This document shows positions 1 through 64,000 of a stretch of DNA of 64,000 bases, piece after piece; positions within the stretch are counted from its first letter, which is position 1; each line of letters begins with the position of its first letter. Under the pieces are notes generated by a model. The model was not told the origin of the DNA and did no database searches. It saw nothing but the letters and a program-made list of their open reading frames with translations. Location of the stretch: the IMG/VR virus record IMGVR_UViG_3300027736_001324, positions 62,001 through 126,000 of that record. One strand, given 5' to 3'. Both the position numbers and the translations under genes were made by a program.

Positions 1-3000
1 ACAAATGCTAAAGATTTAGATTACGGCTCACAACCATACTATGGCACTGCGCTAGATTTTAATGATAATCGTGTTACTGTAGGAACTCCTAACTTTGCGC
101 CAACAACTAACGCCAATGACACCAATGGACAAGTAATTACTTATGTAAGTTTAAGTAGCGAACCTGATTGGGCAGTATTTAGAAGTACAAGCGCAATTGT
201 TGATGTTAATAGTTTAGGGCCTATTCAGTTGTTTAGTGCAAGCACCAATCAAACACTAGAGAATTTAGATTATTTTGATCCCTTGCAAGGCAAATTATTG
301 GGGGCTATACAACAAAATATAGATGTTATATCTAATGTAGATCCAGCTGGATATAATAGTCCTAGCTATACCCAGGGTAATTTAGTTTGGGGGCCTGAAA
401 AATTAGGCATGATTTGGTTTAATACCAATAACACTAGATTTATGAATTATCATCAAAATGATGTAACATACAACAGTCAGTGGTGGGGTAGAGTATTCCC
501 GGGAAGTGATGTTTCAGTTTATTCTTGGGTTGTAAGCAATGTGCCGCCGGCACAATATCCAGGTCCTGGTGTACCATTTAGTCCAACTGATTATAGTGTA
601 CAAGGCGTAATTAATGCTGAGGGATTAGTAGTACCTGTTTATTACTTCTGGGCAAGAAACACTAATACTGTGTTTACCCGCAGAGATAAGACATTAGCTG
701 ACACTACATTGCAATTATATATTGCTAACCCACAGGGAACTGGCATTAGTTATTTCTCACCGTTATTACCAAATGTGTTTGGATTATATAACTGTTTTGA
801 TTATGTTAATGGAAATGATACAACATTACATATTGGATATGCAACAGCAAACAATGATGATGTAGCGCATAATCAATATAGTTTGATTAGAGCAAATTAT
901 GCTGATGACTTCTTGCCCGGCGTACCGGGCTCAGGCGCAGCATATCAATATCACGGGGCAGTAGGGATTACAGAGCCAACTAGTCTATACAATAGAATGT
1001 TAGATAGTATGTGTGGCGTAGATAATTTTGGAGCAGTGGTTCCTAATCCGCTATTGCCAAAACTAGTACAAACAGGTGTATTGGCTAAGCCAAGACAAGG
1101 TTTCTTCTACGACAGATTTGGTGCATTACAGAATTATTTACAGTATGCGAATGAAATATTAGCACAGTATCCTATAACTGAAACCAGAAATGCTGCATTT
1201 TTATCAAAAACCGGCACATTCTATGACACTAAAAATTATTGGAATTACATAAACTGGTGGGCAACAGGATATAATAATAATACTAAATCATCATTACAGG
1301 TTTCTATCTACGCAGACTTATCTACGTTGGATGTAGCAGCGGGCACAATTGTTACAGTAGCAGCAAATAGCGCCGGCAATAGCGAAACATACATCTATAA
1401 TGTTGATGGTACCTGGACACGAATTGGATTAACAAACGGCACAATAGAGTTCAGTAGCTATCTTTGGGATTATCCAAGTGCTAAATTAGGGTTTGGTGAT
1501 AATTTCTTTGATACAAACTTATATGATGAATATCCTAGTGAAGAAACACGTAACATAGTTCGTGCATTGAATGAAGAAATATATACCAATGAATTATTAA
1601 TTCATAGAAATAAAAGTTTAATATTATTATTTGAATATATTCAAAGTGAAACTGTTGAAAATCAAAATTATTTACCATGGTTAAACAAAACTTCATTGAT
1701 GGATGTTTCACATACTATTAGAGAATTATTACCATTGGAAGTATTTCGTTCTGATAATCAAGACTTCTTGGCAGGATATATTAATGAAGTTAAACCTTAT
1801 CACGTAGTAATTAAAGAATTCTTATTCAAGTATACAAAAACTGATGTATTTGAAGGAGACATAACTGACTTTGACATTCCATCACAATTTAACACAACTG
1901 TACAGCAATTCATATCTCCTGAGTTAGTATATGCTAATCCAAGTGGCGACAACCAATTCTTGCCAACTGATCCAATATGGCAAACTGCTCCTTATAGCCA
2001 ATGGTTTAGTAATTATGGATTGAGCATAGGATATAGAGTAGAAAACACAGTAGCAGGTGAGACTAATTATCCTATTACTAAATTAGCATCGTATGTTTCA
2101 TTAAGTTCTAACTCACTGTATGTTGATAATGTTAATGGTTTTCCAGTAACCGGTTCAATACTAATTGGGACAGAAGAAATTGCATACAGTTCTATAGATT
2201 TATTAACTAATCAATTATTAGGATTGGCTCGTGGATATAATAGTACTACTATAGAACAACATATTCCCGGCGAACAAATATATATTGATTTGCCAGCAGT
2301 AATAGTATTGAATTCAGGTAGAGGATATACTGAACCTCCTAGAGTTACTGCATATATTGACACTACGGTATATCCTGCACCAAGAGTAGTTGCACAACTT
2401 GAACCTATAATGAGTTTAGATTCAGTTATAGGTGTTAAAGTTTTAAATCCGGGCGAAGGCTATGCAGTTCTCCCAACAATTCAAATTGACCCTGCATTTA
2501 CAATTACATTTAATAGTACAAGTGTTAATGTTGATAATAGTACTATTGAAATAGAAGCACCATTATTACAAACAGGAGATTTATTAATATATAATATCCC
2601 AGCCGGATCTACTAAAATAGGTGGATTAGTTGATGGACAAAAATATTATGTTGGAGTTTTAGAAACTACCCCGTCTACTGTTATTGCATTGTATGATACA
2701 TATTTTACTTTATTAAATGATCACGACAGGGTGCCATTGACTAGTCAGGGTTCAGGAACTCAAACATTAAAAGTAGGAGCAGTAGCATCTTGCATAACAA
2801 GTTCTATTCCAACAAGAGAAAATTCAATAACCTTACGCTATGATAGAACCTCATATACCTCTCAAGTAATTGAGTGGGAACCATCTGGTTATTATGGGTC
2901 TTTTTATGCTGGATCATTCAACGATAGTTTAAGATTATCTTCATCTTCAATATCATTAGAAGCATCAAGCCCTCCAATCAGTTCGGTTTTAGCTAGTGCG

Positions 3001-6000
3001 CAGGGTGTTGGGTTCTCTATTTTAGATGTAGAAAATAATCAAACATTGACTTGGTCATCACGCACAAGAGATACTATACAAACATATGATAATACTACGT
3101 TGTATCCCAATGCGATAAGAATTAATCCAAGTACGGGCGGATCATCAGTAGATGCATTGTTAGGTTCTACCTTAGGATTCTATGTGGGTATGCCTGTGAA
3201 ATTTGTTGGTTCAATTCCAGCTGGTAGTCCAATCGTATCGTCAACTCCAATCGGTGTTACCCCGGAATCTACTACAATATATTATGTTAAGTCATTGCTT
3301 AAGTTACCTAAAATAATAGATGCAGGTTCTTTTGTATTCGGAAAAGTTTATACGATTGTTTCAGTAGGTAATACTGATTTTGTGGCAATAGGTGCTAGTG
3401 CTAATACAGTGGGTGTTGTTTTTACTGCAACTGGCACAGGATCTGGCACAGGTACAGCATCAGACGCAACATTATTAGAAGATACTGGATTTACAATTTC
3501 TGCCACAGTAGATACAGATGGTGTACCGGGCGCTACCTTTTCATTGACAACTGCAACAGTTGGAACCGCAGGGCTTACTTTGTATGTAGGTGAGTTAACT
3601 AATACTGCAATAATGACAGTTAATTATAATGGTATTAGAACAGTAACAGGAACAAGTTCTACAAATAATATCATTACAATACCATTAAATGCTATTGGGG
3701 AAAATGGAACAACAGGATTTTATCAAGGTCTTCCTATATTCTTCACTGGAAACGTATTTGGCGGTGTTGTTGAAAATGACACTTACTATGTAACTACAGT
3801 CATTGACTTGCAGAATTTCACTATGTCTACAATCAATGATCCATTAGTATTAACTGCAACTGCAACTAATGCATCCGGATATGCAATTACATGTAATACA
3901 ACATTGGGATTATCAGTAAATGATCCGATTATATTTACCGGAACAACATTTGGTGGTATAGTTGAAGGCACCATCTATTATGTAAGAGAGTTATTCTCTG
4001 GCAATTCAACATTCTCTATTTCAGCTTCTGTTAATGGAAGTGCAGTTGTTTTAACAACTGATTCAGGTTCATGTACTGTTACTAGTCAGGTTGATACTGT
4101 AGTATTAACTACATCAACCGGATCAATGACATTAAATATGGGCTTGCCAGTAAGTCCCGGACAAGTTAATGGACAACAATTTACATTGTATAAAACATCC
4201 GGGGAATACACTTCAGTATCTGGAACTGTTTCTAATTTAATAGAAAGAAATATTACTGCTACATTGGCTACAGTTAATAGAGTATGTTTAACTACAAACA
4301 GCGGTGGAATAACTAATATTTACACGAACATGGATTTTGATGTTGCTAGTAATATTGGTGGATTAACTACATCCGGCGGTCCATATACAGTTACTGGTAC
4401 AGGAACAACATCAATAACAGTTACCGCTACTTTTTCAAATAATAGATTAAGATGTACTGACACTGACATATTATACGAAGGAATGCCAATATATTTTAGT
4501 GGAACATCATTGGGTGGAGTATCACTTGATGAAGTATATTATGTATTAGATATTGTTAATTCTACTGATTTCACAATATCTGAATCACCTGCAGGATCAG
4601 AATTTGATACGTTAGGTGACAGTGGGTCAATGACTGGTACAGGTGAACCTTATCTAACTGTAGCAGATACATTATCTGATGCTACTGGATTAGTAACATT
4701 AACTCAATCAGTAGGAACTACTCCGACATTTAATGTAAGTTATATATTAGGTGGATATCAAGCTGTTGTTGCCACAGCTGGCACCGGCTATGCTGAAACT
4801 AATATTATAACTATTTTAGGAACTGCTATTGGCGGAACTACTCCTACAAATAATTTATCATTACAAGTATCGGCAGTTAATTCATCAGGCGGAATACTCG
4901 GCACTATTGCAAGTGGTGCTCCTGCAGGCGCAACAGAACAATATTATGTTAAAGTCTATTCTGAAACTCAGTTAGAATTATATGAAAATTCTAACTTAAC
5001 GGTTGCAGTAAGCGGACTAAACTTCCCATATACAGGAATAACAACAACTACTGCAACAGTAGCAACCGCATCTAATAATAGATTTACAGTTGGTAGTTCT
5101 GCTGGCTTCAATTTGAATGATTCTGTTGTGTTTACTGGAACAGTATTTGGTGGAGTCACACTAGGGGAAACTTATTATATTCTAGCTAAACCAACTTCAA
5201 CTACTGTTACTATTTCTACATCAATCGGTGGAACAGTTTTTGATATAACTGCTGATGACACTGGCTCAATGTCAATGGCTAAAGCTGGTGATTTTGCGTT
5301 GTTACCAGAACCGTTCTTCTTTGATGCATCTGTTGTAAAATATAATAATCGTCTATATCAATGTATTATTAGCAATAATGACCAAGACTTTATCTTTGGC
5401 AAGTGGGAATTGTTGCAAGCTGGAAACTATAACTTAAATGCACTAGATAGAATTGTTGGTTACTATAAGCCGAACAAAACAAATACTGAAGCATGGGCAC
5501 AATATATTAATATGCCCGGTGATGACTTGACGCAGTTAGTATCTGGAATAACATATCCAAATGCAACATACTTAGGTAATCCGTTTGCCCCAGCAGACGA
5601 ATTCACACTTGATACTATCTTAACTGATAGGCCATTCTATGCCACTGGATTAGATTTGAAAGCTGTAATTTGGAATGGCACAACTTATATTAGTGCAGCA
5701 GATACAACTTCATATACTTCATTGAATGTAAGTGCAAATAGTGTAACCTGGGCTATAACACAACTATCAAATTCAACTATCAATGTTACTGACATGATAT
5801 TTAATGGTTTGTATTATGTTATGACATGTAATAACAGTGCAACTCCTGTATTAACAAGTACAGATGGAATTAATTGGAGTACTATTACTTCATACACTCC
5901 ATATGGATTAACAGCTACTACGATACCATTATCATTGAATAGCATAGTGTATCAGACTAGTTTGCCATATGTTGCAGTAGGAAATACTATTCTTATTTGT

Positions 6001-9000
6001 GCTGATGTAATAAATCTAGCAGCATGGACTGAAGTTTACAGATTGCCAACTACAGCTACATTTAACGGCAACCCAGTTGCGGTAACTAATGTACTTAACG
6101 GAGTTACTTATGCACATACAACTGGTTACACTGGATTTGTTGCAGTTGGTTTAGGACAAACACCGTCTGGTTCTAATTTAGTTAATGTAGCATTAATATA
6201 TACTAGCGTTGATGGAATTACTTGGAATCAAGTAACATTCAATGCTACAACATACGGGTTTAATGCAATCGCATCTAACGGACAAACAATTGCAGCAGTC
6301 GGTGATCATGGCATCATCTACACAAGTACCAATGCAATTACTTGGTTTGCACAATCATCTGGAACTGTTCGTAATCTAACTAACATCATTTGGGACAGTG
6401 TTAATAATGTATTTGTTGCGCTTGGTGAAAACGGTGTAATTTTAACTTCTGATATATTTGGCATTACATGGACTGCCCGAACATCAGGCACAACTGAAAC
6501 ACTAGAAAGCGTTGTTTGGAACAATGATGATAGTGAATATGTAGTAGTTGGTTTAAACAATACTGTATTGAGAAGTACCGACCTGACCACATGGACATCA
6601 ACATCTAATTTTGTAACTCCAGAAGCTGTGTACACCGTACAGGGGGATGCATTTACAGCAGGTTACGGTCCAGAAGAAATGGTACCAGGCATAGTGTCTG
6701 ATACGATTACGATGATTACTAATACTCGTCCTGGATCAAACTGGGATGAAACAATATATCAACATGTTGGATATGGTGTAGTTTCTTTAGAATTGACTCC
6801 AACCTCAGGAAATCAAGTTGAATATAGTTTTGTCAACGCAACAATTGTTCCAACTCAAGTTAGTGTATTTGTAATAGATTACGCTACTGGATTAAGCACC
6901 ACTTTATATGAAGGTATTGATTATTCAGTTGATTGGATTAATAAAATAGTAACATTAGATACTCCTATTAATTACATTACTCCGGGTACTGATACTTTAC
7001 GCATTGACGTATATGAAGTTGGTAATGGAGATCAATTAGTTAAAGCAAATACAGAAACTGATCCTATCAGATTAAATTCAACAACAGGCTTCCATGAAAT
7101 TTATGTTAATGCAAATTATACTGCTGGTATATATCAAGGATCAGGGGTAATTAGACCCACTACTGAACCATTAAAAGCAATTGCACTTTTAACTAACGGA
7201 ACATCTGATGCGATAACTTGTGATTCTGTAGAAAACTTTGTGTTGAATAGTCCAATAACATTTAGCGGAACAGTATTTGGTAATATTGTAGAAGATCAAG
7301 TTTATTATGTTAAATCTATTAGTGGTGCAACAAACAGAATTACTATATCATTGACTGTCAACGGTGATACTTTTGCATTGGCTGATGCCACAGGATCCAT
7401 GACTGCAATTATACAAGTGGGTACTGGTATTGTGTGGACTCCCCCTGCAATGTATCACAATGGATCTCCGTTGACATTGGGTACTACTAGTATCGTTACT
7501 AGAACAAAATCAACTACTAATACTATCACAACCAATTCAACCGGAACGATGGTACCAAATCAATCAATCGTATTCAGTAATACAATGTTTGGGGATGTAA
7601 TTGTACCACAACAAGTGTATTATGTAAAAACAGTATATGATGCAAATGAGTTTACTGTATCAGAAACTCAAGGTGGAGATACATTAGAATTATCTGATGC
7701 AACCGGCGGCGCAATATTCATTACCAATGATTATGCAATCGGATTAGCAGATAATGGTGTCACTGCATCAATTATGCTAGCAGCAGATTATGATGTTACT
7801 ATAGATTATCTAGCATATACTTTAATGGGTGAAACATTGCCTATACAGTATGGTTATACATTGCCAATAGTAGAAACATTTGTCGGTGATGCTGTTGGAA
7901 CAGCATCATTCACTTTGACTAACTATTTGGGAGGAACTAACCCAACAAATGCAATTGTGGAAATTAATGGGGTAAGACAGAATAATTCTGCATACACAAT
8001 AAATGATATTAATAATACAATATTATTTTATAGTCCACCATCTGATGGAGATGTTATTTCAGTAACCACATATAACTTAACTGACCGTCAATATTTTAAT
8101 ACACAATACAATATTACAAGTTCCGGAGCAGGTGTAGCAAGTATTACAATAAGCAATACTACTGCAACAGCAATACCGTTTGATTACAGTGTTCTTGCTG
8201 GAAGTTTTGTTATTGGACAACTTTATACTATACAATCACTTAACGATGATGCATATCCTACTCCCGGAGCAAATACAAATTTCACTTTAATTGGGGCCTC
8301 TTCAAATACAGTAGGCGTTACATTTACTGCAACCGGCCCCGGAACTGGAACTGGATCAGCGATAATTGCCGGCAATGGATTTGATGCTACACAACAAACT
8401 GTATTACAAACGGCCGGATCATTTGTTTTGACTAATGTTTATTCTATTGTAACATTAGGAACAACGACTAATACACAATGGAATACTATTGCAGGAACAT
8501 CCGGCGTAACTTACAGCGTTGGTAGTACTTTTACTTGTGCTAATATTGGTACAGGTTTGGGGAACGGAACGGCCTATGCTTACTCATCTGGCTTGTATAG
8601 TCAATCATTATATTATTTGACATTGGCTTCAGGTACTACAAGTTCATTGATAATTAATAGTTCTATTGTATTTGAAAATGTAATAGGTGGAATAGTTGCT
8701 GGACAAACATATTATATAACAGAAATATTAAATTCTACTGACTTTGTTATCTCAAGTCAAGTGGGAGGATTACCATACGAAGTTACCACTGACAGTGGAG
8801 CAATGACTAGTGTTGTTGGTGAGCTAACTGTTTCTAACATTGTTGGAATAGATAATTCTATCACTACTCCTGTTGCAATTACTGTTTCAGGAACTATAGC
8901 CGCGGATGATTCAGTAATTTGTAGCACTACAAGTAATTTAACTGTTGGACAAGATATAATATTTAAAGCAGCAATTATAGGAGTTACTGAAGGAATAGTA

Positions 9001-10800
9001 AACAGTTATCAATATCAAATTATTGATTTAGGTACTACTACTAATGCTGAATGGAATGACATTGCATTAACGTCCGGTGTTACATATGAAGTAGGTAGCA
9101 CGTTCACCGTGCTTGCAGCTTCAGCAGCAGCGGGAACCGGCACTGTGTTACTTACTAATTTAGGTGGTATCAGCACACTTGGTGAAGTTTATTTTGTTAG
9201 AGCATTATTAGATAGCACACATTTTACTATAGAAGATCAATATGGTAATATAATTGAACTTACTGATACCTCAGGTAATTCATTATATGCATACAGCGGA
9301 GGCTTAGTAGCAGTTAGAGTTATAACTGGAATTGATCACGGTTTAACAGAAAATTCATTAATTCGTATTGACGGTGTAGTTGGATCAACCCAGTTAAACA
9401 ACAATACATATTATGCTAGAATAATAAGTAATACTGAATTTGATTTGTATACCTATCCATACAATCCTGCATATGGAGCTATTAATTACCCGGTCGTTGC
9501 AATATCTGCATATATCTCAGGTGGATATGCATGGTTAGATCAATTGTTTACTATTGCTACTACTGTAACAATTGGAACAAATTCTACTAATAACAGAATT
9601 GCTGTACAAGACGGAACTAAATTAATACATGGAACTCCGGTATACTTTACTCAATTTGGCGCTACTCAAAATGAAGATATATTGGGTAATATTTTAGCAC
9701 AGCATGAATATTATGTGTATGAAATTACACCGGCAACAAGTGTAGATGATTTTGTAATAGGGTACCAGTATCAAATTTTAGAATTGGGTGATACTGACTG
9801 GAACTTTGTTGCAGGTACAGTAGACGTTGATTATGTTGTAGAGGATATAATTACAGTTGAGGATGTTGATTCAGGAACAACAGGCGTTGCAAGTAGTTTA
9901 CAAGAATTTACTATTAGCGAAACTCGCTATCCAAATGAATCAATTTTTGCAGTAACAACAGCTACAGGTGTAGTAAATGTTTCTCAATTCCAACAAATCA
10001 ATGTTGATAGATTGTGGGTAACTGTAAATGGTTTACGAGTTCCGGCGTCGTCATTGAGACTAAATGAATATAATAATTTAAGTATTTTGACAACTATTCA
10101 AACTGGCGATGTAGTTATTATAACTAGTATGATGCCAACAGCTACTCCAAATGAAGAAACTTATTTATTAAATGTAACTACAAGCAATCAGCCATCTGTA
10201 TATAGAGCAAATTCACAGACTAGAACTTGGTTAACTCACCCATTAGAATACACTGATACTTTGATTTATTTAAATGATGTAAGTCGTATAACCGATACTA
10301 TTGTTCAGGATGTAACGTGTCCAGTTGCTGTAGACGGGTTATATAATATTGGATTAACTTCTAATAAGAACGTAATATGTCATTTGACAGTTTATAACAA
10401 TACAACTTCTACCTTAGTGGACCCAGTAAATTATTCAACAATTGTTGTAGATACCGCTCCAATATTGCAAATTTCTGCTCAAGTTTCAGTTGGGGATTCA
10501 TTGACAATCACTTCAGTTGAAGGTAGATTATTATATGTCAATGGGGAGCAAATTGGATTCAGAGAATGTGATTTGACCAACAATACAGTCAGTGATTTGC
10601 AACGCGGAACAAACGGCACAGGTACACAGACTTATATTCCGTTATATTCTGAAGCATACGGATTGGTTCCAAATAATCGTATGACAGACGTACTATATTC
10701 TTCTGCGTGGAATTCTTATGTATACAATACAGTTGAGGGCGATCCGTTGCAGATTAGTGACACATTGGGAGCAGGTTTCTTAAGAACGGATAGAACTTAA
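1..10800 (+). CDS. Giant virion structural protein (baseplate/tail-associated), 5'-truncated by the window edge
   Basis: The frame is open from base 1, so the track start at 229 is internal. T/G/S/V-rich beta-strand composition; repeated 'FxGxxFGGIxxxxxYYV...FTIS' and 'AGSFVxGxxYTIxxxGxT...G.GTG' modules; beta-propeller-like 'S.DG.TW' repeats near 5.7-6.6 kb; lies upstream of tail-fibre genes. Confidence 0.75.
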   Translation, partial: TNAKDLDYGSQPYYGTALDFNDNRVTVGTPNFAPTTNANDTNGQVITYVSLSSEPDWAVFRSTSAIVDVNSLGPIQLFSASTNQTLENLDYFDPLQGKLLGAIQQNIDVISNVDPAGYNSPSYTQGNLVWGPEKLGMIWFNTNNTRFMNYHQNDVTYNSQWWGRVFPGSDVSVYSWVVSNVPPAQYPGPGVPFSPTDYSVQGVINAEGLVVPVYYFWARNTNTVFTRRDKTLADTTLQLYIANPQGTGISYFSPLLPNVFGLYNCFDYVNGNDTTLHIGYATANNDDVAHNQYSLIRANYADDFLPGVPGSGAAYQYHGAVGITEPTSLYNRMLDSMCGVDNFGAVVPNPLLPKLVQTGVLAKPRQGFFYDRFGALQNYLQYANEILAQYPITETRNAAFLSKTGTFYDTKNYWNYINWWATGYNNNTKSSLQVSIYADLSTLDVAAGTIVTVAANSAGNSETYIYNVDGTWTRIGLTNGTIEFSSYLWDYPSAKLGFGDNFFDTNLYDEYPSEETRNIVRALNEEIYTNELLIHRNKSLILLFEYIQSETVENQNYLPWLNKTSLMDVSHTIRELLPLEVFRSDNQDFLAGYINEVKPYHVVIKEFLFKYTKTDVFEGDITDFDIPSQFNTTVQQFISPELVYANPSGDNQFLPTDPIWQTAPYSQWFSNYGLSIGYRVENTVAGETNYPITKLASYVSLSSNSLYVDNVNGFPVTGSILIGTEEIAYSSIDLLTNQLLGLARGYNSTTIEQHIPGEQIYIDLPAVIVLNSGRGYTEPPRVTAYIDTTVYPAPRVVAQLEPIMSLDSVIGVKVLNPGEGYAVLPTIQIDPAFTITFNSTSVNVDNSTIEIEAPLLQTGDLLIYNIPAGSTKIGGLVDGQKYYVGVLETTPSTVIALYDTYFTLLNDHDRVPLTSQGSGTQTLKVGAVASCITSSIPTRENSITLRYDRTSYTSQVIEWEPSGYYGSFYAGSFNDSLRLSSSSISLEASSPPISSVLASAQGVGFSILDVENNQTLTWSSRTRDTIQTYDNTTLYPNAIRINPSTGGSSVDALLGSTLGFYVGMPVKFVGSIPAGSPIVSSTPIGVTPESTTIYYVKSLLKLPKIIDAGSFVFGKVYTIVSVGNTDFVAIGASANTVGVVFTATGTGSGTGTASDATLLEDTGFTISATVDTDGVPGATFSLTTATVGTAGLTLYVGELTNTAIMTVNYNGIRTVTGTSSTNNIITIPLNAIGENGTTGFYQGLPIFFTGNVFGGVVENDTYYVTTVIDLQNFTMSTINDPLVLTATATNASGYAITCNTTLGLSVNDPIIFTGTTFGGIVEGTIYYVRELFSGNSTFSISASVNGSAVVLTTDSGSCTVTSQVDTVVLTTSTGSMTLNMGLPVSPGQVNGQQFTLYKTSGEYTSVSGTVSNLIERNITATLATVNRVCLTTNSGGITNIYTNMDFDVASNIGGLTTSGGPYTVTGTGTTSITVTATFSNNRLRCTDTDILYEGMPIYFSGTSLGGVSLDEVYYVLDIVNSTDFTISESPAGSEFDTLGDSGSMTGTGEPYLTVADTLSDATGLVTLTQSVGTTPTFNVSYILGGYQAVVATAGTGYAETNIITILGTAIGGTTPTNNLSLQVSAVNSSGGILGTIASGAPAGATEQYYVKVYSETQLELYENSNLTVAVSGLNFPYTGITTTTATVATASNNRFTVGSSAGFNLNDSVVFTGTVFGGVTLGETYYILAKPTSTTVTISTSIGGTVFDITADDTGSMSMAKAGDFALLPEPFFFDASVVKYNNRLYQCIISNNDQDFIFGKWELLQAGNYNLNALDRIVGYYKPNKTNTEAWAQYINMPGDDLTQLVSGITYPNATYLGNPFAPADEFTLDTILTDRPFYATGLDLKAVIWNGTTYISAADTTSYTSLNVSANSVTWAITQLSNSTINVTDMIFNGLYYVMTCNNSATPVLTSTDGINWSTITSYTPYGLTATTIPLSLNSIVYQTSLPYVAVGNTILICADVINLAAWTEVYRLPTTATFNGNPVAVTNVLNGVTYAHTTGYTGFVAVGLGQTPSGSNLVNVALIYTSVDGITWNQVTFNATTYGFNAIASNGQTIAAVGDHGIIYTSTNAITWFAQSSGTVRNLTNIIWDSVNNVFVALGENGVILTSDIFGITWTARTSGTTETLESVVWNNDDSEYVVVGLNNTVLRSTDLTTWTSTSNFVTPEAVYTVQGDAFTAGYGPEEMVPGIVSDTITMITNTRPGSNWDETIYQHVGYGVVSLELTPTSGNQVEYSFVNATIVPTQVSVFVIDYATGLSTTLYEGIDYSVDWINKIVTLDTPINYITPGTDTLRIDVYEVGNGDQLVKANTETDPIRLNSTTGFHEIYVNANYTAGIYQGSGVIRPTTEPLKAIALLTNGTSDAITCDSVENFVLNSPITFSGTVFGNIVEDQVYYVKSISGATNRITISLTVNGDTFALADATGSMTAIIQVGTGIVWTPPAMYHNGSPLTLGTTSIVTRTKSTTNTITTNSTGTMVPNQSIVFSNTMFGDVIVPQQVYYVKTVYDANEFTVSETQGGDTLELSDATGGAIFITNDYAIGLADNGVTASIMLAADYDVTIDYLAYTLMGETLPIQYGYTLPIVETFVGDAVGTASFTLTNYLGGTNPTNAIVEINGVRQNNSAYTINDINNTILFYSPPSDGDVISVTTYNLTDRQYFNTQYNITSSGAGVASITISNTTATAIPFDYSVLAGSFVIGQLYTIQSLNDDAYPTPGANTNFTLIGASSNTVGVTFTATGPGTGTGSAIIAGNGFDATQQTVLQTAGSFVLTNVYSIVTLGTTTNTQWNTIAGTSGVTYSVGSTFTCANIGTGLGNGTAYAYSSGLYSQSLYYLTLASGTTSSLIINSSIVFENVIGGIVAGQTYYITEILNSTDFVISSQVGGLPYEVTTDSGAMTSVVGELTVSNIVGIDNSITTPVAITVSGTIAADDSVICSTTSNLTVGQDIIFKAAIIGVTEGIVNSYQYQIIDLGTTTNAEWNDIALTSGVTYEVGSTFTVLAASAAAGTGTVLLTNLGGISTLGEVYFVRALLDSTHFTIEDQYGNIIELTDTSGNSLYAYSGGLVAVRVITGIDHGLTENSLIRIDGVVGSTQLNNNTYYARIISNTEFDLYTYPYNPAYGAINYPVVAISAYISGGYAWLDQLFTIATTVTIGTNSTNNRIAVQDGTKLIHGTPVYFTQFGATQNEDILGNILAQHEYYVYEITPATSVDDFVIGYQYQILELGDTDWNFVAGTVDVDYVVEDIITVEDVDSGTTGVASSLQEFTISETRYPNESIFAVTTATGVVNVSQFQQINVDRLWVTVNGLRVPASSLRLNEYNNLSILTTIQTGDVVIITSMMPTATPNEETYLLNVTTSNQPSVYRANSQTRTWLTHPLEYTDTLIYLNDVSRITDTIVQDVTCPVAVDGLYNIGLTSNKNVICHLTVYNNTTSTLVDPVNYSTIVVDTAPILQISAQVSVGDSLTITSVEGRLLYVNGEQIGFRECDLTNNTVSDLQRGTNGTGTQTYIPLYSEAYGLVPNNRMTDVLYSSAWNSYVYNTVEGDPLQISDTLGAGFLRTDRT

Positions 10801-10814
10801 AGATAAATAAATAT

Positions 10815-10967
10815 ATGAACGAAAAACTGGAAGAAAACAAAGAACAAACGCCCGTGGCACAGGAGAAAAAACCCAATGAACACGGGGGTTTTTACTTTTC
10901 TTCCAGCGTAAAGATAACGGACCCAAATACTAAGGAAGTCTTAGTACATACACGAGGCGATAATTAA
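10815..10967 (+). CDS. Small 50-aa protein (MNEKLEE...KITDPNTKEVLVHTRGDN), not in the ORF track
   Basis: ATG 5 nt after TAAATA; the stop abuts the next ATG; resembles the N-terminus of the next protein (KIYDPNNGEIFV). Confidence 0.7.
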   Translation: MNEKLEENKEQTPVAQEKKPNEHGGFYFSSSVKITDPNTKEVLVHTRGDN

Positions 10968-11588
10968 ATGTCAGTAATAACACTATCATATAAAGTAGAA
11001 GGATTTATCAAAATCTATGACCCTAACAATGGGGAAATATTTGTAGACAAGAAAAATGCTATAAATTATGAAACCATGTCTGAGGCCATTGCTGACACAT
11101 TAAGCAGTCGTGGTTACGGGGAAATCTATGAAATGGCGTTTGGGAACGGTGGCGCAAGCGTATCTGAGACCGGAGTTATTACTTATTTGCCCCCAAACGT
11201 AACCGGGCAAAATGCAGCACTATACAATCAAACTTACGCTAAAATCGTAGATGATACAAGTGTTTTTAATTTGGATCCTACACGCAACAAGATGACAGTT
11301 TCTCATACTACAGGGAAGTATTATACAGATATTTTGGTACAATGCTTGTTAGATTACGGTGAACCAGCTGGACAAGCAGCATTTGATAATAGTACACAAA
11401 CCGACAGTTCTTATATTTTTGATGAATTAGGTTTGCTTGCTAATTACGGGACTGATAGTTCGGGAGCAACTATCACTAGATTATTGACCCATGTGATTTT
11501 TCACCCGGTTCAAAAGAGTTTAAATAGACAGATACAAATTGATTACACGGTTAGAATTCAAAGTCTGACAAACTTAGTAACAATTTAA
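10968..11588 (+). CDS. Baseplate/tail-collar-like structural protein
   Basis: 'MAFGNGG', 'FDELGL' and 'HVIFHPVQKS...IQIDYTVRI' motifs typical of tail-fibre attachment proteins; structural gene context. Confidence 0.55.
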   Translation: MSVITLSYKVEGFIKIYDPNNGEIFVDKKNAINYETMSEAIADTLSSRGYGEIYEMAFGNGGASVSETGVITYLPPNVTGQNAALYNQTYAKIVDDTSVFNLDPTRNKMTVSHTTGKYYTDILVQCLLDYGEPAGQAAFDNSTQTDSSYIFDELGLLANYGTDSSGATITRLLTHVIFHPVQKSLNRQIQIDYTVRIQSLTNLVTI

Positions 11589-11619
11589 GATAAATAACAG
11601 ATATCGGAGTAATTTTAAA

Positions 11620-12870
11620 ATGGCATATACAATTGTAAAAAGTAATGGTTCAGTATTAACAACCATTGCTGACGGTACTATTAACACAAATAGTACCTCA
11701 CTAGCATTACCGGGTAGAAACTATGCAGGATATGGTTCCTATCTGGATACCAACTTTGTTCACGCCCTAGAAAATTTTGCAAATGCTTCACCCCCAACAA
11801 ATCCATTACAGGGTCAACTATGGTATAATACTAATGCTAATACATTATGTATTTGTCCAGCTGATGGCACTACTACTGCAAGTTCATGGATCACCCTGGC
11901 ACAATCAGGCAGCGGTGGAACAACAACATTTGGAACAGTTAACGTTACAGGAACATTAACAGCAGGAAATCTTTCTACTGGTGGAACAGTAACCGGGGCA
12001 AATGCAGTAGTTACTAATATATCTGTAAGTGCAAATGCTAATATAACTACCGGAAATCTTACTACCGCTAATATTGGAACAACAAATACTCAACTTATTT
12101 CTACTGGTGCTAATGCTACTAATGGAATACTACAAGGTACTTGGACATTAAACGGCGGTGGCATTGCAGGTAGTGTAGCAGGACTAAGTTTATTAGTTCA
12201 AAATGGTAATCTACAAATTGGAACTGAAGGCAGCACATTAGGAATTAGAACGGACAACTACAGATATGCTAACGGTACTACAGTTAGTTTTGCAGGTACA
12301 TACAACAATAGTAATGTATCTGACTATCTATCAAACGCATCGGTGGCAGGCGGCAGATTTGCAGGATCAATTTACCCGGCTAGTGTAACAACAGCCAATA
12401 TAACTACTGGTGCAAGTGGTACGGCAGGCCAATTTACTGGTAACTGGACATTGACTAGCGGTTCTAGGCTTAATGCAACATACGCTGACTTGGCCGAACG
12501 CTTTGAGGCAGATGCATATTATGATGCAGGAACAGTAGTTGAATTGGGCGGAGAAAAAGAAATCACTAGTGTAAGATACGAATTAAGTGAAGATATATTT
12601 GGTGTTATCTCTGATACTGCTGCTTATTTAATGAATTCAGGTGCAGGAGATAATACAACTCACCCGCCAGTAGCTATGACAGGACGGGTTCAAGTAAAAG
12701 TCACTGGTATAGTAAAGAAAGGTGATCGTTTAGTTAGTGCAGGCAACGGCATAGCACGAGCAGCACAAGCAGGCGAGGCAACTGCGTTTAACGTTATCGG
12801 ACGAGCATTAGAAAATAAAACAACAAATAGCATTGGAACAGTTTTAGCAATTGTTACTGTATCTAAATAA
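11620..12870 (+). CDS. Tail fibre/spike protein with C-terminal intramolecular chaperone (peptidase G2-like) domain
   Basis: N-terminal 'L.GRNYAGYG...NF...LENFA...P..P..GQLWY'; G/T/N-rich shaft; C-terminal 'YADLAERFEAD...GVIS...AMTGRV.VKV...GD.LVS'. Confidence 0.7.
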   Translation: MAYTIVKSNGSVLTTIADGTINTNSTSLALPGRNYAGYGSYLDTNFVHALENFANASPPTNPLQGQLWYNTNANTLCICPADGTTTASSWITLAQSGSGGTTTFGTVNVTGTLTAGNLSTGGTVTGANAVVTNISVSANANITTGNLTTANIGTTNTQLISTGANATNGILQGTWTLNGGGIAGSVAGLSLLVQNGNLQIGTEGSTLGIRTDNYRYANGTTVSFAGTYNNSNVSDYLSNASVAGGRFAGSIYPASVTTANITTGASGTAGQFTGNWTLTSGSRLNATYADLAERFEADAYYDAGTVVELGGEKEITSVRYELSEDIFGVISDTAAYLMNSGAGDNTTHPPVAMTGRVQVKVTGIVKKGDRLVSAGNGIARAAQAGEATAFNVIGRALENKTTNSIGTVLAIVTVSK

Positions 12871-12879
12871 GGATTAAAA

Positions 12880-13818
12880 ATGAGTTACGCACAATACGGA
12901 ACAATCGCAGCATCAGATTATAACACCTTGGTGGGTGGAGATCCGGTCACAAGTTCCGGAACTTTAAATGCAGTCTGGGCAACAGGTGGAACTAATACTG
13001 GGTATGGTCAAACAGCAGAAGCAAATGTGGCGGCGGGTGATTCAGTTACTGCTACAAAATGGGCTAATCTTGTAAATAAAACTGCAAACTCCGCATCGCA
13101 TCAAGGAACATCAATTAGTTCAGTTACTGCACCTGCAGCGGGCGGCACAGTTACTTACTTGTCTGCAATACCAACAAATTTAACTACAATTTATACCAAT
13201 AGATTAAATGCCACAAGTCAAGGTACTACAACTGCTAATACTGCAACTTATGCTAGTACATGGCAAGCAGCATTAACTTTTACACATACTGTAACATTTG
13301 CTAATGCAAATGCTGCTAGGTATTTCTTTAATGCAGGCGGACAACTAAAAGTTACTTGCGCTCATGCAAATACCGCAACTTCTATCAATACATTATATAA
13401 CGGACTAGCATCTAATATTGGTACAGTTGTATTAAGTTCACCCGTTACTGGCTCAATAACTGTGAATAGTGTCTCATTCAACGGTATCACTAAAGTTGGT
13501 GGAGGTGGTAATGCTCCTACTATTAGTACTAATACAGGGTATTATGCACTGACTACTAGTAATGCAAATGTATTCACCCAATTAGCATCAACTGGCCCAT
13601 CAGGATACTTAAGTTCATTCATTCGTATAATCGCTGTAAGTAATGGCTCCCCGGGCGCTACTGTTACTATCTATACAGTTTGGGATGAAGTTCCAGATGG
13701 ATTAACTGTTGGAACAGGCTCTGCTACTACGGTAACTATTGTAGCACCTGAAACAACTTATTTACCTACAGCAAGTTGGGGAACTCCAACCGTATCCGGA
13801 ACAGTAACCGGCTCATAA
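12880..13818 (+). CDS. Virion structural protein (T/A/G/S-rich)
   Basis: Composition, 'ARYFFNAGG' motif, AAGGA RBS, position after the fibre gene. Confidence 0.5.
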   Translation: MSYAQYGTIAASDYNTLVGGDPVTSSGTLNAVWATGGTNTGYGQTAEANVAAGDSVTATKWANLVNKTANSASHQGTSISSVTAPAAGGTVTYLSAIPTNLTTIYTNRLNATSQGTTTANTATYASTWQAALTFTHTVTFANANAARYFFNAGGQLKVTCAHANTATSINTLYNGLASNIGTVVLSSPVTGSITVNSVSFNGITKVGGGGNAPTISTNTGYYALTTSNANVFTQLASTGPSGYLSSFIRIIAVSNGSPGATVTIYTVWDEVPDGLTVGTGSATTVTIVAPETTYLPTASWGTPTVSGTVTGS

Positions 13819-13830
13819 TTTTTCACATCA

Positions 13831-13878
13831 TCTTTGTATCCATCTAAATACTCATAGGAGTACTCATGGATACAAAGA
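13831..13878 (+). promoter_or_regulatory. Late promoter (TAAATA 13845-13850) inside a 13-bp perfect inverted repeat that masks the start codon
   Basis: tctttgtatccat (13831-13843) is the reverse complement of atggatacaaaga (13866-13878). Confidence 0.7.
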
Positions 13879-14171
13879 CATTAATAAGTGAAGCTAAAGC
13901 CCGCTTCAATCATAACTCAGCTAAAGCCTATCTAAAAGACAAATACGACAGTAAATTTATTGTTGCTGATCAAAATGGACTTTGGCGCGCCAATCTAGAA
14001 ACCATTAACTTCTTAAATTCTTCTACTGAAGAATGGGTAATACTAATAGACACCTTTGATAATCCAGTTAAAGTAAAACGAGTAGATTTGCTAAGTAAAC
14101 TTTCTGATACTTACAAAATCACAATGGAAGAATGGTATAACGAATGGGCTGAATTAGAGAAGAAAAGATGA
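13866..14171 (+). CDS. Hypothetical protein, first gene of the glycan cluster
   Basis: AGGAG RBS; ATGA overlap with the next gene. Confidence 0.7.
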   Translation: MDTKTLISEAKARFNHNSAKAYLKDKYDSKFIVADQNGLWRANLETINFLNSSTEEWVILIDTFDNPVKVKRVDLLSKLSDTYKITMEEWYNEWAELEKKR

Positions 14172-14974
14172 GTAGAGGCGTATTACTTTTTGCATTCAAT
14201 AGCCCAAAATATAACTACTACAAAATGGCAGTAGCAACTGCTAAACGAGTAAATCACTTTTTGGATCTACCTGTTACAATCGTAACAGATAATGATTCAT
14301 TGCCTGAACAACAAACATATACATTTGATAAGGTTATCATAGCTGATGCTGATAAAACCAATAAAAGAGATTGGGGGATATGGTTCAACAAAGGTAGATA
14401 TCGTGCATATGCATTAAGTCCATATGATGAAACTATATTGCTAGACACAGATTACATGGTCAACTCAGACAAATTATTAAAGACATTTGATTTACTAACA
14501 GACTTTTGCTGCCACGATACTACTAGTTTTATTATGTACCCAAACGCCGAACAAGAACTATTGAGTGGTCGTAGCTTTAACACATTGTGGGCTACTGTAA
14601 TTATGTTTAAGAAAACAAAAAGAGTAGAACAAATATTCAATTGCTTAGAAATGGTTCAAAAGAACTTTGAACATTACTCAAATATACACGGATTCATATC
14701 ATCTACCTTTCGCAACGATTACGGATTGACACTAGCAACAAGAATAGTTAACGGACATCTTACTACTAAAGAAGATGTAATCCCATGGAACTTATTACAT
14801 GTGGGAAAAAACACAGTAGTGTACAGAAACAATGATGATGAATTTAATAATGAATATACAGTAATGTTTGATAATTGGAACCGCGGAAAGATTCGTAAAG
14901 AATATATCACTATCAAAGATACTGATTTTCATGTTATGAACAAAGAAAACTTTATGGAGCTGATAAGTGAATAA
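14168..14974 (+). CDS. Glycosyltransferase-like protein (GT-A fold)
   Basis: 'GVLLFAFN' first strand; 'LSPYDETILLDTD' DxD motif. Confidence 0.6.
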   Translation: MSRGVLLFAFNSPKYNYYKMAVATAKRVNHFLDLPVTIVTDNDSLPEQQTYTFDKVIIADADKTNKRDWGIWFNKGRYRAYALSPYDETILLDTDYMVNSDKLLKTFDLLTDFCCHDTTSFIMYPNAEQELLSGRSFNTLWATVIMFKKTKRVEQIFNCLEMVQKNFEHYSNIHGFISSTFRNDYGLTLATRIVNGHLTTKEDVIPWNLLHVGKNTVVYRNNDDEFNNEYTVMFDNWNRGKIRKEYITIKDTDFHVMNKENFMELISE

Positions 14975-15707
14975 AGGTTTTGTAATAATGGCTCAGGATA
15001 CCGAGAAAACAAGCTATACTAAGTGTGCTGAAACATTAAAGAAAAGTATATTAAGAGTAATGCCAGACGCTAGCATCACTATTATAACTAGTGATATGTT
15101 GCCCTACGGTGATCTAGGTGGCTTTGCAAATGATTGGCAAGTATATGAAGCTAGTCCATATGATTATACAATCAAGTTAGAAGCGGATATGTATATCCCG
15201 CGCAACATAGACCATTGGTGGGATGTACTCAACCACAGAGATGTTGTAGTTTCAAGTACAATTAGAAATTTCATGCAGGAGATATCTGATGTAAGGGTGT
15301 ATCGCAGATTCATTGATGATAACAATTTGCCAGACGTATATAATGCAATCACTTATTTTAAGAAATCTGATGTGGCTAACCAATTCTTTAGTATAGTTAA
15401 AGACATATTTGAGAACTGGGAAGAATACAAAAAGATATTGAAATGCAACCAAACAGAATTAGTTACTACAGACTGGGTTTATTCTATTGCTTGTCATATT
15501 ATGGGAGTAGAAAAAACTACAATGCCTACGTTTAATGAGATGAGCATGGTGCATATGAAAGCATTTGTTAATAATAATGTGACTGAAAACTGGACTGATA
15601 CTTTTGTATATGAATGCTTGCCCGATCAGATTAGAGTACAGACAGTTCCGCAGCAATATCCATTTCACTATCATGTGAAGAACTTTTGTGATAAAATAGT
15701 AATATGA
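14967..15707 (+). CDS. Glycosyltransferase-like protein, paralog of the upstream gene
   Basis: 'KGFVIMAQ'; 'ASPYDYTIKLEAD' (ExD variant); 'HYH' near the C-terminus. Confidence 0.6.
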   Translation: MNKGFVIMAQDTEKTSYTKCAETLKKSILRVMPDASITIITSDMLPYGDLGGFANDWQVYEASPYDYTIKLEADMYIPRNIDHWWDVLNHRDVVVSSTIRNFMQEISDVRVYRRFIDDNNLPDVYNAITYFKKSDVANQFFSIVKDIFENWEEYKKILKCNQTELVTTDWVYSIACHIMGVEKTTMPTFNEMSMVHMKAFVNNNVTENWTDTFVYECLPDQIRVQTVPQQYPFHYHVKNFCDKIVI

Positions 15708-16039
15708 CCGAAGAAGATTATATTATTATTTGGGAAGCACCTAAATTAATACCGCCGGAGTATAGATTATATTATGATGACAAGGGTAAAGTAATTTGCT
15801 ATTCAGGAGATAAATCGGTAGAGGGCAAGTACATTGTTATTGATGCACAAACTTTTGTTGAAGCAAGACCTGATCTAGTGGTTATCGATGAAAAACTATC
15901 CCGTGCTAGACCAAACGCAATGGTAAGTAAATTGATGCCTGACGATAGTGAAGGGGTCACTTGTCATCCAGAAGATATGAGTATAATAGTTGATGATGCC
16001 AATCACATTAAATGGAAATTAAATATATATGAACTCTAA
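15704..16039 (+). CDS. Hypothetical protein
   Basis: Overlaps both neighbours, consistent with translational coupling. Confidence 0.65.
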   Translation: MTEEDYIIIWEAPKLIPPEYRLYYDDKGKVICYSGDKSVEGKYIVIDAQTFVEARPDLVVIDEKLSRARPNAMVSKLMPDDSEGVTCHPEDMSIIVDDANHIKWKLNIYEL

Positions 16040-16979
16040 TATCGTAGATGTGGCAGACTTGGATTGTATCTATCTAAGTTATGATGAGCCACAGAAAGAA
16101 GAATTCTGGCTTAAGATAAAGAACATGGTTCCCTGGGCAAAGCGTGTTGATAGTGTTAAAGGTAGTGATGCCGCACATAAAGCCGCAGCAGAAGAATCTG
16201 ATACCGAAAGATTTATTCTTATTGATGGTGATAATATGCCTAATGAGAATTTCTTTAATATACAATTAGACTTTACTGATAAAGGTTCTGAATATCAGCT
16301 AGCACAATATCGTTGGAAAGCTGTTAATAGTATTAACGGACTACGTTATGGCAATGGCGGCATGAGTAGCTGGACTAAAACTTATGTGCGTGAAATGAAA
16401 ACTCACGAAAATCAAAAAGACGGAGATGTAGCACGTATTGCTGATTTCTGTATGGATGGAAAAGATAATTTATATTGGGCAATGCATGATTGTTATTCTA
16501 CTACTTATCCTAATTATACTCCGTTTCAAGCGTGGCGTGCTGGATTCCGAGAAGGAGTAAAAATGGTTCTTGATAAAGGTGCAAGACCTGATATTGACAC
16601 TTTTAAAGAAACTGTTGCTAGTCGCAACTTAAACAATTTAACAATCTGGCATAACGTAGGTGCTGATGTTGAGAATGGCATGTGGGCTATCTATGGTGCA
16701 AGACTTGGAACATATATGACTATGTTAACTGAGTGGGATCACGCAAATGTTCAATGGTTTGATAACTATATAACACTTTGGGAAGAACAAGAATACAGAG
16801 ATCCAGAACGTGAAGCAACATTGATTGGTGAAGCATTAAATGATAAACTAGGATTGCCAATGTGTACATTGAGTAGCGAACAAAGCAAATTCTTTAAGCG
16901 ACACTATAATGCTGATAAGTACAATATCGGTCCATTGATAAGAGAGATGGATGTAATAAGAAAGATTGAGGGTTGGTAA
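16029..16979 (+). CDS. GT2-like glycosyltransferase-family protein
   Basis: 'IYLSYDEP', 'GSDAAHKAAA', 'FILIDGDN' DxD, 'AWRAGFREGVKM'. Confidence 0.6.
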   Translation: MNSNIVDVADLDCIYLSYDEPQKEEFWLKIKNMVPWAKRVDSVKGSDAAHKAAAEESDTERFILIDGDNMPNENFFNIQLDFTDKGSEYQLAQYRWKAVNSINGLRYGNGGMSSWTKTYVREMKTHENQKDGDVARIADFCMDGKDNLYWAMHDCYSTTYPNYTPFQAWRAGFREGVKMVLDKGARPDIDTFKETVASRNLNNLTIWHNVGADVENGMWAIYGARLGTYMTMLTEWDHANVQWFDNYITLWEEQEYRDPEREATLIGEALNDKLGLPMCTLSSEQSKFFKRHYNADKYNIGPLIREMDVIRKIEGW

Positions 16980-18550
16980 TGAAAAAGCTAGATGATGTAA
17001 TTTGGATAAAAAATAATTCCGGTGATATTGTTTCTAATAAAGAAAATGTAGAAACTGTAAAAAATCTATTAAATGACACTGGATGTGGATTTTGTTTAGC
17101 AAAGTTTACACAAGTCACTATGCATTTGGGTACAGGATTAGTACATTCATGTCATCATCCAAAAGCACATGTTGTGCCATTGGAAGAATTAGAAAATAAC
17201 CCGGCTGCATTGTTTAATACAAGCAAGTTAAAAAAAGCACGAAAACAAATGTTGTCCGGCGAGAAACCAAGTGAGTGTGATTATTGCTGGCGCGTAGAAG
17301 ATAGAAATAGTCCAAGTGACAGATACTTCAAGAGCCTTGAAAATTGGGCATTATCAAGTCATGATATGGTACTTGATAATGGACATGAGATTGATTACTA
17401 TCCTACTTACTTAGAGGTTGACTTTAGCAACGTATGTAATTTTAGCTGTATCTATTGCGGGCCTGAGTATAGTAGCATTTGGGTAGAAGATTTAAAAAGA
17501 AACGGTCCAGTTAAAGTATTAGATAATACAAGCAAGGTACAATGGGTACAGGGATGGCAAGACTTAGATTCTATTACATATAAGAACAGAGAACATAATC
17601 CATATGTTGAAGCATTTTGGAAATGGTTCCCCGATGCATATAAGAAACTTAAGTTTTACCGTATTACGGGTGGAGAGCCATTACTAAGCAAAGAAACATT
17701 TAGAAGTATTGATTGGCTCATTGAGAATCCAAATACTGAATTAGATTTCAGTATTAACAGTAACATGGGTGTACCAGATAAGTTATGGTATTCATTTTTA
17801 GATAAGATAAAAGTATTAGCAAATGGAAATTATGTTAAGAAATTTACCTTGTTTACAAGCGTTGATGCCTGGGGAGAGAAAGCAGAATATCTACGCCCTG
17901 GATTAGATTTTGAATTATTCAAAAAACGATATGAAGAAGTCCTACAAATTGGTGGTGTAAGATGCGTAATCATGTGTACATTTAATCTATTGAGTGTTAC
18001 TAGTATACAAAAGTTATTAGAATGGCAGTCTGAGTTACGAAGCAAATATAATGTTGACAGAGAGTTGTTACATTTAGAAACACAATTTGGTGTTAATCTA
18101 GGTGGAGAAATTTCTCATACTGAAAGAAACAAATTATCCGGTGAGCATTTTGCAATAGTTGGTATTGATATTCCGTATCTGCGTCATCCTCAATGTTTAG
18201 ATGCACATTTCTCGGATAAAAATTTGATTGAGAAATATTTAGTGCCGGCGATTAATTTCATGGCAAAAAACACAGGAAGTTCGCATTGGGGATTACATCA
18301 AGGGTATGAGTCATATGAAGTTGAAAAAATGAAAAGAAATGTATTTGATATAATTCATTTCAATTCAATACATGATGAAGAAAATCCAGTTGTAGTTGAA
18401 GGTAGGGCGAAGTTTTATGATTTTGTTAATGATATGGATAGGCGGCATGGTAAAAATTTCGTAGATGTCTTCCCAGAGTTTAAATCATTTTATGAAAAAT
18501 GTAGACAAAACAAAAACGACATATTAAAAGAGGAACATAAACTACCATGA
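16979..18550 (+). CDS. Radical SAM protein with N-terminal Cys-rich (twitch/SPASM-like) domain
   Basis: CNFSCIYC (CxxxCxxC), 'TGGEPL', N-terminal 'FCLAKF...HSCHH...ECDYCW'. Start taken at the ATG overlapping the upstream TAA. Confidence 0.85.
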   Translation: MKKLDDVIWIKNNSGDIVSNKENVETVKNLLNDTGCGFCLAKFTQVTMHLGTGLVHSCHHPKAHVVPLEELENNPAALFNTSKLKKARKQMLSGEKPSECDYCWRVEDRNSPSDRYFKSLENWALSSHDMVLDNGHEIDYYPTYLEVDFSNVCNFSCIYCGPEYSSIWVEDLKRNGPVKVLDNTSKVQWVQGWQDLDSITYKNREHNPYVEAFWKWFPDAYKKLKFYRITGGEPLLSKETFRSIDWLIENPNTELDFSINSNMGVPDKLWYSFLDKIKVLANGNYVKKFTLFTSVDAWGEKAEYLRPGLDFELFKKRYEEVLQIGGVRCVIMCTFNLLSVTSIQKLLEWQSELRSKYNVDRELLHLETQFGVNLGGEISHTERNKLSGEHFAIVGIDIPYLRHPQCLDAHFSDKNLIEKYLVPAINFMAKNTGSSHWGLHQGYESYEVEKMKRNVFDIIHFNSIHDEENPVVVEGRAKFYDFVNDMDRRHGKNFVDVFPEFKSFYEKCRQNKNDILKEEHKLP

Positions 18551-19323
18551 GAGTAGCATTATGTATTAGTGGTCAGCCTAGAACATGGGAAAAATGCTAT
18601 CAAAATTGGATAGATAGTATTCTTCCCGGCGCAGAGAAAGACGTTTTTTTTCATTTATGGGATTACAATTCATTACCTAGTATAATTAATACTATCCCGG
18701 GCGCACCGACAAACTATAATAAAAAAATATCTGAGGATGAGAAAAATCTAATTGTGGATACATTAAAGCCAAAGAAGCATAAATTTGATAATAAGGAAAT
18801 TCCAAATCGTAGTGATGATCCTAGTTTTATTAATGAATTTGTTAAAACTCCTTTGGGATGGTGGTGCAGAGGACAATATTATAGTTTATGGTATGCTGCT
18901 CAATTAAAACGACAATATGAATTAGAAAATAACTTTGATTATGATGTAGTATTCAGATTGAGAACTGATTTGATTTTTACAGAACCAGTTATATTACCTG
19001 AAAAAGTTGAATATAATTCTATATATTCTACAAATAATGGATGGATGGAAAATGTTGGAACTTTTATGATAGGTGATACTTTTTATTTTGCTGATAGTTT
19101 TACCTACGATCAAATATCTCAATTTATACATGGATTAGATTTTATCGACACATTTAATGTAGTTGATTCACATATAACTTTTCACCCACCTGAAGTTGCG
19201 TTTTATCCTTTTATTAAATCACTTGGAATAAAAAACATAAATTCACCGCAGCATTTTAAAATAGCAAGAACACAAGAATATCTTGACATTAAGAAAGAAT
19301 TAGGTTCGTATGAAATCATATAA
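18547..19323 (+). CDS. Putative glycosyltransferase, 'A(V/L)CxSGxxR' family, paralog 1
   Basis: MRVALCISGQPR...FFHLW...YDVVFRLRTD. Confidence 0.6.
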   Translation: MRVALCISGQPRTWEKCYQNWIDSILPGAEKDVFFHLWDYNSLPSIINTIPGAPTNYNKKISEDEKNLIVDTLKPKKHKFDNKEIPNRSDDPSFINEFVKTPLGWWCRGQYYSLWYAAQLKRQYELENNFDYDVVFRLRTDLIFTEPVILPEKVEYNSIYSTNNGWMENVGTFMIGDTFYFADSFTYDQISQFIHGLDFIDTFNVVDSHITFHPPEVAFYPFIKSLGIKNINSPQHFKIARTQEYLDIKKELGSYEII

Positions 19324-20062
19324 TATTGCTGTTTGTTTTAGTGGTCAAATTAGGACCGGGGTTTATGCTGCACCAAATATAAAAAGATTTATAGGTGATT
19401 TATGGGACAATTGTGATTTTTTTATACACACGTGGAATGTTTCTAATGAAAAGCCTACTCCTAAACAAGCTAAAGATGGAAATATGTTTGGTGATGCGCA
19501 GGAAATAGATTTTGAAACACTTAATAAAATTTATAATTTTAAAAAAATAAACATTACCCCGAGAATTCTATTGGACATGGGACTATGGCTGTCTTGGCTA
19601 CTAAGTGTACATTTAAAACAACAACATGAAATAGAAAATAATAAAAAATATGATTATGTTGTGAAGTTAAGACCTGATATGATTTATCGCAACTCATTAA
19701 CGCTAGATGATATGATTAAAAATACTTCATCTAAATCGGTTTCTGTAATGGAAACTTTTATATACGACGGTGATCAAATTACCGATGATTCATTGTATAT
19801 TGCTGATTCAACAACTATGGATCTATTTGTAAATTTTGTAAATGAATTACCCCATCTAACTCCTCACAAGACACCCCATCATGCTTTATATAATTATGCA
19901 ATAGAACACGGTATCATCATTAATGATTTAAAATGCGGATATTTTTCTGGTAACTACACTATATTAAGACAACCCTGTATATCGTATTGTACGTTGACTG
20001 AATTTGAAAAATGTGAAAAAATGGATAAGTTAATATATTATCCTGGAATGGCTAACAGATAA
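19310..20062 (+). CDS. Putative glycosyltransferase, same family, paralog 2
   Basis: IAVCFSGQIR...FIHTW...YDYVVKLRPD. Confidence 0.6.
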   Translation: MKSYNIAVCFSGQIRTGVYAAPNIKRFIGDLWDNCDFFIHTWNVSNEKPTPKQAKDGNMFGDAQEIDFETLNKIYNFKKINITPRILLDMGLWLSWLLSVHLKQQHEIENNKKYDYVVKLRPDMIYRNSLTLDDMIKNTSSKSVSVMETFIYDGDQITDDSLYIADSTTMDLFVNFVNELPHLTPHKTPHHALYNYAIEHGIIINDLKCGYFSGNYTILRQPCISYCTLTEFEKCEKMDKLIYYPGMANR

Positions 20063-21036
20063 TGAAAATTGCTGTTTGTTTTAGCGGAGAACCAAGAACC
20101 TGGAAACATACCGCCGCCGCAATTAAATATTTTTTTAGTAGCGATGTACATGATTATAAATTTTTTGGACATGCATGGAATAGCAGTTATTTTAATAAAG
20201 AACGTCAATCTGCTATGAACTCTGTTATGAATTCTTTTAAATCATCCACTGTATCCACTGCAACACCGGAACAGTTATTATATAAAAATATTTTAATAAA
20301 TAAATTTAAAAATCGTAATGTACAGACAATAAGTAATTGGCAAGAGCAGTATGAGAACAAAACCCTAGCAGACAATTTAATTGATACTTTTGGAATGACT
20401 GATGTGTTAGTTGAAGATAAATTGGTTGTTACTGAAGCTATGTCAAAAGATGAACTCATTGATCCCAACCTGAGGATTAACATTCCTAGAGCCACTATGG
20501 CTAATATGCGAAAACCGACCGGATGGGCGTATCTATCTTATACTAAGATGAGGGCTAATGCGTTAAAAACTAAATATGAATTAGCAAACGAAATGCAATT
20601 TGATGTAGTAGTAAGTGCTAGGTATGATGTATGTTACCCTCCTGAAGCAAAATTTGATCATTTATTGAACTATCACGGGAAACTTCTCCCTATTGCAGTA
20701 TACGGCGAAACTAATTATTATCCCAACGAATTCTTTTTGCCGCATATAAATGAGTTATTGTATTTTGGAAATAGCAGAGTTATGAACATAGTTGACGATT
20801 TTTATCGTTATTATGCCTCAGGAAAATTTTGGGAAATGACAAATGAACCGTTTACTGACAGTTCATTGAAATTCTGTGGATATGGTCCTAATTTGTATCG
20901 TTGGCTTACTATGAAAAACATATTAATGGTTAGTAAATTTAACCCATATGGTGTTTTTAGAAAAACAGCGGAACATTTAACATGGCCCCAAGACTGGGAT
21001 AAAATCCTTAAGGCTAACTCTAATTTGTTTACATAA
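20062..21036 (+). CDS. Putative glycosyltransferase, same family, paralog 3
   Basis: MKIAVCFSGEPR...FGHAW...FDVVVSARYD. Confidence 0.6.
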   Translation: MKIAVCFSGEPRTWKHTAAAIKYFFSSDVHDYKFFGHAWNSSYFNKERQSAMNSVMNSFKSSTVSTATPEQLLYKNILINKFKNRNVQTISNWQEQYENKTLADNLIDTFGMTDVLVEDKLVVTEAMSKDELIDPNLRINIPRATMANMRKPTGWAYLSYTKMRANALKTKYELANEMQFDVVVSARYDVCYPPEAKFDHLLNYHGKLLPIAVYGETNYYPNEFFLPHINELLYFGNSRVMNIVDDFYRYYASGKFWEMTNEPFTDSSLKFCGYGPNLYRWLTMKNILMVSKFNPYGVFRKTAEHLTWPQDWDKILKANSNLFT

Positions 21037-21052
21037 CGTAACTGAAAGTAAT

Positions 21053-21850
21053 ATGATTAATCACTTATATACTAATGGTTGTAGCTGGACAGCAGGCAAC
21101 GGAATTGATTTTGATCCATTATTAGCACATATACGTTACCCAGAAAAATATAATTATTTAAATAAATTAAATTGGCCCAGTCAACTAGCAGATCACTTAA
21201 ACATTCTTTTTACTAATGAAGGTATGGGAGCCGGAAGTAATAAAAGAATAATTCGTACAACTTACGATTTTTTAAGAAATTATCCCAAGCAAGAATATAA
21301 AAATTTACTGGTAGTGTTGGGATGGACATCAGTTGATCGTAGTGAAATGTATTTCAAAGAAAATGAAAATTTAAAAGGCTGGTGCATGTTTAATGCATCT
21401 CAGCCTGCAAGTAGTCATGGTTTACTATTTCGTCCAAATTTCTCATCAAACTTTTTGGCTAGCATGGATCAATGGCAAAAACAATATATTACTGATTTTT
21501 TTGATGAATATCCTAATTATTCATATTATTTTCAAGAAATGTATTTAATGAGTAATTTGCTAGAAAATTTAGGAATTAAATATATATTCTTTAGTAGTTT
21601 GCCATGGAAAAATACAATATATAGCGCAGAAAATATTTTAGAATTATTTGAACAAGAAATCAAAGAACTCAAAAAACCAAATATTTTGCAAACAAGAGAG
21701 TGTGATGATTCATTAAATGTAATGTCAAATTTTTGTTTGAAAAATAATTTACCAATGGCACCGGATAATCATCCAATGATTGAAGGACATGCTAAATGGG
21801 CTATGCATTTATTCAATGAAATTAAAGGTATTTATCCAAATGACATTTAA
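21053..21850 (+). CDS. SGNH/GDSL-like hydrolase or acyltransferase
   Basis: 'NGCSWT' block I, 'GAGSN', 'GWTSVDR', C-terminal 'DNHP'. Confidence 0.7.
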   Translation: MINHLYTNGCSWTAGNGIDFDPLLAHIRYPEKYNYLNKLNWPSQLADHLNILFTNEGMGAGSNKRIIRTTYDFLRNYPKQEYKNLLVVLGWTSVDRSEMYFKENENLKGWCMFNASQPASSHGLLFRPNFSSNFLASMDQWQKQYITDFFDEYPNYSYYFQEMYLMSNLLENLGIKYIFFSSLPWKNTIYSAENILELFEQEIKELKKPNILQTRECDDSLNVMSNFCLKNNLPMAPDNHPMIEGHAKWAMHLFNEIKGIYPNDI

Positions 21851-22724
21851 ATTAATAACAAACGGTGATAGTTGGACTTTTGGTAGTGAAATAGCTGATC
21901 CAAAATTAGTGAGTAAATATATAGACAAAAAACATGTTACGGAATTTGATCATTTTCCAGAAAATGATTCTTACAGAATTACAAAAATTTGGCCCACATT
22001 CATGAGTAAACTTGTGGATTGTGAGGTAATTAATTTATCCTGGCCTGCTGATGATAACGGATCTATCCTTAGGCGAACTATAAATTATATAACCAATACA
22101 TATATTGCAAATAATATTCCAATGAATGATTTATTTGTAATAATTGGATGGAGTAGCCCTGAACGTAATTCATTCTGGTATAAGGATGAATCTATGACAA
22201 GGCCATTTAGATTATGGCCGCAGAATAACCATTTTGATGCAAAGCCCCAAGAAAAGTTTTGGGATTTATATACTAGATACTTATGGAACGCTGAAGAATA
22301 CATGCCCAGGTATGTATTAGATGTATTACAATTTCAAAATTTTTGTAAGGCTCATGATATTAAATGGATGTGCTTTAATAGCTTTTATCAAACCCCTAAT
22401 AGTAATATTGAAGATTGGAATGACTTAGATGTTTCCGCAGAATTAAAAAATTTACAAAATAAACTCTCCGGGTATCAATATCAATCTACAACTGATATGT
22501 TACGCCGGTATGATCAAATAGATTATCAAACACTTTGGAAAACAATTGATCCTATTCGTTTTTATAAGAAAGATCAGCCTTGTAATACTTTTAAGAGTTA
22601 TATTGAAAACGTTGAACCTAAAATTGAACCGGTGTTCAATGGGTGGCATCCTAGTCCTGCTTCACATGAAATGTGGGCATACGAATTAGTAAATTATATT
22701 ACAACTAATAATTTAATAAAATGA
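21840..22724 (+). CDS. SGNH/GDSL-like hydrolase or acyltransferase, paralog
   Basis: 'NGDSWT', 'GWSSPER', 'GWHP'. The ATG at 21840 is the likely start rather than 21780. Confidence 0.7.
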   Translation: MTFKLITNGDSWTFGSEIADPKLVSKYIDKKHVTEFDHFPENDSYRITKIWPTFMSKLVDCEVINLSWPADDNGSILRRTINYITNTYIANNIPMNDLFVIIGWSSPERNSFWYKDESMTRPFRLWPQNNHFDAKPQEKFWDLYTRYLWNAEEYMPRYVLDVLQFQNFCKAHDIKWMCFNSFYQTPNSNIEDWNDLDVSAELKNLQNKLSGYQYQSTTDMLRRYDQIDYQTLWKTIDPIRFYKKDQPCNTFKSYIENVEPKIEPVFNGWHPSPASHEMWAYELVNYITTNNLIK

Positions 22725-22739
22725 AGCATTATTGTGTAA

Positions 22740-24041
22740 TTATTTGAACTTGACATTCATCGAACAGGCGCCTGCATTTGACCAACAACCGCCGGTGTAG
22801 GCAACAAACGCTCCAGAAGTAGTGGGTTTAATTTGTGCCGAATATGGCTTTAACGTAACGCTAGGGTTATAAAAAGTATGTATAACACTGGCAGTAACTG
22901 TATCAGTTGAGTATTTAATAATAGCCCATTCTACTCCTTCTATTGGTACTCCTGCCCACCCGTCAGTAACGTAGAAATAAAAATACCCATTATCGTATAC
23001 AACATCTAGCGCGGTGCTATATCTAGTGCCATGAGAAGTTGATAATGGCATGATAAATTTTTTAATAGTTGACCAATCAAAACCTCCTTTTTTGTCCCCC
23101 TTGACCCAAATCGTAAATGACTCTTTAGACAAAATCAAATCCAATCGACCATCAATTGGAATTACCATGAGGTTCCACATTATATTTAAATCTGGCATTG
23201 AAGAAGATTTTGGAATTATTTTGGTATCTTGTTTAAATGTACCGTCGCCATTCCCCAACAAAACTGCCACACTATCAACTCCGCTATTAGAATCGGGGAA
23301 AATAGTATTACCAAAAACATTAATAGTTACTATATCAATATTTCCGTCACCGTTTATATCGGCTGCTGCTGCTTGGTGAGCGTATATGTTAAATGGAACT
23401 TCTACTCGTTTGTACGTATTGTCTTTTTGGCTTAAAAAAATAATTTGATTACTACTCTTATAATTTATTAATTCGGACATAGAAAATCCAAAATTATAGA
23501 AATCATTGTCAACCCCACTACATGAAATATAAACATCAGGTTTACCGTCATTGTTGAAATCCGCGGTCATAGAATAACTTGCTGATATACAAGTTGCCCT
23601 ATCTGAGTTCGTCTTTAATAATTCGTTTGTTCTATCTCGCCACTTTCCATTAATATCCTGACTAAGAAAATAAGCCACCCCTGGCGCATCAGGTAAATTT
23701 TCAATACCGTACTTATTGGTAGCCCGCATAGATGAAACGAAAGCTGAATATTTCCCTTCTTGAAAAAAATCCCCAAATGTAACAGACCTTTCATTTGAAT
23801 CTAATTCGTCGGAATATACTTTTGGTATTCCTAAATTACGTACTCCGGGCATTTGAGTTTGATCAAAATTAATTGAGTTTTTATTTTCGTAAGAAGTACC
23901 AAATACAGCAAACGGTACTATTTTGGCAGGTATATTAGCTGGCGCAGTAGTATTACTAATAGAACCGCCCCCGCCCCCACCCCCACACGCAACTAATGCA
24001 AAAATGGAATATGCTATTGCTGTATACTTGATATAGTTCAT
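22740..24041 (-). CDS. Lipoprotein with FG-GAP/VCBS-like Ca-binding repeats
   Basis: Lipobox 'LVA-C' followed by poly-Gly; 'ADFNNDGKPD', 'ADINGDGNID', 'GNGDGTF'. Confidence 0.8.
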   Translation of the reverse strand: MNYIKYTAIAYSIFALVACGGGGGGGSISNTTAPANIPAKIVPFAVFGTSYENKNSINFDQTQMPGVRNLGIPKVYSDELDSNERSVTFGDFFQEGKYSAFVSSMRATNKYGIENLPDAPGVAYFLSQDINGKWRDRTNELLKTNSDRATCISASYSMTADFNNDGKPDVYISCSGVDNDFYNFGFSMSELINYKSSNQIIFLSQKDNTYKRVEVPFNIYAHQAAAADINGDGNIDIVTINVFGNTIFPDSNSGVDSVAVLLGNGDGTFKQDTKIIPKSSSMPDLNIMWNLMVIPIDGRLDLILSKESFTIWVKGDKKGGFDWSTIKKFIMPLSTSHGTRYSTALDVVYDNGYFYFYVTDGWAGVPIEGVEWAIIKYSTDTVTASVIHTFYNPSVTLKPYSAQIKPTTSGAFVAYTGGCWSNAGACSMNVKFK

Positions 24042-24067
24042 ACGAATTTCACTATGTTAAATAACGT

Positions 24068-24096
24068 ATTATACTGTATTTCTGCAATAAAGTCAA
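24068..24096 (-). promoter_or_regulatory. sigma70-type promoter of the lipoprotein gene
   Basis: Minus strand TTGACT-17 nt-TATAAT. Confidence 0.7.
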
Positions 24097-24125
24097 GTGT
24101 CTCGGGTTGCACACTAAATAATACT

Positions 24126-24905
24126 ATGAAAATTGCAGTATGTTTTTGGGGACAAATAAGAACCGGTATACATTCGCATCCGAGTATATTATCTTATTTT
24201 GATGGATTATTGGGCAATATAGATTTTTTTACACACACATGGGATACGGAAACAATTTCTTATTGTGAAATAAATGAAAATCCCATGCTTCCAGATTATC
24301 AGTCATTAAAAGAAAAAATATATAATGACTTGTCAACCTTTCAAATTGAAGTGCCAAAGGAAAAATTGAATAATTTTTTAAATATATATCAGCCAAAAAG
24401 ATTTAAAATTGACAATCCACTCAATTTTAAATTTAGTTTACCGGCGCATTATAGAAGCAGATATGAAGTCAATTTGCTGAAACAAGATTATGAAAAAAAT
24501 AATAATTTTGAGTATGATGTAGTTATTAGTATGCGCCCAGACCTTATATTTAATTCTTCTACTAAATTAAGTGCTGATTTAAATAAAGTAAATTTAAATG
24601 GTACTAATATTTACAATCGACACCATACTGATTTAGAAAACAAAGAAGAATTGATTGAAAGTTTATTTATTATAGGAAATTCAAAAAACATGGATTTGTT
24701 TTCCAGCTTTAAAACTTGCGATACAAACACGGGGGAAGATACACAACGATTGGATTATAAATATTCAACCAGTCGAGGATTAAATTTGAAAAGAATAATT
24801 AACTATGACTTTAGGGTGTTTCGATATTATAATAAATTTATGTTTGATATGGGAATATCATTTGATCAAATGATACAAAATTTTTATCTAGGTAAAATAA
24901 TATGA
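24126..24905 (+). CDS. Putative glycosyltransferase, same family, paralog 4
   Basis: MKIAVCFWGQIR...FTHTW...YDVVISMRPD. The start at 24126 matches the paralog N-termini and follows TAAATA-N5. Confidence 0.6.
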   Translation: MKIAVCFWGQIRTGIHSHPSILSYFDGLLGNIDFFTHTWDTETISYCEINENPMLPDYQSLKEKIYNDLSTFQIEVPKEKLNNFLNIYQPKRFKIDNPLNFKFSLPAHYRSRYEVNLLKQDYEKNNNFEYDVVISMRPDLIFNSSTKLSADLNKVNLNGTNIYNRHHTDLENKEELIESLFIIGNSKNMDLFSSFKTCDTNTGEDTQRLDYKYSTSRGLNLKRIINYDFRVFRYYNKFMFDMGISFDQMIQNFYLGKII

Positions 24906-25729
24906 GAATTGCAGTATGTTTTAGTGGTATGGTTAGGACTGCCAACTATGTTACCCCCAATCTATTAAATTATTTTGGAGATTTACTTCCTAATATTGAT
25001 TTTTTTATGCATACATGGGATGTAACACAACATAAACAATACACTCAGGGTGCAATGGGAGTGCTATCACACAACTACAGACAATGTCCAATGGAACCTA
25101 GTTATCCAATAGTATGTACGATTACAAATGACTATAAAAATTTTAAAAAAATAAAAATTGAATCATATTCAGTTCACTGTCAGTCGTATGTTCGTTTTCC
25201 ACTGTGGTATTCATGGGCCAAAAGTATAGAGTTAGCAAAAGAATATGAAAAAGAATATAATTTTACATATGATGTAGTATTAAAAATGAGACCGGAAATG
25301 ATTTTTCCTGCAAAAAGTACACTGCAACAGGAAATAGATAATTTTTTAATTAATCCTGAAATATTTTATGTTATGGGAGGCGATGACACCCGTTTAAATG
25401 ATGTATATTTTTTATCATCTTCACTAAACATGTCTACTGCTACTAACATAATACATAACACAACCCATTGGAAAAACAATGAATTTAATATGCATCTTTT
25501 AAGTAATAATATTAAATATTCACAAGTTTATAGACCAGCATATGCTATATACAGAGAAGAATGTGTTGGAGTTTCTCCAATGGATTGGTTAGGATGTCAT
25601 GTAGTTGAAACGTATTATTACTCTCCAAAAGAAACATTTGAGATATATTGCAGACAACAAAATTTTTTAACTAAATTTGTAGAACTATACGAATTTTTAA
25701 TGAAAAAAACAAAAAATGAAATTAATTAA
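24902..25729 (+). CDS. Putative glycosyltransferase, same family, paralog 5
   Basis: MRIAVCFSGMVR...FMHTW...YDVVLKMRPE. Confidence 0.6.
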   Translation: MRIAVCFSGMVRTANYVTPNLLNYFGDLLPNIDFFMHTWDVTQHKQYTQGAMGVLSHNYRQCPMEPSYPIVCTITNDYKNFKKIKIESYSVHCQSYVRFPLWYSWAKSIELAKEYEKEYNFTYDVVLKMRPEMIFPAKSTLQQEIDNFLINPEIFYVMGGDDTRLNDVYFLSSSLNMSTATNIIHNTTHWKNNEFNMHLLSNNIKYSQVYRPAYAIYREECVGVSPMDWLGCHVVETYYYSPKETFEIYCRQQNFLTKFVELYEFLMKKTKNEIN

Positions 25730-26855
25730 CAGGAACACTGATGTAATCACTAATAGTGCAAATCTTGAAGATTTACATGCTGTCACGGATGTTCCTATAT
25801 TGATGAGTTGTACAGCAGAAAAAGAATCAACTGATATTAAGAAAGATTTAATTTGGCAAATAAGTAAAGACTCCGGGATCATACAATTAAAAAATCTCAT
25901 CCCATTGAATGTGCTATATTCCGTGCCTCATAGCGGCACAACAGGTGGAATGTGGTTACAACATCATCAAGAATTTTCTAAATTCTTAAGTAAATTCAAC
26001 CCTACCTCAGTGTTAGAAATTGGCGGAGCACATGGTATATTGGCTACTGATTATTTGAAAAATAATATGATTCCCTGGACTATAATTGAACCTAATCCCT
26101 GCCCAATAGATAAGTGTCTGGCTAAATTTATTAAAAGATTTTTTGATGATAAGTTTTCTGTTAACGAAATTAACGAAAAAATTGACACAATAGTACATAG
26201 TCATGTGTTTGAACATGTTTATGACCCGACGGAATTTATGCAAAACATTTCAAATATAATGCATAACGGTAATAAATTAATATTTACCTTGCCCAATCTA
26301 CAAATTATGTTAGAAAACAAATATACTAACTGTATAAATTTTGAACATACTATTTTCTTGTCTGAACCGTACATAGAATACTTATTATCAAAATTTGGGT
26401 TTCGGGTCATAGAAAAAACATACTTTAGCAATCATAGCATTTTTTATTCAACTGTCAGAGATGATACGGTTGCCCCGTTTGAATTAGATCCCAATCTGTA
26501 TGAACAGAACAAACAACTGTACTTGGACTATGTAAAATATTATGAGGATCTTATAATAGAATTAAATAATAAATCAAAGGATACTACTCTTCCCATTTAT
26601 TTGTTTGGGGCACATGTGTTCTCGCAATATTTGTTAACATTAGGATTGGATAGCACTAAAATTAATAGTATCTTGGATAATGATCCAAAGAAACACGGCA
26701 AGCGTTTATATGGCACTGGTTTGAAAATTCAATCACCTAGTGTACTAAGCAGCGTAGAACCAATGATTGTTATTTTAAAAGCAGGGTTTTATAATGAAGA
26801 AATTAAACAAGATATATTGAAAAACATAAATCCAAATATAATATTTTGGGAATAA
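25716..26855 (+). CDS. Class I SAM-dependent methyltransferase (sugar C-methyltransferase-like)
   Basis: 'VLEIGGAHG', 'HSHVFEH', C-terminal 'LFGA...DND..KHGK.LYG'. Confidence 0.75.
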   Translation: MKLINRNTDVITNSANLEDLHAVTDVPILMSCTAEKESTDIKKDLIWQISKDSGIIQLKNLIPLNVLYSVPHSGTTGGMWLQHHQEFSKFLSKFNPTSVLEIGGAHGILATDYLKNNMIPWTIIEPNPCPIDKCLAKFIKRFFDDKFSVNEINEKIDTIVHSHVFEHVYDPTEFMQNISNIMHNGNKLIFTLPNLQIMLENKYTNCINFEHTIFLSEPYIEYLLSKFGFRVIEKTYFSNHSIFYSTVRDDTVAPFELDPNLYEQNKQLYLDYVKYYEDLIIELNNKSKDTTLPIYLFGAHVFSQYLLTLGLDSTKINSILDNDPKKHGKRLYGTGLKIQSPSVLSSVEPMIVILKAGFYNEEIKQDILKNINPNIIFWE

Positions 26856-26857
26856 AG

Positions 26858-27310
26858 ATGATCACAAAAGATAAAAAGTTAGTTAAAAAACACTGGGGAC
26901 AGGAAGAATGGTTTGCAGATGGAGTAGCTACCCCATTTGCATTGAAACGTATATTGTTCTTAGCTGGGAACAGAACAAGTCTACAAGTGCATCAATATAA
27001 GTTTGAAACAACTTTTGTATTGTCTGGCACTGGCAAATTATATAAGTCTAAAGAACCATTGGATATAGAAAATTTCCTACATGTAGGAATGACCTCTAAG
27101 CAAGTTGAAGAATATGAAGCAACGTTTGATGTACTAGATTTGCATGAGGGTGTTTTATTCGACCTCAGCCCAGGATACGTTCATCGTGTTGTGGCTACTA
27201 CCGACTTAACTTTTATCGAAGCTAGCACTTGTGAATTGGATGATGTATTTCGTTTACAAGATGATGGTGGAAGAACACACGGGCGCATAAGCTACGAACA
27301 TGAAAATTAA
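26858..27310 (+). CDS. Cupin-domain protein (mannose-6-phosphate isomerase type II-like)
   Basis: 'V.K.WG.E', 'TSLQVH..K.ET', 'PGYVHR', 'DDVFRLQD'. Confidence 0.75.
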   Translation: MITKDKKLVKKHWGQEEWFADGVATPFALKRILFLAGNRTSLQVHQYKFETTFVLSGTGKLYKSKEPLDIENFLHVGMTSKQVEEYEATFDVLDLHEGVLFDLSPGYVHRVVATTDLTFIEASTCELDDVFRLQDDGGRTHGRISYEHEN

Positions 27311-28829
27311 TACAGTAATTATACCTACTGCAGGTACAGGTAGTAGAATGGGTAACTATACAAAGAATCTCAACAAAGCATTATTGCCCTATAAAAATAA
27401 ACCAGTGATATCACATATCATTGACAGTTTCCCCCAAGACACAAAATTTATTCTACCAGTTGGTTACTTAGCAGATCAAATCAAAGACTTCTGTAAAATA
27501 GCATATGCTGATAGAGATATTGAATTTGTTCAGATAGATGATTATCTTAGTAGCAAATCAGGCACTTCATATACATTGCGACATTGTAGAGACAAAGTAA
27601 ACGCACCGTTTTGGTATGTGCCGTGTGATACTTATTTTAATGAATCAGTTGTTGACAAAGTAAACGAAAGTAATTGTTACTTTGTAAAAAAAGTTCCAGA
27701 GAAAGACAGCTATCTCTATACTATGTTTGATGTAGATACCAACAAAAATATAACTGAGATAACATTTAAAAAACACACCCCAGAATCATATGAAGCCTTT
27801 ACTGGGTTAATGTACATACATGATTATGTAGAATTCTTTGATAGTTTGGAAACAATCAATTCAACTGAATTAATTTATTCCATACAGTTAGGTGACAAAG
27901 TAGCTAAGTTGGACACTTGGCAAGACTTTGGAGATCCAGTCAACTATCAAACTGAATTGGGGAAAAGTCAAAAGTTTGACTTTAGTAAAAAAGATGAACT
28001 AACCTATATCTGTAACAATCGTGTAGTCAAATGGTGGATAGATGATGCTACCCCAAAAAAGAAATATATTAAGACATTAAAAAATCCCTCTGTATTTCCT
28101 GCTAACTGTCAACACATTGGCAACTTCATGGCTTACGATTACTTTGATGGCCAAACACTATATGAGTATAATAACCCAGTAGCATTTACTTCATATCTTA
28201 ATTGGCTAAAAGATGAAGTTTGGTTGCCAGTTGATGCGGATATTACCAGTGCTGCAACTGAATTCTATAAAAACAAAACACTAGCACGAGTTAATAAGTT
28301 TTTAGAAAAGTACCCAGACCTCAAACAAATTAACTTTATTGATGGTATAAAAGTTAATGATTATAGTTACTACTTGAATAAGATTGATTGGGACTATTTA
28401 AGCACTACCACATTACCAGGGTTTGTGCATGGGGATTTACATTTTGATAATACTGTTATCAATGATGAGGGTAAATTTAAAGTGATAGATTGGAGACATG
28501 AATTTGCTAATATAGTAGAGTATGGGGATATCTATTATGACCTAGCTAAACTAGCAGGTGGATTTATAATCAACTATGCTAACATCAAAGAACATAACTT
28601 CAATATTGAAATAGATAATGATAATGTCACACTAGCTATCCCTAGTGTAGACCATGTTAATGTTTATCAACGTCAACTTAAAGAATTCGTAATAAGTCAG
28701 GGGTACGATTACAAAAAAGTACAAACGCTAATTCCAATTATATATTGGAATATGAGTCCATTACATACTGCGCCATTTGATGTATTCTTATGGTACTTGG
28801 GTATTAAATTGTTCCAAGAATTAGAATGA
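27300..28829 (+). CDS. Nucleotidyltransferase fused to a choline/aminoglycoside kinase-like phosphotransferase
   Basis: N-terminal 'PTAGTGSRM...NKALLP'; C-terminal 'HGDLHFDN', 'VIDW', 'GDIYYDLAKL'. Confidence 0.8.
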   Translation: MKINTVIIPTAGTGSRMGNYTKNLNKALLPYKNKPVISHIIDSFPQDTKFILPVGYLADQIKDFCKIAYADRDIEFVQIDDYLSSKSGTSYTLRHCRDKVNAPFWYVPCDTYFNESVVDKVNESNCYFVKKVPEKDSYLYTMFDVDTNKNITEITFKKHTPESYEAFTGLMYIHDYVEFFDSLETINSTELIYSIQLGDKVAKLDTWQDFGDPVNYQTELGKSQKFDFSKKDELTYICNNRVVKWWIDDATPKKKYIKTLKNPSVFPANCQHIGNFMAYDYFDGQTLYEYNNPVAFTSYLNWLKDEVWLPVDADITSAATEFYKNKTLARVNKFLEKYPDLKQINFIDGIKVNDYSYYLNKIDWDYLSTTTLPGFVHGDLHFDNTVINDEGKFKVIDWRHEFANIVEYGDIYYDLAKLAGGFIINYANIKEHNFNIEIDNDNVTLAIPSVDHVNVYQRQLKEFVISQGYDYKKVQTLIPIIYWNMSPLHTAPFDVFLWYLGIKLFQELE

Positions 28830-29524
28830 AACAATTTTATAGTCTAAGTCAATATCCTGGCAAAACCGGAGAAACTTACTATCGTAAGTTTTTTAATTTA
28901 AAGAATTTGCCACACTCTTACAATGCATTAAAATGCGAAAATATAGTTGATAGTGTTACTGAATTAAAAAATATTAAAGCTAGTGGGTTCAGTGTCAGTA
29001 TGCCCTACAAGGCATCAGTCATACCTTTACTTGATGAAGTGGATAATTTAGTTACACAATTCAATAGTTGTAACACAGTAGTGAACGTCGACGGAAAGTA
29101 TATTGGTTACAATGCTGATTACTATGGGGCAATACATGTACTAAAAACTATCCTAGAACATGAACCAATTAACATATTGGGCAACGGTGCAATGGGCAAT
29201 ATGTTTAAAAAAATACTAGGTTCTAGGGCTAACATCTACAGTCGTTCATTGGGCAATTGGGACCAAATACAATCATTATCTGGAACTATAATAAACTGTA
29301 CTAGTTTAGGTACCTCTACTAAGGATAGTCCCTTCATTAAGTTGCCAAATATAAGCCATGTGATTGACTTGGCTATGAATGACAATGATTTAAAAAAACA
29401 AACCATCTCATCTGATATTAAATATATAGGCGGAAAAGAGTTTTACCAGCAGCAATTCAAAAAACAATTTGAAATTTACACCGGTATAACATTAAGCCAA
29501 TCAGAACTTGAAGATGATAATTAA
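28826..29524 (+). CDS. Shikimate dehydrogenase (AroE)-like oxidoreductase
   Basis: 'GFSVSMPYK', 'CNTV', 'GYNAD', 'ILGNGAMG', 'INCTSLG'. Confidence 0.75.
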   Translation: MKQFYSLSQYPGKTGETYYRKFFNLKNLPHSYNALKCENIVDSVTELKNIKASGFSVSMPYKASVIPLLDEVDNLVTQFNSCNTVVNVDGKYIGYNADYYGAIHVLKTILEHEPINILGNGAMGNMFKKILGSRANIYSRSLGNWDQIQSLSGTIINCTSLGTSTKDSPFIKLPNISHVIDLAMNDNDLKKQTISSDIKYIGGKEFYQQQFKKQFEIYTGITLSQSELEDDN

Positions 29525-29999
29525 TAAATTAGTTTTAGACGTTGACGGAGTACTTAACACCGGGCATATTTTATATAGCAGTCAGGGTAAGATGTATAAA
29601 GTCTTTGGTCCACACGACAAAGATGGATTCAAAATAATAAAAAAATATCTAAATGATATTACCTTTATCACAGCAGATGTGACTGGCTGGGATATAACCT
29701 ACGCCCGAATAGTAAACGATTGGAAGTATGATCCTTCACAATTAATATTGGTTACAGAAGAAGATCGTATGAGATGGTTTGAAAAGAATTGTGATTTTGA
29801 AACTACAGCATATATAGCAGACGGATACAATGATGCCCCTATACTAGATAGAGTTAAAGTTGGCATTGCACCCAAATCAGCAAGAATAGAAGCAAGATCA
29901 GCAGCAATATATGTAACACCTTCAAAAGCAGGACAAGGTGCTGTGTTAGATGCTTGCTTATACTTAGAAAGATTAATTAATGGACTTGAAGAAATTTAA
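29514..29999 (+). CDS. HAD phosphatase, KdsC-like
   Basis: 'LDVDGVL', 'K.F..HD..G', 'YIADGYND', 'AGQGAV'. Confidence 0.8.
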   Translation: MIINKLVLDVDGVLNTGHILYSSQGKMYKVFGPHDKDGFKIIKKYLNDITFITADVTGWDITYARIVNDWKYDPSQLILVTEEDRMRWFEKNCDFETTAYIADGYNDAPILDRVKVGIAPKSARIEARSAAIYVTPSKAGQGAVLDACLYLERLINGLEEI

Positions 30000-30996
30000 A
30001 TTGGGCGTGGGCCCTATGAGTCCAGAAGTAGTTGATATTTGTTTGGAATACAGCAAGGTACATAATTTTCCAATTATGATTATTGCTAGTAGAAATCAAG
30101 TTGATGCTAATAATGGATATTCATTTACCACTGAGAAATTAGTAGATTTTGTCAAATCTAATACAAACTATGATCCTGAAAGAATACTTATATGCAGAGA
30201 TCATTGCGGACCATACTACGGTGATGTTGACACTGGCTTATCAGTAGAGGATGCACTAAAGAATTGTATCAACACAATTGATTCTGACGTTAAGAATGGA
30301 TTTAATTTGATACATGTGGATATCAGCAGAGTAGCTAAAGAAGAAAGATACACAATAGCACACGAAATTATCAATTACATTTTGAAATTGAATCCCAATA
30401 TTATGTTAGAATTTGGTAGTGAGGACAATCTTAGCGTAGAAGAAAACAACAATCAAATACATTATGATGTTGAGTTTAGTAGACGCTATCTAAATCAGAT
30501 TAAATTTGTTGTTGGTCGTACAGGTAGTCTCACTAAACATAAACAAGTGGGTCATTTTGATGTGGAAGATAATATCAAACTAGCAGAGGTTATACACAAG
30601 CATGGATTCTTATTTAAAGAACATAATGCTGATTACTTAACTGAACAAGATATTGTATTAAGAAAACAAGCCGGAGTAGATTCGTTAAATATTGCACCAC
30701 AATTAGGAGTGGTACATACTAATGTACTTGTTAAGTTAGGTAAAGAATTTGAGGATGAGTATAATACATTTAAGAAATCTGTAATTGAAAAAGAAGTATG
30801 GAAGAAATGGATTACTCCTGAGATAACAGATGACGAAACTAAGTTATCAGTAAGCGGACATTATTTCTTAAACACAGTTGAAGCCAAACAGTTGTTAGAA
30901 AAAATTGATATAGCAAAGTTTAAAAATGTTTTGAAAACAGAGATATTTGAAGTACTTGATATATATAGAAAAGGACTTGGCAATGAGCATACTTAA
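29980..30996 (+). CDS. GatZ/KbaZ-family (tagatose-bisphosphate aldolase subunit / tagatose-6-P epimerase-like) TIM-barrel enzyme
   Basis: 'IASRNQVD...GY', 'RDHCGP', 'GFNLIHVD', 'KEHNADY', 'NIAPQLG'. Confidence 0.7.
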   Translation: MDLKKFKLGVGPMSPEVVDICLEYSKVHNFPIMIIASRNQVDANNGYSFTTEKLVDFVKSNTNYDPERILICRDHCGPYYGDVDTGLSVEDALKNCINTIDSDVKNGFNLIHVDISRVAKEERYTIAHEIINYILKLNPNIMLEFGSEDNLSVEENNNQIHYDVEFSRRYLNQIKFVVGRTGSLTKHKQVGHFDVEDNIKLAEVIHKHGFLFKEHNADYLTEQDIVLRKQAGVDSLNIAPQLGVVHTNVLVKLGKEFEDEYNTFKKSVIEKEVWKKWITPEITDDETKLSVSGHYFLNTVEAKQLLEKIDIAKFKNVLKTEIFEVLDIYRKGLGNEHT

Positions 30997-31108
30997 AAAA
31001 ATTAAATACTTCATTGTAGAACGATTGTTTGGTAAAATTACCAGAGAATTGCGCTATAGAAAAAGATTAAAAGAATTACGCAAACGAGACCCGTTTATTT
31101 ACAAATGA
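30983..31108 (+). CDS. Small basic 41-aa protein ending RKRDPFIYK, not in the ORF track
   Basis: AAGGA RBS; ATGA-coupled to the carbamoyltransferase gene. Confidence 0.65.
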   Translation: MSILKKIKYFIVERLFGKITRELRYRKRLKELRKRDPFIYK

Positions 31109-32586
31109 ACTATATAGGTATAAGTGCCGGTTTTCATGACGCTGCAATCAGCGTAGTTGATGACCATGGCAACATCTTGTTTGCTGGACATAGTGAACGC
31201 TATAGTAAGAATAAGCATGACAAAGATGTATGTGAAGAATTATTAACGGATGCATTAAAGCACACTAATTCATCATACTTAGAGTATCATTACTATGAAC
31301 GCCCGTGGTTAAAGTCATTACGTCAATTACGCACTGGTGAAGGCTTTACTTGGCCGTCATGGGAAAAGATATTAGGTAGTACATATCATCAGATGGGTAC
31401 ACCTAAAATACATACACATAGTCATCATCTATGTCATGCGGCTGCAGGATTTCAAACAAGTCCATTTGAAGATGCCACTGTTGTTGTGATTGATGCTATA
31501 GGAGAATTTGATACTATCACTATCTGGGATGCTTGGTACGATTTCTCAACGGGCAAAGCACAATACAAAAAACTATGGAGTCTTAAATATCCAGATAGCA
31601 TTGGATTATTCTATTCAGCAATGACTGAACGAGTTGGACTACGCCCATTAGATGAAGAATACATTCTAATGGGTATGGCTGCGTACGGAGAACCTAATCA
31701 TGTTGCTGATATGATTAATGAGTTAGTAGATAAAAAAGATATATTAACCTTCAAGCAAAATCTACACACTGGGGTTAGTAAAGATTTCTTAAAAGATGCT
31801 GATCCATTGGACATTGCTAGCAGTAGTCAACACTTAGTTGAGTACATGATTACTAGAGTAATGAGTAAAGCTAGAACATTGGGTCGTAGTAGAAATCTAG
31901 TATACGGCGGCGGGGTAGCATTGAATTGTTTAGCGAACAGACTATTAGGGAACTTCTATGAAAATATTTGGATTATGCCTAACCCTGGCGATGCGGGTAA
32001 TAGTCTCGGTGCAGCATGTCTTGGGCACAGTCGTAAAACTAATTGGACTGATGCTTTTCTTGGTCATAACATTCCTGGTAAGTATCCTGTTAACGGTTTA
32101 CTTGATGTGTTACTTACTGATAGGATTGTTGGTGTCGCTTCAGGACGAGCAGAGTTCGGCCCGAGAGCATTGGGAAATAGAAGTCTACTCGCAGACCCAA
32201 GAGGCGATGAAATTAAAGATAAAGTAAATGAGATTAAACGTAGACAAAAGTTTAGACCATTTGCTCCTGTCATATTAGAAGAATATGCTCATCAGTATTT
32301 TGAAATGCCTAAGCACTGGCATGATAGTAGATATATGCAGGTTATTAGTAAATGTAAATATCCTGAGAAATTCCCTGCTATTGCACATCACGATTGGACT
32401 AGTAGAGTACAAACTGTACCAAAAGATGGGTCTGGCATCAGAGAGTTATTAGAAAAATGGTATGTAATGACCGAATGCCCAATGTTATTGAACACAAGTT
32501 TAAACATACGTGGCGAGCCAATGGTCAACGACCATAGTGATGCTGATAGGTTTGAAAAACTATATGGAGTTAAGGTTTTGTCATAA
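31105..32586 (+). CDS. O-carbamoyltransferase (NodU/CmcH family)
   Basis: 'HDAA', 'ER...KH', 'HHLCHAA', 'GGVALNC', 'EFGPRALGNRS', 'RPFAP', 'LNTSLN.RGEP'. Confidence 0.92.
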   Translation: MNYIGISAGFHDAAISVVDDHGNILFAGHSERYSKNKHDKDVCEELLTDALKHTNSSYLEYHYYERPWLKSLRQLRTGEGFTWPSWEKILGSTYHQMGTPKIHTHSHHLCHAAAGFQTSPFEDATVVVIDAIGEFDTITIWDAWYDFSTGKAQYKKLWSLKYPDSIGLFYSAMTERVGLRPLDEEYILMGMAAYGEPNHVADMINELVDKKDILTFKQNLHTGVSKDFLKDADPLDIASSSQHLVEYMITRVMSKARTLGRSRNLVYGGGVALNCLANRLLGNFYENIWIMPNPGDAGNSLGAACLGHSRKTNWTDAFLGHNIPGKYPVNGLLDVLLTDRIVGVASGRAEFGPRALGNRSLLADPRGDEIKDKVNEIKRRQKFRPFAPVILEEYAHQYFEMPKHWHDSRYMQVISKCKYPEKFPAIAHHDWTSRVQTVPKDGSGIRELLEKWYVMTECPMLLNTSLNIRGEPMVNDHSDADRFEKLYGVKVLS

Positions 32587-32594
32587 GTAATTAA

Positions 32595-35500
32595 ATGCTA
32601 AGAGATGTATTTTATTACGGCGCCAAACCCAACGTTCACCCAAGAGAAAAATTTGCAACTTCACTAGAAGATGCTAGACAACAATCTACCACAGAACATT
32701 TTTGGATAATAAACGAATATTGTGATTATCGTAATTTTGATTGGGACTTTGATTTTGAATTTCTACCCGACGAAGATGTATGGGCAGAAGAACATAACAA
32801 CGTATGGCCTAGTATACATCAAAAAGATAGCGGCACATGGCTATGCACATCAAACCCAACCGAGATAATTATATATCGGGCTGACGTTGAACCAGTAAAA
32901 CGTAAAAACGAAACACACAAAAATTGGGTACTACTAGATTTAGTAGATGAAACTAAATTTGATTTTAGTTGGCATCCAGACCCAACTGACCCTCCCTATA
33001 TCTATACATGGGGATGTAAATATTTCCCAGTAGAATTGCAAGCCTGCTTAGAATATCATGTTCCGGGTGCAACAACCGTGAAGTACATGGATAGTATTGT
33101 AGAGTTGTTGCCACATACAGATCGATGGGTTGAAGTACAGAATATTGACAAATCATTATTTGATATGTCATGGAGACCTAGTCCATTGGATCCTCCTATG
33201 AATTATGTTTGGGGTAACAAACACATTGATGGCAAATTGAAATCTACACTAGAGTATCATATGCCCGGTGCGACTGATACAAAGTATATGTCTTATCCTT
33301 TGCCAGTATTACCTGAGTGGGATAGATGGCAAATCCATGACGAGATAGATAAAACTAGTTTTGATTTTAGTTGGAGACCAGATCCAAGAGAGCCGGCTTA
33401 TATATACCAATGGGGTAATAAACATTATAGTAGTGAATTATCTCCTACTATTTCCTATACTGCCCCGGGAGCAACTGAAGTTAAACATATGTCACAAGAT
33501 GTTAATCTAGCAGTAAGTAAAAATTGGGTTTTCTATCACGCAGTAAATAAAACTAAATTTGATTTGACATGGAGACCTGATCCAACTAGCCCACCTTATA
33601 TCTATGCATGGGGAAATAAATATGATCCAGCAGAAGTTAAACCTACGCTAGAATATATTGTACCCGGGGCAACCGAATACAAGTATATGGACGTTGTTGA
33701 TTTAGAGCCAGAATGGGATAGATGGAAAGAACATATTTTTGTTGATCATTCTAAATTTGATTTTAGTTGGAGACCAGATCCTAATCTACATGAGCCACCT
33801 TATATCTATGTGTGGGGCAACAAGTATGATCCGGCAGAAGTTAAGCCTACGCTAGAATATCATGTGCCCGGAGCAACTGAATATAAGTATATGAACATTG
33901 TTGATTTAGAGCCAGAATGGGATAGATGGCAAGAAATTCAACCAGTAGATAAAAGTAAGTTTGATTTTAGTTGGAGACCTGATCCTAACTTACACGAACC
34001 ACCTTATATCTATGTGTGGGGTAATAAACATATATCAGCAGAACTTAAATCAACAATAGAATATCATGTGCCGGGCGCTACAGAACGCAAGTACATGAGT
34101 CAGTTAGTAGAAGTGTTGCCTGAATTCAATCGGTGGAAAGAAATACAATCTATTGATAGAAACAAGTTTGATTTAACATGGAGACCAGATCCAAGAGAAC
34201 CAGCATATATTTATGTATGGGGAAATAAACATATACCGGGTGAACTGAAATCAACAATAGAATATCAATGTGACGGGGCTACTGAATATAAGTATATGGA
34301 TGAACTTGTTGAAGTATTACCTGAACAAGAACACTGGAAAGTTACGCAAGAAGTAAAAAACTTTGACTTTACCTGGAGACCTGATCCACGTGAACCTGCA
34401 TACATTTACACTTGGGGTAATAAACATATAGCAGCAGAACTTAAACCCACAATAGAGTATTATTGTGAGGGTGCAACAGAACACAAGTATATGGGTGAAG
34501 TTGATGTTGTTCCTGAAATGGATCGTTGGAATATTGTACAAGAAATTTCTAACACATTTGATTTGTCATGGAGACCTGACCCACGTGAACCTGCATATAT
34601 CTATACATGGGGTAACAAATATATACCCGGAGATATAAAACCTACACTTGAATATCATTGTGAGGGTGCTACCGAACGAAAGTATATGGGTGATGTTGAT
34701 GTATTGCCTGAGTTAGACAAGTGGAAAGAAATTCAATCAATAGATAAAACTAAGTTTGATATGTCGTGGAGACCAGACCCGCGTGAACCGGCATACATTT
34801 ACGTGTGGGGTAATAAACACGTTGAAGCTGAATTAAAGTCAACTATTGAATATCATTGTCCTGATGCAACCGAACGCAAGTACATGGGTGATGTTGAAGT
34901 ATTACCTGAATTAGATAAATGGAATATTGTACAACAAGTAGAAAACTTTGATTTTACATGGAGACCAGATCCAAGAGAACCTGCATATATCTACACATGG
35001 GGTAACAAGCATGTTAGTGCTGAATTGAAACCGACACTTGAATATCATTGTCCTGATGCAACTGAACGAAAATACATGGGTGATGTTGAAGTGTTACCGG
35101 AGTTTGACAAATGGAAAGAAATACAGCCAATAGATAACACTAAGTTTGATATGTCGTGGAGACCTGATCCACGTGAACCTGCATATATTTACACATGGGG
35201 TAATAAACATGTTAGTGCTGAGTTTAAGCCAACACTTGAATATTATTGTGAAGGTGCAACAGAGCGCAAGTACATGGGTGATGTTGAAGTTTTACCTGAG
35301 TTTGACAAATGGAATATTGTACAACAAGTAGAAAACTTTGATTTTACATGGAGACCAGATCCAAGAGAACCTGCATATATTTATGTATGGGGTAACAAAT
35401 GGATACAAGGAGATTTAAAATCTACACTTGAGTATCACTGTGAAGGGGCAACTGAATTCAAGTATATGAAAGAATTATTAGATGTTGCACCAATACACGA

Positions 35501-38500
35501 CCACTGGAACATTATACAAAAAGTAGAAAACTTTGATTTTAGTTGGAGACCTGATCCACGTGAACCTGCATATATTTATATATGGGGTAATAAACATATA
35601 GCAGGTGAATTAAAACCAACACTTGAATTTCATTGCCAAGGTGCTATTGAACGTAAATTTATGGGTACTGCTGAAGTAGCACCAGAATGGGATAGATATC
35701 AAATATTAATACCAGTAGATAAAACTAGCTTTGACTTCACGTGGAGACCAGATCCCAGAGAACCTGAATTTATATATGTATGGGGTAATCAATCTAACAT
35801 TGCAGAAAAAGAACCTACTATTGAATATCATTGTCCTGGCGCTACTGAACGAAAATACATGAATGACAATGTGGCTAAGACATTACCTGTAGTTGAAAAT
35901 TGGAAGATATTAATTTCAGTAGAAAACTTTGATTTTAGTTGGAGACCTGATCCTAATAGCCCTCCCTACATCTATATATTTGGTAATCAATGGCATGATG
36001 CTATGACAGAGCCTACATTAGAATATCATGTAGAGGGCGCTGCCGAAAAGAAATATGTCACAGAGATTGTTCCTACTGCAACAAAGACTCAGGAGTATTG
36101 GAAAACTCTTATTCCAATCGAATCATTTGATTATAGCTGGAGACCCAATCCACATTCAACCCCTTACATATATGTATTTGGTAATCAATGGCATGATAGC
36201 ATAACTGAACCCACAATAGAATATCATTGTCCTGGCGCAACGGATAAGAAATACATTACTGATGTAATTGCATTAGCCAAATCAACAGCAACAGACAATC
36301 ATTGGAAACGATTAATACCGATTGAATCATTTGATTATAGCTGGAGACCTGATCCTAATAGTCCTCCTTATATCTATGTGTTTGGTAATAAATGGAACGA
36401 TGCTGCAACTGAACCATCGGTTGAATATTATGTTGACGGCGCAACTGAACACAAATATGTATCTGACCCTGTTGCTATTCCTAAAGCAGAGATACAATAC
36501 TGGGCTATCAATAATAATGATGACTTAGAAACATTTGATTTTACATGGAGACCCAATCCACATAGTCCATCACAAATATATCAATGGCAAGATAATGGAC
36601 CAAGGTATACGGTTCCTGGCGCAACAGATGTGGTGTTAATGGAACACACTGGAAAGACAAAGAAAGTAATCGTTAATCGTTACAAGATTAAAACAACATT
36701 GGAAGATTTAATTAACGAACATCCGGAAGAAGTATTCTGGGCTATCAACCCTGATTTGAATTATGATAAGTTTGACTTTAGTTGGCGACCCAACGAAGAA
36801 AACTTTAGACATATAAATGTATTTGGCAATGAGTATAGCAAAAATACACAAACGTATTATATTAATAGTCCAATGTATATGCTTGGAAACAAAGAATATA
36901 ATTATGTAGAGGATCAATCAGTGCAGGTTGATAGTAATCTAAGTATGTTCTTTATTGATAAAAGTAATAAGGAAAGTACAAGTAGATTTAATGAATTAAA
37001 ATTACGCTATCCACAATTACAAAAGACAAGATATCTTAATAGTTGGGTAGATACAATCAATCGTTGTATTACTAAATCAGAAACTAAATTGTTCTGGGTA
37101 CTGAATAGTGAATTAGATTATAGTGAGTTTGATTTTGACTTCTATCCTAGCCCATGGCAAATGAATATGATACATGTGTTTGGAACACAATGGAGTCATT
37201 GGGGTAACACCTACATGGTTAATAAAGAAACCTTTGCAGAAGATACAAAGTATGTAAAGATTATTGAACATCTATCTAACTTGAATTTTGTAAAACAAAG
37301 AAAAGCAAAAGCAACAAATGTATTGTATGACATTGTTTATATTGACCATGGTAATAAAGATTTGTCTGATATTAATAACTTAATCATCAAGTATGAAAAG
37401 AGTTATTTGACTACTTTTAGAAACATGTTAGATAAACTTTCAGTAAAGAAAGAACATTATGTTTGGGTAGCTAGTACTATATGTGATTACACAAACTTTG
37501 ACTTTACCTATATATGTGATCCGTTTGCCAAAGAGCAATTACATGTATTTCCAAGTGATAAGCAGAAGTTTGGTGATACGTTTTTAATTGATGTGAATAG
37601 ATTACGTGAATTAGTAGATGATATGACTACATTGGAAGACTACAATAAGATTAACTTTAATCAAAGTCAAAGAGTAAAAAGATTAGAAGCACCTGTGATT
37701 ATTACTGAGGAAGATACTCATGTATCTAGTATTAACACGGAGTTTGATTTTCCGTATGCTGTATTCACCACAGTTGATAATAAAGACATTAAAGTATTGG
37801 ATAATGAACCAATGAACATATGGAGTTATGAGACTAAAAATATCATAATAACCAGTGAAGGTGGAACAAGAATTATTGTTCCCAAAGAAGCAAGAAAATA
37901 TATTAAAAACGAATTATATGATTATCCATATATAATGCCCAATGACAAATTAGCAAAGTCTAATCCGTTGGACATTGTTTTCTTTAGTAACGGTGAAGCC
38001 TGTGCTGAGGCAAATTATAAACATTTGCTTAAACTAACTGAAAAGCTACCCAACAATGTATTAAGAATTGACGGTATAAATGGTCGTGTAAAAAGCCAAC
38101 ATGCTGCTGCTGAAAGTAGTGCTACCCCATGGTACTTCTTAGTCAATGCTAAACTGAAAGTAGATTCAAAGTTTAATTTTAATTGGCAACCGGACAGATT
38201 GCAGATACCTAAGCATTATATTTTCCATGCCACCAACCCTGTAAACGGATTAGTATATGGTCACCAAGCTATCGTTGCTAACAACAAGAAACTTACCTTA
38301 GCAAACTTTGGAACTGGATTAGACTTTACTATGGACAGTGAGCATGAAGTTGTTGCTATTAATAGCGGCATTGGTATGTATAATAGTAGTGAGTGGGATA
38401 CATGGCGTACTGCATTCCGCGAATGTATTAAACTTAAATTATCCAAAACTATGGAAAATAAAGAACGTCTAGATGTATGGTTAAACGTTGGCCTTGGTGA

Positions 38501-38639
38501 GTTTGCCCAATATAGTATACAAGGTGCCAAAGATGCAGTAGAATACTATTATGAAGTTGAAAGTGACTTTAAAAAATTGCGTTTAAGTTATGATTGGGAT
38601 TGGTTAAGAACATTCTATGAGACTAAATACAAACTATGA
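32595..38639 (+). CDS. 2014-aa protein with ~19 tandem ~65-aa W-R-P-D-P repeats and terminal GT-like domains
   Basis: Repeat unit FD(F/L/M)(S/T)WRPDPREPAYIY.WGNK....KPT(L/I)EYH..GATE.KYM; the C-terminal domain resembles ORF 16029-16979. Confidence 0.8.
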   Translation: MLRDVFYYGAKPNVHPREKFATSLEDARQQSTTEHFWIINEYCDYRNFDWDFDFEFLPDEDVWAEEHNNVWPSIHQKDSGTWLCTSNPTEIIIYRADVEPVKRKNETHKNWVLLDLVDETKFDFSWHPDPTDPPYIYTWGCKYFPVELQACLEYHVPGATTVKYMDSIVELLPHTDRWVEVQNIDKSLFDMSWRPSPLDPPMNYVWGNKHIDGKLKSTLEYHMPGATDTKYMSYPLPVLPEWDRWQIHDEIDKTSFDFSWRPDPREPAYIYQWGNKHYSSELSPTISYTAPGATEVKHMSQDVNLAVSKNWVFYHAVNKTKFDLTWRPDPTSPPYIYAWGNKYDPAEVKPTLEYIVPGATEYKYMDVVDLEPEWDRWKEHIFVDHSKFDFSWRPDPNLHEPPYIYVWGNKYDPAEVKPTLEYHVPGATEYKYMNIVDLEPEWDRWQEIQPVDKSKFDFSWRPDPNLHEPPYIYVWGNKHISAELKSTIEYHVPGATERKYMSQLVEVLPEFNRWKEIQSIDRNKFDLTWRPDPREPAYIYVWGNKHIPGELKSTIEYQCDGATEYKYMDELVEVLPEQEHWKVTQEVKNFDFTWRPDPREPAYIYTWGNKHIAAELKPTIEYYCEGATEHKYMGEVDVVPEMDRWNIVQEISNTFDLSWRPDPREPAYIYTWGNKYIPGDIKPTLEYHCEGATERKYMGDVDVLPELDKWKEIQSIDKTKFDMSWRPDPREPAYIYVWGNKHVEAELKSTIEYHCPDATERKYMGDVEVLPELDKWNIVQQVENFDFTWRPDPREPAYIYTWGNKHVSAELKPTLEYHCPDATERKYMGDVEVLPEFDKWKEIQPIDNTKFDMSWRPDPREPAYIYTWGNKHVSAEFKPTLEYYCEGATERKYMGDVEVLPEFDKWNIVQQVENFDFTWRPDPREPAYIYVWGNKWIQGDLKSTLEYHCEGATEFKYMKELLDVAPIHDHWNIIQKVENFDFSWRPDPREPAYIYIWGNKHIAGELKPTLEFHCQGAIERKFMGTAEVAPEWDRYQILIPVDKTSFDFTWRPDPREPEFIYVWGNQSNIAEKEPTIEYHCPGATERKYMNDNVAKTLPVVENWKILISVENFDFSWRPDPNSPPYIYIFGNQWHDAMTEPTLEYHVEGAAEKKYVTEIVPTATKTQEYWKTLIPIESFDYSWRPNPHSTPYIYVFGNQWHDSITEPTIEYHCPGATDKKYITDVIALAKSTATDNHWKRLIPIESFDYSWRPDPNSPPYIYVFGNKWNDAATEPSVEYYVDGATEHKYVSDPVAIPKAEIQYWAINNNDDLETFDFTWRPNPHSPSQIYQWQDNGPRYTVPGATDVVLMEHTGKTKKVIVNRYKIKTTLEDLINEHPEEVFWAINPDLNYDKFDFSWRPNEENFRHINVFGNEYSKNTQTYYINSPMYMLGNKEYNYVEDQSVQVDSNLSMFFIDKSNKESTSRFNELKLRYPQLQKTRYLNSWVDTINRCITKSETKLFWVLNSELDYSEFDFDFYPSPWQMNMIHVFGTQWSHWGNTYMVNKETFAEDTKYVKIIEHLSNLNFVKQRKAKATNVLYDIVYIDHGNKDLSDINNLIIKYEKSYLTTFRNMLDKLSVKKEHYVWVASTICDYTNFDFTYICDPFAKEQLHVFPSDKQKFGDTFLIDVNRLRELVDDMTTLEDYNKINFNQSQRVKRLEAPVIITEEDTHVSSINTEFDFPYAVFTTVDNKDIKVLDNEPMNIWSYETKNIIITSEGGTRIIVPKEARKYIKNELYDYPYIMPNDKLAKSNPLDIVFFSNGEACAEANYKHLLKLTEKLPNNVLRIDGINGRVKSQHAAAESSATPWYFLVNAKLKVDSKFNFNWQPDRLQIPKHYIFHATNPVNGLVYGHQAIVANNKKLTLANFGTGLDFTMDSEHEVVAINSGIGMYNSSEWDTWRTAFRECIKLKLSKTMENKERLDVWLNVGLGEFAQYSIQGAKDAVEYYYEVESDFKKLRLSYDWDWLRTFYETKYKL
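32960..36620 (+). repeat. Intragenic tandem repeat array, period ~190-205 bp
   Basis: 'tggagacc' anchors recur about every 195 bp; 34917-34990 and 35307-35380 are identical over 74 bp. Confidence 0.9.
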
Positions 38640-38827
38640 TAGTTAAACTCGCAAACAAAATTGGGCAAGCACATGCCAAGTTCTTTATGTGGTTGGGTCA
38701 CAAAGCCGAAACTAACCCATGGTGGGCAGTCGCATTAACTGTTTGGGCATTATATGAAATTGGCGAGCATATTGCTGGTCCAGTTATGGCAATCATGTAT
38801 GCTACCGGACATCTTGTTGTCCAATAA
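38636..38827 (+). CDS. Small membrane protein
   Basis: Hydrophobic 63 aa; ATGA-coupled to the upstream gene. Confidence 0.55.
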   Translation: MIVKLANKIGQAHAKFFMWLGHKAETNPWWAVALTVWALYEIGEHIAGPVMAIMYATGHLVVQ

Positions 38828-38877
38828 TGTCAACTAAATACATATCTAGCACGTTATATATGTATAGGAGATAAAAT

Positions 38878-39204
38878 ATGAAAAAATTACTTTTGGTTGC
38901 TTTAACATTAATGGTCAGTAATATGGCTTTTGCTCAAGATTGCCGTTGGGGATTAGATCATCGTCATCACAATTGTGGACCTCGTTGGGAACCTCGCACA
39001 GTTATTGTTGAACGTAATGATTGGATAGCCCCATTAATCATCGGCGGAATTGCAGGAGCAGTTATTGCTAATCAAAATCAACAGCAACCAGTTGTTCAAC
39101 AACCGCAGACGGTAATAGTTCAGACTCAAAATGTGTGTACAGCATGGAAAGAGATTCAACAACCAGATGGTCAAATTTACCGTGAGCGTACCTGTACAAA
39201 ATAA
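38878..39204 (+). CDS. Secreted protein with glycine-zipper-like segment
   Basis: Signal peptide 'MKKLLLVAL...AFA'; 'APLIIGGIAGAVIA'; AGGAG RBS. Confidence 0.7.
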   Translation: MKKLLLVALTLMVSNMAFAQDCRWGLDHRHHNCGPRWEPRTVIVERNDWIAPLIIGGIAGAVIANQNQQQPVVQQPQTVIVQTQNVCTAWKEIQQPDGQIYRERTCTK

Positions 39205-39350
39205 TGTATCGTTATAAAGTTTGGGTTAGGTTAAATCAATATCAGACGGCTGATGTAACAATCAATGCTGATAATGATTTACAAGCCAAGATGTTAGCAG
39301 AATCTATATATGGTCAGGGCATGGTACTAAACTATACTCGCATTGACTAA
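39204..39350 (+). CDS. Small 48-aa hypothetical protein (MYRYKVWVRL...)
   Basis: TAATG coupling with the upstream gene; fills the gap. Confidence 0.6.
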   Translation: MYRYKVWVRLNQYQTADVTINADNDLQAKMLAESIYGQGMVLNYTRID

Positions 39351-39360
39351 AGGAGAACTT

Positions 39361-39507
39361 ATGTTTATTGGGTTAATGGGTGTTGATAATGATGGCAAAA
39401 CCATGTATACTCCAAATGGTAATAAGATATGGTTCACATTGCCATGGGGACTAGCGTGGAAATTACAAGAGATACAACATTGGATCGCTAAGAAAACTTG
39501 GCGATAA
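39361..39507 (+). CDS. Small 48-aa hypothetical protein (MFIGLMGVD...)
   Basis: Strong AAGGAG RBS. Confidence 0.6.
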   Translation: MFIGLMGVDNDGKTMYTPNGNKIWFTLPWGLAWKLQEIQHWIAKKTWR

Positions 39508-39514
39508 ATAGTAG

Positions 39515-39818
39515 TTATTGCTGTATGAAGCAAAGAGAAAAGTGTTCTGGACGCGGGTTCGACTCCCGCCAGGTCCACCATAAACATAATGTCTACTGGT
39601 GAATGAGATAACAATGCTCATAATAAAAGTCCAAACAGTATGTTTATGATGGGCCTGACATTGGTTTCGACAGGGCAACAAGTAAATGAGTGGACAGCAC
39701 AAGAGCAACCTTGTAAAAAGAAGAAAAACCGTAAACGCAAACGACGAATTGTTCGCATTAGCAGCCTAAACGCTGCTTAGGGTTTCGGTAGGTTTCCTCG
39801 TAACAGAATAACCTACCA
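39515..39818 (+). ncRNA. ssrA: Circularly permuted (two-piece) tmRNA: acceptor piece ~39515-39580, intervening segment 39581-39650, coding piece from 39651, tag ANDELFALAA (39737-39769)
   Basis: The T-arm and CAGGTCC-ACCA end lie upstream of the 5' end GGGCCTG...TTCGAC. The acceptor stem pairs with a G3-U70 alanine determinant. The tag ORF is gca aac gac gaa ttg ttc gca tta gca gcc taa. Confidence 0.92.
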
Positions 39819-39832
39819 TTAAGTTAATACGT

Positions 39833-40504
39833 ATGAACAAAGAAATTATTTACGATAGTCCATTGATTATAAAATATCACAATTTTTTAACTTATGATGA
39901 GTGTAAATCCATAATAGATGCAATTGATGCAAAAGAATATGATAAAGCAACCGTATATTCCGTACCGGCTAGAGATTATTATAAGTCTGAGGGTAGAACT
40001 AATTCGACCTATGTAGACCGTACTAAAAAATTATTGCAACTAGAGATAAAAATTACTGATTTTTTTAATACTGAATTAAATGCAATCAATGGTAAAAATA
40101 CTCAGTATAATCCGGAAACACCACTTGCAATACAAAAATATGGAGTTGGCGAACAATACAAGGTACATGTAGATTATTTTAATAACACAGAAAAAGTTCA
40201 TAATAATGATAGACTTGCAACCTGCATTTTATACCTTAATGATGATTTTGAAGGTGGACACACATTTTTTAAACAGCTTAATATTAGTATTAAACCTAAG
40301 TCAGGAATGATATTATTTTTTAAGTATGATAGTAAATATTCACACGAAAATTATAAAACGATACATGCAGGTTTGCCAGTGGAGTCAGGAACCAAGTATA
40401 TTATATCAGCGTTCATGCGTGAAGGAAGTATACCGGACTGGAAACCCACTGCATCGGATAAAATAATTAAATTAAATCATGTTTACCCACATATAACTGC
40501 ATAA
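39833..40504 (+). CDS. 2OG-Fe(II) oxygenase, prolyl 4-hydroxylase-like
   Basis: 'HVD' (HxD), 'R.AT..LYLND.FEGG.T.F', 'HAGLPV..G.K'. Confidence 0.85.
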   Translation: MNKEIIYDSPLIIKYHNFLTYDECKSIIDAIDAKEYDKATVYSVPARDYYKSEGRTNSTYVDRTKKLLQLEIKITDFFNTELNAINGKNTQYNPETPLAIQKYGVGEQYKVHVDYFNNTEKVHNNDRLATCILYLNDDFEGGHTFFKQLNISIKPKSGMILFFKYDSKYSHENYKTIHAGLPVESGTKYIISAFMREGSIPDWKPTASDKIIKLNHVYPHITA

Positions 40505-40650
40505 ATATAATTTTCCTTTATCAACTAGCATACATTACGCAAACAGTATACTTACTTTGCGAGAATACATAATTTATTTGACTGTATTTCTACTACTAAA
40601 TATTAGTCTAGCCTGAGTAATATCAGGTTTTTATTTAAAGGAAATTTAAT

Positions 40651-41535
40651 ATGAAGAAAATCGCACTTGCGACAATTTTAGCCGCTGCATCTCTTGCAGC
40701 ATCAGCACAAGTAGCCGTTTACGGTAAAATGCGTGTGTATGAAGAATCAGTAACAGTTGGATCTGCGGCAGCAGTAACAGCACTAACCAACGATACAAGT
40801 CGTTTAGGTTTTAAAGGTACTGAAGCATTAGGTGGCGGACTATCTGCTAACTTCACAATTGAAACTGGTATCGGTGCAGATGCTCCAGCAGCATCAACAT
40901 TGGGCGACAGAACTATGATTGTAGGTTTGTCAAACAGTTTAGGTTCAGTTAATGTTGGTCGTGACAAGCACACAATCGCACGTACACTTGATAACTATGA
41001 CGCAATGGGTAATGTATACGGTTCTAGTACCGCAGTCATTCACGCTGCTCAAGGTTCACGTTTCAGTAATGCGTTGTTTGTTTCAGCTACTCCAATGGCT
41101 GGTTTAACTGTTAACTACATCAATAGCAATAGCGAAGTAGCAGGCGTTAATAACCCACAAGCTGCTAGTATTGAATTTACTCGTGGTCCAATCAGTGCTA
41201 CTGTAGCAAATTTTGATAACGGTACAACAAGTACTTCAACAATCTATGGTGCAAAAGTTAAAGTTGAAAAGACTGGTACTACAGTTTTCGCTACATACTC
41301 TGATGACAAAGTTTCAGGTGTAACTACAAGTGGTAAAAGTATTGGTGTTAATCACCCAGTTACTGGTTCATTGATGGCACTTGCTAGCTATGGTGAGAAC
41401 AATACTACTAAAGCATTAGACTTAGGCGCAAGCTATAGTTTAAGCAAGCGTACAACAGTTCACGCTCGTTACATCAAAGAAGATGCAGCAGCAACAACTA
41501 CTAAGTACGCATTGGGTATGGAACACAATTTCTAA
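40651..41535 (+). CDS. Outer-membrane porin (betaproteobacterial general porin type)
   Basis: Signal peptide; 'SRLGFKGTEALGGGLSA.F.IE'; 'YSLSKRT'; C-terminal 'GMEHNF'. Confidence 0.9.
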   Translation: MKKIALATILAAASLAASAQVAVYGKMRVYEESVTVGSAAAVTALTNDTSRLGFKGTEALGGGLSANFTIETGIGADAPAASTLGDRTMIVGLSNSLGSVNVGRDKHTIARTLDNYDAMGNVYGSSTAVIHAAQGSRFSNALFVSATPMAGLTVNYINSNSEVAGVNNPQAASIEFTRGPISATVANFDNGTTSTSTIYGAKVKVEKTGTTVFATYSDDKVSGVTTSGKSIGVNHPVTGSLMALASYGENNTTKALDLGASYSLSKRTTVHARYIKEDAAATTTKYALGMEHNF

Positions 41536-41557
41536 TCCAATCTAATCACATTGATTA

Positions 41558-41578
41558 TAAAGGGGCTTTGCCCCTTTA
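41558..41578 (+). terminator. Hairpin after the porin gene
   Basis: taaaggggc-ttt-gccccttta. Confidence 0.6.
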
Positions 41579-41583
41579 GCCAT

Positions 41584-41601
41584 ATGTAACATTACTGTCA
41601 C
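41584..41601 (+). promoter_or_regulatory. Pho box (PhoB-binding site) upstream of pstS
   Basis: ATGTAAC-ATTA-CTGTCAC: two half-sites 11 bp apart, matching the CTGTCAT-N4-CTGT(C/A)A(C/T) consensus, 39 nt before the pstS ATG. Confidence 0.75.
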
Positions 41602-41640
41602 AATTCAATAACTAAATATTTGTGTAACAAAGGAGATTAC

Positions 41641-42636
41641 ATGAAAAAACTATTTGCTATTCTATTAGCGGCTGTAACATTTGCAGCATCAGCACAAGAC
41701 ATTACAGGAGCCGGGGCAACATTCCCGGCTCCGTTGTATTCAAAGTGGGCAAGTGAATATAACAAAGCAACTGGCACTAAAATCAACTATCAATCAGTTG
41801 GTTCAGGAGCTGGCATTAAACAAATTGAAGCAAAGACAGTTACATTCGGTGCAAGTGATATGCCACTTACAGATGACAAACTAGCAGCGTCAGGGTTGTT
41901 TCAGTTTCCGACAGCAATCGGCGGAGTTGTCCCAGTTATCAATGTCAATAACATTGCTCCAGGACAATTGAAATTAACAGGCACAGTTATCGCTGATGTC
42001 TTTTTAGGTAAGATCACTAAATGGGATGACAATGCTATTAAGGCATTGAACCCAACATTAGTTTTGCCTAATCAAGATATTACTGTAGTTCGTAGAGCAG
42101 ATGGTAGTGGTACTACATTTATTTGGACAAACTATCTAAGCAAAGTAAGCAAAGAGTTTAAAGAAGTTATCGGTGAAGGTACTGCTGTAAATTGGAAAGT
42201 TGGAGCAGGCGGTAAGGGCAATGAAGGCGTAGCACAAATGGTTCGTCAACTACCGGGCTCATTGGGATATGTAGAGTTTGCTTATGTTAAACAAACTAAA
42301 ATGAATTGGGTTAACGTACAAAATAGTGCTGGAACTTGGGTGGCCCCAACAGAAGATGCTTTTAAAGCAGCGGCTGCTAATGCTGATTGGAACAAAAGTT
42401 ACTATCAGATACTAACTAATCAAGCAGGCAAAGAAGCATGGCCTATCAGTGGTGCTACATTTATTCTTGTTTACATCAAACCAGAAGATGTTGCTAAGTC
42501 TAAAGCAGCAATGACATTCTTTGATTGGGCATTCAGTAACGGAGATAAAGCAGCAGATGATTTAGATTATGTTGCACTACCAACATCAGTTAAGAACAAG
42601 ATTCGTGCTGATTGGAAACATTTAGGATTATTTTAA
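41641..42636 (+). CDS. pstS: Phosphate ABC transporter substrate-binding protein PstS
   Basis: 'ITGAGATFP', 'GSGAG', 'FGASD', 'RRADGSGTT', 'GKGNEG', 'WPI'. AAGGAG RBS precedes the ATG at 41641. Confidence 0.96.
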   Translation: MKKLFAILLAAVTFAASAQDITGAGATFPAPLYSKWASEYNKATGTKINYQSVGSGAGIKQIEAKTVTFGASDMPLTDDKLAASGLFQFPTAIGGVVPVINVNNIAPGQLKLTGTVIADVFLGKITKWDDNAIKALNPTLVLPNQDITVVRRADGSGTTFIWTNYLSKVSKEFKEVIGEGTAVNWKVGAGGKGNEGVAQMVRQLPGSLGYVEFAYVKQTKMNWVNVQNSAGTWVAPTEDAFKAAAANADWNKSYYQILTNQAGKEAWPISGATFILVYIKPEDVAKSKAAMTFFDWAFSNGDKAADDLDYVALPTSVKNKIRADWKHLGLF

Positions 42637-42681
42637 ACCGACCGCAAGATTGAGCGGAAGCTGGAACTCGTAACCAGTACT

Positions 42682-42703
42682 AAGGGCCGAAAGGCTCTTT
42701 TTT
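42682..42703 (+). terminator. Intrinsic terminator after pstS
   Basis: aagggcc-gaaa-ggctctt followed by a T-run. Confidence 0.75.
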
Positions 42704-42734
42704 ATTATAACAATAAGAGTGAGAACAACAATGT

Positions 42735-43496
42735 ATGAAAACTTACCGATCAATATTTGTATCCGATGTTCATTTGGGTACAAAAGATAGTCAAGCCGAA
42801 AAATTAAATAACTTTCTGAAACACAATTCATGTGATACATTATACTTAATAGGAGATATAATCGATGCCTGGAGAATTCAACAAAACAAATGGAGATGGA
42901 AACAAAGCCACACTAATGTGGTCCGTCGTGTTCTCGGTCATGCTAAACGCGGCACTCGTGTTGTTTATATTGCAGGTAATCACGATGAATTTTTAAGACC
43001 TATGATACCATATGGGTTCAGTTTTGGACTCATTGAGATACATAATCAAATAGAACATATAGGTGCAGATGGTAATCATTATCTTGTAGTACACGGAGAT
43101 ATGTTTGACGGTATAACTAGATTGGCACCTTGGATAGCATTTTTAGGAGACAAAGCATATGATGTCATTTTATCAGTTAATAGCAAATTCAATTGGCTAC
43201 GCCATCGCATGGGTTTTGGGTATTTTAGTCTTAGTAAATATCTCAAAGCAAGAGTAAAGAAAGCAGTAGACTTCATATTCCACTTTGAAAAAAATCTCGC
43301 AACCTATTGTAAAAAACGTGGGTTTGATGGTGTTATCTGTGGACACATTCACCATGCAGAGATTAAAGACATTGATGGTATTAAATACATGAATGATGGT
43401 GACTGGGTTGAATCCTGTACAGCACTTGTAGAACATTGGGACGGTCGTTGGGAAATAGTTACTTGGACTAAGGAGAAGGACAATGAAATTAAGTGA
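42735..43496 (+). CDS. plcP: PlcP-like metallophosphoesterase (intracellular phospholipase C; family often annotated UDP-2,3-diacylglucosamine diphosphatase)
   Basis: 'YRSIFVSDVHLG', 'LYLIGDIID.W', 'W.W.QSH..VV', 'GNHDEFLR', 'HGD.FD', 'CGHIH', 'YMNDGDWVESCTALVE'. Confidence 0.75.
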   Translation: MKTYRSIFVSDVHLGTKDSQAEKLNNFLKHNSCDTLYLIGDIIDAWRIQQNKWRWKQSHTNVVRRVLGHAKRGTRVVYIAGNHDEFLRPMIPYGFSFGLIEIHNQIEHIGADGNHYLVVHGDMFDGITRLAPWIAFLGDKAYDVILSVNSKFNWLRHRMGFGYFSLSKYLKARVKKAVDFIFHFEKNLATYCKKRGFDGVICGHIHHAEIKDIDGIKYMNDGDWVESCTALVEHWDGRWEIVTWTKEKDNEIK

Positions 43497-44193
43497 TAAA
43501 ATTACTATAGTTGTACCCTGTAAGAATGAAGAAGATTATATTCATCATCTATTAGATTCATTACGTTCACAAAACATAGGTGATACTAGAGTCATTATTG
43601 CTGATTGCTCTACGGATAACACCAGACAAGTTATACGTGATAACAGTTTTGAATTGAATGTTGAGATCATTGAGGGAGGGCCTGTTTCAGTGGCCAAGAA
43701 TAATGGAGCAAGATTAGTTACTACTCCCTACATCTTATTCATTGACGCCGATGTTCGTTTTTTTAAATACGATGTGATCCATGATGCTGTCAATAAAATT
43801 GAATCTATGAACTTGGATTTAGTTGGATTGAACATCAAGTGCTATGACAATGACATAAGAGCAAAATTTGGGTTTACTATTTTTAACACTATAAATCACA
43901 CATTGAAATATTTCTCACCCTTTGCGGTTGGAGCATTTATGCTAACTCGGAAAGATAAGTTTGATGAGTATGGTGGATTCCCTGAACAGTTTTCAACGTC
44001 AGAGGACTATTTCTTGTCTAGGAAATATAGTCCTAAGAAGTTTAGAATAGTCAAACATCACTTTGGGCAAGACAGTCGTAGATTTAAGAAAATGGGTTAT
44101 ATGGGAATGGCTAAGTATCTAGTTAAGAACTTTGTCAATCGCAACAATAAGAAGTACTGGGACAGTTTAGACTCATCTAAATATTGGAATTAA
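43483..44193 (+). CDS. Glycosyltransferase family 2
   Basis: 'IVVPCKNEE', 'STDNT', 'A.NNGA', 'FIDAD', 'GGF', 'SED', 'SRRF'. Overlaps the plcP-like gene. Confidence 0.9.
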   Translation: MKLSDKITIVVPCKNEEDYIHHLLDSLRSQNIGDTRVIIADCSTDNTRQVIRDNSFELNVEIIEGGPVSVAKNNGARLVTTPYILFIDADVRFFKYDVIHDAVNKIESMNLDLVGLNIKCYDNDIRAKFGFTIFNTINHTLKYFSPFAVGAFMLTRKDKFDEYGGFPEQFSTSEDYFLSRKYSPKKFRIVKHHFGQDSRRFKKMGYMGMAKYLVKNFVNRNNKKYWDSLDSSKYWN

Positions 44194-44834
44194 CGTTTCA
44201 TTAAATCGTTAGTAAAATCTAACAGCAACTCATGGTGTCTACCACCATGCCATTTGTCACGCATATAACTATAACTATCATACCAAAATGGTTCTGATTC
44301 TGGATGACAACCAATTAGTCCTATGCGTTTTTGATATATTGCCATTGGATCGCCGTTAGCGTATGTAGCAATTGTTTTGAATTTATGTCTATTACCAACT
44401 AAAGCACACCCATCATAGAAGAACATATTCATGCGTTCATCTTTCCATGTTATTGGTAAATTTTTAGCATGTGGTCTACGTGTATCAGTTCCGGGTTGTT
44501 TGATGTATTGTACGGCATCAACATCATCTAACACATTTAGGTAATAACTACCCGCCCAATATGCACCCATACAGATACCTAAATATCTGCCACCGCCGTG
44601 GATAAAATCTTTTACCCGTTTTCCGTTATTTTTGAATAGTTGTTTGAATGTATCACTATCACCTATTCCGCCGGGAACGGCAATCATGTCTACATCATCA
44701 AAGAAATCATATTCCAATTTGTTTTTGCTAAAGATTTTGAAGTTATAGTATTCACTCAAAGCCTTCATCATCCCATTTCCAGATTGCACGGAACATTTTG
44801 GGTCATACAAAAATAATGCGATTGTGGGTTTCAT
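44190..44834 (-). CDS. Class I glutamine amidotransferase-like (BPL_N-type) protein
   Basis: 'VPGG', 'GGRYLGICMGAY' nucleophile elbow, 'GCHPE'. Confidence 0.8.
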   Translation of the reverse strand: MKPTIALFLYDPKCSVQSGNGMMKALSEYYNFKIFSKNKLEYDFFDDVDMIAVPGGIGDSDTFKQLFKNNGKRVKDFIHGGGRYLGICMGAYWAGSYYLNVLDDVDAVQYIKQPGTDTRRPHAKNLPITWKDERMNMFFYDGCALVGNRHKFKTIATYANGDPMAIYQKRIGLIGCHPESEPFWYDSYSYMRDKWHGGRHHELLLDFTNDLMKR

Positions 44835-44861
44835 CACAACTATTTATGTTAGGGAAAACAC

Positions 44862-44890
44862 TTGACATAAATATCTCAGGATAGTATAAT
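44862..44890 (+). promoter_or_regulatory. Early sigma70-type promoter
   Basis: TTGACA-17-TATAAT. Confidence 0.85.
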
Positions 44891-44896
44891 GTTATT

Positions 44897-45151
44897 ATGA
44901 GAATAGAAAAGTCTTTGGATTGGCAACAGGTGTCTAGTAAAATACGCACTGATTTGAATAATATTGGGTACAATCCAGACTTAAAACGGATGTTTAATAA
45001 CATCAACACTATGGTATCAGAATTAAGTAAATTAGAAGTAAATGGGCGTAGATTACATACTGATAATTTTACTAAAGAGCCATTAGAAAAAATTAACAAA
45101 GCAATAGACCATTTAGAAAAATTAATTCTAATGGGTTTACTTATGAAATGA
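44897..45151 (+). CDS. Hypothetical protein
   Basis: ATG 6 nt after the -10 box; coupled to the next gene. Confidence 0.65.
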   Translation: MRIEKSLDWQQVSSKIRTDLNNIGYNPDLKRMFNNINTMVSELSKLEVNGRRLHTDNFTKEPLEKINKAIDHLEKLILMGLLMK

Positions 45152-46008
45152 ATCATTCAGAATTAACAATCGTTGCCGTATACGGTCATAATAGTGGAGC
45201 AAGTGCAATCCCATCAATAGTAAAAAGCATGACTGAATTACCTGGTAGTCGTGGATTGCTACTATCAGTAATTAAGCCAGATGACTTGCCTGAGGAAATT
45301 GAATGGAAACATATTTACCCCTTCAACTATAATCGTTATAGTGTTTTTATGATGCATTCATTGTATGCATTTATTGAAACTGAATATTGTTTGGTGGTGC
45401 AAGATGATGGATGGGTGTTGAATGGCAAAAACTTTAAACCTGAATTTTATAATTATGATTATATTGGGTCACCGGGACATTGTGCATTAACATTAAACGA
45501 GAAATCAGAAATAACAGGTATCTATCTTAACTTTAGATGGACTGAACCTGAGTTTGCTGATGTTGAAAATTTACATATAGTGCAAAATGGTGGGTTTAGT
45601 TTACGTTCTAAAAGATTTTTAGAATCTTGTAATAAACATGGATTACCACATTGGGGAGTAGAATCTATTCCAATGAAACAACCCGATGGAACTGATAAAC
45701 CCTGGAACCCAATTTGGAATGAGGATGTACATCTTACTGCATTGTTCAAACCAAAATTAGAAAAGATTGGGTATAGGTTTGCGCCACTTGAAGTGGCAAA
45801 ATCTTTTAGTATAGAATATTTGTTCCCGGCATTACATACTGAAGGATTTGATATAGCACTTAGTAATGCTTTAGGACAACATGGCCCAACTAGAAAATTG
45901 GCTACACTCAATGAGGTTCATTTCAAAAAACATACAGTTGGTATTGGCGGCGAACATCATGTTGTAAATTGGTTCATAGAGAACGGGTACAAAGTAAAAA
46001 TGGTCTAA
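45148..46008 (+). CDS. DUF5672-like glycosyltransferase-family protein
   Basis: 'LVVQDDG', 'YDYIG', 'NGGFSLRSK', 'NEDV', 'A..FS.E'. Confidence 0.7.
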   Translation: MNHSELTIVAVYGHNSGASAIPSIVKSMTELPGSRGLLLSVIKPDDLPEEIEWKHIYPFNYNRYSVFMMHSLYAFIETEYCLVVQDDGWVLNGKNFKPEFYNYDYIGSPGHCALTLNEKSEITGIYLNFRWTEPEFADVENLHIVQNGGFSLRSKRFLESCNKHGLPHWGVESIPMKQPDGTDKPWNPIWNEDVHLTALFKPKLEKIGYRFAPLEVAKSFSIEYLFPALHTEGFDIALSNALGQHGPTRKLATLNEVHFKKHTVGIGGEHHVVNWFIENGYKVKMV

Positions 46009-46037
46009 AATTGCTCAAAAATTAAGCAATTTTGAGG

Positions 46038-46066
46038 TTGACATTAAATGGTTTTGGGCTTATAAT
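46038..46066 (+). promoter_or_regulatory. Early sigma70-type promoter (copy 1)
   Basis: TTGACA-17-TATAAT. Confidence 0.85.
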
Positions 46067-46099
46067 AGAGGCTTAGACAGTCAACAAACGGAGTTAATT

Positions 46100-46357
46100 A
46101 TGTCAGCATTGCAAAAATACATAGACCAGAAAAATCGTTGGAACGCTATCTTTAAGGGTAAGCAGTATGAGATCCAAACTGCCGAAGGTCGTCAGGAAAT
46201 TGCTAATTGTTTGGACAGCGACCTCAGCCCCGAAAACTTGACTTGCGACGGTGAATTGTCCCGTAGTCAGGTCAATGTGAAGTATAATTCACTGACAAAA
46301 GCCGCAAAAGAACTGCAAAAACTGGATCCTAAAGTGAAATTCTACGAATTCGCTTGA
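46100..46357 (+). CDS. Early hypothetical protein
   Basis: GGAG RBS; 'LSPENLTCDGE' motif. Confidence 0.7.
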   Translation: MSALQKYIDQKNRWNAIFKGKQYEIQTAEGRQEIANCLDSDLSPENLTCDGELSRSQVNVKYNSLTKAAKELQKLDPKVKFYEFA

Positions 46358-46382
46358 CATTAAATGGATTTGGGTATATAAT
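46354..46382 (+). promoter_or_regulatory. Early sigma70-type promoter (copy 2)
   Basis: TTGACA-17-TATAAT; near-duplicate of 46038-46081. Confidence 0.85.
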
Positions 46383-46415
46383 ATAGACTTAGACAGTTAG
46401 ATAAAGGACTAGAAA

Positions 46416-46694
46416 ATGGCTTATTATGTTATCGCTCGTGGCACTGGACTTATCGTTACAGACGGCAAAAATCGTACCCAGACTTACAAAACGTTTGCGG
46501 CTGCCCGTGCTACACGGACCCGTCTATGTAACAAGTCAGGTTGGTCTGCTGGTGAACTGAGTATCGTTGATACCAAAACTTACAAACCTAACATGGTGAC
46601 TCGCAAGAATCTCATGAGTGGTATTGAATATCAGGAAGATGTTAACACTCCCCTGTGCTGTTCCCCAGCTAGCGAAACTTTTTGGAGCATGTAA
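46416..46694 (+). CDS. Early hypothetical protein
   Basis: AAGGA RBS; ends 'NTPLCCSPASETFWSM'. Confidence 0.7.
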   Translation: MAYYVIARGTGLIVTDGKNRTQTYKTFAAARATRTRLCNKSGWSAGELSIVDTKTYKPNMVTRKNLMSGIEYQEDVNTPLCCSPASETFWSM

Positions 46695-46834
46695 TGAATT
46701 TACATATTGAATACGATTCGGTACTTAGTTGCTATACCCTGCATTACAAAGGTGAGATTGTTTGCTTAGGTGCAAACACTAAGGCAGAGGCAAAGGAAGA
46801 AGCTATGCAATTGATTGAAAATGGATTAGTATAA
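46694..46834 (+). CDS. Small 46-aa hypothetical protein
   Basis: TAATG coupling at both ends; GGAG upstream. Confidence 0.55.
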   Translation: MNLHIEYDSVLSCYTLHYKGEIVCLGANTKAEAKEEAMQLIENGLV

Positions 46835-47244
46835 TGGAAATAGAAGTAGAAGGGTCCGCCCGTAGCAAAAAATTTGTTGAGGCAATGCTCCCTTCAATGG
46901 TCCGTCAACTTGGATTGGAAAAAAGTCGCAAGGCTTTATTGATCCGAATTAAAAACGAAACTGAAGGTACGGACGAAGGAATGACAATTGACTTGTCTAA
47001 ATGGACAGGTGCATATTTGGTGGTACTTAAACCCAAACGTAACCTAGTGCAATTGGGTTTGACATTGGCCCACGAAATGGTCCACGTGAAACAGTTGGCA
47101 AAAGGTACCTTGAAACAAAGGCGCAGTGGTCATACTTGGTTAGGTAAAATGTACAGTAAGAAAACTCCTTACTTGCAAATGCCCTGGGAGATTGAGGCAT
47201 TCAGTAAACAAGAATTGATTCTACGCCGTGCATTTGAGGAATAA
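46834..47244 (+). CDS. Zn-metallopeptidase-like protein
   Basis: 'LAHEMVHVKQ' HExxH and 'PWEIEA'. Confidence 0.7.
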   Translation: MEIEVEGSARSKKFVEAMLPSMVRQLGLEKSRKALLIRIKNETEGTDEGMTIDLSKWTGAYLVVLKPKRNLVQLGLTLAHEMVHVKQLAKGTLKQRRSGHTWLGKMYSKKTPYLQMPWEIEAFSKQELILRRAFEE

Positions 47245-47272
47245 TCTCTTACCCAAAATGTATAACAGATAT

Positions 47273-47301
47273 TTGACGATAAATCAATTTTCTGTTATAC
47301 T
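47273..47301 (+). promoter_or_regulatory. sigma70-type promoter
   Basis: TTGACG-17-TATACT. Confidence 0.7.
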
Positions 47302-47347
47302 ATGTTTTTAGTTTGTTAGTGTTAGTAAATATCTTAAAGGAAACAAA

Positions 47348-48454
47348 ATGGCATATTCAGTAGTTAGCGACAATCTTACAGTTACTTCAGTACAAGCCCG
47401 TAAGGCTATGCTGAAAGCATTTAAATCTAAGCGCCCACTCTTTCTCTGGGGCCCTCCCGGTATCGGTAAATCAGAAGTTGTGGCAGAAGTAACTGCTGAA
47501 CTTGGCGGTCATATGATTGACTTGCGTATGGCACAAATGGAGCCTACTGACATTCGCGGTATCCCATACTTCAATAAGGACCTCAATAAGATGGATTGGG
47601 CATCTCCCGTAGACTTGCCTGACGAGGATCTCGCATCACAATACCCTATCGTTGTTCTTTTCTTAGATGAAATGAATAGCGCATCACCCGCAGTACAGGC
47701 TGCTGGCTATCAATTGATTCTTAATCGCCGTGTAGGTAAGTATGTACTGCCTGATAACGTTGTTATCGTAGCAGCAGGTAATCGTGAATCTGACAAAGGT
47801 GTTACTTATCGTATGCCGATGCCCCTTGCTAATCGTTTCTTGCACTTGGAAATGCGCCCTGACTTTACAGCATGGCAAAACTGGGCAGTGAACAAAGGCA
47901 TTCACAAGGATGTGGTTGGTTACTTGTCGTTTGCTAAACAAGACTTGTACGATTTTGATAGCAAAAGTTCAAGCCGTGCTTTCGCTACACCACGCACTTG
48001 GTGCTTTGTTTCTGACTTGCTAGATGACGAGGCAGATACTGATACTGATACGTTGTTCAATCTGATTGCAGGTTCAGTTGGTGAAGGTCTCGCAGTTAAG
48101 TTTGCGGCCCATCGCAAAACATCAGGCAAGATGCCCGACCCGGCAGATATTCTTTCTGGCAAAGTAACTACATTGTCTGTGAAAGAAATTTCGGCAATGT
48201 ATTCATTGACAATTTCAATGTGCTATGAGTTGAAGGATGCATTGGAAGTACAAAAAGTGAACAACAAAAAGTTTCACGAAATGGCTGACAATTTCTTCAC
48301 ATACATCATGGCTAACTTTGAAACAGAGTTGGTTGTAATGGGTGCTAAAATTGCGCTTAAGACTTACAAGTTGCCGATTGAGCCTAGTCAATTGAAACAC
48401 TTTGATGAGTTTCACAAAAAGTACGGTAAGTACATTGTAGACGCAGGCAATTGA
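47348..48454 (+). CDS. MoxR-like AAA+ ATPase
   Basis: Walker A 'GPPGIGKS', Walker B 'LFLDE', 'AAGN', 'LANRF', 'TPRTW'. Confidence 0.9.
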   Translation: MAYSVVSDNLTVTSVQARKAMLKAFKSKRPLFLWGPPGIGKSEVVAEVTAELGGHMIDLRMAQMEPTDIRGIPYFNKDLNKMDWASPVDLPDEDLASQYPIVVLFLDEMNSASPAVQAAGYQLILNRRVGKYVLPDNVVIVAAGNRESDKGVTYRMPMPLANRFLHLEMRPDFTAWQNWAVNKGIHKDVVGYLSFAKQDLYDFDSKSSSRAFATPRTWCFVSDLLDDEADTDTDTLFNLIAGSVGEGLAVKFAAHRKTSGKMPDPADILSGKVTTLSVKEISAMYSLTISMCYELKDALEVQKVNNKKFHEMADNFFTYIMANFETELVVMGAKIALKTYKLPIEPSQLKHFDEFHKKYGKYIVDAGN

Positions 48455-48460
48455 TTTTAT

Positions 48461-48494
48461 GGGTGAGAATGGTGTGAACATTCTCACTCTTTTT
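48461..48494 (+). terminator. Hairpin/terminator after the AAA gene
   Basis: gtgagaatg...cattctcac followed by a T-run. Confidence 0.6.
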
Positions 48495-48496
48495 AC

Positions 48497-48525
48497 TTGC
48501 GTTTAAATAGATGTTGTGCTATAAT
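48497..48525 (+). promoter_or_regulatory. sigma70-type promoter
   Basis: TTGCGT-17-TATAAT with TG upstream of the -10. Confidence 0.65.
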
Positions 48526-48553
48526 ATAGCATATTTTAGATAAAGGATTGTAT

Positions 48554-49825
48554 ATGAGTAGCGTAATTGCAAAAAAGAAAACACGTAGCAAAAAATATGA
48601 AAATCTTATTGGACCTACTGATCCTAAGATTGATATGCTAGCCCGTGAACGATTGATTTCGGCACGTGTGGGTTTGCTATTGCGTCATTCATTCTTTGGC
48701 AATCTTGCTACCCGTCTCAAGTTAACTAATGCTGATGACTGGTGTGGTACTGCGGCTACTGATGGATTGAAATTCTACTACAATAGTCGTTTCATTATGC
48801 TATTGAAACCCAAAGAAGTTGAGTTTCTAGTTGGTCATGAAGTATTGCACGTTGTATACGAACACATGGACCGTCGTGGTAATCGTGATCCACAAATGTG
48901 GAATATTGCTGATGACTACGCAGTTAATGCTGACTTGAAGCGGCACAATGTTGGTCAGTTTATCACAAGCGTCCCATGCTTGTATGAAAAGAAATATGAC
49001 GGCAAGCCTGCTGAGGAAATCTATGATGATTTGATGTCAAATGTTCAGAAGATTAACATTGATGACTTGATTGAACAAATGCTGGATGATCACATGGATA
49101 GTGATGGTGATAGCGCAGGCGACGGTGAAGGTCCTGAAAGTCAAGGCAACGGTCGTCCCAAAATGACTGACGAGGAACGTGAACGTGCCCGTCAAGAAAT
49201 GAAGCAAGCAATTATCAGTGCGGCACAAAGTGCAGAAGCTGGTCAATTGCCCGCAGGTGTTGAACGCTTAATCAAGCAACATACTGACCCAGTTATGCCC
49301 TGGCGTGAACTGATTCAAACTAACTTGACTAGCAGTATTCGTACTGACTACACATGGATGCGTCCCTCACGTAGAGGTTGGCACATGGATGCTATCATGC
49401 CCGGCATGACTCCCGGAGAAGAAATTGATGTTGTAGTTTCACTTGATATGAGTGGTTCTATCAGCAACAAACAAGCACAGGCATTCTTGGGTGAGATTGG
49501 TGGCATGATGGATTCGTTTGATGGTTACAAGGTTCATGTATTCTGTTTTGATACTGATACATACAACCCGCAAGACTTTCATAGTGATAACATGGACAGT
49601 ATTGATGAATACGAACCACAAGGTGGTGGTGGTACTGACTTTGATTGTATCTTTAAATACTTGAAAGATAATGCAATTGACCCTAAGCGACTGATTGTAT
49701 TTACTGATGGATATCCCAATGGTTCATGGGGCGACCCAGACTACTGCGACACTACATGGATCATTCATGGTGACAAGAATCCCAATCCCCCGTTTGGTAC
49801 ATACGCATTGTATGACGAGGCATAA
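48554..49825 (+). CDS. Metallopeptidase + vWA-like (DUF2201-type) protein
   Basis: 'TAATDG', 'HEVLH', MIDAS 'DMSGS', 'GGGGTDF', 'FTDG'. Confidence 0.85.
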   Translation: MSSVIAKKKTRSKKYENLIGPTDPKIDMLARERLISARVGLLLRHSFFGNLATRLKLTNADDWCGTAATDGLKFYYNSRFIMLLKPKEVEFLVGHEVLHVVYEHMDRRGNRDPQMWNIADDYAVNADLKRHNVGQFITSVPCLYEKKYDGKPAEEIYDDLMSNVQKINIDDLIEQMLDDHMDSDGDSAGDGEGPESQGNGRPKMTDEERERARQEMKQAIISAAQSAEAGQLPAGVERLIKQHTDPVMPWRELIQTNLTSSIRTDYTWMRPSRRGWHMDAIMPGMTPGEEIDVVVSLDMSGSISNKQAQAFLGEIGGMMDSFDGYKVHVFCFDTDTYNPQDFHSDNMDSIDEYEPQGGGGTDFDCIFKYLKDNAIDPKRLIVFTDGYPNGSWGDPDYCDTTWIIHGDKNPNPPFGTYALYDEA

Positions 49826-49936
49826 ATGACATTTGAAGCATTGATTGCGTTAGGCGGTGTAGCATTGGTGGTGATTTTAATTATCATCAAGTGCTACACT
49901 TTTTTTATTAGCACTGACGATGAACTTCCAAAATAA
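49826..49936 (+). CDS. Small membrane peptide (36 aa)
   Basis: Single hydrophobic helix; GAGG RBS. Confidence 0.45.
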   Translation: MTFEALIALGGVALVVILIIIKCYTFFISTDDELPK

Positions 49937-50159
49937 TAAAGTATATGAAAGTCCGGACGGTGGTCAAACTATCTATGAGCGTGATGTAGGTTCCTCTGAA
50001 CGTACCTTGATTAAAGAGAATATCTCAATGAGAGACCAAGTAAGAGAACAGCAATTGTGGCATGAGATTCGTATAGCAGCAAGAACAAACACCACATTAG
50101 CAGATATTTTAGAACAGGCAAAGATGGTATATGCCCTCATCAAAAAAGAAACTAACTAG
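49920..50159 (+). CDS. Hypothetical protein
   Basis: 'YESPDGGQTIY.R' motif seen in T4-like phage proteins. Confidence 0.6.
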   Translation: MNFQNNKVYESPDGGQTIYERDVGSSERTLIKENISMRDQVREQQLWHEIRIAARTNTTLADILEQAKMVYALIKKETN

Positions 50160-50502
50160 ATTTGTAGTAATGTGGGACATGACTGGGCTTGAAGCCTTGA
50201 TCAATGTTACACAAATTGAAAAAGAACATGAACAATGGGAAAAAGAAAATATCTTTCGTATCCTAAAGGATCAAGATAAAACACTTAAGCCAGCACATGT
50301 TCCATTAGATATGATGATATTGCGGGCTAGAGTAAATAGTCAACGACATTATGAAATTTATACCTTTGATTCAGAATTGGCTGAAGAAGATATTAGAGAA
50401 ACATTTGAAACTAGTCCACAAGTAATAGTTGATGCTATTCGTAATGTAGGGCATGAATTGTATAGTGATAGAGTATTAAAGAAAACACAGGTGATTGTAT
50501 GA
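50131..50502 (+). CDS. Hypothetical protein
   Basis: Densely packed ORF; 'LRARVNSQRHYEIY'. Confidence 0.65.
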   Translation: MPSSKKKLTRFVVMWDMTGLEALINVTQIEKEHEQWEKENIFRILKDQDKTLKPAHVPLDMMILRARVNSQRHYEIYTFDSELAEEDIRETFETSPQVIVDAIRNVGHELYSDRVLKKTQVIV

Positions 50503-50909
50503 TGTATATTGGCACAAGTTTGGGTAGATGTTTACGTAGTATCTTGTTGGACGAAGTGTCCGAGGATGATGTACTATTGCTTATTACTCGGACACAAACT
50601 AAGGACTATGAGGCCTTCCTTGCTATTGTAAAACAATATTATGAGGATGGCAATTGGTCCTCACGCCGCCCAGAAGATTATGATCTTGCAGTCAAGCCAT
50701 GGAATGAAGTAGAAGAACTTGCTAGTAGATTGTATAAAGGCGGTAAGATTCATCAGCCTAGAAACTTTGTAGGTTTGGGTAATCAATTTATACATCCTGA
50801 TTTGAGAGATGATGTTTGGGTAGAAGTATCTCCTAAAAATCGTAACACAACACCTGCGGTTGTGCAAGCATATGAGCAATATAAATTGCTTGATTCATTG
50901 ACCAAATAA
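50499..50909 (+). CDS. Hypothetical protein
   Basis: ATGA-coupled ORF; 'GKIHQPR'. Confidence 0.65.
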   Translation: MMYIGTSLGRCLRSILLDEVSEDDVLLLITRTQTKDYEAFLAIVKQYYEDGNWSSRRPEDYDLAVKPWNEVEELASRLYKGGKIHQPRNFVGLGNQFIHPDLRDDVWVEVSPKNRNTTPAVVQAYEQYKLLDSLTK

Positions 50910-50975
50910 TACTTATAGAAAATATTTCATTGAGTATAATAGATATTAAATATCTATGCACTCTAGGAGAATAAT

Positions 50976-51704
50976 ATGAGTTTTTTAAAACATGTCGGTA
51001 AACAAGGTGATCGTAAGGTTGCTATCATTTTTCGTGAGATTCCAGGTGAACCTCACATGTGTCTTGTAACATATACAGAAACACTAAATCAACACATTCA
51101 CGATCCATTGATCCGTTGTATTGAAAGTGATATTGGGCAACATTCTGAATCATTATCAGATGCACTAAACCGCACATTGGGTTTAGATGGTCGTCCTATC
51201 TTACAAGTATTACATGCTGAAGGTTTACTAAAGAAAGTAAACACAGAAAATATTATTGTCACCCCAAATCCTCAAACTAAAATCAAGTTAAATGAACTTA
51301 ATAAGATTTTAACTGAGATGAAGCAAGGAGAAGAAGCAGTTAAACGTATGGCTGATATTGATCAAAGCAGAGGAATGCAAACTCCTGCAGAGGTAGCACG
51401 TAGACAACGTGAAAACAAAACCCGTGATGCTAAGGTTCAACAACCACCATTGATGGCTAGTGGCAATGATGCATTAGGCGATCAAATGTTAGCAAACAAT
51501 TTGCGTCAACAAGCAGCTAGAATGGCAGCAGAGGCTAAAGGATTGATGGCTGAAAGTCAAGACCTATTAAAGCAAGCAGCAGCAATGGATCCTCCTGTAA
51601 TGGAGAAGAAGCCACGTGCATCTAAGAAAGCAGTTGTAGTTGAAGCCCCAGTAGCAACACCTGCACCTAAGGTAAAGAAAACAAGAGCAAAAGTTAGTGC
51701 ATAA
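50976..51704 (+). CDS. Hypothetical protein
   Basis: AGGAG RBS; late motif upstream; K/A/P-rich tail. Confidence 0.7.
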   Translation: MSFLKHVGKQGDRKVAIIFREIPGEPHMCLVTYTETLNQHIHDPLIRCIESDIGQHSESLSDALNRTLGLDGRPILQVLHAEGLLKKVNTENIIVTPNPQTKIKLNELNKILTEMKQGEEAVKRMADIDQSRGMQTPAEVARRQRENKTRDAKVQQPPLMASGNDALGDQMLANNLRQQAARMAAEAKGLMAESQDLLKQAAAMDPPVMEKKPRASKKAVVVEAPVATPAPKVKKTRAKVSA

Positions 51705-52000
51705 TGAGCCCAGACTTCATCGAAAAGTGGGAACATATCCTTGAAGATGTTGAGAAAAATAAAATACCCGTAGAGTTTATTAAGAAATTAGTAGTCAAAC
51801 TACAGGGTAAAAAACAACATACTATAAACATTGAAAAGTTTTTAACTCAAGGATTAGACCCAGATCAGATAGAGGATATTGTCAGTAGAAAATTGCAAGA
51901 ATTAGATGAATCAGTGGTTGGTGTTGAATTTATTCTTAACGTCCAAAGCATTGCTGATACTGTACAGCCTGAAACAGATAAACTATTGAATAGACTATGA
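51704..52000 (+). CDS. Hypothetical protein
   Basis: Coupled to neighbours at both ends. Confidence 0.65.
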   Translation: MSPDFIEKWEHILEDVEKNKIPVEFIKKLVVKLQGKKQHTINIEKFLTQGLDPDQIEDIVSRKLQELDESVVGVEFILNVQSIADTVQPETDKLLNRL

Positions 52001-52908
52001 AACAATACTTAGAATTATTAAAAGATATTCTAGAAAACGGAGAAACAAAAGATGATAGAACTGGCACAGGGACTATTAGTGTGTTTGGACGTCACCTTCG
52101 CTTTGATTTGCGTAGGGGTTTTCCAGCCGTCACAACTAAAAAACTTGCTTGGAAAGCGTGTGTAGGAGAATTAATCTGGTTCATTGAGGGTAGCCGAGAT
52201 GAACGCAGATTAGCAGAACTTACACATGGTACCCGTGATGGTGTTGTTACTATATGGACACCAAACGCATTAGCAAGTTACTGGAAACCTAAAGCAAAGT
52301 TTGAGGGTGACTTAGGTCGTGTATACGGAGTACAATGGAGACATTGGCTTACCCCTGTATCACATAAAAGCGAAGTCTTTATGGATGAGTTTGGCTCAAC
52401 ATACAACCGCAAAGGTAGTATACATCATAAAGAAATTGACCAATTAAAAAATCTAATTGAGGGTATTAAAAATGACCCCAATGGTCGTAGACATATACTC
52501 ACTGCATGGAACCCAGGTGAGTTAGACCAAATGGCATTGCCACCATGTCATGTATTATGCCAATTCTATGTCAACAAGAATAAAGAACTATCTTGCCATA
52601 TGTATCAGCGTAGTGTTGATGTTTTCTTGGGGTTACCTTTTAACATTGCTAGCTATGCGTTACTCACTCATTTAATAGCACAAGTATGTGGATTGGGTGT
52701 AGCTGAATTAGTTATCAGTACAGGTGATACACATATCTATACCAATCACGTTGAGCAGGTTAAAGAACAATTAAGCCGTGAACCATTACCGTTGCCCACA
52801 TTGAAGATTAATCAATCTATAAAAAACATAGATGATTTCTTACCCGAAGATATTGAGTTAGTTGATTACAAGTGCTATACTGCTATTAAAGCAGATATGG
52901 CAGTATGA
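51997..52908 (+). CDS. thyA: Thymidylate synthase
   Basis: 'DRTGTGT', 'TTKK', 'YGVQWR', 'MALPPCH', 'YQRSVDVFLGLPFNIASY', 'HIY.NH'. Confidence 0.97.
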   Translation: MKQYLELLKDILENGETKDDRTGTGTISVFGRHLRFDLRRGFPAVTTKKLAWKACVGELIWFIEGSRDERRLAELTHGTRDGVVTIWTPNALASYWKPKAKFEGDLGRVYGVQWRHWLTPVSHKSEVFMDEFGSTYNRKGSIHHKEIDQLKNLIEGIKNDPNGRRHILTAWNPGELDQMALPPCHVLCQFYVNKNKELSCHMYQRSVDVFLGLPFNIASYALLTHLIAQVCGLGVAELVISTGDTHIYTNHVEQVKEQLSREPLPLPTLKINQSIKNIDDFLPEDIELVDYKCYTAIKADMAV

Positions 52909-53162
52909 CACTAGAACCAGATACAATTGAATGCGTAGTACACACCATTAAGATGGGTGATGTAGAAGATCCTGATTTGTATGTTGCTGAACCAATTTGG
53001 AAATGGCAACAAACAGAAGAAGGACAATGGCTTATGAAAAATAGTAAGCCGGCTCCAATTTGGAAAAGATATCACGATCCAATGATATATGGTTATTCAT
53101 ACACCATCCATGCCTTTTTAAAATCAAAAGATTACGTATTTTGGAGTTTAAAGTATAAATGA
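52905..53162 (+). CDS. Hypothetical protein
   Basis: 'MGDVEDPDLY' motif; coupled to neighbours. Confidence 0.65.
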   Translation: MTLEPDTIECVVHTIKMGDVEDPDLYVAEPIWKWQQTEEGQWLMKNSKPAPIWKRYHDPMIYGYSYTIHAFLKSKDYVFWSLKYK

Positions 53163-54175
53163 ATATATTAATAACAGGTGGACTTGGACTTATTGGACAT
53201 AACGTAGTCACACGATTACAAGATTTGGGACATCAAGTATCAATTGTTGATAACAAAACTAATTATGGTATTATACCTCAAAGTGAAATTGATTATCTTA
53301 TAAGCGAACGAGAAAAGAAAGTTGTTAATGATAAATTTATTAACACCTTAAGTTTTATCTATAACAAAGATATTGCAGATGTTGGGGAAATGGATAATGT
53401 CCTTCATATTGAAGAACCCGAAATTGTTATTCACATGGCTAGCTTTCCTAGGCAGAAAGTAGTTAATAGTAATCCAGCATTGGGCAGTCGTACAATGAGT
53501 GAAGGGTTACTAAATTTATTAGAATTATCTAATAAGTACGAAGTCCGTAAATTTATATATCTTAGTAGTTCAATGGTATACGGAGACTTTACAGACGATG
53601 TAAAAGAAGATGCTATTTGTAAACCGCAAGGTCAGTATGGCATTATGAAATTAGCAGGTGAGTGGCTAGTGCGTGATTATTCTCGCAAAACCAATCTTGT
53701 ACATACTATTATTCGTCCAAGTGCAGTATACGGTCCATTAGATGTAGAAGATAGAGTTATCAGTAAATTCTTACTTACAGCAATGCGAGGTGACGCAATA
53801 AAAGTAAACGGTGAAAAAGAAACACTAGACTTTACTTATGTTGATGACGCTGCTGATGGAATTGTTGCGGCTACACTAAGCGATAACACCGAGAACAAAA
53901 CATACAATATTACAAAGAGCCATAGCGTTACATTATTAGAAGCTGCACAGATGGCACTAAAATTAGCAGGTGGTGGTACACTATCTGTGTATCCCAAGGA
54001 CAGTGATTTCCCATCACGGGGAGCATTGAACATTGATGCTGCACGTAGAGACTTTGGGTATGATCCTAAAGTTGATGTAGCTGAAGGATTTCAGAAATAT
54101 TATGAGTGGTTAATTAATGATCCATACTTCAATAAAGATAAATATATGAATGTGGATTCTATCATATCTTCCTGA
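53159..54175 (+). CDS. NAD-dependent nucleotide-sugar epimerase/dehydratase
   Basis: 'ITGGLGLIG', 'SSSMVYG', YxxxK 'YGIMK', 'DFTYVDD'. Confidence 0.9.
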   Translation: MNILITGGLGLIGHNVVTRLQDLGHQVSIVDNKTNYGIIPQSEIDYLISEREKKVVNDKFINTLSFIYNKDIADVGEMDNVLHIEEPEIVIHMASFPRQKVVNSNPALGSRTMSEGLLNLLELSNKYEVRKFIYLSSSMVYGDFTDDVKEDAICKPQGQYGIMKLAGEWLVRDYSRKTNLVHTIIRPSAVYGPLDVEDRVISKFLLTAMRGDAIKVNGEKETLDFTYVDDAADGIVAATLSDNTENKTYNITKSHSVTLLEAAQMALKLAGGGTLSVYPKDSDFPSRGALNIDAARRDFGYDPKVDVAEGFQKYYEWLINDPYFNKDKYMNVDSIISS

Positions 54176-54662
54176 TTTCGTAACTCATATCATCTTTACT
54201 GTCGGAGTTGTAGGAACTATCGCTGGATTTGTTCTAGGTTTTATCCCTTTTATTGCTACATATAAACTCCCTATACAGATTATCAGTATTTTAGTATTAA
54301 GTTTTGGTTTATTCTTAGAGGGCGGATTAGCTGACCAAGCAGTTTGGCAGCTTAAAGTCAAAGAAATGGAAGCTAAAGTTGCTAAAGCTGAGACTGAATC
54401 ACAGAAAGTAAACACAGAAGTTGTTACCAAGATACTTACCAAGAAGCAAGTAATCAAAGAAAAGGGTGATGACATAGTGCAATTTATTGACAGGGAAATT
54501 GTCAAATATAACAATATCTGCGAAATCCCAGAGATAGTTATCACTACTCACAACGCAGCAGCAAAGAATGACCCAACCTTATTAAAGAAACAGATAGAAG
54601 TTCCTACTGATTTACATAATCAATTGGCTACCCCACCGATGATATTGGCCCCAAGAAAATGA
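54150..54662 (+). CDS. Inner-membrane spanin (Rz-like) candidate
   Basis: N-terminal TM helices plus coiled coil and C-terminal Cys; overlaps a downstream lipoprotein gene. Confidence 0.6.
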   Translation: MWILSYLPDFVTHIIFTVGVVGTIAGFVLGFIPFIATYKLPIQIISILVLSFGLFLEGGLADQAVWQLKVKEMEAKVAKAETESQKVNTEVVTKILTKKQVIKEKGDDIVQFIDREIVKYNNICEIPEIVITTHNAAAKNDPTLLKKQIEVPTDLHNQLATPPMILAPRK

Positions 54663-54931
54663 AAAAACTACTACTATTATCGGTAATCTTTTTGTCAGCC
54701 TGTAGCACAGTAGTTCCTGTGCAGCAAAAGTTCCCTGAATTGCCGGAACCACTGACACAAACCTGCAAACCTTTACAAACTATTGAGGGTAAAACTACAA
54801 CATTAAGCAACTTAATGGAAGTTGTAGCAAAAAACTACGCTACAAGACACGAATGTGCGGCTCAATTAGAAGCAATACTAGAGTGGTATACAGAACAGAA
54901 GAAGATTTTTGAGCAGGTCAATTCTGACTAA
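54659..54931 (+). CDS. Outer-membrane spanin (Rz1-like lipoprotein) candidate
   Basis: Lipobox 'LSA-C', Pro-rich segment, two further Cys. Confidence 0.65.
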   Translation: MKKLLLLSVIFLSACSTVVPVQQKFPELPEPLTQTCKPLQTIEGKTTTLSNLMEVVAKNYATRHECAAQLEAILEWYTEQKKIFEQVNSD

Positions 54932-54964
54932 ACTGATAAATACACTATAGTTTAGGATATAGAG

Positions 54965-55510
54965 ATGACCCAAGAAATAATCAATATAGGTGCACAACCC
55001 AACGATGGGGAAGGTGATCCGTTACGTACAGCCTTTGAGAAGATTAACAATAATTTTTCACAATTATACGGTACAGGGTTTTTTACTAGCAATGCGTACA
55101 CAGTGGGAAACACCTCTCAAGTTATATATGAAACCCCTGCAAATGCATTTACACAGGCAACATTTCAAATTAATTCTCAAAACGTAGATAACATGGATAG
55201 TCAAAACATTACGTTAAATGCCAGTATACTTAATGACTTAGACGGCGTAAGATGGAATGGTCACAGTACAATGTTTAACGGTAATTACCTTACACAATAT
55301 GATATGGATGTTTTTGATTCAAATGTTCGTATATTAGTTACTCCATTGACAGATAATGCTGCTACGTTATTTCACTTTATCTCATCACAGGTTACCTGGA
55401 TTGGAGAACCTGTTCCAGGATTGAATATTCAATTAAATGATTATCCTGATAGTATCATGGAAACAGAAAATTATTTGGATATGCAAACCGAGACCGATAG
55501 TATAATATGA
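54965..55510 (+). CDS. Structural protein with T4 gp9/gp10-like N-terminal motif
   Basis: 'INIG..PNDG.GDPLR.AF.KIN.NF'. Confidence 0.65.
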   Translation: MTQEIINIGAQPNDGEGDPLRTAFEKINNNFSQLYGTGFFTSNAYTVGNTSQVIYETPANAFTQATFQINSQNVDNMDSQNITLNASILNDLDGVRWNGHSTMFNGNYLTQYDMDVFDSNVRILVTPLTDNAATLFHFISSQVTWIGEPVPGLNIQLNDYPDSIMETENYLDMQTETDSII

Positions 55511-55881
55511 GAGCAAAAGAATTTATAACCGAACAAAGCAATTTACCTCAACGTATTGCTAATCCGTTGCCGGCTACCTGGGTAATACCAGAGTTACAAA
55601 ATCAAAATGCATATTTACAATATAGATTTTCCGTAGCATTAGCGGGGGCAAAAGCAGCACGTAATGGAGATATACCTAGAGTGAGCAAAGATTCAGTTTG
55701 GGGAGAAAATCAAATTGTGTCAGGTTATATGAATCCAGGAACCGCAGAAGATATTGATTTTGCATTAGGTGAAATGGGTCTTAGTGGTAAAGAATTAGTT
55801 ACATCTGAAAAGAGTGAAGAAACAAGTGATACTGGTATAATTAGCCCACTTAACGCCTTTAAGGGATATAAAAGAAAATGA
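55507..55881 (+). CDS. Putative internal head protein A
   Basis: N-terminal MRAKEFITE resembles the T4 capsid-targeting sequence; ends FKGYKRK. Confidence 0.5.
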   Translation: MRAKEFITEQSNLPQRIANPLPATWVIPELQNQNAYLQYRFSVALAGAKAARNGDIPRVSKDSVWGENQIVSGYMNPGTAEDIDFALGEMGLSGKELVTSEKSEETSDTGIISPLNAFKGYKRK

Positions 55882-56264
55882 GAGCAAATGAATTTATAGT
55901 TGAAGGCGGTGCCGGATCTAATAACGGTTCTAAAGGAAAACTACATCCACATCAAGAATCTGCAATGGGTATGATACATAAATTTGCAGGAACCGCTGAT
56001 AGAATTTATGATTTAAATCGTGCTATGATGGCTGTAGCCAGTAGTGATGGCAAAACTATGAGCCATGAACCGAAAGAAGAAAGTTGGATCGGTAGAAACA
56101 ATATGGCTGCACCGTATACTAAAGTAGAACATGATATGTTACATCATGCATATAAATCAATTGGTACTCCAATTGAATCTGCACTAAGTGATGACCGTTC
56201 TGAGCCTGATGACACAAACAAAGTAAGTCCACATAAACCATTTAAAGGTTACAAAAGAAAATAA
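55878..56264 (+). CDS. Putative internal head protein B (paralog)
   Basis: N-terminal MRANEFIVE; ends FKGYKRK. Confidence 0.5.
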   Translation: MRANEFIVEGGAGSNNGSKGKLHPHQESAMGMIHKFAGTADRIYDLNRAMMAVASSDGKTMSHEPKEESWIGRNNMAAPYTKVEHDMLHHAYKSIGTPIESALSDDRSEPDDTNKVSPHKPFKGYKRK

Positions 56265-56316
56265 TCAGAACATCAAATCCTAGAATAAGTAATTATATCA
56301 AATTATAGGATTCTTG

Positions 56317-57018
56317 ATGCTAATCGATATTAACAAAACACTAGATTTAATTAAACTTAAATTTTACAACGAATGGTTATACACCGCTCATATCTATGAA
56401 GAAGGTGATAGCGAACTACACAAGGGGTTAACCGAAACTGTAGTTAAACAATACATTGACCCACTTGAAATTCCCAAAGATGCTAAAATCTTAGATTTAG
56501 GCTGCGGCCCGGGCTATTTCTTAGACGAGATGAAATCTAGAGGTTATACTGATTTAACTGGGGTAACATTAAGCCCAGGTGATATAAAAATCTGTGAAGA
56601 TAAAGGGCATACAATTAAAAAGTATGATTTAACTTTCATCCCGCAAAGTGAAGGTTACTATGATGAATCAGTAGATATGATATTCTTGCGTCATGCATTA
56701 GAACATAGTCCATATCCTATCTTTAGTTTAATGGAATATAATCGTATATTAAAGCAGGGTGGCAAGATTTACATTGAAGTCCCGCAACCTGATTGTGAAA
56801 GACGCCATGAAGATAACTTAAATCATTACAGTATTTTGGGGCAAACTCAACTAGCAGCATTGATTGTTAGAACTGGATTTAACATTGATAAATTCGATAA
56901 TTTTGAATTTGATGTTGAATTCCCTGATCAGGAGAACCCAGGGGAACCTAATCTTAAAGCAAAAGAGAAATTCTATTGCATCGTTGCTACTAAGCAACGA
57001 CCTTTAGATATCAAGTAA
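56317..57018 (+). CDS. Class I SAM-dependent methyltransferase
   Basis: 'ILDLGCGPG', 'RHALEHS', 'RILKQGG'. Confidence 0.85.
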   Translation: MLIDINKTLDLIKLKFYNEWLYTAHIYEEGDSELHKGLTETVVKQYIDPLEIPKDAKILDLGCGPGYFLDEMKSRGYTDLTGVTLSPGDIKICEDKGHTIKKYDLTFIPQSEGYYDESVDMIFLRHALEHSPYPIFSLMEYNRILKQGGKIYIEVPQPDCERRHEDNLNHYSILGQTQLAALIVRTGFNIDKFDNFEFDVEFPDQENPGEPNLKAKEKFYCIVATKQRPLDIK

Positions 57019-57053
57019 AACAATAAATACTCACTACATGTGAGTATTTTTTT

Positions 57054-57332
57054 ATGTTCGATCCATTTAAACAAGCAAAAATTCAAAACGGTTATGCCAA
57101 ACTCAGAGGCATTAAACTCCCTGAGAAGGATATGACATTAGATGAACTAAAACAATTGAGTGGGTCTGGACAAGTCACTGGTGAATATTCATATACACTA
57201 TTACATGAATTAGCGCAAAAGAAACAACAATATATGCGTGAGAATAATATCAAGCCAGGTGACAAAGAATGGTTTAGAGTTATGTTTGCTAAAACACATC
57301 TTACAGGTGAAGATCCGTTTTCTAAAAACTAG
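57054..57332 (+). CDS. Hypothetical late protein
   Basis: 'ELKQLSG' and 'MRENNIKPG..EWF' motifs; directly upstream of terminase. Confidence 0.6.
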   Translation: MFDPFKQAKIQNGYAKLRGIKLPEKDMTLDELKQLSGSGQVTGEYSYTLLHELAQKKQQYMRENNIKPGDKEWFRVMFAKTHLTGEDPFSKN

Positions 57333-57355
57333 TAGTTACCGTAATAAATACATTT

Positions 57356-58912
57356 ATGGCAACCAATAATGCAGGACCTTCGTTAGTAAAGAATCCCTAT
57401 ACAAAGACGAAATTTAAGAATGATAAGGAATTACAGGACTTTATAAAGTGCTGTGACCCAGACACAGGTTATCTATACTTCATGGATAACTTCTTTATGA
57501 TACAACACCCTACCATGGGCAGCTTAGTATATCATCCATACGGATATCAAAAACGATTAATAGAAACTTATCATAACTATCGCTATAGTATTAGCTTGAT
57601 GCCACGACAGTCAGGTAAATCAACAAGCGCAGCCGGATACTTACTCTGGTATGCCATGTTCAAACCAGACAGTACGATTCTTATCGCAGCACATAAGTAC
57701 ACGGGCGCACAAGAGATCATGCAGCGTGTTCGTTACGCATATGAAAACTGTCCAGACTATATCAAAGCAGGTGTAACAACATATAACAAAGGCTCATTGG
57801 ACTTTGAGAATGGTAGTCGTATTGTAAGTGCAACTACAACTGAAAACACAGGTCGTGGTATGAGTATTACACTACTATACCTTGACGAGTTTGCGTTCGT
57901 TAGACCAAGTATCGCTAAAGAATTCTGGACAGCTATTACTCCAACATTAAGTACTGGTGGTAAAGCTATTATCACAAGTACACCAAACAGTGACGAAGAT
58001 CAGTTTGCCTTCATCTGGAAAGGTGCTAACAAAACTGAAGATGAATTTGGTAACACAACTGAATTAGGTATCAATGGCTTTAGAGCATATAGAGCAGAGT
58101 GGCATGAACAACCAGGTAGAGATCAGAAGTGGGCTGATGAAATGAAAGCACAGCTTGGTGAGGATCGTTTCAACCGAGAGATTGGTTGCGAATTCATTAT
58201 CGCTGATGAAACACTTATTAATCCTAATACATTATTAATGTTAGAAGGAATAGAACCAGTTAGTCGTATGGGACAAGTTCGTTGGTATCAGAAGCCAAAA
58301 AAGGGCAGTATCTATACAGTATCATTAGATCCAAGTCTTGGTACAGGTAGTGATCCAGCGGCAATACAAATCTTTGAAGCAAATACTGTTACACAGATTG
58401 GTGAGTGGAAACACAACAAAACTGATATCCCAACACAGATTAAACTTATTGCACAAATAAACAAATACATAGTTGAATGTACAGGTGAACCAAACAATTT
58501 ATATTATTCTGTAGAGAATAACAGTATCGGTGAGGCCTCATTAGTGTCATTAAACGAATATGGAGAGAACAATATCCCCGGAACATTCATTAGCGAACCG
58601 GGCAAGAAGCGTAAGGGCTTTAATACTACAAACAAGAGTAAATTAACCGCTTGCGCCAAGTTTAAGACATTACTAGAAAGCAAGAAACTAACCATTAATA
58701 GTCGTAGTCTTATCAGCGAGTTGAAAGCGTTTGTAGCACATGCGGGTAGTTATGCTGCCAAGATCGGTGATACAGATGATTTAATTATGGCCAGCTTATT
58801 AAATGTCAGAATGATTCAAGAATTAGGGTCATATCACTTTGAATTAGATAGTTATGTCAAGGACCACGAGGAATTTATTGCACCCTTGCCCTTCTTTGCC
58901 GTGCTAAGTTGA
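57356..58912 (+). CDS. Terminase large subunit (T4 gp17-like)
   Basis: Walker A 'PRQSGKS', 'GRG.S', Walker B 'LLYLDEFAF', 'ITSTPN', nuclease 'SLDP...DDLIMA'. Confidence 0.95.
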   Translation: MATNNAGPSLVKNPYTKTKFKNDKELQDFIKCCDPDTGYLYFMDNFFMIQHPTMGSLVYHPYGYQKRLIETYHNYRYSISLMPRQSGKSTSAAGYLLWYAMFKPDSTILIAAHKYTGAQEIMQRVRYAYENCPDYIKAGVTTYNKGSLDFENGSRIVSATTTENTGRGMSITLLYLDEFAFVRPSIAKEFWTAITPTLSTGGKAIITSTPNSDEDQFAFIWKGANKTEDEFGNTTELGINGFRAYRAEWHEQPGRDQKWADEMKAQLGEDRFNREIGCEFIIADETLINPNTLLMLEGIEPVSRMGQVRWYQKPKKGSIYTVSLDPSLGTGSDPAAIQIFEANTVTQIGEWKHNKTDIPTQIKLIAQINKYIVECTGEPNNLYYSVENNSIGEASLVSLNEYGENNIPGTFISEPGKKRKGFNTTNKSKLTACAKFKTLLESKKLTINSRSLISELKAFVAHAGSYAAKIGDTDDLIMASLLNVRMIQELGSYHFELDSYVKDHEEFIAPLPFFAVLS

Positions 58913-58930
58913 GTTTAAGATAAATACATT

Positions 58931-61900
58931 ATGCCTACGAATACAGAATCACTAAACCGCGAATTGTTTAGATTATTGTCTAAATATAAACCAAAACCCC
59001 TGGATGCTGAGGGCAAAGCCACTCCTGTTCCAGAAGAAGCAGATATTTTCAAGTTTGAATTCACTAAAGACGGAGAAGATTACGGAACTGTTTATGTTAC
59101 ATTAGATGATGAACGTGTACTGACTGTCTATTTTGGCGATGACGTATCCGATAGTCCCGGCGACAAAACACCTGGATTAGATTATGATGACACATGGAGT
59201 GGGTTACTACATCAATTAAGTTCTTGGAGAATGACCAAGGGCCTAAGAGGATTCAAAACACAAAACAAAGACCGAGTCGGAGATGACATGGCAAGAAGGA
59301 ACCATATGAGAAACAAAGATAAAATAGCAGAGGGTTACTACCCAATGGGCAAGAGTCGCAGTTATAGTGATGCTGTACCTAGCGTAAAGATTGTTATTGA
59401 ACATAGCCGTGTCATTGAAGAAGGTGAACAACGCTATCGTAATATCAATAGAATTTTCTTAGAGAATCAAGACGGTGAACGCTATTTACTTGATACTAAG
59501 AAGCCTGGTATTGCCCGTGTCTATGCTAGACATATTGCTGAAGGTGGCAAAGTCAATGATGACCGTTGGAGTCATATTGGTAATCTTTGTGAAGAATATC
59601 AAAAGATGGCTGGATTTGTCCGTGCTACACGTAATGGACAATTCAATGAATCAGCACAAGCATTAGTTAACGAAGGACTAGAACACTATCAAAGTCTACG
59701 TGAATCATTAAGCCGTATGACTGGTAAGCGTGGATATAACGCTTATTTTGAAAGTTGGACTCCACCTTTGATGGAAGATGGAACTGAAGAAAACAATCTA
59801 AACGAATTGTTTGTACAAGAGACATTAGATCCACGCATTGAAAGCGTAATGCCAATATTGAATAGAATACATAAAAAAGTTTCTGAATCAATAGTTGATA
59901 AAGAAATGAACAAGTTAGCAGAGTGGGCTGATAGTTTAGTTGAAGAAGAAAGTCTAACAAGTAATAATCCAGGTGGCATTCCTGAAGATCGCAGTTTAAA
60001 GACAGAGGCCAAGTACGATCCAACCGTCGATGGTTCACACAGCTACGGCACAGATTTGCTATTCAATATTCGTATGCTATACATATATGCTAGAGACGGT
60101 AGGGACACCCGTCATCAGATTGCATCGTTGAAGAATTTAAAAGATGGAATTGAACAAAGTGAAGAACCGCGTCTTATCCAGTGCTACGACTACCTAATGA
60201 AGAATCTTGCTGGTGGAACAGTGACTGATCCTAAAATGATAATGCAAATAGCAGATAAGGCTCATCAATTATTTCACCCAAGCCTTGAACCCATTGCACA
60301 AGCAACTCGTGAGGGTGTAGAAATGGAAGAAGCTATTACTCCAGGTGCTTCTTTACAAAGATTTAGAAACGATCCTAGAGGTAATGAAAAATTACCTGCA
60401 AAAGAAGTTGACGAAGGCAGTTCAGAAAACAAATATTCTAACTTATCTAACCGCGGAGTAACTCGTGGAATAAATCGTGCCGCTGATGATTTTGACAGAT
60501 TTATGGACCTTGACCAAGTAGAATCACCACATTATAAAACACAACATCAACAAGATACAAAGCAAAGACTAAAAACAAAACCAATGGCAGGTCCTAAGGG
60601 GCAATTACCTGAAGAGCAAGGTGTGGCGGAAGAAGGTCTTGATGCTAATCAAAAGCGTGTAGGTCAATTAGGCCCAACAGAGAAAGTTAAAAACAATAAC
60701 ATTGGTAAACTAGTCGGTGCTAATGAAAACTTTATCAACCAAGCTAGCCAAGCAGTTACAACTGAAGAAGATGAGGGTATGTTTGGTAGATCCAAAAACG
60801 ATAAACGTTATTTAGATAAATTTGATCCAACTGAAGTGATGAACATCAGTGATGATCCTAGTAAGGCACATAAAACAACGGGCAAGGGTTCATTAAGAAC
60901 ATCTAAGGAAGATTTAGAATTTGCATTTGGACCACCCGGAGAAGATGATACATGGGTTTTAGAATTTGGTAATGGATTAATTGCTACTATATATCCTCAA
61001 TCTAACAGTGGTGGCATGGATTGGATCATAGGTGGTAATCATCCAGACACTGAAGATTTTGTGCATATGGCTTATTCGGCTGCGCTTGATGATGAACTTG
61101 AAGAAGGTGAACATACTCAACATGCCATGCGCGGCCGCAATCCTGGTGCTAACGAATTTGAACATGATTTTGAAAATGATAAGATTGATAACATCCATGA
61201 CAAGATATCAAAGATGTTAAAGAGATTAGAGAAACCAAAACATGAACCAAGTATGAAAGATACCGATCTTGGCAATACATTACATGAAGTAGACACTGGT
61301 GAATATGATGCCCGTAAATCAACTCATAAGGGTGAAACTACTCCAGAACAGGAAAAGGAATTCCGTAAGAAAGTAGACACATACGGCAAAGAATTAGAAC
61401 AGAGACAAAAAGAAAAGGGTAATGTAAAAGAAGGGCAAGAAGATTTTGATGCTATTCTAAGAATCATTAGCAAGAAAAATGTGAAAGAAAGCATCCAATT
61501 AAATGAAAGTCTCATGGATTCATTGAACAGTATGATTGCTAAAATTAAAGCAATGCCAGGAATACAAAAATATATTCAAATGGCACAATCCAAGAAAGCA
61601 GAATTGACTCAAGCATTACAACATAGTGCAAATGGTAAAGATTTAGTTGCAAACATTCAACAAGCAGTTGGCGGACAACAAGCTGTAGCTGAAGGTTGGG
61701 GTCAAAAAATCGGCGGCGCTGTGGCTGCTAGTGCAGGCGGCGGTCTATTAGCAGGTGCTGCCGACATTATGATGAGAGCATATATTGCTATGGGTAAACC
61801 AGATTTAACACAGATGATGAATGACCCTAATGGTAAAAATGCTTTGGTACTAGTATCAATGTTAGTTGTATTGGGTGCATTAGCAATGTTTGCCGGCGGC

Positions 61901-61996
61901 CATCAAGTTAAACAAGGTATGGACAATGATATCGGACAACAAATGCGTGAAGGTCAAGAGGACCTAGACGCTATTCTAAGAATCATTAGAAAATAA
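58931..61996 (+). CDS. Modular acidic head-associated protein (putative prohead-core / internal polyprotein)
   Basis: Follows terminase, late motif upstream, many (V/L/I)xE-(G/S/E) junctions, duplicated C-terminal 'EGQED.DAILRII'. Confidence 0.5.
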   Translation: MPTNTESLNRELFRLLSKYKPKPLDAEGKATPVPEEADIFKFEFTKDGEDYGTVYVTLDDERVLTVYFGDDVSDSPGDKTPGLDYDDTWSGLLHQLSSWRMTKGLRGFKTQNKDRVGDDMARRNHMRNKDKIAEGYYPMGKSRSYSDAVPSVKIVIEHSRVIEEGEQRYRNINRIFLENQDGERYLLDTKKPGIARVYARHIAEGGKVNDDRWSHIGNLCEEYQKMAGFVRATRNGQFNESAQALVNEGLEHYQSLRESLSRMTGKRGYNAYFESWTPPLMEDGTEENNLNELFVQETLDPRIESVMPILNRIHKKVSESIVDKEMNKLAEWADSLVEEESLTSNNPGGIPEDRSLKTEAKYDPTVDGSHSYGTDLLFNIRMLYIYARDGRDTRHQIASLKNLKDGIEQSEEPRLIQCYDYLMKNLAGGTVTDPKMIMQIADKAHQLFHPSLEPIAQATREGVEMEEAITPGASLQRFRNDPRGNEKLPAKEVDEGSSENKYSNLSNRGVTRGINRAADDFDRFMDLDQVESPHYKTQHQQDTKQRLKTKPMAGPKGQLPEEQGVAEEGLDANQKRVGQLGPTEKVKNNNIGKLVGANENFINQASQAVTTEEDEGMFGRSKNDKRYLDKFDPTEVMNISDDPSKAHKTTGKGSLRTSKEDLEFAFGPPGEDDTWVLEFGNGLIATIYPQSNSGGMDWIIGGNHPDTEDFVHMAYSAALDDELEEGEHTQHAMRGRNPGANEFEHDFENDKIDNIHDKISKMLKRLEKPKHEPSMKDTDLGNTLHEVDTGEYDARKSTHKGETTPEQEKEFRKKVDTYGKELEQRQKEKGNVKEGQEDFDAILRIISKKNVKESIQLNESLMDSLNSMIAKIKAMPGIQKYIQMAQSKKAELTQALQHSANGKDLVANIQQAVGGQQAVAEGWGQKIGGAVAASAGGGLLAGAADIMMRAYIAMGKPDLTQMMNDPNGKNALVLVSMLVVLGALAMFAGGHQVKQGMDNDIGQQMREGQEDLDAILRIIRK

Positions 61997-62006
61997 AAAG
62001 GGTAAA

Positions 62007-62033
62007 TAAACCTCACTTAAAAGGTGAGGTTTA
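62007..62033 (+). terminator. Hairpin after the modular protein gene
   Basis: taaacctcac-N7-gtgaggttta. Confidence 0.55.
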
Positions 62034-62045
62034 CCACATCTGGCA

Positions 62046-62082
62046 TAAATACATTGACAGGTTGAGAAAGTAGTGCTATACT
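62046..62082 (+). promoter_or_regulatory. Tandem late motif (TAAATA 62046-62051) and sigma70 promoter for the SSB gene
   Basis: TTGACA (62054)-17-TATACT (62077). Confidence 0.75.
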
Positions 62083-62161
62083 TACTCATCGTGTTAGTTA
62101 CTTCATAGTGAAGTAGCGAATTAAAAACGAGACCATCTCAAATTTATAAGGAAATATTATT

Positions 62162-63166
62162 ATGGCATCATTAGCAGAAATCCGCGCACGTATCGCAGCG
62201 CAAGACAATAAGTCAACAACAAAGAGTTCTAACACTCAATCAGATAATTCTATCTACCCCCACTGGAATATGGACGAAGGCACAACAGCCGCAATTCGTT
62301 TCTTGCCCGATGGCGACACAAAGAACGAATTCTTCTGGGTAGAAAAACAAATCATTAAACTTCCATTCAATGGAGTTAAAGGACATCCTGAAATGAAACA
62401 GGTTGTTGTTCAAGTACCTTGCGTTGAAATGTATAACGATGGTTCAACTTGTCCTATTTTGGCTGAGGTTCGCCCTTGGTACAAAGATGAGACATTGAAA
62501 GAAATGGCAAACAAATATTGGAAGAAGCGTAGTTACATCTTTCAAGGCTTTGTACGTCAGAACCCACTTGGTGATGACAAGACTCCTGCGAATCCAATTC
62601 GTAGATTCGTTATCAGCCCACAAATTATCCCAATCGTTAAGAGTGGATTACTTGATCCTGAAATCATGGAATTGCCTACAGATTATACACGTGGTCTTGA
62701 CTTCAATATTAAGAAGTCTAGCAAAGGTGGCTATGCTGATTACAGTACAAGTAACTGGGCACGTAGAGAAACAGCATTGACTGAGGTTGAACAAACAGCA
62801 ATCGAGGCACATGGATTGTTTGACCTTAGTACATTTTTACCGAAGAAGCCAGGTGAAGCTGAATTGCGTATTTTGAAAGAAATGTTTGAAGCATCAGTAG
62901 ATGGTCAACCATACGACAACGAACGTTGGGGACAATACTATCGTCCATGGGGCTTAGATGCTCCAGCTGGTTCACAAACTGAAGCAGCGCCCTTGCCAAC
63001 TCGCACTGCACCAGCAGCACCCGCAGGTCTACCCGCTTGGGAAGATGATGTTGCGGCAGCAGAAGCATCTTTCACTAGTCCAGTTGTAGTTCCTACAGCG
63101 GCTCCGTCAAGTGATAAAGCACAAGACATTCTAGCAATGATTCGTGCTAGACAAAACAAGTCTTAA
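62162..63166 (+). CDS. Single-stranded DNA-binding protein (T4 gp32-like)
   Basis: 'LAEIRA', 'IRFLP', 'PC.E...CPI', 'G.DF...K..KGGYADYSTS', acidic tail, next to uvsX. Confidence 0.88.
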   Translation: MASLAEIRARIAAQDNKSTTKSSNTQSDNSIYPHWNMDEGTTAAIRFLPDGDTKNEFFWVEKQIIKLPFNGVKGHPEMKQVVVQVPCVEMYNDGSTCPILAEVRPWYKDETLKEMANKYWKKRSYIFQGFVRQNPLGDDKTPANPIRRFVISPQIIPIVKSGLLDPEIMELPTDYTRGLDFNIKKSSKGGYADYSTSNWARRETALTEVEQTAIEAHGLFDLSTFLPKKPGEAELRILKEMFEASVDGQPYDNERWGQYYRPWGLDAPAGSQTEAAPLPTRTAPAAPAGLPAWEDDVAAAEASFTSPVVVPTAAPSSDKAQDILAMIRARQNKS

Positions 63167-63171
63167 TCTAA

Positions 63172-63191
63172 ATAGGGGCTACGGCCCCTAT
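63172..63191 (+). terminator. cUACGg-capped hairpin after the SSB gene
   Basis: ataggggc-tacg-gcccctat. Confidence 0.7.
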
Positions 63192-63205
63192 CTTAGGAGA
63201 ACACT

Positions 63206-63445
63206 ATGACATTACCAGACGAAAGATATCGTGCCTTAAAGCAAGGCAAAAAATTATTAGAGGAGTTGTGTGATCCTGGACGTACACCACGTGTACCTAG
63301 TTTAATCAGAGACCGCGCAAGAGCCGCACTACGTCACTATCCGCAAGATTGGGAAATTGATTCAATTGCAGAAAAATGTCCCGATATACTTGATAAAATA
63401 TCATATTCTGATAGAATGTATCTTAATGGTACAAATAACCGATAA
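63206..63445 (+). CDS. Hypothetical protein
   Basis: AGGAG RBS; 'MTLPDERYRA...TPRVP...LRHYP'. Confidence 0.7.
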   Translation: MTLPDERYRALKQGKKLLEELCDPGRTPRVPSLIRDRARAALRHYPQDWEIDSIAEKCPDILDKISYSDRMYLNGTNNR

Positions 63446-63465
63446 CAAAGAAAGAGAGATTATCA

Positions 63466-64000
63466 ATGGCAAAACCATTTGACGTATCGAAATTTAGAAA
63501 AGAAATTACTAAGTCAATTGAAGGACTTAGCATAGGATATAACGATCCAACAGATTGGATCAGTACAGGAAATTATGGACTTAATTATCTCATTAGCGGG
63601 GATTTTAATAAAGGCGTTCCTCTTGGTAAAGTTACTGTCTTTGCCGGAGAGTCTGGATCAGGAAAATCATTCATCTGCTCAGGAAACCTCGTCAGACACG
63701 CACAACAACAAGGAATCTACGTTGTCTTAATTGATAGCGAAAACGCCTTAGATGAAAAATGGCTACACGCATTGGGTGTAGATACAAGCGAAACTAAATT
63801 GCTTAAACTAAACATGGCTATGATTGATGATGTGGGTAAGACTATATCAGAATTTATGAAGTCATACAAACTAATGGCAGAAGATGATAAACCAAAAGTA
63901 TTGTTTGTCATTGACAGTCTTGGTATGCTATTGACTCCAACTGACGTTAATCAGTTTGAAGCAGGTGATATGAAAGGTGATATGGGTCGTAAGCCTAAAG
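63466..64000 (+). CDS. uvsX: RecA-like recombinase (UvsX), 3'-truncated by the window edge
   Basis: Translated by hand: 'ISTG...LN', Walker A 'GESGSGKS', 'DSENALD', Walker B 'FVIDSLG'. Confidence 0.93.
   Translation, partial: MAKPFDVSKFRKEITKSIEGLSIGYNDPTDWISTGNYGLNYLISGDFNKGVPLGKVTVFAGESGSGKSFICSGNLVRHAQQQGIYVVLIDSENALDEKWLHALGVDTSETKLLKLNMAMIDDVGKTISEFMKSYKLMAEDDKPKVLFVIDSLGMLLTPTDVNQFEAGDMKGDMGRKPK

Follow-up and report, generated by a model that had tools for sequence, protein, structure and literature searches.

The question raised by this locus is whether a phage can place its promoters so close to its start codons that transcription and translation begin at the same base. The window analysed here, a stretch of 64,000 nucleotides, is part of a 264-kb IMG/VR jumbo-phage contig from an uncultured freshwater phage (G000, about 69% complete), whose terminase places it with the RaK2/GAP32/PA5oct-like phages. 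In this phage and its close relatives, about one gene in ten has a promoter box 4-6 bases before its ATG with no ribosome-binding site, so these genes are most likely expressed as leaderless mRNAs. An earlier note had listed seven TAAATA or TAAGTA boxes at fixed distances before ATGs and one early promoter with its -10 box 6 nt before an ATG, and all eight sites are present in the sequence as it described them (Table 1; d, or N in the motif formulae, is the number of nucleotides between motif and ATG). A near-identity search of the phage collection returned no match.

Table 1. Promoter-like boxes and associated start codons in the window (positions of the 64,000-nt stretch; G001 is a related 524-kb contig).
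Position (strand)	Motif and spacing	Gene	Other observations
10804..10817 (+)	TAAATA (10804)-N5-ATG (10815)	50-aa ORF (10815-10967), followed directly by the ATG at 10968	G001 orthologue (71% identity) also has TAAATA-N5-ATG; alignment starts at Met1
24115..24128 (+)	TAAATA (24115)-N5-ATG (24126)	24126-24905 (259 aa); upstream neighbour divergent (22740-24041, minus strand)	phrog_13607 profile aligns from residue 1 of this start
32584..32597 (+)	TAAGTA (32584)-N5-ATG (32595)	32595-38639 (2014 aa); the TAA is also the stop codon of gene 31105-32586	TAAGTA-N5-ATG kept in the G001 orthologue (75% identity) with a different spacer; translational coupling cannot be excluded
44832..44846 (-)	TAAATA (44846..44841)-N6-ATG (44834..44832)	44190-44834 (214 aa), divergent from gene 44897	Layout not conserved in the G001 orthologues, which are 'none' and a d=17 leader
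44862..44899 (+)	TTGACA (44862)-N17-TATAAT (44885-44890)-N6-ATG (44897)	Predicted early leaderless gene (84 aa)	Perfect sigma-70 consensus (12/12 match); one of 5 TATAAT-N6-ATG starts in G000
54139..54152 (+)	TAAATA (54139)-N5-ATG (54150)	170-aa membrane-type protein (54150-54662); motif inside the 3' end of gene 53159-54175	TAAATA kept at N4-N8 before the orthologues in 33 related contigs at 48-99% protein identity
57345..57358 (+)	TAAATA (57345)-N5-ATG (57356)	Large terminase (57356-58912)	[AC]TAAATA-N4-6-ATG kept in 76 of 79 related contigs while the upstream context diverges; JGI gene calls give the same 518-aa start
58921..58933 (+)	TAAATA (58921)-N4-ATG (58931)	1021-aa virion structural protein (58931-61996)	Motif kept at N4-N7 in most relatives; one sub-clade has moved it to d=21 with a leader
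11591..11622 (+)	gaTAAATA, 23 nt containing GGAG, ATG 11620	Leadered example	
13845..13868 (+)	cTAAATA, 15 nt containing AGGAG, ATG 13866	Leadered example	
41613..41643 (+)	cTAAATA, 22 nt containing AAGGAG, ATG 41641	Leadered example	
47326..47350 (+)	TAAATA, 16 nt containing AAGGA, ATG 47348	Leadered example	
50947..50978 (+)	TAAATA, 23 nt containing AGGAG, ATG 50976	Leadered example	A TATAAT lies 6 nt further upstream
54937..54967 (+)	gaTAAATA, 22 nt containing TAGGAT, ATG 54965	Leadered example	Motif, spacing and SD conserved in about 30 relatives
56286..56319 (+)	gaaTAAGTA, 25 nt containing AGGA, ATG 56317	Leadered TAAGTA variant	TAAGTA conserved in about 45 distinct relatives
57024..57056 (+)	TAAATA forming the 5' arm of a 10-bp hairpin followed by a T-run, which abuts ATG 57054		

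As TAAATA is common in AT-rich DNA, the earlier note had rested its case on the fixed spacing and had named a spacing peak above background as the test, and this peak exists. With start codons chosen by coding potential alone, without reference to the motif, TAAATA lies at d=4 in 7 and at d=5 in 10 of 271 genes of G000, where internal ATGs predict 0.23 (P~2e-26) and the other upstream positions predict 1.97 (P~5e-11). In G001 the count at d=4 and d=5 is 40 against 0.53 expected (P~8e-60; P~6e-24 against the other upstream positions), although G001 is two related genomes joined head to head, so that its counts are not 614 independent genes. The reverse-complement motif shows no peak. The observation of the earlier note is thus confirmed, and far beyond chance. 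The gene-free count over any ATG is much weaker, with 25 against 18 in G000, which carries 327 copies of TAAATA on both strands, and in five related large contigs the N6 spacing is not above control in the gene-free count, although N6 is the commonest spacing before the terminase of those relatives. TAAGTA is a minor variant with 2 cases at d=5, while a TAAATA-N3-ATG at 16020 looks like chance, as the orthologue lacks it.

The distribution of spacings has two peaks, at d=4-5 and at d=16-27, separated by a near-empty zone at d=9-15, with per-position means for the first peak, the near-empty zone and the second peak of 4.2 / 0.7 / 2.6 in G000 and 10.8 / 1.1 / 6.5 in G001, which is what is expected if a 5'UTR must be either absent or long enough to hold a Shine-Dalgarno (SD). 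In the second peak an AGGA/AAGG SD usually lies between motif and ATG. The abutting class comprises 74 genes in G000 and G001, with spacings N3:1, N4:21, N5:34, N6:6, N7:7 and N8:5, and all listed starts are ATG. SD-like tetramers at -17..-5 occur in 0 of 22 abutting genes of G000 and 1 of 52 of G001 (0-2%), but in 55-73% of leadered genes and in 42-48% of genes without the motif (42% in G000).

The motif, (G)(A/C)TAAATA(C), has the same flanks whether it abuts the ATG or lies 16-27 nt upstream with an SD between, namely A or C at -1, G at -2 and C at +1 relative to the hexamer. It has no -35 partner: in 183 motif-bearing upstream regions of G000 and G001, information content is at most 0.2 bit at every position from -40 to -3, and only the two bases before TAAATA (G, then A/C) are informative. 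It matches the late promoter already predicted for the jumbo phages CBB and GAP32 (PMC5259590). A gp55-family late sigma factor of 303 aa is encoded at G000:C1:39452-40363(-), as identified by profile search (phrog_12791, 'sigma factor for late transcription', 3e-73; phrog_234, 'late sigma transcription factor', 3e-21) and by tblastn with CBB_244 (36% identity, 4e-48). Homologues of the co-activator gp33 and the sliding clamp gp45 were not detected in the incomplete G000, where PF09116 (gp45 C-terminal domain) gave only a 15-bit hit, below the cut-off, and tblastn with the Syn9 gp33-like protein gave nothing better than E=1.7, and the authors of the CBB study also found neither; full T4-type activation is thus unproven. 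The abutting genes include the terminase, virion structural and baseplate-wedge-like proteins and a homing endonuclease, while many carriers have no annotation, and their late expression is predicted only.

The register of the motif agrees with this assignment. The T4 numbering places TATAAATA at -13..-6 (PMC2988020), so N5 puts the A of the ATG at +1, whereas spacings of N4 and N6-N8 need a start 1-2 nt away from the T4 rule. An A-rich position 5-7 nt after the box in leadered promoters gives indirect support for a start about 6 nt after the box. The remark of the earlier note on the early promoter is part of a wider pattern, as TATAAT-N6-ATG is enriched, occurring 5 times in G000 and 10 times in G001, some with a perfect TTGACA-N17. 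The sigma-70 box TATAAT lies at -12..-7 by textbook numbering, and its peak one base further out, at N6, matches the offset between the two promoter registers.

The spacing is conserved through strong sequence divergence, both before the terminase and before neighbouring genes (Table 1). The class is kept in 11 of 16 G000-G001 orthologue pairs, whose proteins align from Met1, and independent JGI gene calls on contigs carrying the exact terminase, all from DNA metagenomes, use the same starts. Abutting genes follow a divergent gene in 27-29% of cases, against 5% of motif-less genes, as would be expected of genes that need a promoter of their own; most motifs are wholly intergenic, and only 1 of 22 and 5 of 52 use the TAA as the upstream stop, which argues against stop-codon coupling as a general cause. 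In several relatives a terminator-like hairpin ends 8 nt before the motif. When four lake metatranscriptomes were mapped on G000:21769-25776, contigs covered only the major capsid gene and its upstream neighbour, with zero depth over the two abutting promoters in that stretch, which says nothing about 5' ends.

The explanation that is best supported, and is considered likely, is that (G)(A/C)TAAATA(C) is the late promoter of this phage, read by host RNA polymerase core carrying the gp55-family sigma factor without need of a -35 element. In about 40% of the genes directly behind such a promoter the ATG starts 4-6 nt after the motif, where a -10-type element places the transcription start, so the mRNA would begin with AUG or have at most 1-2 extra bases and would be translated by the leaderless (SD-independent, 5'-AUG-dependent) route in an as yet unidentified host. 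The remaining late promoters, 16-27 nt from the ATG, would give leaders of about 10-20 nt, usually carrying an SD, and the same arrangement would serve host sigma-70 promoters in the early region. The motif, its spacing statistics, the lack of an SD, the sigma gene, the conservation and the absence of the layout in cultured relatives are shown by the sequence analysis, while the transcription start position and the translation route are inferred without transcript 5' ends. The interpretation of the earlier note, a T4-gp55-type late promoter placed so that +1 falls on the A of the ATG, is supported within these limits, but its description of leaderless mRNAs as a systematic strategy needs qualifying, as the layout covers about 8% of genes and about 40% of late-promoter-proximal genes.

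Among other readings, TAAATA might act at the RNA level, as an AU-rich, SD-independent ribosome landing or re-initiation signal on polycistronic transcripts, in which case the genes would not be leaderless. Many abutting genes do lie in same-strand arrays with gaps of 11-40 nt and could be translated from read-through transcripts by an SD-independent route, the TAA is the upstream stop codon in a few cases, and 27-45% of leadered late genes also lack a clear SD, so SD-independent initiation must occur in this phage anyway. This reading is nevertheless unlikely, as the element is a specific hexamer with the flanks of the distal promoter copies rather than general AU-richness, no upstream sense transcript is expected behind divergent genes, only 6 of 74 motifs use the TAA as a stop, and an RNA signal would not predict that sigma-70 promoters complete with a -35 box show the same abutting geometry shifted by exactly one base.

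It is very unlikely that the abutting ATGs are not the real starts and that translation begins downstream of a normal leader that happens to contain an ATG. The start codons are computational calls, and before gene 57054 an ATG 8 nt after TAAATA is followed at once by TGA, with the called start 16 nt further on. However, orthologous proteins align from residue 1 with conserved residues right behind the Met, third-position changes behind the terminase ATG follow a coding pattern, and the phrog_13607 profile and the JGI calls agree with the abutting starts. Chance in AT-rich DNA, despite the abundance of TAAATA and the modest gene-free excess, is refuted by the counts against internal ATGs and other upstream positions, and the layout is conserved across diverged contigs.

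T4, Syn9, KVP40, GAP32, CBB, PA5oct, Phosso, Atu_ph07 and a Vibrio jumbo phage show no such enrichment. T4 late transcription likewise relies on a gp55 sigma and a single AT-rich -10-type box with no -35 element and an AT-rich stretch downstream, in front of virion and packaging genes, but the box here is (A/C)TAAATA rather than TATAAATA, and in T4, Syn9 and KVP40 TAAATA-N4/5-ATG is not above control. CBB and GAP32, of the same broad lineage by terminase, share the predicted motif including the A/C before it, and the sigma is related to CBB_244; however, in a 50-kb structural region of CBB the motif lies 26-38 nt before the ATG, with a strong GGAG between, and never within 8 nt, PA5oct shows one peak at 16-27 nt and a single N5 case among 60 genes, and whole-genome N5 counts match the controls. 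In Deinococcus-Thermus (PMC12340547) a -10-type element a few bases before the ATG, with an optional -35 box, replaces the ribosome-binding site and gives leaderless mRNA for a large share of genes, but that is a cellular phylum using its housekeeping sigma, whereas here a phage would use both the host sigma and its own gp55-type sigma, while most of its other genes use an SD. Phage transcripts beginning at the AUG include lambda cI mRNA from pRM, the one such gene of lambda, and reportedly many middle and late genes of Thermus phage phiYS40 (Sevostyanova et al. 2007, PMID 17187825), which infects a host phylum where leaderless mRNA is the norm and is not known to use gp55-type promoters. Literature searches on leaderless expression together with gp55, TATAAATA or jumbo-phage late promoters found, among open-access papers, none describing this layout.

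Leaderless mRNAs are usually discussed as a trait of certain cellular phyla or of single phage genes, while here a known promoter class (gp55-type) appears to have been repositioned many times, so that transcription and translation would start at the same base, and close cultured relatives with the same promoter keep ordinary leaders. This offers a natural comparison for why a virus would choose leaderless expression and how ribosomes of an SD-using host would cope with it, and in this clade the motif pins down true start codons and marks late genes in uncultured genomes. A more far-reaching possibility, which remains doubtful, is that a whole clade of freshwater jumbo phages of the T4 superfamily has moved a large share of its early (host sigma-70) and late (phage gp55-type sigma) genes to leaderless expression by fusing promoters to start codons, in a host that otherwise uses SD sites, giving a class of messages whose translation could be favoured or protected as a block during infection, possibly with help from phage-encoded bS21 and IF1. 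No specific correlation with these factors was found, as bS21 is present in G000, G001 and G002 but also in PA5oct, Phosso, Atu_ph07 and the Vibrio phage, which lack the layout, while IF1 is in G001, G002 and Phosso, and no IF3 was found. The tmRNA does not resolve the host, as the only genome with the same tag peptide is a 1.8-kb contig binned as Bacteroidetes, which shares little else with the phage, while Rfam places the tmRNA in the betaproteobacterial family.

The 263,709-bp IMG/VR virus contig (designated G000), of which the window covers bases 62001-126000, is estimated by CheckV to be 69% complete and has a G+C content of 36-37%. Its large terminase is 42-50% identical to those of Sinorhizobium phage Phosso, Pseudomonas phage PA5oct, a Vibrio jumbo phage, GAP32, CBB and Atu_ph07, which are RaK2/GAP32/PA5oct-like jumbo phages of the T4 superfamily. 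At least 599 IMG/VR contigs, many from lake samples, carry a terminase related to it, and the 80 best of these are 85-100% identical. The positions of the features concerned are listed in the table below.

Locations of the features in the window, in G000 and in related phages
Location	Strand	Feature
window 10815		Start codon of a candidate leaderless gene
window 24126		Start codon of a candidate leaderless gene
window 32584		Motif at which stop-start coupling remains possible
window 54150		Start codon of the 170-aa membrane-type protein
window 57356-58912		Large terminase
window 58931		Start codon of the 1021-aa virion protein
window 44862-44897	+	Perfect 12/12 sigma-70 consensus promoter (TTGACA-N17-TATAAT) abutting the ATG at 44897
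window 46038, 46354	+	Perfect 12/12 sigma-70 consensus promoters (TTGACA-N17-TATAAT) not abutting their ATG
window 57024-57056	+	TAAATA box forming the 5' arm of a hairpin, with ATG at 57054
window 39468-39826	+	Permuted (two-piece) tmRNA
window 1-10800 (G000:C1:53008-72800)		Single open reading frame of about 6,597 codons
G000:C1:39452-40363	-	gp55-family late sigma factor
G000:C1:22370-23125	-	Homing endonuclease (phrog_655, 5e-45)
G000:C1:256387-256536 (+); G001:C1:63744-63896 and 471943-472095; G001:C1:89943-90134 and 448305-448490		Ribosomal protein bS21 and, in G001 and G002, initiation factor IF1
L141:44974-44987 (NC_071039.1 about 144974-144987; ATG at 144985)		taTAAATA-N5-ATG of PA5oct gp262

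The observation of the earlier note, that TAA(A/G)TA lies at a nearly fixed short distance before a set of start codons, is confirmed, as every site that it listed is present as described. To test the spacing without circularity, 271 genes of G000 were called with a codon-usage log-odds model, where each start was chosen by coding potential and start-codon type only and never by upstream sequence, and the distance d from the last A of TAAATA to the A of the start codon was then measured. TAAATA is found at d=4 in 7 genes and at d=5 in 10 genes, while internal ATGs of the same genes predict 0.23 for these two positions together (P~2e-26) and the other positions of the 80-nt upstream regions predict 1.97 (P~5e-11). 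The reverse-complement hexamer shows no peak. The distribution has two peaks, with 22 cases at d=3-8, only 5 at d=9-15 and 31 at d=16-27, beyond which the count falls to background. A related contig, G001 (IMGVR_UViG_3300027749_002876, 524,565 bp, rated 100% complete, terminase 87% identical), treated in the same way, gave 16 cases at d=4 and 24 at d=5 (P~8e-60 for d=4+5), a trough at d=9-15 (8 cases) and a second peak at d=16-27 (78 cases). This contig (loci L110-L136) consists of two collinear genomes of about 74% nucleotide identity joined head to head in inverted orientation, probably an assembly chimera of two related phages, and therefore represents two further diverged genomes rather than one.

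Genes with TAAATA at 16-27 nt usually have AGGA, AAGG or GGAG between the motif and the ATG (55% in G000 and 73% in G001), whereas genes with the motif at 3-8 nt have such a Shine-Dalgarno in 0 of 22 and 1 of 52 cases, and genes without the motif have one in 42-48% of cases. Both classes share the same flanks, with A or C just before the motif, G before that and C just after, while nothing is conserved around -35. G000 encodes a gp55-family late sigma factor, which matches phrog_12791 at 3e-73 and phrog_234 at 3e-21 and is 36% identical to the CBB late sigma, although gp33 and gp45 homologues were not detected. ATAAATA/CTAAATA has been predicted as the late promoter of CBB and GAP32 and likened to T4 TATAAATA (PMC5259590). 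TAAATA is thus best read here as a gp55-type late promoter, and the sites of the earlier note are the subset in which this promoter abuts the start codon.

In T4, the box TATAAATA occupies -13 to -6, as the review speaks of 'A(-13) in place of T' (PMC2988020). Five bases therefore separate the box from +1, and TAAATA-N5-ATG would put the A of the ATG at +1, while with N4, or with N6-7, the start would have to shift by one or two bases, or a 1-2-nt leader would result. The argument does not rest on the exact T4 rule, as any -10-type element places the start several bases downstream of itself, so that with 4-6 bases to the ATG there is no room for a leader that could hold a ribosome-binding site. 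The empty zone at d=9-15 fits this, as a 5'UTR of about 3-9 nt is neither leaderless nor long enough for a Shine-Dalgarno. The interpretation of the earlier note, that these genes are expressed from gp55-type late promoters as leaderless mRNAs, is supported by statistics, anatomy and comparison but not yet by RNA ends: the motif, its spacing, the lack of a Shine-Dalgarno and the conservation are read directly from the sequences, while the position of the transcription start and the leaderless expression itself are inferred. Lake metatranscriptomes contain capsid-region RNA of this phage, but the contigs placed on G000:21769-25776 covered only the capsid gene and its upstream neighbour and not the two abutting promoters in that stretch. 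About 8% of all genes and about 40% of late-promoter-proximal genes (22 of 53 in G000 and 52 of 130 in G001) are of the abutting type, plus a smaller set of early genes.

An unforeseen internal control is provided by the host-type -10 box TATAAT, which also peaks next to start codons but one base further away, at d=6, with 5 cases in G000 (P~8e-7) and 10 in G001 (P~4e-12). Several of these carry a perfect TTGACA at 17 nt, including the early promoter whose -10 box the earlier note had placed 6 nt before the ATG. This is one of three perfect sigma-70 consensus promoters which lie within 1.5 kb and mark an early region, and only the first of the three abuts its ATG. By textbook numbering the sigma-70 box lies at -12 to -7, one base further from +1 than the T4 late box, so that both promoter types are predicted to put +1 on the A of the ATG. 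A signal acting at the RNA level would not predict this offset. Coupling between the stop codon of the preceding gene and the start is likewise not the general cause, as only 1 of 22 and 5 of 52 abutting motifs use their TAA as the upstream stop codon, though it remains possible at one site. The abutting genes also appear to need a promoter of their own, since 27-29% of them follow a divergently oriented gene, against 5% of genes without the motif. Motif-less genes have a median gap of 2 nt to the gene before, which marks them as operon-internal, while the gap is 18-41 nt for abutting genes and 45-49 nt for leadered genes.

In 76 of 79 related contigs with a readable upstream region, the terminase ATG is preceded by [A/C]TAAATA at N4, N5 or N6, while the sequence further upstream differs completely between sub-clades. 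In about nine contigs a hairpin with A- and T-runs ends 8 nt before the box, and it is scored as terminator-like on the minus strand of one of them (L055). The genes for the 1021-aa virion protein and the 170-aa membrane-type protein keep the box at N4-N8 down to about 40-50% protein identity. One sub-clade (orthologous loci L023, L025, L027, L029, L031, L034 and L035) has moved the box of the 1021-aa gene to d=21, replacing TAAATA-N4/5-ATG by TAAATA plus a 21-nt leader (ctctattagaaaactaccaa) with no recognisable Shine-Dalgarno, which shows that the two layouts interconvert. Between G000 and G001, abutting genes stay abutting in 11 of 16 orthologue pairs, and leadered genes stay leadered in 17 of 26. 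The proteins of abutting orthologues align from Met1, and the independent JGI gene calls use the same starts for the terminase and the 1021-aa gene; the ATGs are therefore the real starts.

TAAATA-N5-ATG or N4/5-ATG is not above the backwards-pattern control in PA5oct, Phosso, the Vibrio phage, Atu_ph07, CBB, GAP32, T4, Syn9 or KVP40. With the authors' own gene coordinates, a 50-kb structural region of CBB has the box only at 26-38 nt, with strong GGAG sites, while a 50-kb region of PA5oct has one peak at 16-27 nt and a single N5 case, gp262, behind a divergent gene. This structural protein, seen by mass spectrometry, is the one candidate leaderless late gene in a cultured relative for which RNA-seq exists (PMC7318152). 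In contrast, close relatives of G000 show the N5 excess: G001 45 against 12, and the contigs G002 and G003 12 against 6 and 12 against 4 on the main coding strand. The promoter is shared with the wider lineage, while the abutting placement is a trait of this freshwater clade. What would be new is the combination of gp55-type late promoters with leaderless expression, each of which is already known, and no paper linking gp55-type promoters with leaderless mRNA was found in the open-access literature searched. The nearest functional parallel is the '-10 box adjacent to ORFs' of Deinococcus-Thermus, which has been shown by experiment to give leaderless mRNA for about a third of genes (PMC12340547).

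As for the host, perfect TTGACA/TATAAT promoters and frequent AGGA sites point to a bacterium using Shine-Dalgarno sites. The phage encodes a permuted tmRNA with the tag peptide ANDELFALAA, for which Rfam RF04321 tmRNA_permuted scores 129 bits and RF01850 beta_tmRNA scores 112 bits (gathering 84); as a clue to the host, it scores best with the betaproteobacterial family. The only genome sharing its tag peptide is a 1.8-kb contig of a MAG binned as Bacteroidetes. The clade also encodes ribosomal protein bS21 and, in G001 and G002, IF1, while no IF3 was found. No link to the abutting layout is drawn from these factors, as bS21 is also present in PA5oct, Phosso, Atu_ph07 and the Vibrio phage, and IF1 in Phosso, cultured relatives which lack the layout.

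The homing endonuclease gene lies just downstream of the major capsid gene, behind a hairpin with a T-run, and has its own TAAATA-N5-ATG. Metatranscriptome depth is zero over it while the capsid gene is covered, which may mean that other strains lack the insertion. In the gene starting at window position 57054, the hairpin that has the TAAATA box as its 5' arm is 10 bp long and is followed by a T-run that abuts the ATG, and an ATG-TGA pair lies inside the hairpin, 8 nt after the box. In two relatives the same gene starts at that position (N6-N8). The G000 lineage may therefore have shifted its start by an indel, and transcripts from this box would lack the 5' arm of the hairpin. The open reading frame of about 6,597 codons at the beginning of the window is preceded by TAAGTA 25 nt before its ATG.

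What the first reader, a model, noticed from the sequence alone, without database searches (positions are those of the whole stretch)
13831..13878. 13-bp perfect inverted repeat masking the first start codon of the glycan cluster, with a late promoter in the loop
Seen: the left arm 13831-13843 is complementary to the first 13 nt of the CDS, and TAAATA plus the AGGAG RBS lie between the arms. Established: T4 uses this layout (e.g. gene e, soc, I-TevI) so that read-through RNA is translationally silent while RNA from the internal late promoter lacks the left arm. Inference: this is a gate on a long chain of translationally coupled glycan genes.
Basis: partly seen in the sequence, partly recalled or inferred. 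Interest (0 to 1): 0.6.

Follow-up and report, generated by a model that had tools for sequence, protein, structure and literature searches.

The report
Start-codon-masking hairpin with internal late promoter
An uncultured freshwater jumbo phage carries a conserved RNA hairpin that hides the start of the first gene of a sugar-transferase operon, with a T4-type late promoter inside its loop; this is the trick phage T4 uses for its lysozyme gene, so it is a well-supported new example of a known mechanism, not a new one.

Summary
Bases 13831-13843 are a perfect 13-nt complement of the first 13 nt of ORF 13866-14171. The 22-nt loop holds CTAAATA and an AGGAG ribosome-binding site. Such a repeat is expected 0.18 times in this 264-kb genome.

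The phage is a distant T4 relative and encodes a gp55-type late sigma factor. TAAATA is its late-promoter core: it occurs in 59 of 152 upstream regions against 8.7 expected, mostly 15-24 nt before start codons.

Hairpin, promoter and spacing are kept in about 78 of 80 related metagenomic loci. Some stem positions show compensatory changes, and an arm-swap test supports pairing (p 0.005). RNA that includes the left arm folds with the AUG and ribosome-binding site paired. RNA starting at the predicted start site, 13856, does not.

A second, unrelated gene in the same genome has the same design.

Two caveats apply. No transcript ends could be mapped. The upstream genes are themselves late baseplate and fibre genes, so the hairpin more likely insulates the operon from late read-through than acts as an early/late clock.

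Verdict: a real feature and a new member of a known kind.

The parts
12880..13818 (+). Upstream 312-aa gene (fibre-like, no family hit). Its transcripts are the presumed read-through RNA.
   Evidence: ORF. No Pfam or PHROG hit. A homologue sits upstream in 78 of 80 related loci with a 45-52 nt spacer. No terminator-like site lies between it and 13866.
13831..13843 (+). Left (5') arm of the outer stem, non-coding. It is complementary to the AUG and codons 2-5.
   Evidence: Conserved and co-varying with the coding arm in relatives.
13844..13850 (+). CTAAATA, the predicted gp55-type late promoter (-12 to -6) in the loop.
   Evidence: TAAATA is present in 81 of 81 loci, 15-16 nt before the ATG in 54 of 65 distinct loci. 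Genome-wide it is enriched upstream of genes: TAAATA 59 vs 8.7 expected, CTAAATA 14 vs 1.75. The distance peak is at 15-24 nt. CTAAATA is the reported late consensus of phage Aeh1 (PMC1524935).
13849..13853 (+). Left arm of the inner stem (UACUC), which pairs with the Shine-Dalgarno region.
   Evidence: Minimum-free-energy and centroid structures. The pairs at columns 35-37 / 44-46 are 94% paired across relatives. However, TAAATACT is also common at other late promoters.
13856..13856 (+). Predicted late transcription start (A, 6 nt after TAAATA).
   Evidence: Inference from the T4 rule that the TATAAATA box spans -13 to -6 (PMC1524935). Not mapped.
13856..13862 (+). Shine-Dalgarno AGGAG (13856-13860). 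The right arm of the inner stem, GAGUA, is 13858-13862.
   Evidence: TAGGAG is at least 90% conserved in alignment A1.
13866..13878 (+). Right (3') arm of the outer stem: AUG plus the next 10 nt of the coding sequence.
   Evidence: The AUG is 4% unpaired in long RNA and 54% in short RNA.
13866..14171 (+). Gated first gene: 101-aa helix-beta-helix protein conserved in at least 89 viral contigs.
   Evidence: AlphaFold2 pLDDT 88. Only weak prefoldin-like and DUF4376-like fold matches.
14168..21036 (+). Eight further genes joined head-to-tail (overlaps of 1-14 nt), most without a Shine-Dalgarno sequence. Includes a sugar-transferase-like gene, a radical SAM gene and capsular-polysaccharide-like paralogues.
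   Evidence: Junctions. Family hits. Atlas look-alikes. None of the 19 + strand TAAATA between 13866 and 32600 lies 10-30 nt before a gene start.

Best explanation
This is a cis-acting RNA gate of the T4 gene-e type.

Transcripts that enter from the upstream fibre gene contain the left arm. They fold into a 13-bp outer stem that pairs the AUG and codons 2-5, plus a 5-bp inner stem that pairs the Shine-Dalgarno sequence. Ribosomes therefore cannot start on the 101-aa gene.

A gp55-type late promoter (CTAAATA) lies in the loop. RNA polymerase carrying the phage late sigma would start about 6 nt downstream, at roughly 13856. That RNA lacks both left arms and has an open ribosome-binding site.

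The next eight genes overlap head-to-tail and mostly lack their own ribosome-binding sites. Opening or closing this one site would therefore set translation of the whole sugar-transferase chain.

Shown: the sequence, the predicted folds, promoter-motif statistics, the presence of the late sigma, and conservation with covariation.

Inferred: the start site, translational silencing, coupling down the chain, and the biological purpose. Because the upstream unit is itself late, the likeliest purpose is insulation of the enzyme operon from fibre-operon read-through, not timing.
For: Structure:
- Perfect 13-bp inverted repeat.
- Long RNA folds at -34.3 kcal/mol, z -4.97, with both stems in the minimum-free-energy and centroid structures.
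- Short RNA from 13856 folds at -8.4 kcal/mol, z +0.68, with no structure on the ribosome-binding site.

Promoter:
- A gp55 homologue (phrog_12791, E 3e-73) sits next to a gp47 homologue.
- TAAATA is enriched about 7-fold and GATAAATA about 22-fold upstream of genes. Motif-to-ATG distance peaks at 15-24 nt; here it is 15.
- The motif is invariant in 81 of 81 loci.

Conservation:
- In 56 of 65 distinct relatives (55-87% protein identity) the AUG is less than 20% unpaired in long RNA. It is on average 58% unpaired in short RNA.
- 76% of cells are paired, against 30-50% when partners are slid. No shuffle of 500 reaches the observed covariation score.
- The Thr codon third base and its partner occur as U-A, A-U and G-C, and each state needs at least 6 changes on the tree.
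- In-silico arm swaps between 30 disjoint nearest relatives: own combination more stable in 18, swapped in 5, tie in 7 (sign test p 0.005, Wilcoxon 5e-4).
- RNAalifold on 23 gap-free distinct rows recovers the 12-bp outer and 3-bp inner stems.

Precedent and generality:
- T4 gene e has the same layout.
- A second gene in this genome, a 265-aa head-tail-adaptor-like gene between MazG-like and dNMP-kinase-like genes, has GATAAATA inside a conserved, co-varying hairpin that hides its ribosome-binding site.

Chain: overlaps of 1-14 nt with weak or absent Shine-Dalgarno sequences, and no other suitably placed TAAATA in the cluster.
Against: - No RNA data exist. The phage is known only from freshwater metagenomes and no RNA run holds it. 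The start site, the read-through and the silencing are all predictions.
- The flanks of this promoter score low against the genome's other predicted late promoters (rank 2 of 38).
- The + strand block upstream (genome 40.5-75.8 kb) is baseplate, virion and fibre genes with their own TAAATA motifs. None of the 11 strong early promoters lies upstream. The T4 rationale of silencing early read-through therefore does not obviously apply.
- A paired AUG in ensemble folds is not rare: 11% of the genome's genes are below 5% unpaired.
- The tree-based independent-pairs sign test was under-powered and not significant.
- RNAalifold on the full 81-row alignment returned no structure.
- The G-U versus A-C asymmetry test could not separate RNA selection from AT mutation bias.
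- A gp45 clamp homologue was not found with T4 gp45 as query. The contig is only about 69% complete.
Confidence: 0.68

Rival explanations
1. The hairpin is mainly an RNA end or processing element. It could be a 3' stabiliser or boundary for the upstream fibre mRNA, or an RNase III-type cleavage site (13 + 5 bp interrupted stem) that separates fibre and enzyme messages. Overlap with the start codon would then be secondary.
For: - Both long and short RNAs are probably late, so timing is not needed.
- The stem is very stable.
- A conserved TAATTTTT and a weak 4-6 bp stem lie just upstream at the end of the fibre gene.
Against: - The 3' arm is anchored on the AUG in nearly all relatives: the pair at columns 24-58 is kept in 60 of 62 rows with letters.
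- The inner stem covers the Shine-Dalgarno sequence.
- The promoter is invariant in the loop at a fixed distance from the ATG.
- An unrelated second locus repeats the mask-plus-promoter logic with a different sequence.
- No U-tract follows the stem.
Confidence: 0.12
2. The inverted repeat acts as DNA. It would be a symmetric operator flanking the late promoter and bound by a dimeric regulator, as I-TevI represses its own late promoter.
For: The two arms bracket the promoter symmetrically. T4 precedent exists for a protein operator over a late promoter (PMC2988022).
Against: - The arms change sequence while keeping complementarity: three Watson-Crick pair types occur at one position, and swapped arms fold worse. 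A protein site would conserve sequence.
- Stem length and register drift among relatives.
- The half-sites are 35 bp apart centre to centre.
- No candidate regulator is known.
Confidence: 0.05
3. The hairpin is real, but the loop motif is not an active promoter. The gene would then be opened by something else, such as a trans factor, a helicase, temperature or ribosome traffic, and TAAATA is conserved for another reason.
For: - The flank score is low (rank 2 of 38; 160 of 327 genomic TAAATA score at least as high).
- No start site has been mapped.
- The motif has only 6-7 informative bases.
Against: - It is invariant in 81 of 81 loci while neighbouring loop and leader positions vary.
- The motif-to-ATG distance is held at 15-16 nt, inside the genome-wide peak.
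- In L036 and L037 the motif moved to exactly 5 nt before the ATG as the Shine-Dalgarno sequence was lost. That fits a start on the AUG.
- The layout is identical to T4 gene e.
Confidence: 0.1

Closest known systems
T4 gene e (lysozyme) translational control by an mRNA hairpin with late promoters inside or next to the 5' arm
   Same: - The Shine-Dalgarno sequence and AUG are paired in transcripts that enter from upstream.
- A gp55-type box sits in the loop a fixed short distance before the ATG: T4 TATAAATA-13 nt-ATG, here CTAAATA-15 nt-ATG.
- The late RNA starts at the Shine-Dalgarno sequence and lacks the 5' arm.
   Different: - Here the outer stem is longer and perfect (13 bp) and pairs the AUG and codons 2-5, while a separate inner stem takes the Shine-Dalgarno sequence.
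- The promoter is the CTAAATA variant.
- The upstream unit is late, not early.
- The gated gene heads a chain of nine overlapping genes instead of being a single gene.
- Nothing has been tested experimentally.
T4 soc, gene 49, I-TevI/II/III, segB and Aeh1 mobE hairpin-plus-late-promoter gates
   Same: Same class: a stable helix sequesters the ribosome-binding site on long RNA, and a late promoter is placed so that late RNA cannot form it (PMC3014915 and PMC2988022). The second locus in this genome, a late structural gene between nucleotide-metabolism genes, matches the soc situation of a late gene in an early region.
   Different: Those are single genes, mostly mobile endonucleases or accessory genes, embedded in early or middle units of T-even phages. 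This one is in an uncultured jumbo phage whose terminase is at most 50% identical to its nearest cultured relatives such as PA5oct, Atu_ph07 and GAP32. It sits at a fibre-to-enzyme operon boundary.
Late promoters of T4-related phages (TATAAATA; NATAAATA; CTAAATA in Aeh1)
   Same: A TAAATA core, no -35 element, a position just upstream of late genes, and a diverged gp55 homologue.
   Different: The strict TATAAATA octamer is under-represented here: 11 on the + strand against 28 expected, plus 6 on the - strand. Positions -13/-12 are mostly G/A and A/C. The gp55 homologue is 303 aa against 185 aa in T4.

Membership tests
T4-type hairpin / late-promoter translational gate (e, soc, 49, I-TevI class) | A stable helix sequesters the Shine-Dalgarno sequence and/or the AUG in transcripts that start upstream. 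| tested here: met
   Predicted only. The 13-bp and 5-bp stems appear in the minimum-free-energy and centroid structures, z -4.97. The AUG is 4% unpaired. The structure is conserved in 56 of 65 distinct relatives.
T4-type hairpin / late-promoter translational gate (e, soc, 49, I-TevI class) | A gp55-type late promoter is placed so that the late transcript lacks the 5' arm. | tested here: inconclusive
   The motif, its position and its conservation all fit, and the predicted start at 13856 lies downstream of both left arms. No start site is mapped and the flank score is low.
T4-type hairpin / late-promoter translational gate (e, soc, 49, I-TevI class) | The phage encodes the gp55 late sigma factor. 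| tested here: met
   T4 gp55 hits genome 39557-39829(-) at E 1.2e-5. The 303-aa ORF matches phrog_12791 at E 3e-73 and phrog_234 at E 3e-21. No gp45 was found with the T4 query on this incomplete contig.
T4-type hairpin / late-promoter translational gate (e, soc, 49, I-TevI class) | The long, silent transcripts come from early or middle promoters, giving temporal gating. | tested here: not met
   The upstream + strand block is baseplate, virion and fibre genes with TAAATA motifs. All 11 consensus early promoters lie elsewhere. Unknown middle promoters cannot be excluded. The second locus in the genome does fit this feature.
T4-type hairpin / late-promoter translational gate (e, soc, 49, I-TevI class) | Translation is measurably lower from long RNA than from short RNA. 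| not testable with these tools
   Needs reporters, toeprinting or ribosome profiling.
Intrinsic (Rho-independent) terminator | A G+C-rich stem with a short loop, followed directly by a U-tract. | tested here: not met
   The loop is 22 nt, the stem is AT-rich, and CATTAATAAG follows the stem. The scan does not call it.
Any curated RNA family (Rfam 15) | A covariance-model match. | tested here: not met
   No match at E up to 1 in 13600-14100 on either strand.

The most novel reading that the evidence does not exclude
Inside a purely late module the hairpin may work as an operon insulator, not as a clock. By blocking initiation on fibre-operon read-through RNA it would leave about 7 kb or more of coupled genes untranslated. 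That RNA would then be exposed to Rho-dependent polarity and decay. The sugar-transferase chain would thus be expressed only from its own gp55 promoter, at a level independent of the heavily transcribed structural genes.

This would be a clade-wide rule in these freshwater jumbo phages. It would include variants (L036, L037) in which the late RNA is predicted to be leaderless.
Probability: 0.35. Interest if true: 0.6.

Novelty: new member of a known kind. Interest (0 to 1): 0.45.

Why it matters
It extends a classic T4 post-transcriptional device to a distant, uncultured clade of freshwater jumbo phages. The comparative support is unusually good: 80 related loci plus a second independent instance in the same genome.

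It also yields a working late-promoter definition for this clade, (G/A)(A/C)TAAATA about 15-24 nt before start codons. That helps annotate timing classes in metagenomic jumbo phages.

If the insulator reading is right, one RNA stem can decide the output of a long translationally coupled enzyme operon placed behind structural genes. That is relevant to how phages dose virion-modifying or glycan-modifying enzymes.

Tried and rejected
- Megablast of the locus and tblastn of the 101-aa protein against cultured phages: no match. The neighbouring 268-aa protein hit only Ralstonia phage RsoM2USA at 27%.
- T4 gp45 as query on the genome: nothing. This is uninformative on a contig that is about 69% complete.
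- Public RNA runs: none hold the locus.
- treekit independent-pairs sign tests on single base pairs: too few informative pairs, not significant. Replaced by the arm-swap test.
- RNAalifold on the full 81-row MAFFT alignment, which has gaps and 4-6 mis-registered rows: empty structure. A gap-free subset gave the expected stems.
- G-U versus A-C asymmetry as a test of strand-specific RNA selection: C-to-T (24%) and G-to-A (21%) are equally common, so AT bias explains it. The test is not informative.
- A position-weight matrix of promoter flanks carries little information. This promoter ranks low, and the matrix cannot discriminate.
- Sigma-70 and terminator consensus scan: promoter-like hits equal the shuffle expectation, and no terminator lies between 12880 and 13866.
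- Rfam: no hit.
- Chance, terminator, DNA operator and processing-site readings were considered (see rivals).
- Fold search of the 101-aa protein: only weak prefoldin-like and DUF4376-like similarity, so its function is left open.

Full report
**Observation**

The window is part of a 263,709-bp, 37% G+C viral contig from freshwater metagenomes (G000:62001-126000).

At 13831-13843 the sequence TCTTTGTATCCAT is the exact reverse complement of 13866-13878, ATGGATACAAAGA. The right arm is the first 13 nt of ORF 13866-14171 (101 aa). The 22-nt loop reads CTAAATACTCATAGGAGTACTC. It therefore holds CTAAATA (13844-13850) and AGGAG (13856-13860), 5 nt before the ATG.

Only two perfect inverted repeats of at least 13 bp with a 3-40 nt loop exist in the whole genome. 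The expectation from 60 dinucleotide-Markov simulations is 0.18. Among 277 gene starts this one has the third most stable -45..+25 fold: -20.9 kcal/mol against a mean of -8.2 and sd of 4.3.

**What the genome is**

The large terminase is at most 50% identical to those of PA5oct, Atu_ph07, GAP32 and other jumbo members of the extended T4 superfamily. No cultured phage matches the locus.

The genome encodes a 303-aa homologue of the T4 late sigma gp55 (phrog_12791, E 3e-73) next to a gp47/SbcD homologue. T4 gp45 found nothing, but the contig is only about 69% complete.

**Promoters of this phage**

The strict T4 octamer TATAAATA is under-represented: 11 copies on the + strand against 28 expected, plus 6 on the - strand. 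The core TAAATA is strongly enriched in the non-coding stretches upstream of genes:

| Motif | Upstream regions with it (of 152) | Expected |
|---|---|---|
| TAAATA | 59 | 8.7 |
| GATAAATA | 20 | 0.9 |
| CTAAATA | 14 | 1.75 |

The distance from motif end to start codon peaks at 15-24 nt. At the finding it is 15 nt.

The literature places the T4 box at -13 to -6. It also reports poor conservation of -13 in T4 relatives and a CTAAATA consensus in Aeromonas phage Aeh1 (PMC1524935 and PMC2988020). Applying that rule puts the start at A13856, the first base of AGGAG.

The flanks of this particular motif score low against the other predicted late promoters (rank 2 of 38), so it may be weak.

Early promoters of this phage are unmistakable and different. 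There are eleven copies of TTGACA-N17-TATAAT with a conserved TTTGGG spacer, all on the + strand, at genome 108.0-108.4, 128.5-129.6, 244.6-245.0 and 261.9-262.7 kb.

**Folding**

RNA 13781-13930 folds at -34.3 kcal/mol (z -4.97; none of 200 shuffles folds as well). The 13-bp outer stem and a 5-bp inner stem, UACUC 13849-13853 with GAGUA 13858-13862, appear in both the minimum-free-energy and centroid structures. The AUG and the Shine-Dalgarno sequence are thus both paired.

RNA starting at 13856 folds at -8.4 kcal/mol (z +0.68), with nothing on the initiation region.

As a positive control, T4 gene e read from NC_000866 shows the same anatomy. A TATAAATA lies in the loop 13 nt before the ATG, and the stem covers AGGAGGT.

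**Relatives**

The 101-aa protein has at least 89 relatives in IMG/VR. Eighty loci at 55-87% identity were fetched. Main findings:

- **Synteny.** In 78 of 80 loci the upstream gene is a homologue of the 312-aa protein, with a 45-52 nt spacer in 76 and 36-37 nt in L036 and L037.
- **Promoter.** TAAATA is present in 81 of 81 loci, 15-16 nt before the ATG in 54 of 65 distinct sequences.
- **Masking.** In 56 of 65 distinct sequences the AUG is less than 20% unpaired in the -60..+40 RNA. It is 58% unpaired on average in RNA from the predicted start.
- **Pairing on the alignment.** 76% of cells pair, against 30-50% when partners are slid by 1-3 columns. No shuffle of 500 reaches the observed covariation score.
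- **Compensatory changes.** The third base of the Thr codon (ACA/ACT/ACC) and its non-coding partner occur as U-A (20), A-U (9) and G-C (9) among distinct rows. Each state needs at least 6 changes on a gene tree.
- **Arm-swap test.** Among 30 disjoint nearest-relative pairs with different arms, each leader with its own coding start folds more stably than with its partner's in 18 pairs, less stably in 5, and equally in 7 (sign test p 0.005, Wilcoxon 5e-4).
- **RNAalifold.** On 23 gap-free distinct rows it recovers a 12-bp outer and 3-bp inner stem (-15.35 kcal/mol).

Weaker or negative results:

- Single-pair independent-contrast tests were under-powered.
- RNAalifold on the full gapped alignment gave nothing.
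- A wobble-asymmetry test was uninformative because of AT bias.
- A paired AUG in ensemble folds occurs in about 11% of this genome's genes. Stability and conservation, not pairing alone, make this site special.

The only lineage without the hairpin (L060, L061) is also the only one with a different upstream gene.

**A second instance**

At genome ~158,575-158,614, outside the window, GATAAATA sits in the upper part of a 14-bp hairpin whose 3' arm covers the ribosome-binding site of a 265-aa head-tail-adaptor-like gene. That gene lies between MazG-like and dNMP-kinase-like genes.

The hairpin is kept, with multi-base compensatory variants, in 32 distinct related sequences. This is the T4 soc situation of a late gene inside a nucleotide-metabolism region. 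It shows that the device is a general tool of this phage clade.

**Context and purpose**

Downstream of the gated gene, nine junctions from 13866 to 21036 overlap by 1-14 nt, and most downstream starts have weak or no Shine-Dalgarno sequences. No other TAAATA lies 10-30 nt before a gene start anywhere between 13866 and 32600.

Gene content of the cluster:

- The second gene looks like a nucleotide-diphospho-sugar transferase.
- Later genes include a radical SAM enzyme, five paralogues resembling capsular-polysaccharide or DUF7796 proteins, a C-methyltransferase, a nucleotidyltransferase-kinase, an aldolase-like protein and a carbamoyltransferase.
- "Glycan cluster" is therefore a reasonable label.
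- The first gene itself is a small helix-beta-helix protein with only weak prefoldin-like and DUF4376-like similarity. It could be a fibre-associated chaperone.

Upstream, the whole + strand block from genome 40.5 kb encodes virion and baseplate proteins: hub/lysozyme, gp25-like and gp6-like wedge proteins, a 6,597-aa ORF, and fibre-like proteins. Several carry TAAATA motifs. No early promoter and no terminator lie before 13831.

The read-through RNA is therefore most likely itself late. The mechanical model is well supported: long RNA closed, promoter-in-loop RNA open. The T4 rationale of keeping a late gene silent early is not supported for this site.

The most economical purpose is insulation. 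The enzyme chain would be translated only from its own promoter and not from abundant fibre-operon transcripts. Untranslated read-through RNA might then also be prone to Rho polarity. That last step is inference.

**Rivals**

- An RNA end or processing element.
- A DNA operator.
- A real hairpin with an inactive loop motif.

Each is less consistent with four facts: the 3' arm is anchored on the AUG, the promoter and its spacing are invariant, complementarity is maintained while sequence is not, and the design recurs at a second locus. None is excluded without RNA data.

**Novelty and score**

This is a new, well-documented member of a known kind of regulatory device, found in an uncultured jumbo-phage clade. 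It has a twist in context: a late-late boundary and control of a long coupled operon.

- Confidence in the mechanism: about 0.68.
- Interest: 0.45.

Noticed in passing
window 1-10800 (genome 53007-72800): One uninterrupted ORF of 6,597 aa (19.8 kb) lies between baseplate-wedge-like genes and the fibre-like genes. Its last 3,523 aa have no Pfam hit.
   Followed up: partly
genome ~158,575-158,614 (outside the window; locus L084:1576-1615): A second promoter-in-hairpin gate. GATAAATA sits inside a 14-bp stem that hides the ribosome-binding site of a 265-aa head-tail-adaptor-like gene flanked by MazG-like and dNMP-kinase-like genes. It is conserved with compensatory changes in 32 distinct relatives.
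   Followed up: yes
window ~46030-46090 and ~46330-46400 (genome 108073, 108371); nine more copies elsewhere in the genome: A family of near-identical strong early promoters, TTGACAtTAAATGGnTTTGGGTATATAAT, often followed by CTTAGACAGT. All are on the + strand and mark the early regions.
   Followed up: partly
L036:2955-3017 and L037:2955-3017: In two relatives the Shine-Dalgarno sequence is gone and TAAATA lies exactly 5 nt before the ATG, inside a 15-17 bp hairpin. By the -13..-6 rule the late RNA would start on the A of the AUG, giving a predicted leaderless variant of the gate.
   Followed up: partly
L060 and L061, about 70 nt before position 3001: This is the only lineage with a different upstream gene, and it is also the only one lacking the hairpin (AUG 94% unpaired). 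TAAATA and AGGAG are retained.
   Followed up: partly
window 13800-13824: A weak 4-6 bp stem at the very end of the 312-aa gene is followed by the stop codon and a conserved TAATTTTT in most relatives. It may be a leaky, non-canonical terminator. The scan does not call it.
   Followed up: no
window 24401-24432: A perfect 12-bp inverted repeat, ATTTAAAATTGA / TCAATTTTAAAT, with an 8-nt loop lies inside or near the start of the 24054-24905 gene.
   Followed up: no
window 13866-14171: The gated 101-aa protein folds confidently (pLDDT 88) as long helix, four short strands, long helix. Fold matches are weak: prefoldin beta-like (TM about 0.48) and phage DUF4376-like. It sits directly after a fibre-like gene, so it may be a chaperone and not a glycan enzyme.
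   Followed up: partly
window 22740-24041 (- strand): A single minus-strand gene for an FG-GAP repeat protein interrupts the otherwise + strand sugar-enzyme cluster.
   Followed up: no
window 13788-13811: A tandem 12-nt direct repeat, AACCGTATCCGG / AACAGTAACCGG, lies at the C-terminus of the 312-aa gene.
   Followed up: no

What the first reader, a model, noticed from the sequence alone, without database searches (positions are those of the whole stretch)
13866..32586. ~19 kb late glycan-synthesis and tailoring cluster directly downstream of the tail-fibre genes
Seen: about eight GT-like genes, two SGNH proteins, a radical SAM enzyme, a methyltransferase, a sugar-nucleotide block and a carbamoyltransferase, mostly translationally coupled and preceded by late motifs. 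Inference: late timing and position favour glycosylation of virion proteins (the neighbouring proteins are very Ser/Thr/Asn-rich) over DNA modification. This would resemble giant-virus fibril glycosylation. Host-surface modification is the alternative.
Basis: inference. Interest (0 to 1): 0.68.

Follow-up and report, generated by a model that had tools for sequence, protein, structure and literature searches.

The report
Phage glycan-building operon beside tail fibres
A freshwater jumbo phage carries, right after its tail-fibre genes, a late-type operon of about nine sugar-transferase-like genes and a sugar-making cassette. A five-gene core is shared by many related phages, while the cassette differs from strain to strain, so it most likely coats virion proteins with a variable glycan, though this is unproven.

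Summary
Positions 13866-32586 encode two GT8 (glycogenin-like) paralogs, one GT-A enzyme with an invariant DxD, five DUF7796 paralogs with a GT6-like GT-A fold, two SGNH-like DUF6071 proteins and an N-twitch radical SAM enzyme. They also encode a C-methyltransferase, a sugar-activation block and a carbamoyltransferase. Nearly all genes overlap, and T4-late-like motifs sit at 13844 and 24114.

Three things are new.
- The cluster has two layers. A core (small protein, GT8, GT8, small protein, GT-A, rSAM) keeps its order after a tail-fibre gene in more than 50 viral contigs and in the cultured Ralstonia phage RsoM2USA. Positions 18547-32586 are a swappable cassette: relatives hold other sugar genes there, or nothing.
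- The system extends to 38639. The 2014-aa protein has about 20 tandem 66-aa repeats plus a degenerate paralog of the core GT-A domain.
- One lipoprotein gene lies on the opposite strand.

Virion-protein glycosylation is the best reading (about 0.5). The supporting points are the late-type promoter, the fixed link to fibre genes, the absence of any membrane or export component, and the absence of a hydroxymethylase or TET (ThyA is canonical). Host-envelope or DNA targets are not excluded. No glycan has been measured.

The parts
10968..11588 (+). Conserved structural (baseplate/tail-region) protein; context, not part of the enzymes
   Evidence: phrog_11259 E=1.5e-67. It is 46-53% identical to proteins of Atu_ph07, Phosso and Rak2-like jumbo phages, one of them annotated as baseplate protein. 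It is syntenic in relatives.
11620..12870 (+). Tail fibre with a C-terminal intramolecular-chaperone (autoproteolytic) domain; candidate glycan acceptor
   Evidence: Peptidase_G2 IMC domain. N-terminus matches virion structural phrog_14394. Ser+Thr+Asn 32.9%. It has 18 NxS/T against 9.1+-2.4 in shuffles. It lies upstream of the GT module in more than 40 loci and in RsoM2USA.
12880..13818 (+). Thr-rich (19% T) fibre-like protein; candidate acceptor
   Evidence: Composition and sequence. Conserved only in the closer relatives. CTAAATA lies 17 nt upstream.
13844..13851 (+). T4-late-like promoter motif CTAAATAC at the head of the operon
   Evidence: Lies 22 nt before the ATG. It is conserved as TCTAAATAC or TATAAATAC in 8 relatives while the flanks vary.
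13866..14171 (+). Small conserved protein of the core module (101 aa), function unknown
   Evidence: 48-65% identical in 9 loci at the same position. No family hit.
14168..14974 (+). GT8-like (glycogenin-like) GT-A glycosyltransferase a
   Evidence: Profile against PDB hits only glycogenin, E=0.025. DxD is invariant, 34/34. More than 1296 homologs in metagenomes.
14967..15707 (+). GT8-like glycosyltransferase b (paralog; ExD here)
   Evidence: hhalign against the GT8a family: probability 99.9, E=1.5e-31. Profile against glycogenin-1: E=1.2e-6.
15704..16039 (+). Small protein of the core module (111 aa), function unknown
   Evidence: Syntenic in 9 loci. No family hit.
16029..16979 (+). GT-A1: N-terminal GT-A domain (DxD) plus a C-terminal helical domain
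   Evidence: AF2 pLDDT 83. BFVD and Atlas relatives are almost all viral. There are 50 invariant columns, including D66 and D68.
16973..18550 (+). N-terminal-twitch radical SAM enzyme
   Evidence: NF033640 at 294 bits, cut-off 170. Invariant CX3CX2C (C155, C159, C162) and four N-terminal Cys (C41, C60, C102, C105).
18547..21036 (+). Three DUF7796 paralogs (18547-19323, 19310-20062, 20062-21036): GT6-like GT-A fold with RxD instead of DxD
   Evidence: phrog_13607. Alignment, model, Foldseek GT6 hits, Atlas DUF7796.
21053..22724 (+). Two SGNH-like DUF6071 proteins (21053-21850; 21840-22724, ORF opens at 21780)
   Evidence: DUF6071 E=6e-12 and 4.5e-14. Invariant GDSW..G, N, G and HP blocks. Weak top PDB hits are CE2 acetyl-xylan esterases.
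22740..24041 (-). FG-GAP/VCBS lipoprotein-like gene on the opposite strand (moron-like insert)
   Evidence: FG-GAP_3 E=6e-14. Signal peptide plus Cys. A sigma70-like site with 11/12 matches lies at 24096-24068. Absent in L002/L007.
24114..24120 (+). Second late-like motif CTAAATA, 12 nt before the likely true start (ATG 24126) of the next DUF7796 gene
   Evidence: The N-terminal 24 aa of ORF 24054 are unmatched in the family alignment.
24126..25729 (+). Two more DUF7796 paralogs (24126-24905, 24902-25729)
   Evidence: phrog_13607..
25716..26855 (+). SAM-dependent methyltransferase with the C-terminal domain of sugar C-methyltransferases
   Evidence: Methyltransf_23 E=2.6e-14 and Methyltransf_14 E=1.5e-6. 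40% identical to a gene in the glycan cluster of Synechococcus phage S-SKS1.
26846..27310 (+). Cupin (putative sugar isomerase or epimerase)
   Evidence: Weak Cupin_2 / MannoseP_isomer hits. phrog_7851.
27300..28829 (+). Fusion of a sugar-1-phosphate nucleotidyltransferase and an APH-fold kinase
   Evidence: NTP_transf_3 and APH. Arch_glmU 1e-16, AglF and HddC. PDB hits are LicC and RmlA.
28826..29524 (+). Shikimate-dehydrogenase-like NAD(P) oxidoreductase
   Evidence: Shikimate_dh_N E=2.3e-12. All NCBIfam hits are below cut-off.
29508..29999 (+). KdsC-like HAD sugar-phosphate phosphatase
   Evidence: TIGR01670 E=2.8e-16, below cut-off.
29980..30996 (+). Class II aldolase / GatZ-KbaZ-like TIM-barrel protein
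   Evidence: PF08013 E=7e-16, N-terminal third only. PDB 2fiq E=5e-6.
31105..32586 (+). NodU/CmcH-type O-carbamoyltransferase
   Evidence: Carbam_trans_N 132 bits and Carbam_trans_C 162 bits, both above cut-off. phrog_1601 E=5e-94.
32595..38639 (+). 2014-aa protein: about 20 tandem 66-aa repeats (FDF[ST]WRPDP..YIYxWGNK..) plus a C-terminal GT-A2 domain, paralogous to 16029-16979 but lacking DxD.
   Evidence: Repeats. BLASTP against g16029 gives 1e-10. Counterparts lie directly after the rSAM in L085 (812 aa) and RsoM2USA_348. The DxD and SYDEP motifs are kept in RsoM2USA, L028 and L013 and lost here and in L085. Repeat number varies from 1 to 20 among relatives.

Best explanation
This is a virus-encoded, cytoplasmic glycosylation system. 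It is expressed with the late structural genes and most likely decorates virion proteins: the adjacent tail-fibre proteins or the giant fibre-like protein.

The conserved core would install and extend a basal glycan on a soluble acceptor. The core comprises two GT8 glycogenin-like transferases, a DxD GT-A enzyme with a helical domain, a second GT-A paralog and an N-twitch radical SAM enzyme.

The cassette inserted between the rSAM and the GT-A2 protein would elaborate the glycan in a strain-specific way.
- It supplies an activated unusual sugar through aldolase-like, KdsC-like phosphatase, dehydrogenase and kinase-nucleotidyltransferase steps.
- A cupin and a C-methyltransferase would then tailor the sugar.
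- Five GT6-like DUF7796 transferases would add further sugars.
- The SGNH proteins would add or remove O-acyl groups, and the NodU-type enzyme would O-carbamoylate.

Shown here: the folds and families, the gene order, the conservation of the core, the variability of the cassette, the promoter-like motif, and the lack of membrane parts. Inferred: late expression, the order of the steps, the identity of the sugar and, above all, the acceptor.
For: - Families and folds.
- The core module keeps its order directly after a fibre gene with an IMC domain in more than 50 IMG/VR loci whose GT8 identity falls to 22-30%, and in the cultured phage RsoM2USA.
- Different sugar cassettes occupy the same slot in relatives. 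L005 has RmlC, a TPP-E1 fragment, three SDRs and a DUF6071. L004 has an SDR and an FkbM methyltransferase. L039 has three rSAMs. L085 and RsoM2USA have none. This pattern is typical of exposed glycans under diversifying selection.
- The late-like motif is enriched (P=3e-10), sits before the terminase and fibre genes and at 13844 and 24114, and is conserved in relatives. A gp55-like ORF is present.
- No protein in the cluster has a TM-grade hydrophobic segment, and none resembles a flippase, polymerase or polyprenyl-phosphate transferase.
- No hydroxymethylase or TET is found: ThyA passes the equivalog cut-off.
- The GT-A1 family is 97-100% viral in the Atlas.
- Precedents: glycoproteins were detected in virions of the related jumbo phage XacN1 (PMC5852040). 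Megavirinae fibril clusters are late and clade-specific (PMC10117803). Mycobacteriophage capsid and tail-tube proteins carry glycans (cited in PMC12619734).
Against: - No glycan, glycopeptide or transcript has been observed for this phage or for RsoM2USA. The only 'RNA' run is probably DNA.
- Synteny with fibre genes may simply reflect shared descent of a conserved structural region.
- Ser/Thr/Asn-rich fibres are ordinary.
- The late-like motif also precedes the porin-like and PstS genes, so 'late' is an analogy to T4, not a measurement.
- The GT8 family also includes LPS-core transferases that need no membrane domain.
- Relatives of the kinase-nucleotidyltransferase serve next to the DNA polymerase and a thymidylate-synthase-family gene in the T4-like phage Marfa.
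- The record is only 69% complete.
- XacN1 lacks this module.
Confidence: 0.5

Rival explanations
1. Host-envelope modification. The transferases act at the cytoplasmic face on LPS core, lipid-linked O-antigen or capsule intermediates. This would change the infected cell's surface, for superinfection exclusion or to stop progeny sticking to debris.
For: GT8 is the family of LPS-core alpha-glycosyltransferases (established knowledge), and both GT8 profiles hit only GT8 structures. A strain-variable sugar cassette resembles O-antigen loci. An envelope lipoprotein gene sits inside the island. Cellular homologs of the rSAM lie beside GT2, SGNH and methyltransferase genes.
Against: There is no initiating phosphoglycosyltransferase, flippase, polymerase, ligase or ABC exporter, and no TM-grade segment. 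The late-type promoter and the position in the fibre operon leave little time for surface remodelling. The core is fixed to fibre genes across very divergent phages that presumably have different hosts.
Confidence: 0.15
2. DNA hypermodification. The transferases glycosylate modified bases in phage DNA to evade restriction, and the cassette supplies the sugar donor.
For: GT-A-fold DNA glycosyltransferases exist in phages (bioRxiv 10.1101/2023.12.21.572611). A homolog of the kinase-nucleotidyltransferase lies next to the DNA polymerase, a phosphoheptose isomerase and a thymidylate-synthase-family gene in the T4-like Klebsiella phage Marfa. Diversifying cassettes would also fit an arms race with restriction systems.
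Against: The only thymidylate-synthase-family protein passes the ThyA equivalog cut-off (348 against 327 bits). No Tet_JBP was found, but the search is uninformative because the family also failed to ring in any control genome. The cluster is in the late structural operon, far from the replication genes. The best structural matches are protein- or polysaccharide-directed GTs; JGT was not in the libraries searched.
Confidence: 0.08
3. Synthesis of a soluble glycoside or another non-virion product. Examples are a modified nucleotide-sugar or small glycoconjugate acting on host metabolism or on competitors, or glycosylation of a non-structural phage or host protein.
For: C-methyltransferase, cupin, nucleotidyltransferase and carbamoyltransferase together recall deoxysugar tailoring in antibiotic pathways such as noviose. 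This comes from my own knowledge and is a lead only. The rSAM family is concentrated in predatory Bdellovibrionota. The enzymes of RsoM2USA were not among its abundant virion proteins (PMC8504454), which leaves the target open.
Against: There is no aglycone-synthesis or export gene in the cluster. Nine GT-like domains suggest a polymer or oligosaccharide rather than a single glycoside. Fixed linkage to fibre genes is unexplained on this reading.
Confidence: 0.12

Closest known systems
Megavirinae (Mimivirus-group) fibril glycosylation gene clusters
   Same: Virus-encoded clusters of 6-33 genes combine nucleotide-sugar pathways and glycosyltransferases. They are expressed late, they decorate surface fibrils, and their content is clade-specific (PMC10117803). 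Here too there are clustered GTs, a sugar pathway, a late-type promoter, and a cassette that differs between relatives.
   Different: The Megavirinae are eukaryote-infecting viruses with different enzyme families (amino-sugar pathways). Here there is a GT8/GT-A/rSAM core, DUF7796 transferases, a carbamoyltransferase and SGNH proteins. Glycans were chemically shown there and not here.
Mycobacteriophage virion glycosylation (Che8-type; Freeman et al. 2023, as summarised in PMC12619734)
   Same: Phage-encoded glycosyltransferases modify structural proteins. A Che8 glycosyltransferase is among the weak structural matches of GT-A1 (E 1.5e-3).
   Different: Those phages have two to four GT genes in small siphoviruses of actinobacteria, and the glycans are on capsid and tail-tube C-termini. 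They have no rSAM, no sugar-synthesis cassette, no repeat protein, and no detectable sequence relationship to this module.
Chlorovirus PBCV-1 capsid glycosylation (A64R)
   Same: The A64R GT-A domain is a high-probability structural match of GT-A1 (PDB 2p6w/2p73; probability 1.0, Z about 8.4 over 141 residues). It is a cytoplasmic, virus-encoded protein glycosyltransferase.
   Different: Only the generic GT-A domain is shared, at 9-17% identity. The virus, host and gene context differ.
Phage DNA sugar hypermodification (T4 alpha/beta-GT; 5hmC glycans; arabinosyl-hmC-type pathways)
   Same: Phage GTs are combined with donor-sugar supply genes, and a kinase-nucleotidyltransferase homolog is used in that context in phage Marfa.
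   Different: Those systems need a hydroxymethylase or TET and sit among replication and nucleotide genes. Here ThyA is canonical, no TET is found, and the cluster is in the fibre operon.
Bacterial O-antigen/capsule loci and serine-rich-repeat adhesin glycosylation
   Same: There is a conserved frame with swappable sugar cassettes. GT8 enzymes extend protein O-glycans on SRR adhesins, and an inactive GT paralog (GtfB) assists an active one. This comes from my own knowledge. The degenerate GT-A2 domain here could play a similar non-catalytic role.
   Different: There is no lipid carrier, flippase or polymerase here, and no GT4 GtfA/B pair. The relationship is one of logic, not of sequence.
Ralstonia phage RsoM2USA ORF348-354 (all annotated hypothetical)
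   Same: It is the only cultured phage found with the core: two GT8-like genes, GT-A1 (39% identity), rSAM (35%) and GT-A2, in the same order after a fibre-like gene.
   Different: It has no cassette and no repeat expansion, and its GT-A2 keeps DxD. Nothing is known of its function (PMC8504454).

Membership tests
GT8 (glycogenin / LPS alpha-glycosyltransferase family) | Significant sequence similarity to GT8 members | tested here: inconclusive
   The profile of the 14967 family hits glycogenin-1 at E=1.2e-6. The 14168 family reaches only E=0.025. Neither single protein reaches any Pfam model, including Glyco_transf_8. The two families are clearly homologous to each other.
GT8 (glycogenin / LPS alpha-glycosyltransferase family) | GT-A fold with a DxD metal-binding motif | tested here: met
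   DxD is invariant in the 14168 family (34/34). The 14967 family has D/E-x-D in most members, and ExD in this phage. The fold itself was not modelled for these two.
GT8 (glycogenin / LPS alpha-glycosyltransferase family) | Retaining transfer from a UDP-sugar | not testable with these tools
   Needs an enzyme assay.
GT6 (ABO / alpha3GalT / BoGT6a) | GT-A fold superimposable on GT6 structures | tested here: met
   Foldseek E=1e-6, probability 1.0, TM 0.42-0.50 over about 260 columns, and the top 20+ hits are all GT6. Model pLDDT is 82.
GT6 (ABO / alpha3GalT / BoGT6a) | DxD (or NxN in bacterial members) at the donor site, and sequence membership | tested here: not met
   The family has an invariant R-x-D instead. 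There is no sequence hit to GT6 in the PDB or Pfam. It is best filed as its own family, DUF7796 / phrog_13607, with a GT6-like fold.
GT-A glycosyltransferases (GT2-like) for 16029-16979 | Rossmann-like GT-A domain with DxD | tested here: met
   Z 9.3, rmsd 3.2 and 145 aligned residues against B4GALNT1. There are many other GT-A hits, with a few nucleotidyltransferases of the same fold class among them. D66xD68 is invariant in 35 sequences.
SGNH hydrolase superfamily | Conserved blocks with catalytic Ser (GDS), Gly, Asn and His | tested here: met
   Invariant G7, S9, G13, N63/N71, G101 and H268 in 10 sequences. DUF6071 hits are above cut-off. PDB profile hits to CE2 esterases are only weak (E 0.1-0.4). 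The block V Asp is not conserved.
Radical SAM, N-terminal twitch subfamily (NF033640) | CX3CX2C cluster motif, an auxiliary-cluster Cys set, and a score above the curated cut-off | tested here: met
   294.3 bits against a cut-off of 170. C155, C159 and C162 plus C41, C60, C102 and C105 are invariant in 19 sequences.
NodU/CmcH carbamoyltransferases | Both Carbam_trans_N and Carbam_trans_C domains above the gathering score | tested here: met
   132 and 161.6 bits against cut-offs of 24 and 27. The NodU equivalog is far below its cut-off, so the substrate is not that of NodU.
Virus-encoded virion glycosylation systems | Virus-encoded GTs plus a donor-sugar pathway in one cluster | tested here: met
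Virus-encoded virion glycosylation systems | Late expression together with structural genes | tested here: inconclusive
   Only the promoter-like motif and the operon structure are available. No RNA data exist.
Virus-encoded virion glycosylation systems | Glycan covalently bound to virion proteins | not testable with these tools
   Needs purified virions and glycoproteomics.
Phage DNA sugar hypermodification | An enzyme making the acceptor base (dCMP/dUMP hydroxymethylase or a TET/JBP dioxygenase) | tested here: not met
   There is a single PF00303 protein, and it is a canonical ThyA. No Tet_JBP was found. The record is 69% complete, and the Tet_JBP control rang nowhere, so this is not final.
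O-antigen / capsule biosynthesis loci | Initiating polyprenyl-phosphate transferase and Wzx/Wzy or an ABC exporter (membrane proteins) | tested here: not met
   No such Pfam or NCBIfam hits. The maximum 19-residue hydropathy of the enzymes is at most 1.52, and only the minus-strand lipoprotein has a signal peptide.

The most novel reading that the evidence does not exclude
A widespread lineage of aquatic and soil jumbo phages owns an O-antigen-like 'serotype' system for its own virion. A fixed five-gene core includes a radical SAM enzyme and a glycogenin-like pair that primes fibre proteins. A hot-swappable sugar cassette sits at one locus. A repeat-expanded pseudo-glycosyltransferase acts as scaffold or ruler. 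Together these would give each strain a different fibre glycan that tunes adsorption or shields it from host or predator recognition.
Probability: 0.3. Interest if true: 0.8.

Novelty: new variant of a known kind. Interest (0 to 1): 0.6.

Why it matters
Glycosylated virions are well documented for giant viruses and for a few actinobacteriophages, but hardly at all for phages of Gram-negative bacteria. This module is abundant: more than 1296 homologs of one GT8 gene, 228 viral contigs with the rSAM, and many lake metagenomes. It is entirely unannotated in the one cultured carrier, RsoM2USA.

If it glycosylates fibres, it adds a strain-variable layer to host recognition and to phage-defence interplay. 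It would also provide a set of new enzyme families with testable substrates: DUF7796 transferases with RxD, an N-twitch rSAM linked to sugars, and a repeat-bearing pseudo-GT. The core-plus-cassette layout gives a direct handle: RsoM2USA can be used to test the core alone.

Tried and rejected
- Megablast of the region against 50,697 phage records found nothing.
- Single-sequence or profile PDB searches gave nothing usable for GT-A1, DUF7796, the rSAM or the 66-aa repeat.
- Protein-Atlas look-ups returned only viral hypothetical clusters.
- The sigma70 and terminator scan showed no enrichment.
- The sequencing-run search found freshwater and lake DNA runs only. The one 'RNA' run is probably DNA. 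Laying contigs (5,951 letters, within the operators' limit) showed only strain microdiversity, so there is no expression evidence.
- The 'moraphage' paper (PMC12619734) describes a different, Bacteroidota-linked lineage. I could not tie it to this phage.
- XacN1, whose virions contain glycoproteins, lacks this module, so it is a precedent and not a test.
- g10968 is not the homolog of the RsoM2USA virion protein ORF356.
- NxS/T sequons are enriched in fibre 11620, but this may reflect its beta-helix repeats. I do not use it as evidence.
- The identity of the sugar made by the aldolase/phosphatase/dehydrogenase/kinase block could not be resolved. Kdo-like, tagatose-like and noviose-like routes were considered and none is supported.

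Full report
**Setting**

The window is bases 62001-126000 of a 263.7-kb IMG/VR virus record judged 69% complete. Its large terminase is 48-50% identical to those of PA5oct, Sinorhizobium phage Phosso and Rak2-like jumbo myoviruses. Near-identical DNA occurs in freshwater and lake metagenomes. Nothing in the cultured-phage collection matches the region at the DNA level.

**Checking the observation**

Between 13866 and 32586 there are 21 ORFs. Twenty are on the plus strand, and about 16 of 19 same-strand junctions overlap by 1-20 nt.

Family scans directly confirm most of the listed enzymes:
- The N-twitch radical SAM enzyme hits NF033640 at 294 bits, cut-off 170.
- Two DUF6071 proteins are present.
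- The methyltransferase carries the C-terminal domain of sugar C-methyltransferases.
- The sugar block comprises a cupin, an NTP-transferase/APH-kinase fusion, a shikimate-dehydrogenase-like protein, a KdsC-like phosphatase and a GatZ/KbaZ-like aldolase-fold protein.

The eight 'GT-like' genes have no Pfam hit, so I tested them separately.
- **GT8 pair.** Profiles built from homologs in related contigs show that 14168-14974 and 14967-15707 are paralogs (hhalign probability 99.9). In the PDB they match only glycogenin, a GT8 enzyme (E=1.2e-6 and 0.025). DxD is invariant in the first family.
- **GT-A1.** An AlphaFold model of 16029-16979 (pLDDT 83) has an N-terminal GT-A domain. It matches RmlT, TarS/TarP, SunS, B4GALNT1 and the PBCV-1 capsid glycosyltransferase A64R. 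DxD is invariant, and the C-terminal half is helical.
- **DUF7796.** A model of 18547-19323, representing five paralogs, reaches pLDDT 82. It matches GT6 enzymes over its whole length (E 1e-6, probability 1). The family carries an invariant RxD in place of DxD.

The DUF6071 pair keeps the Ser, Gly, Asn and His blocks of SGNH hydrolases.

First, the cluster has two layers. I scanned viral contigs with the rSAM and ran tblastn with all window proteins against the loci found. The order small protein, GT8a, GT8b, small protein, GT-A1, rSAM is kept in more than 50 loci, directly after homologs of 10968 and of the fibre gene 11620. This holds even where GT8 identity falls to 22-30%. The same order exists in Ralstonia phage RsoM2USA, the only cultured phage with the rSAM or GT-A1, where every gene is annotated 'hypothetical protein'.

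By contrast, 18547-32586 is present in only a few relatives.
- In a 345-kb relative, the rSAM is followed at once by the homolog of the next large gene.
- In other relatives the same slot holds other sugar genes. L005 has RmlC, a TPP-dependent E1 fragment, three SDR epimerase/dehydratases and a DUF6071. L004 has an SDR and an FkbM methyltransferase. L039 has three further rSAM enzymes.
- GC content drops to 29-31% in parts of the island.

Second, the system extends to 38639. The 2014-aa product of 32595-38639 has about 20 tandem 66-aa repeats (FDF[ST]WRPDP..YIYxWGNK..). Its C-terminal domain is paralogous to GT-A1. This GT-A2 protein follows the rSAM in RsoM2USA (ORF348) and in other relatives, where it keeps the SYDEP and DxD motifs. 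In this phage and its close relative the motifs are lost. Repeat number ranges from 1 to 20 between relatives.

Third, 22740-24041 is a minus-strand FG-GAP lipoprotein gene. The best sigma70-like site of the region lies just upstream of it, and the gene is absent from the closest relatives.

**Timing**

The motif [AC]TAAATA occurs 27 times on the plus strand. Thirteen of these lie within 60 nt upstream of a gene start, against 1.4 expected (P=3e-10). The genes preceded include the terminase, 58931, and the fibre genes 11620 and 12880.

- One copy sits 22 nt before 13866. It is conserved as TCTAAATAC or TATAAATAC in eight relatives whose flanks differ.
- A second sits 12 nt before the probable true start (24126) of the gene that follows the reversed lipoprotein gene.
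- The motif resembles the T4 late promoter TATAAATA (established knowledge). The genome has a weak gp55-like ORF (E=1.2e-5).
- The motif also precedes the porin-like and PstS genes.
- No transcript data exist.

'Late' is therefore a reasonable inference, not an observation.

**The acceptor**

Four lines favour virion proteins.
1. The core is linked to a tail-fibre gene across deep divergence. The fibre carries a Peptidase_G2 intramolecular-chaperone domain.
2. Every enzyme is soluble, and nothing resembles an initiating lipid-carrier transferase, flippase, polymerase or exporter.
3. The genome's only thymidylate-synthase-family protein is a canonical ThyA, and no TET/JBP enzyme is found.
4. 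Cassette swapping at a fixed slot is the behaviour expected of an exposed, selected glycan.

There are precedents. Glycoproteins were detected in virions of the jumbo phage XacN1 (PMC5852040), although XacN1 lacks this module. Megavirinae fibril clusters are late and clade-specific (PMC10117803). Mycobacteriophage capsid and tail-tube proteins are glycosylated (as cited in PMC12619734).

Several points count against certainty.
- Synteny can be inherited rather than functional.
- GT8 also includes LPS-core enzymes.
- A homolog of the kinase-nucleotidyltransferase works in a DNA-polymerase neighbourhood in phage Marfa.
- The genome is incomplete.
- The enzymes' RsoM2USA counterparts were, as expected for enzymes, not among its abundant virion proteins. 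That study did not look for glycans (PMC8504454).

I put virion-protein glycosylation at about 0.5, host-envelope modification at 0.15, another soluble or non-virion product at 0.12, and DNA at 0.08.

**Likely mechanism (inferred)**

The GT8 pair and GT-A1/GT-A2 build a basal glycan on a cytoplasmic acceptor before or during fibre assembly. The rSAM performs a radical step on a sugar.
- In cellular genomes the rSAM family is concentrated in Bdellovibrionota, beside GT2, GDSL/SGNH, methyltransferase and further rSAM genes.
- It occasionally lies beside homologs of the cupin, the kinase-nucleotidyltransferase, the aldolase-like protein and the carbamoyltransferase.
- This points to glycan chemistry rather than peptide chemistry.

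The cassette makes and activates a rare sugar through the aldolase-fold enzyme, the phosphatase, the dehydrogenase, the anomeric kinase and the nucleotidyltransferase. The cupin and the C-methyltransferase would tailor it. The five DUF7796 transferases add residues. The SGNH and carbamoyltransferase enzymes decorate hydroxyls. In this lineage the repeat-bearing, catalytically degenerate GT-A2 protein may act as a non-catalytic scaffold or acceptor-binding partner. That idea is speculative and was not tested.

**Comparison and novelty**

The system works like the giant-virus and mycobacteriophage virion glycosylation systems, but it shares only generic GT-A folds with them. Three things appear to be undescribed:
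- the conserved GT8/GT8/GT-A/rSAM/GT-A core;
- the RxD DUF7796 transferases;
- the single hot-swap slot.

No paper mentions DUF7796, and the RsoM2USA genes are all hypothetical. I rate the finding a new variant of a known kind, of moderate to high interest. It is directly testable in RsoM2USA.

Noticed in passing
window 39488-39860 (+): A permuted (two-piece) tmRNA gene with tag peptide ANDELFALAA is called by ARAGORN. Permuted tmRNAs are typical of alpha- and some beta-proteobacteria and cyanobacteria, so this may hint at the host.
   Followed up: partly
window 40651-41535 and 41620-42636 (+): A Porin_4/PorB-like outer-membrane porin gene and a full-length PstS phosphate-binding protein gene (429 bits) are present. 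Both are preceded by the CTAAATA motif. They are likely auxiliary host-like genes.
   Followed up: partly
window 22740-24041 (-), promoter-like site 24096-24068: An FG-GAP/VCBS lipoprotein-like gene is inserted on the opposite strand inside the glycan island. The best sigma70-like site of the region (TTGACT-17-TATAAT) lies just upstream. The gene is absent from the closest relatives. An FG-GAP gene also neighbours the rSAM homolog in a Bacteriovoracales genome (L111).
   Followed up: partly
window 32595-38639 (+): There are about 20 tandem 66-aa repeats, with copy number 1-20 among relatives (7 in L004, 4 in L075/L077, 1 in L085). The repeat has no match in Pfam or the PDB and its function is unknown.
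   Followed up: partly
window 51997-52908 and 53159-54175 (+): A canonical thymidylate synthase lies about 250 nt upstream of an SDR sugar epimerase/dehydratase (dTDP-glucose 4,6-dehydratase-like). The SDR could feed the glycan pathway from outside the cluster.
   Followed up: no
G000:C1:39557-39829 (-), outside the window: A 314-aa ORF has weak similarity to the T4 late sigma factor gp55 (E=1.2e-5, 27% over 93 residues).
   Followed up: no
L092, L100, L101 (genome contigs): Contigs binned as Fischerella and Neomarinimicrobiota MAGs (up to 335 kb) carry the fibre gene, both GT8 genes, GT-A1 and the rSAM in phage order. They are probably mis-binned jumbo-phage contigs.
   Followed up: partly
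L087-L163 (genome contigs): Cellular homologs of the N-twitch rSAM (33-40% identity) are overwhelmingly in predatory Bdellovibrionota, sometimes two per genome. Their neighbours include GT2, GDSL/SGNH+TPR, methyltransferase, SPASM/rSAM and HTTM genes.
   Followed up: partly
L083 (Klebsiella phage Marfa 24629-26293): A 554-aa homolog of the nucleotidyltransferase-kinase fusion lies between the DNA polymerase and a phosphoheptose isomerase, a thymidylate kinase and a thymidylate-synthase-family gene. This looks like a DNA-sugar modification context.
   Followed up: no
window 229-10800 (+); L085 1-6628: A giant Thr-rich (13.8% T) structural-like protein of 3523 aa is encoded here. Its homolog in a 345-kb relative is 6241 aa, so its length is highly variable.
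   Followed up: no
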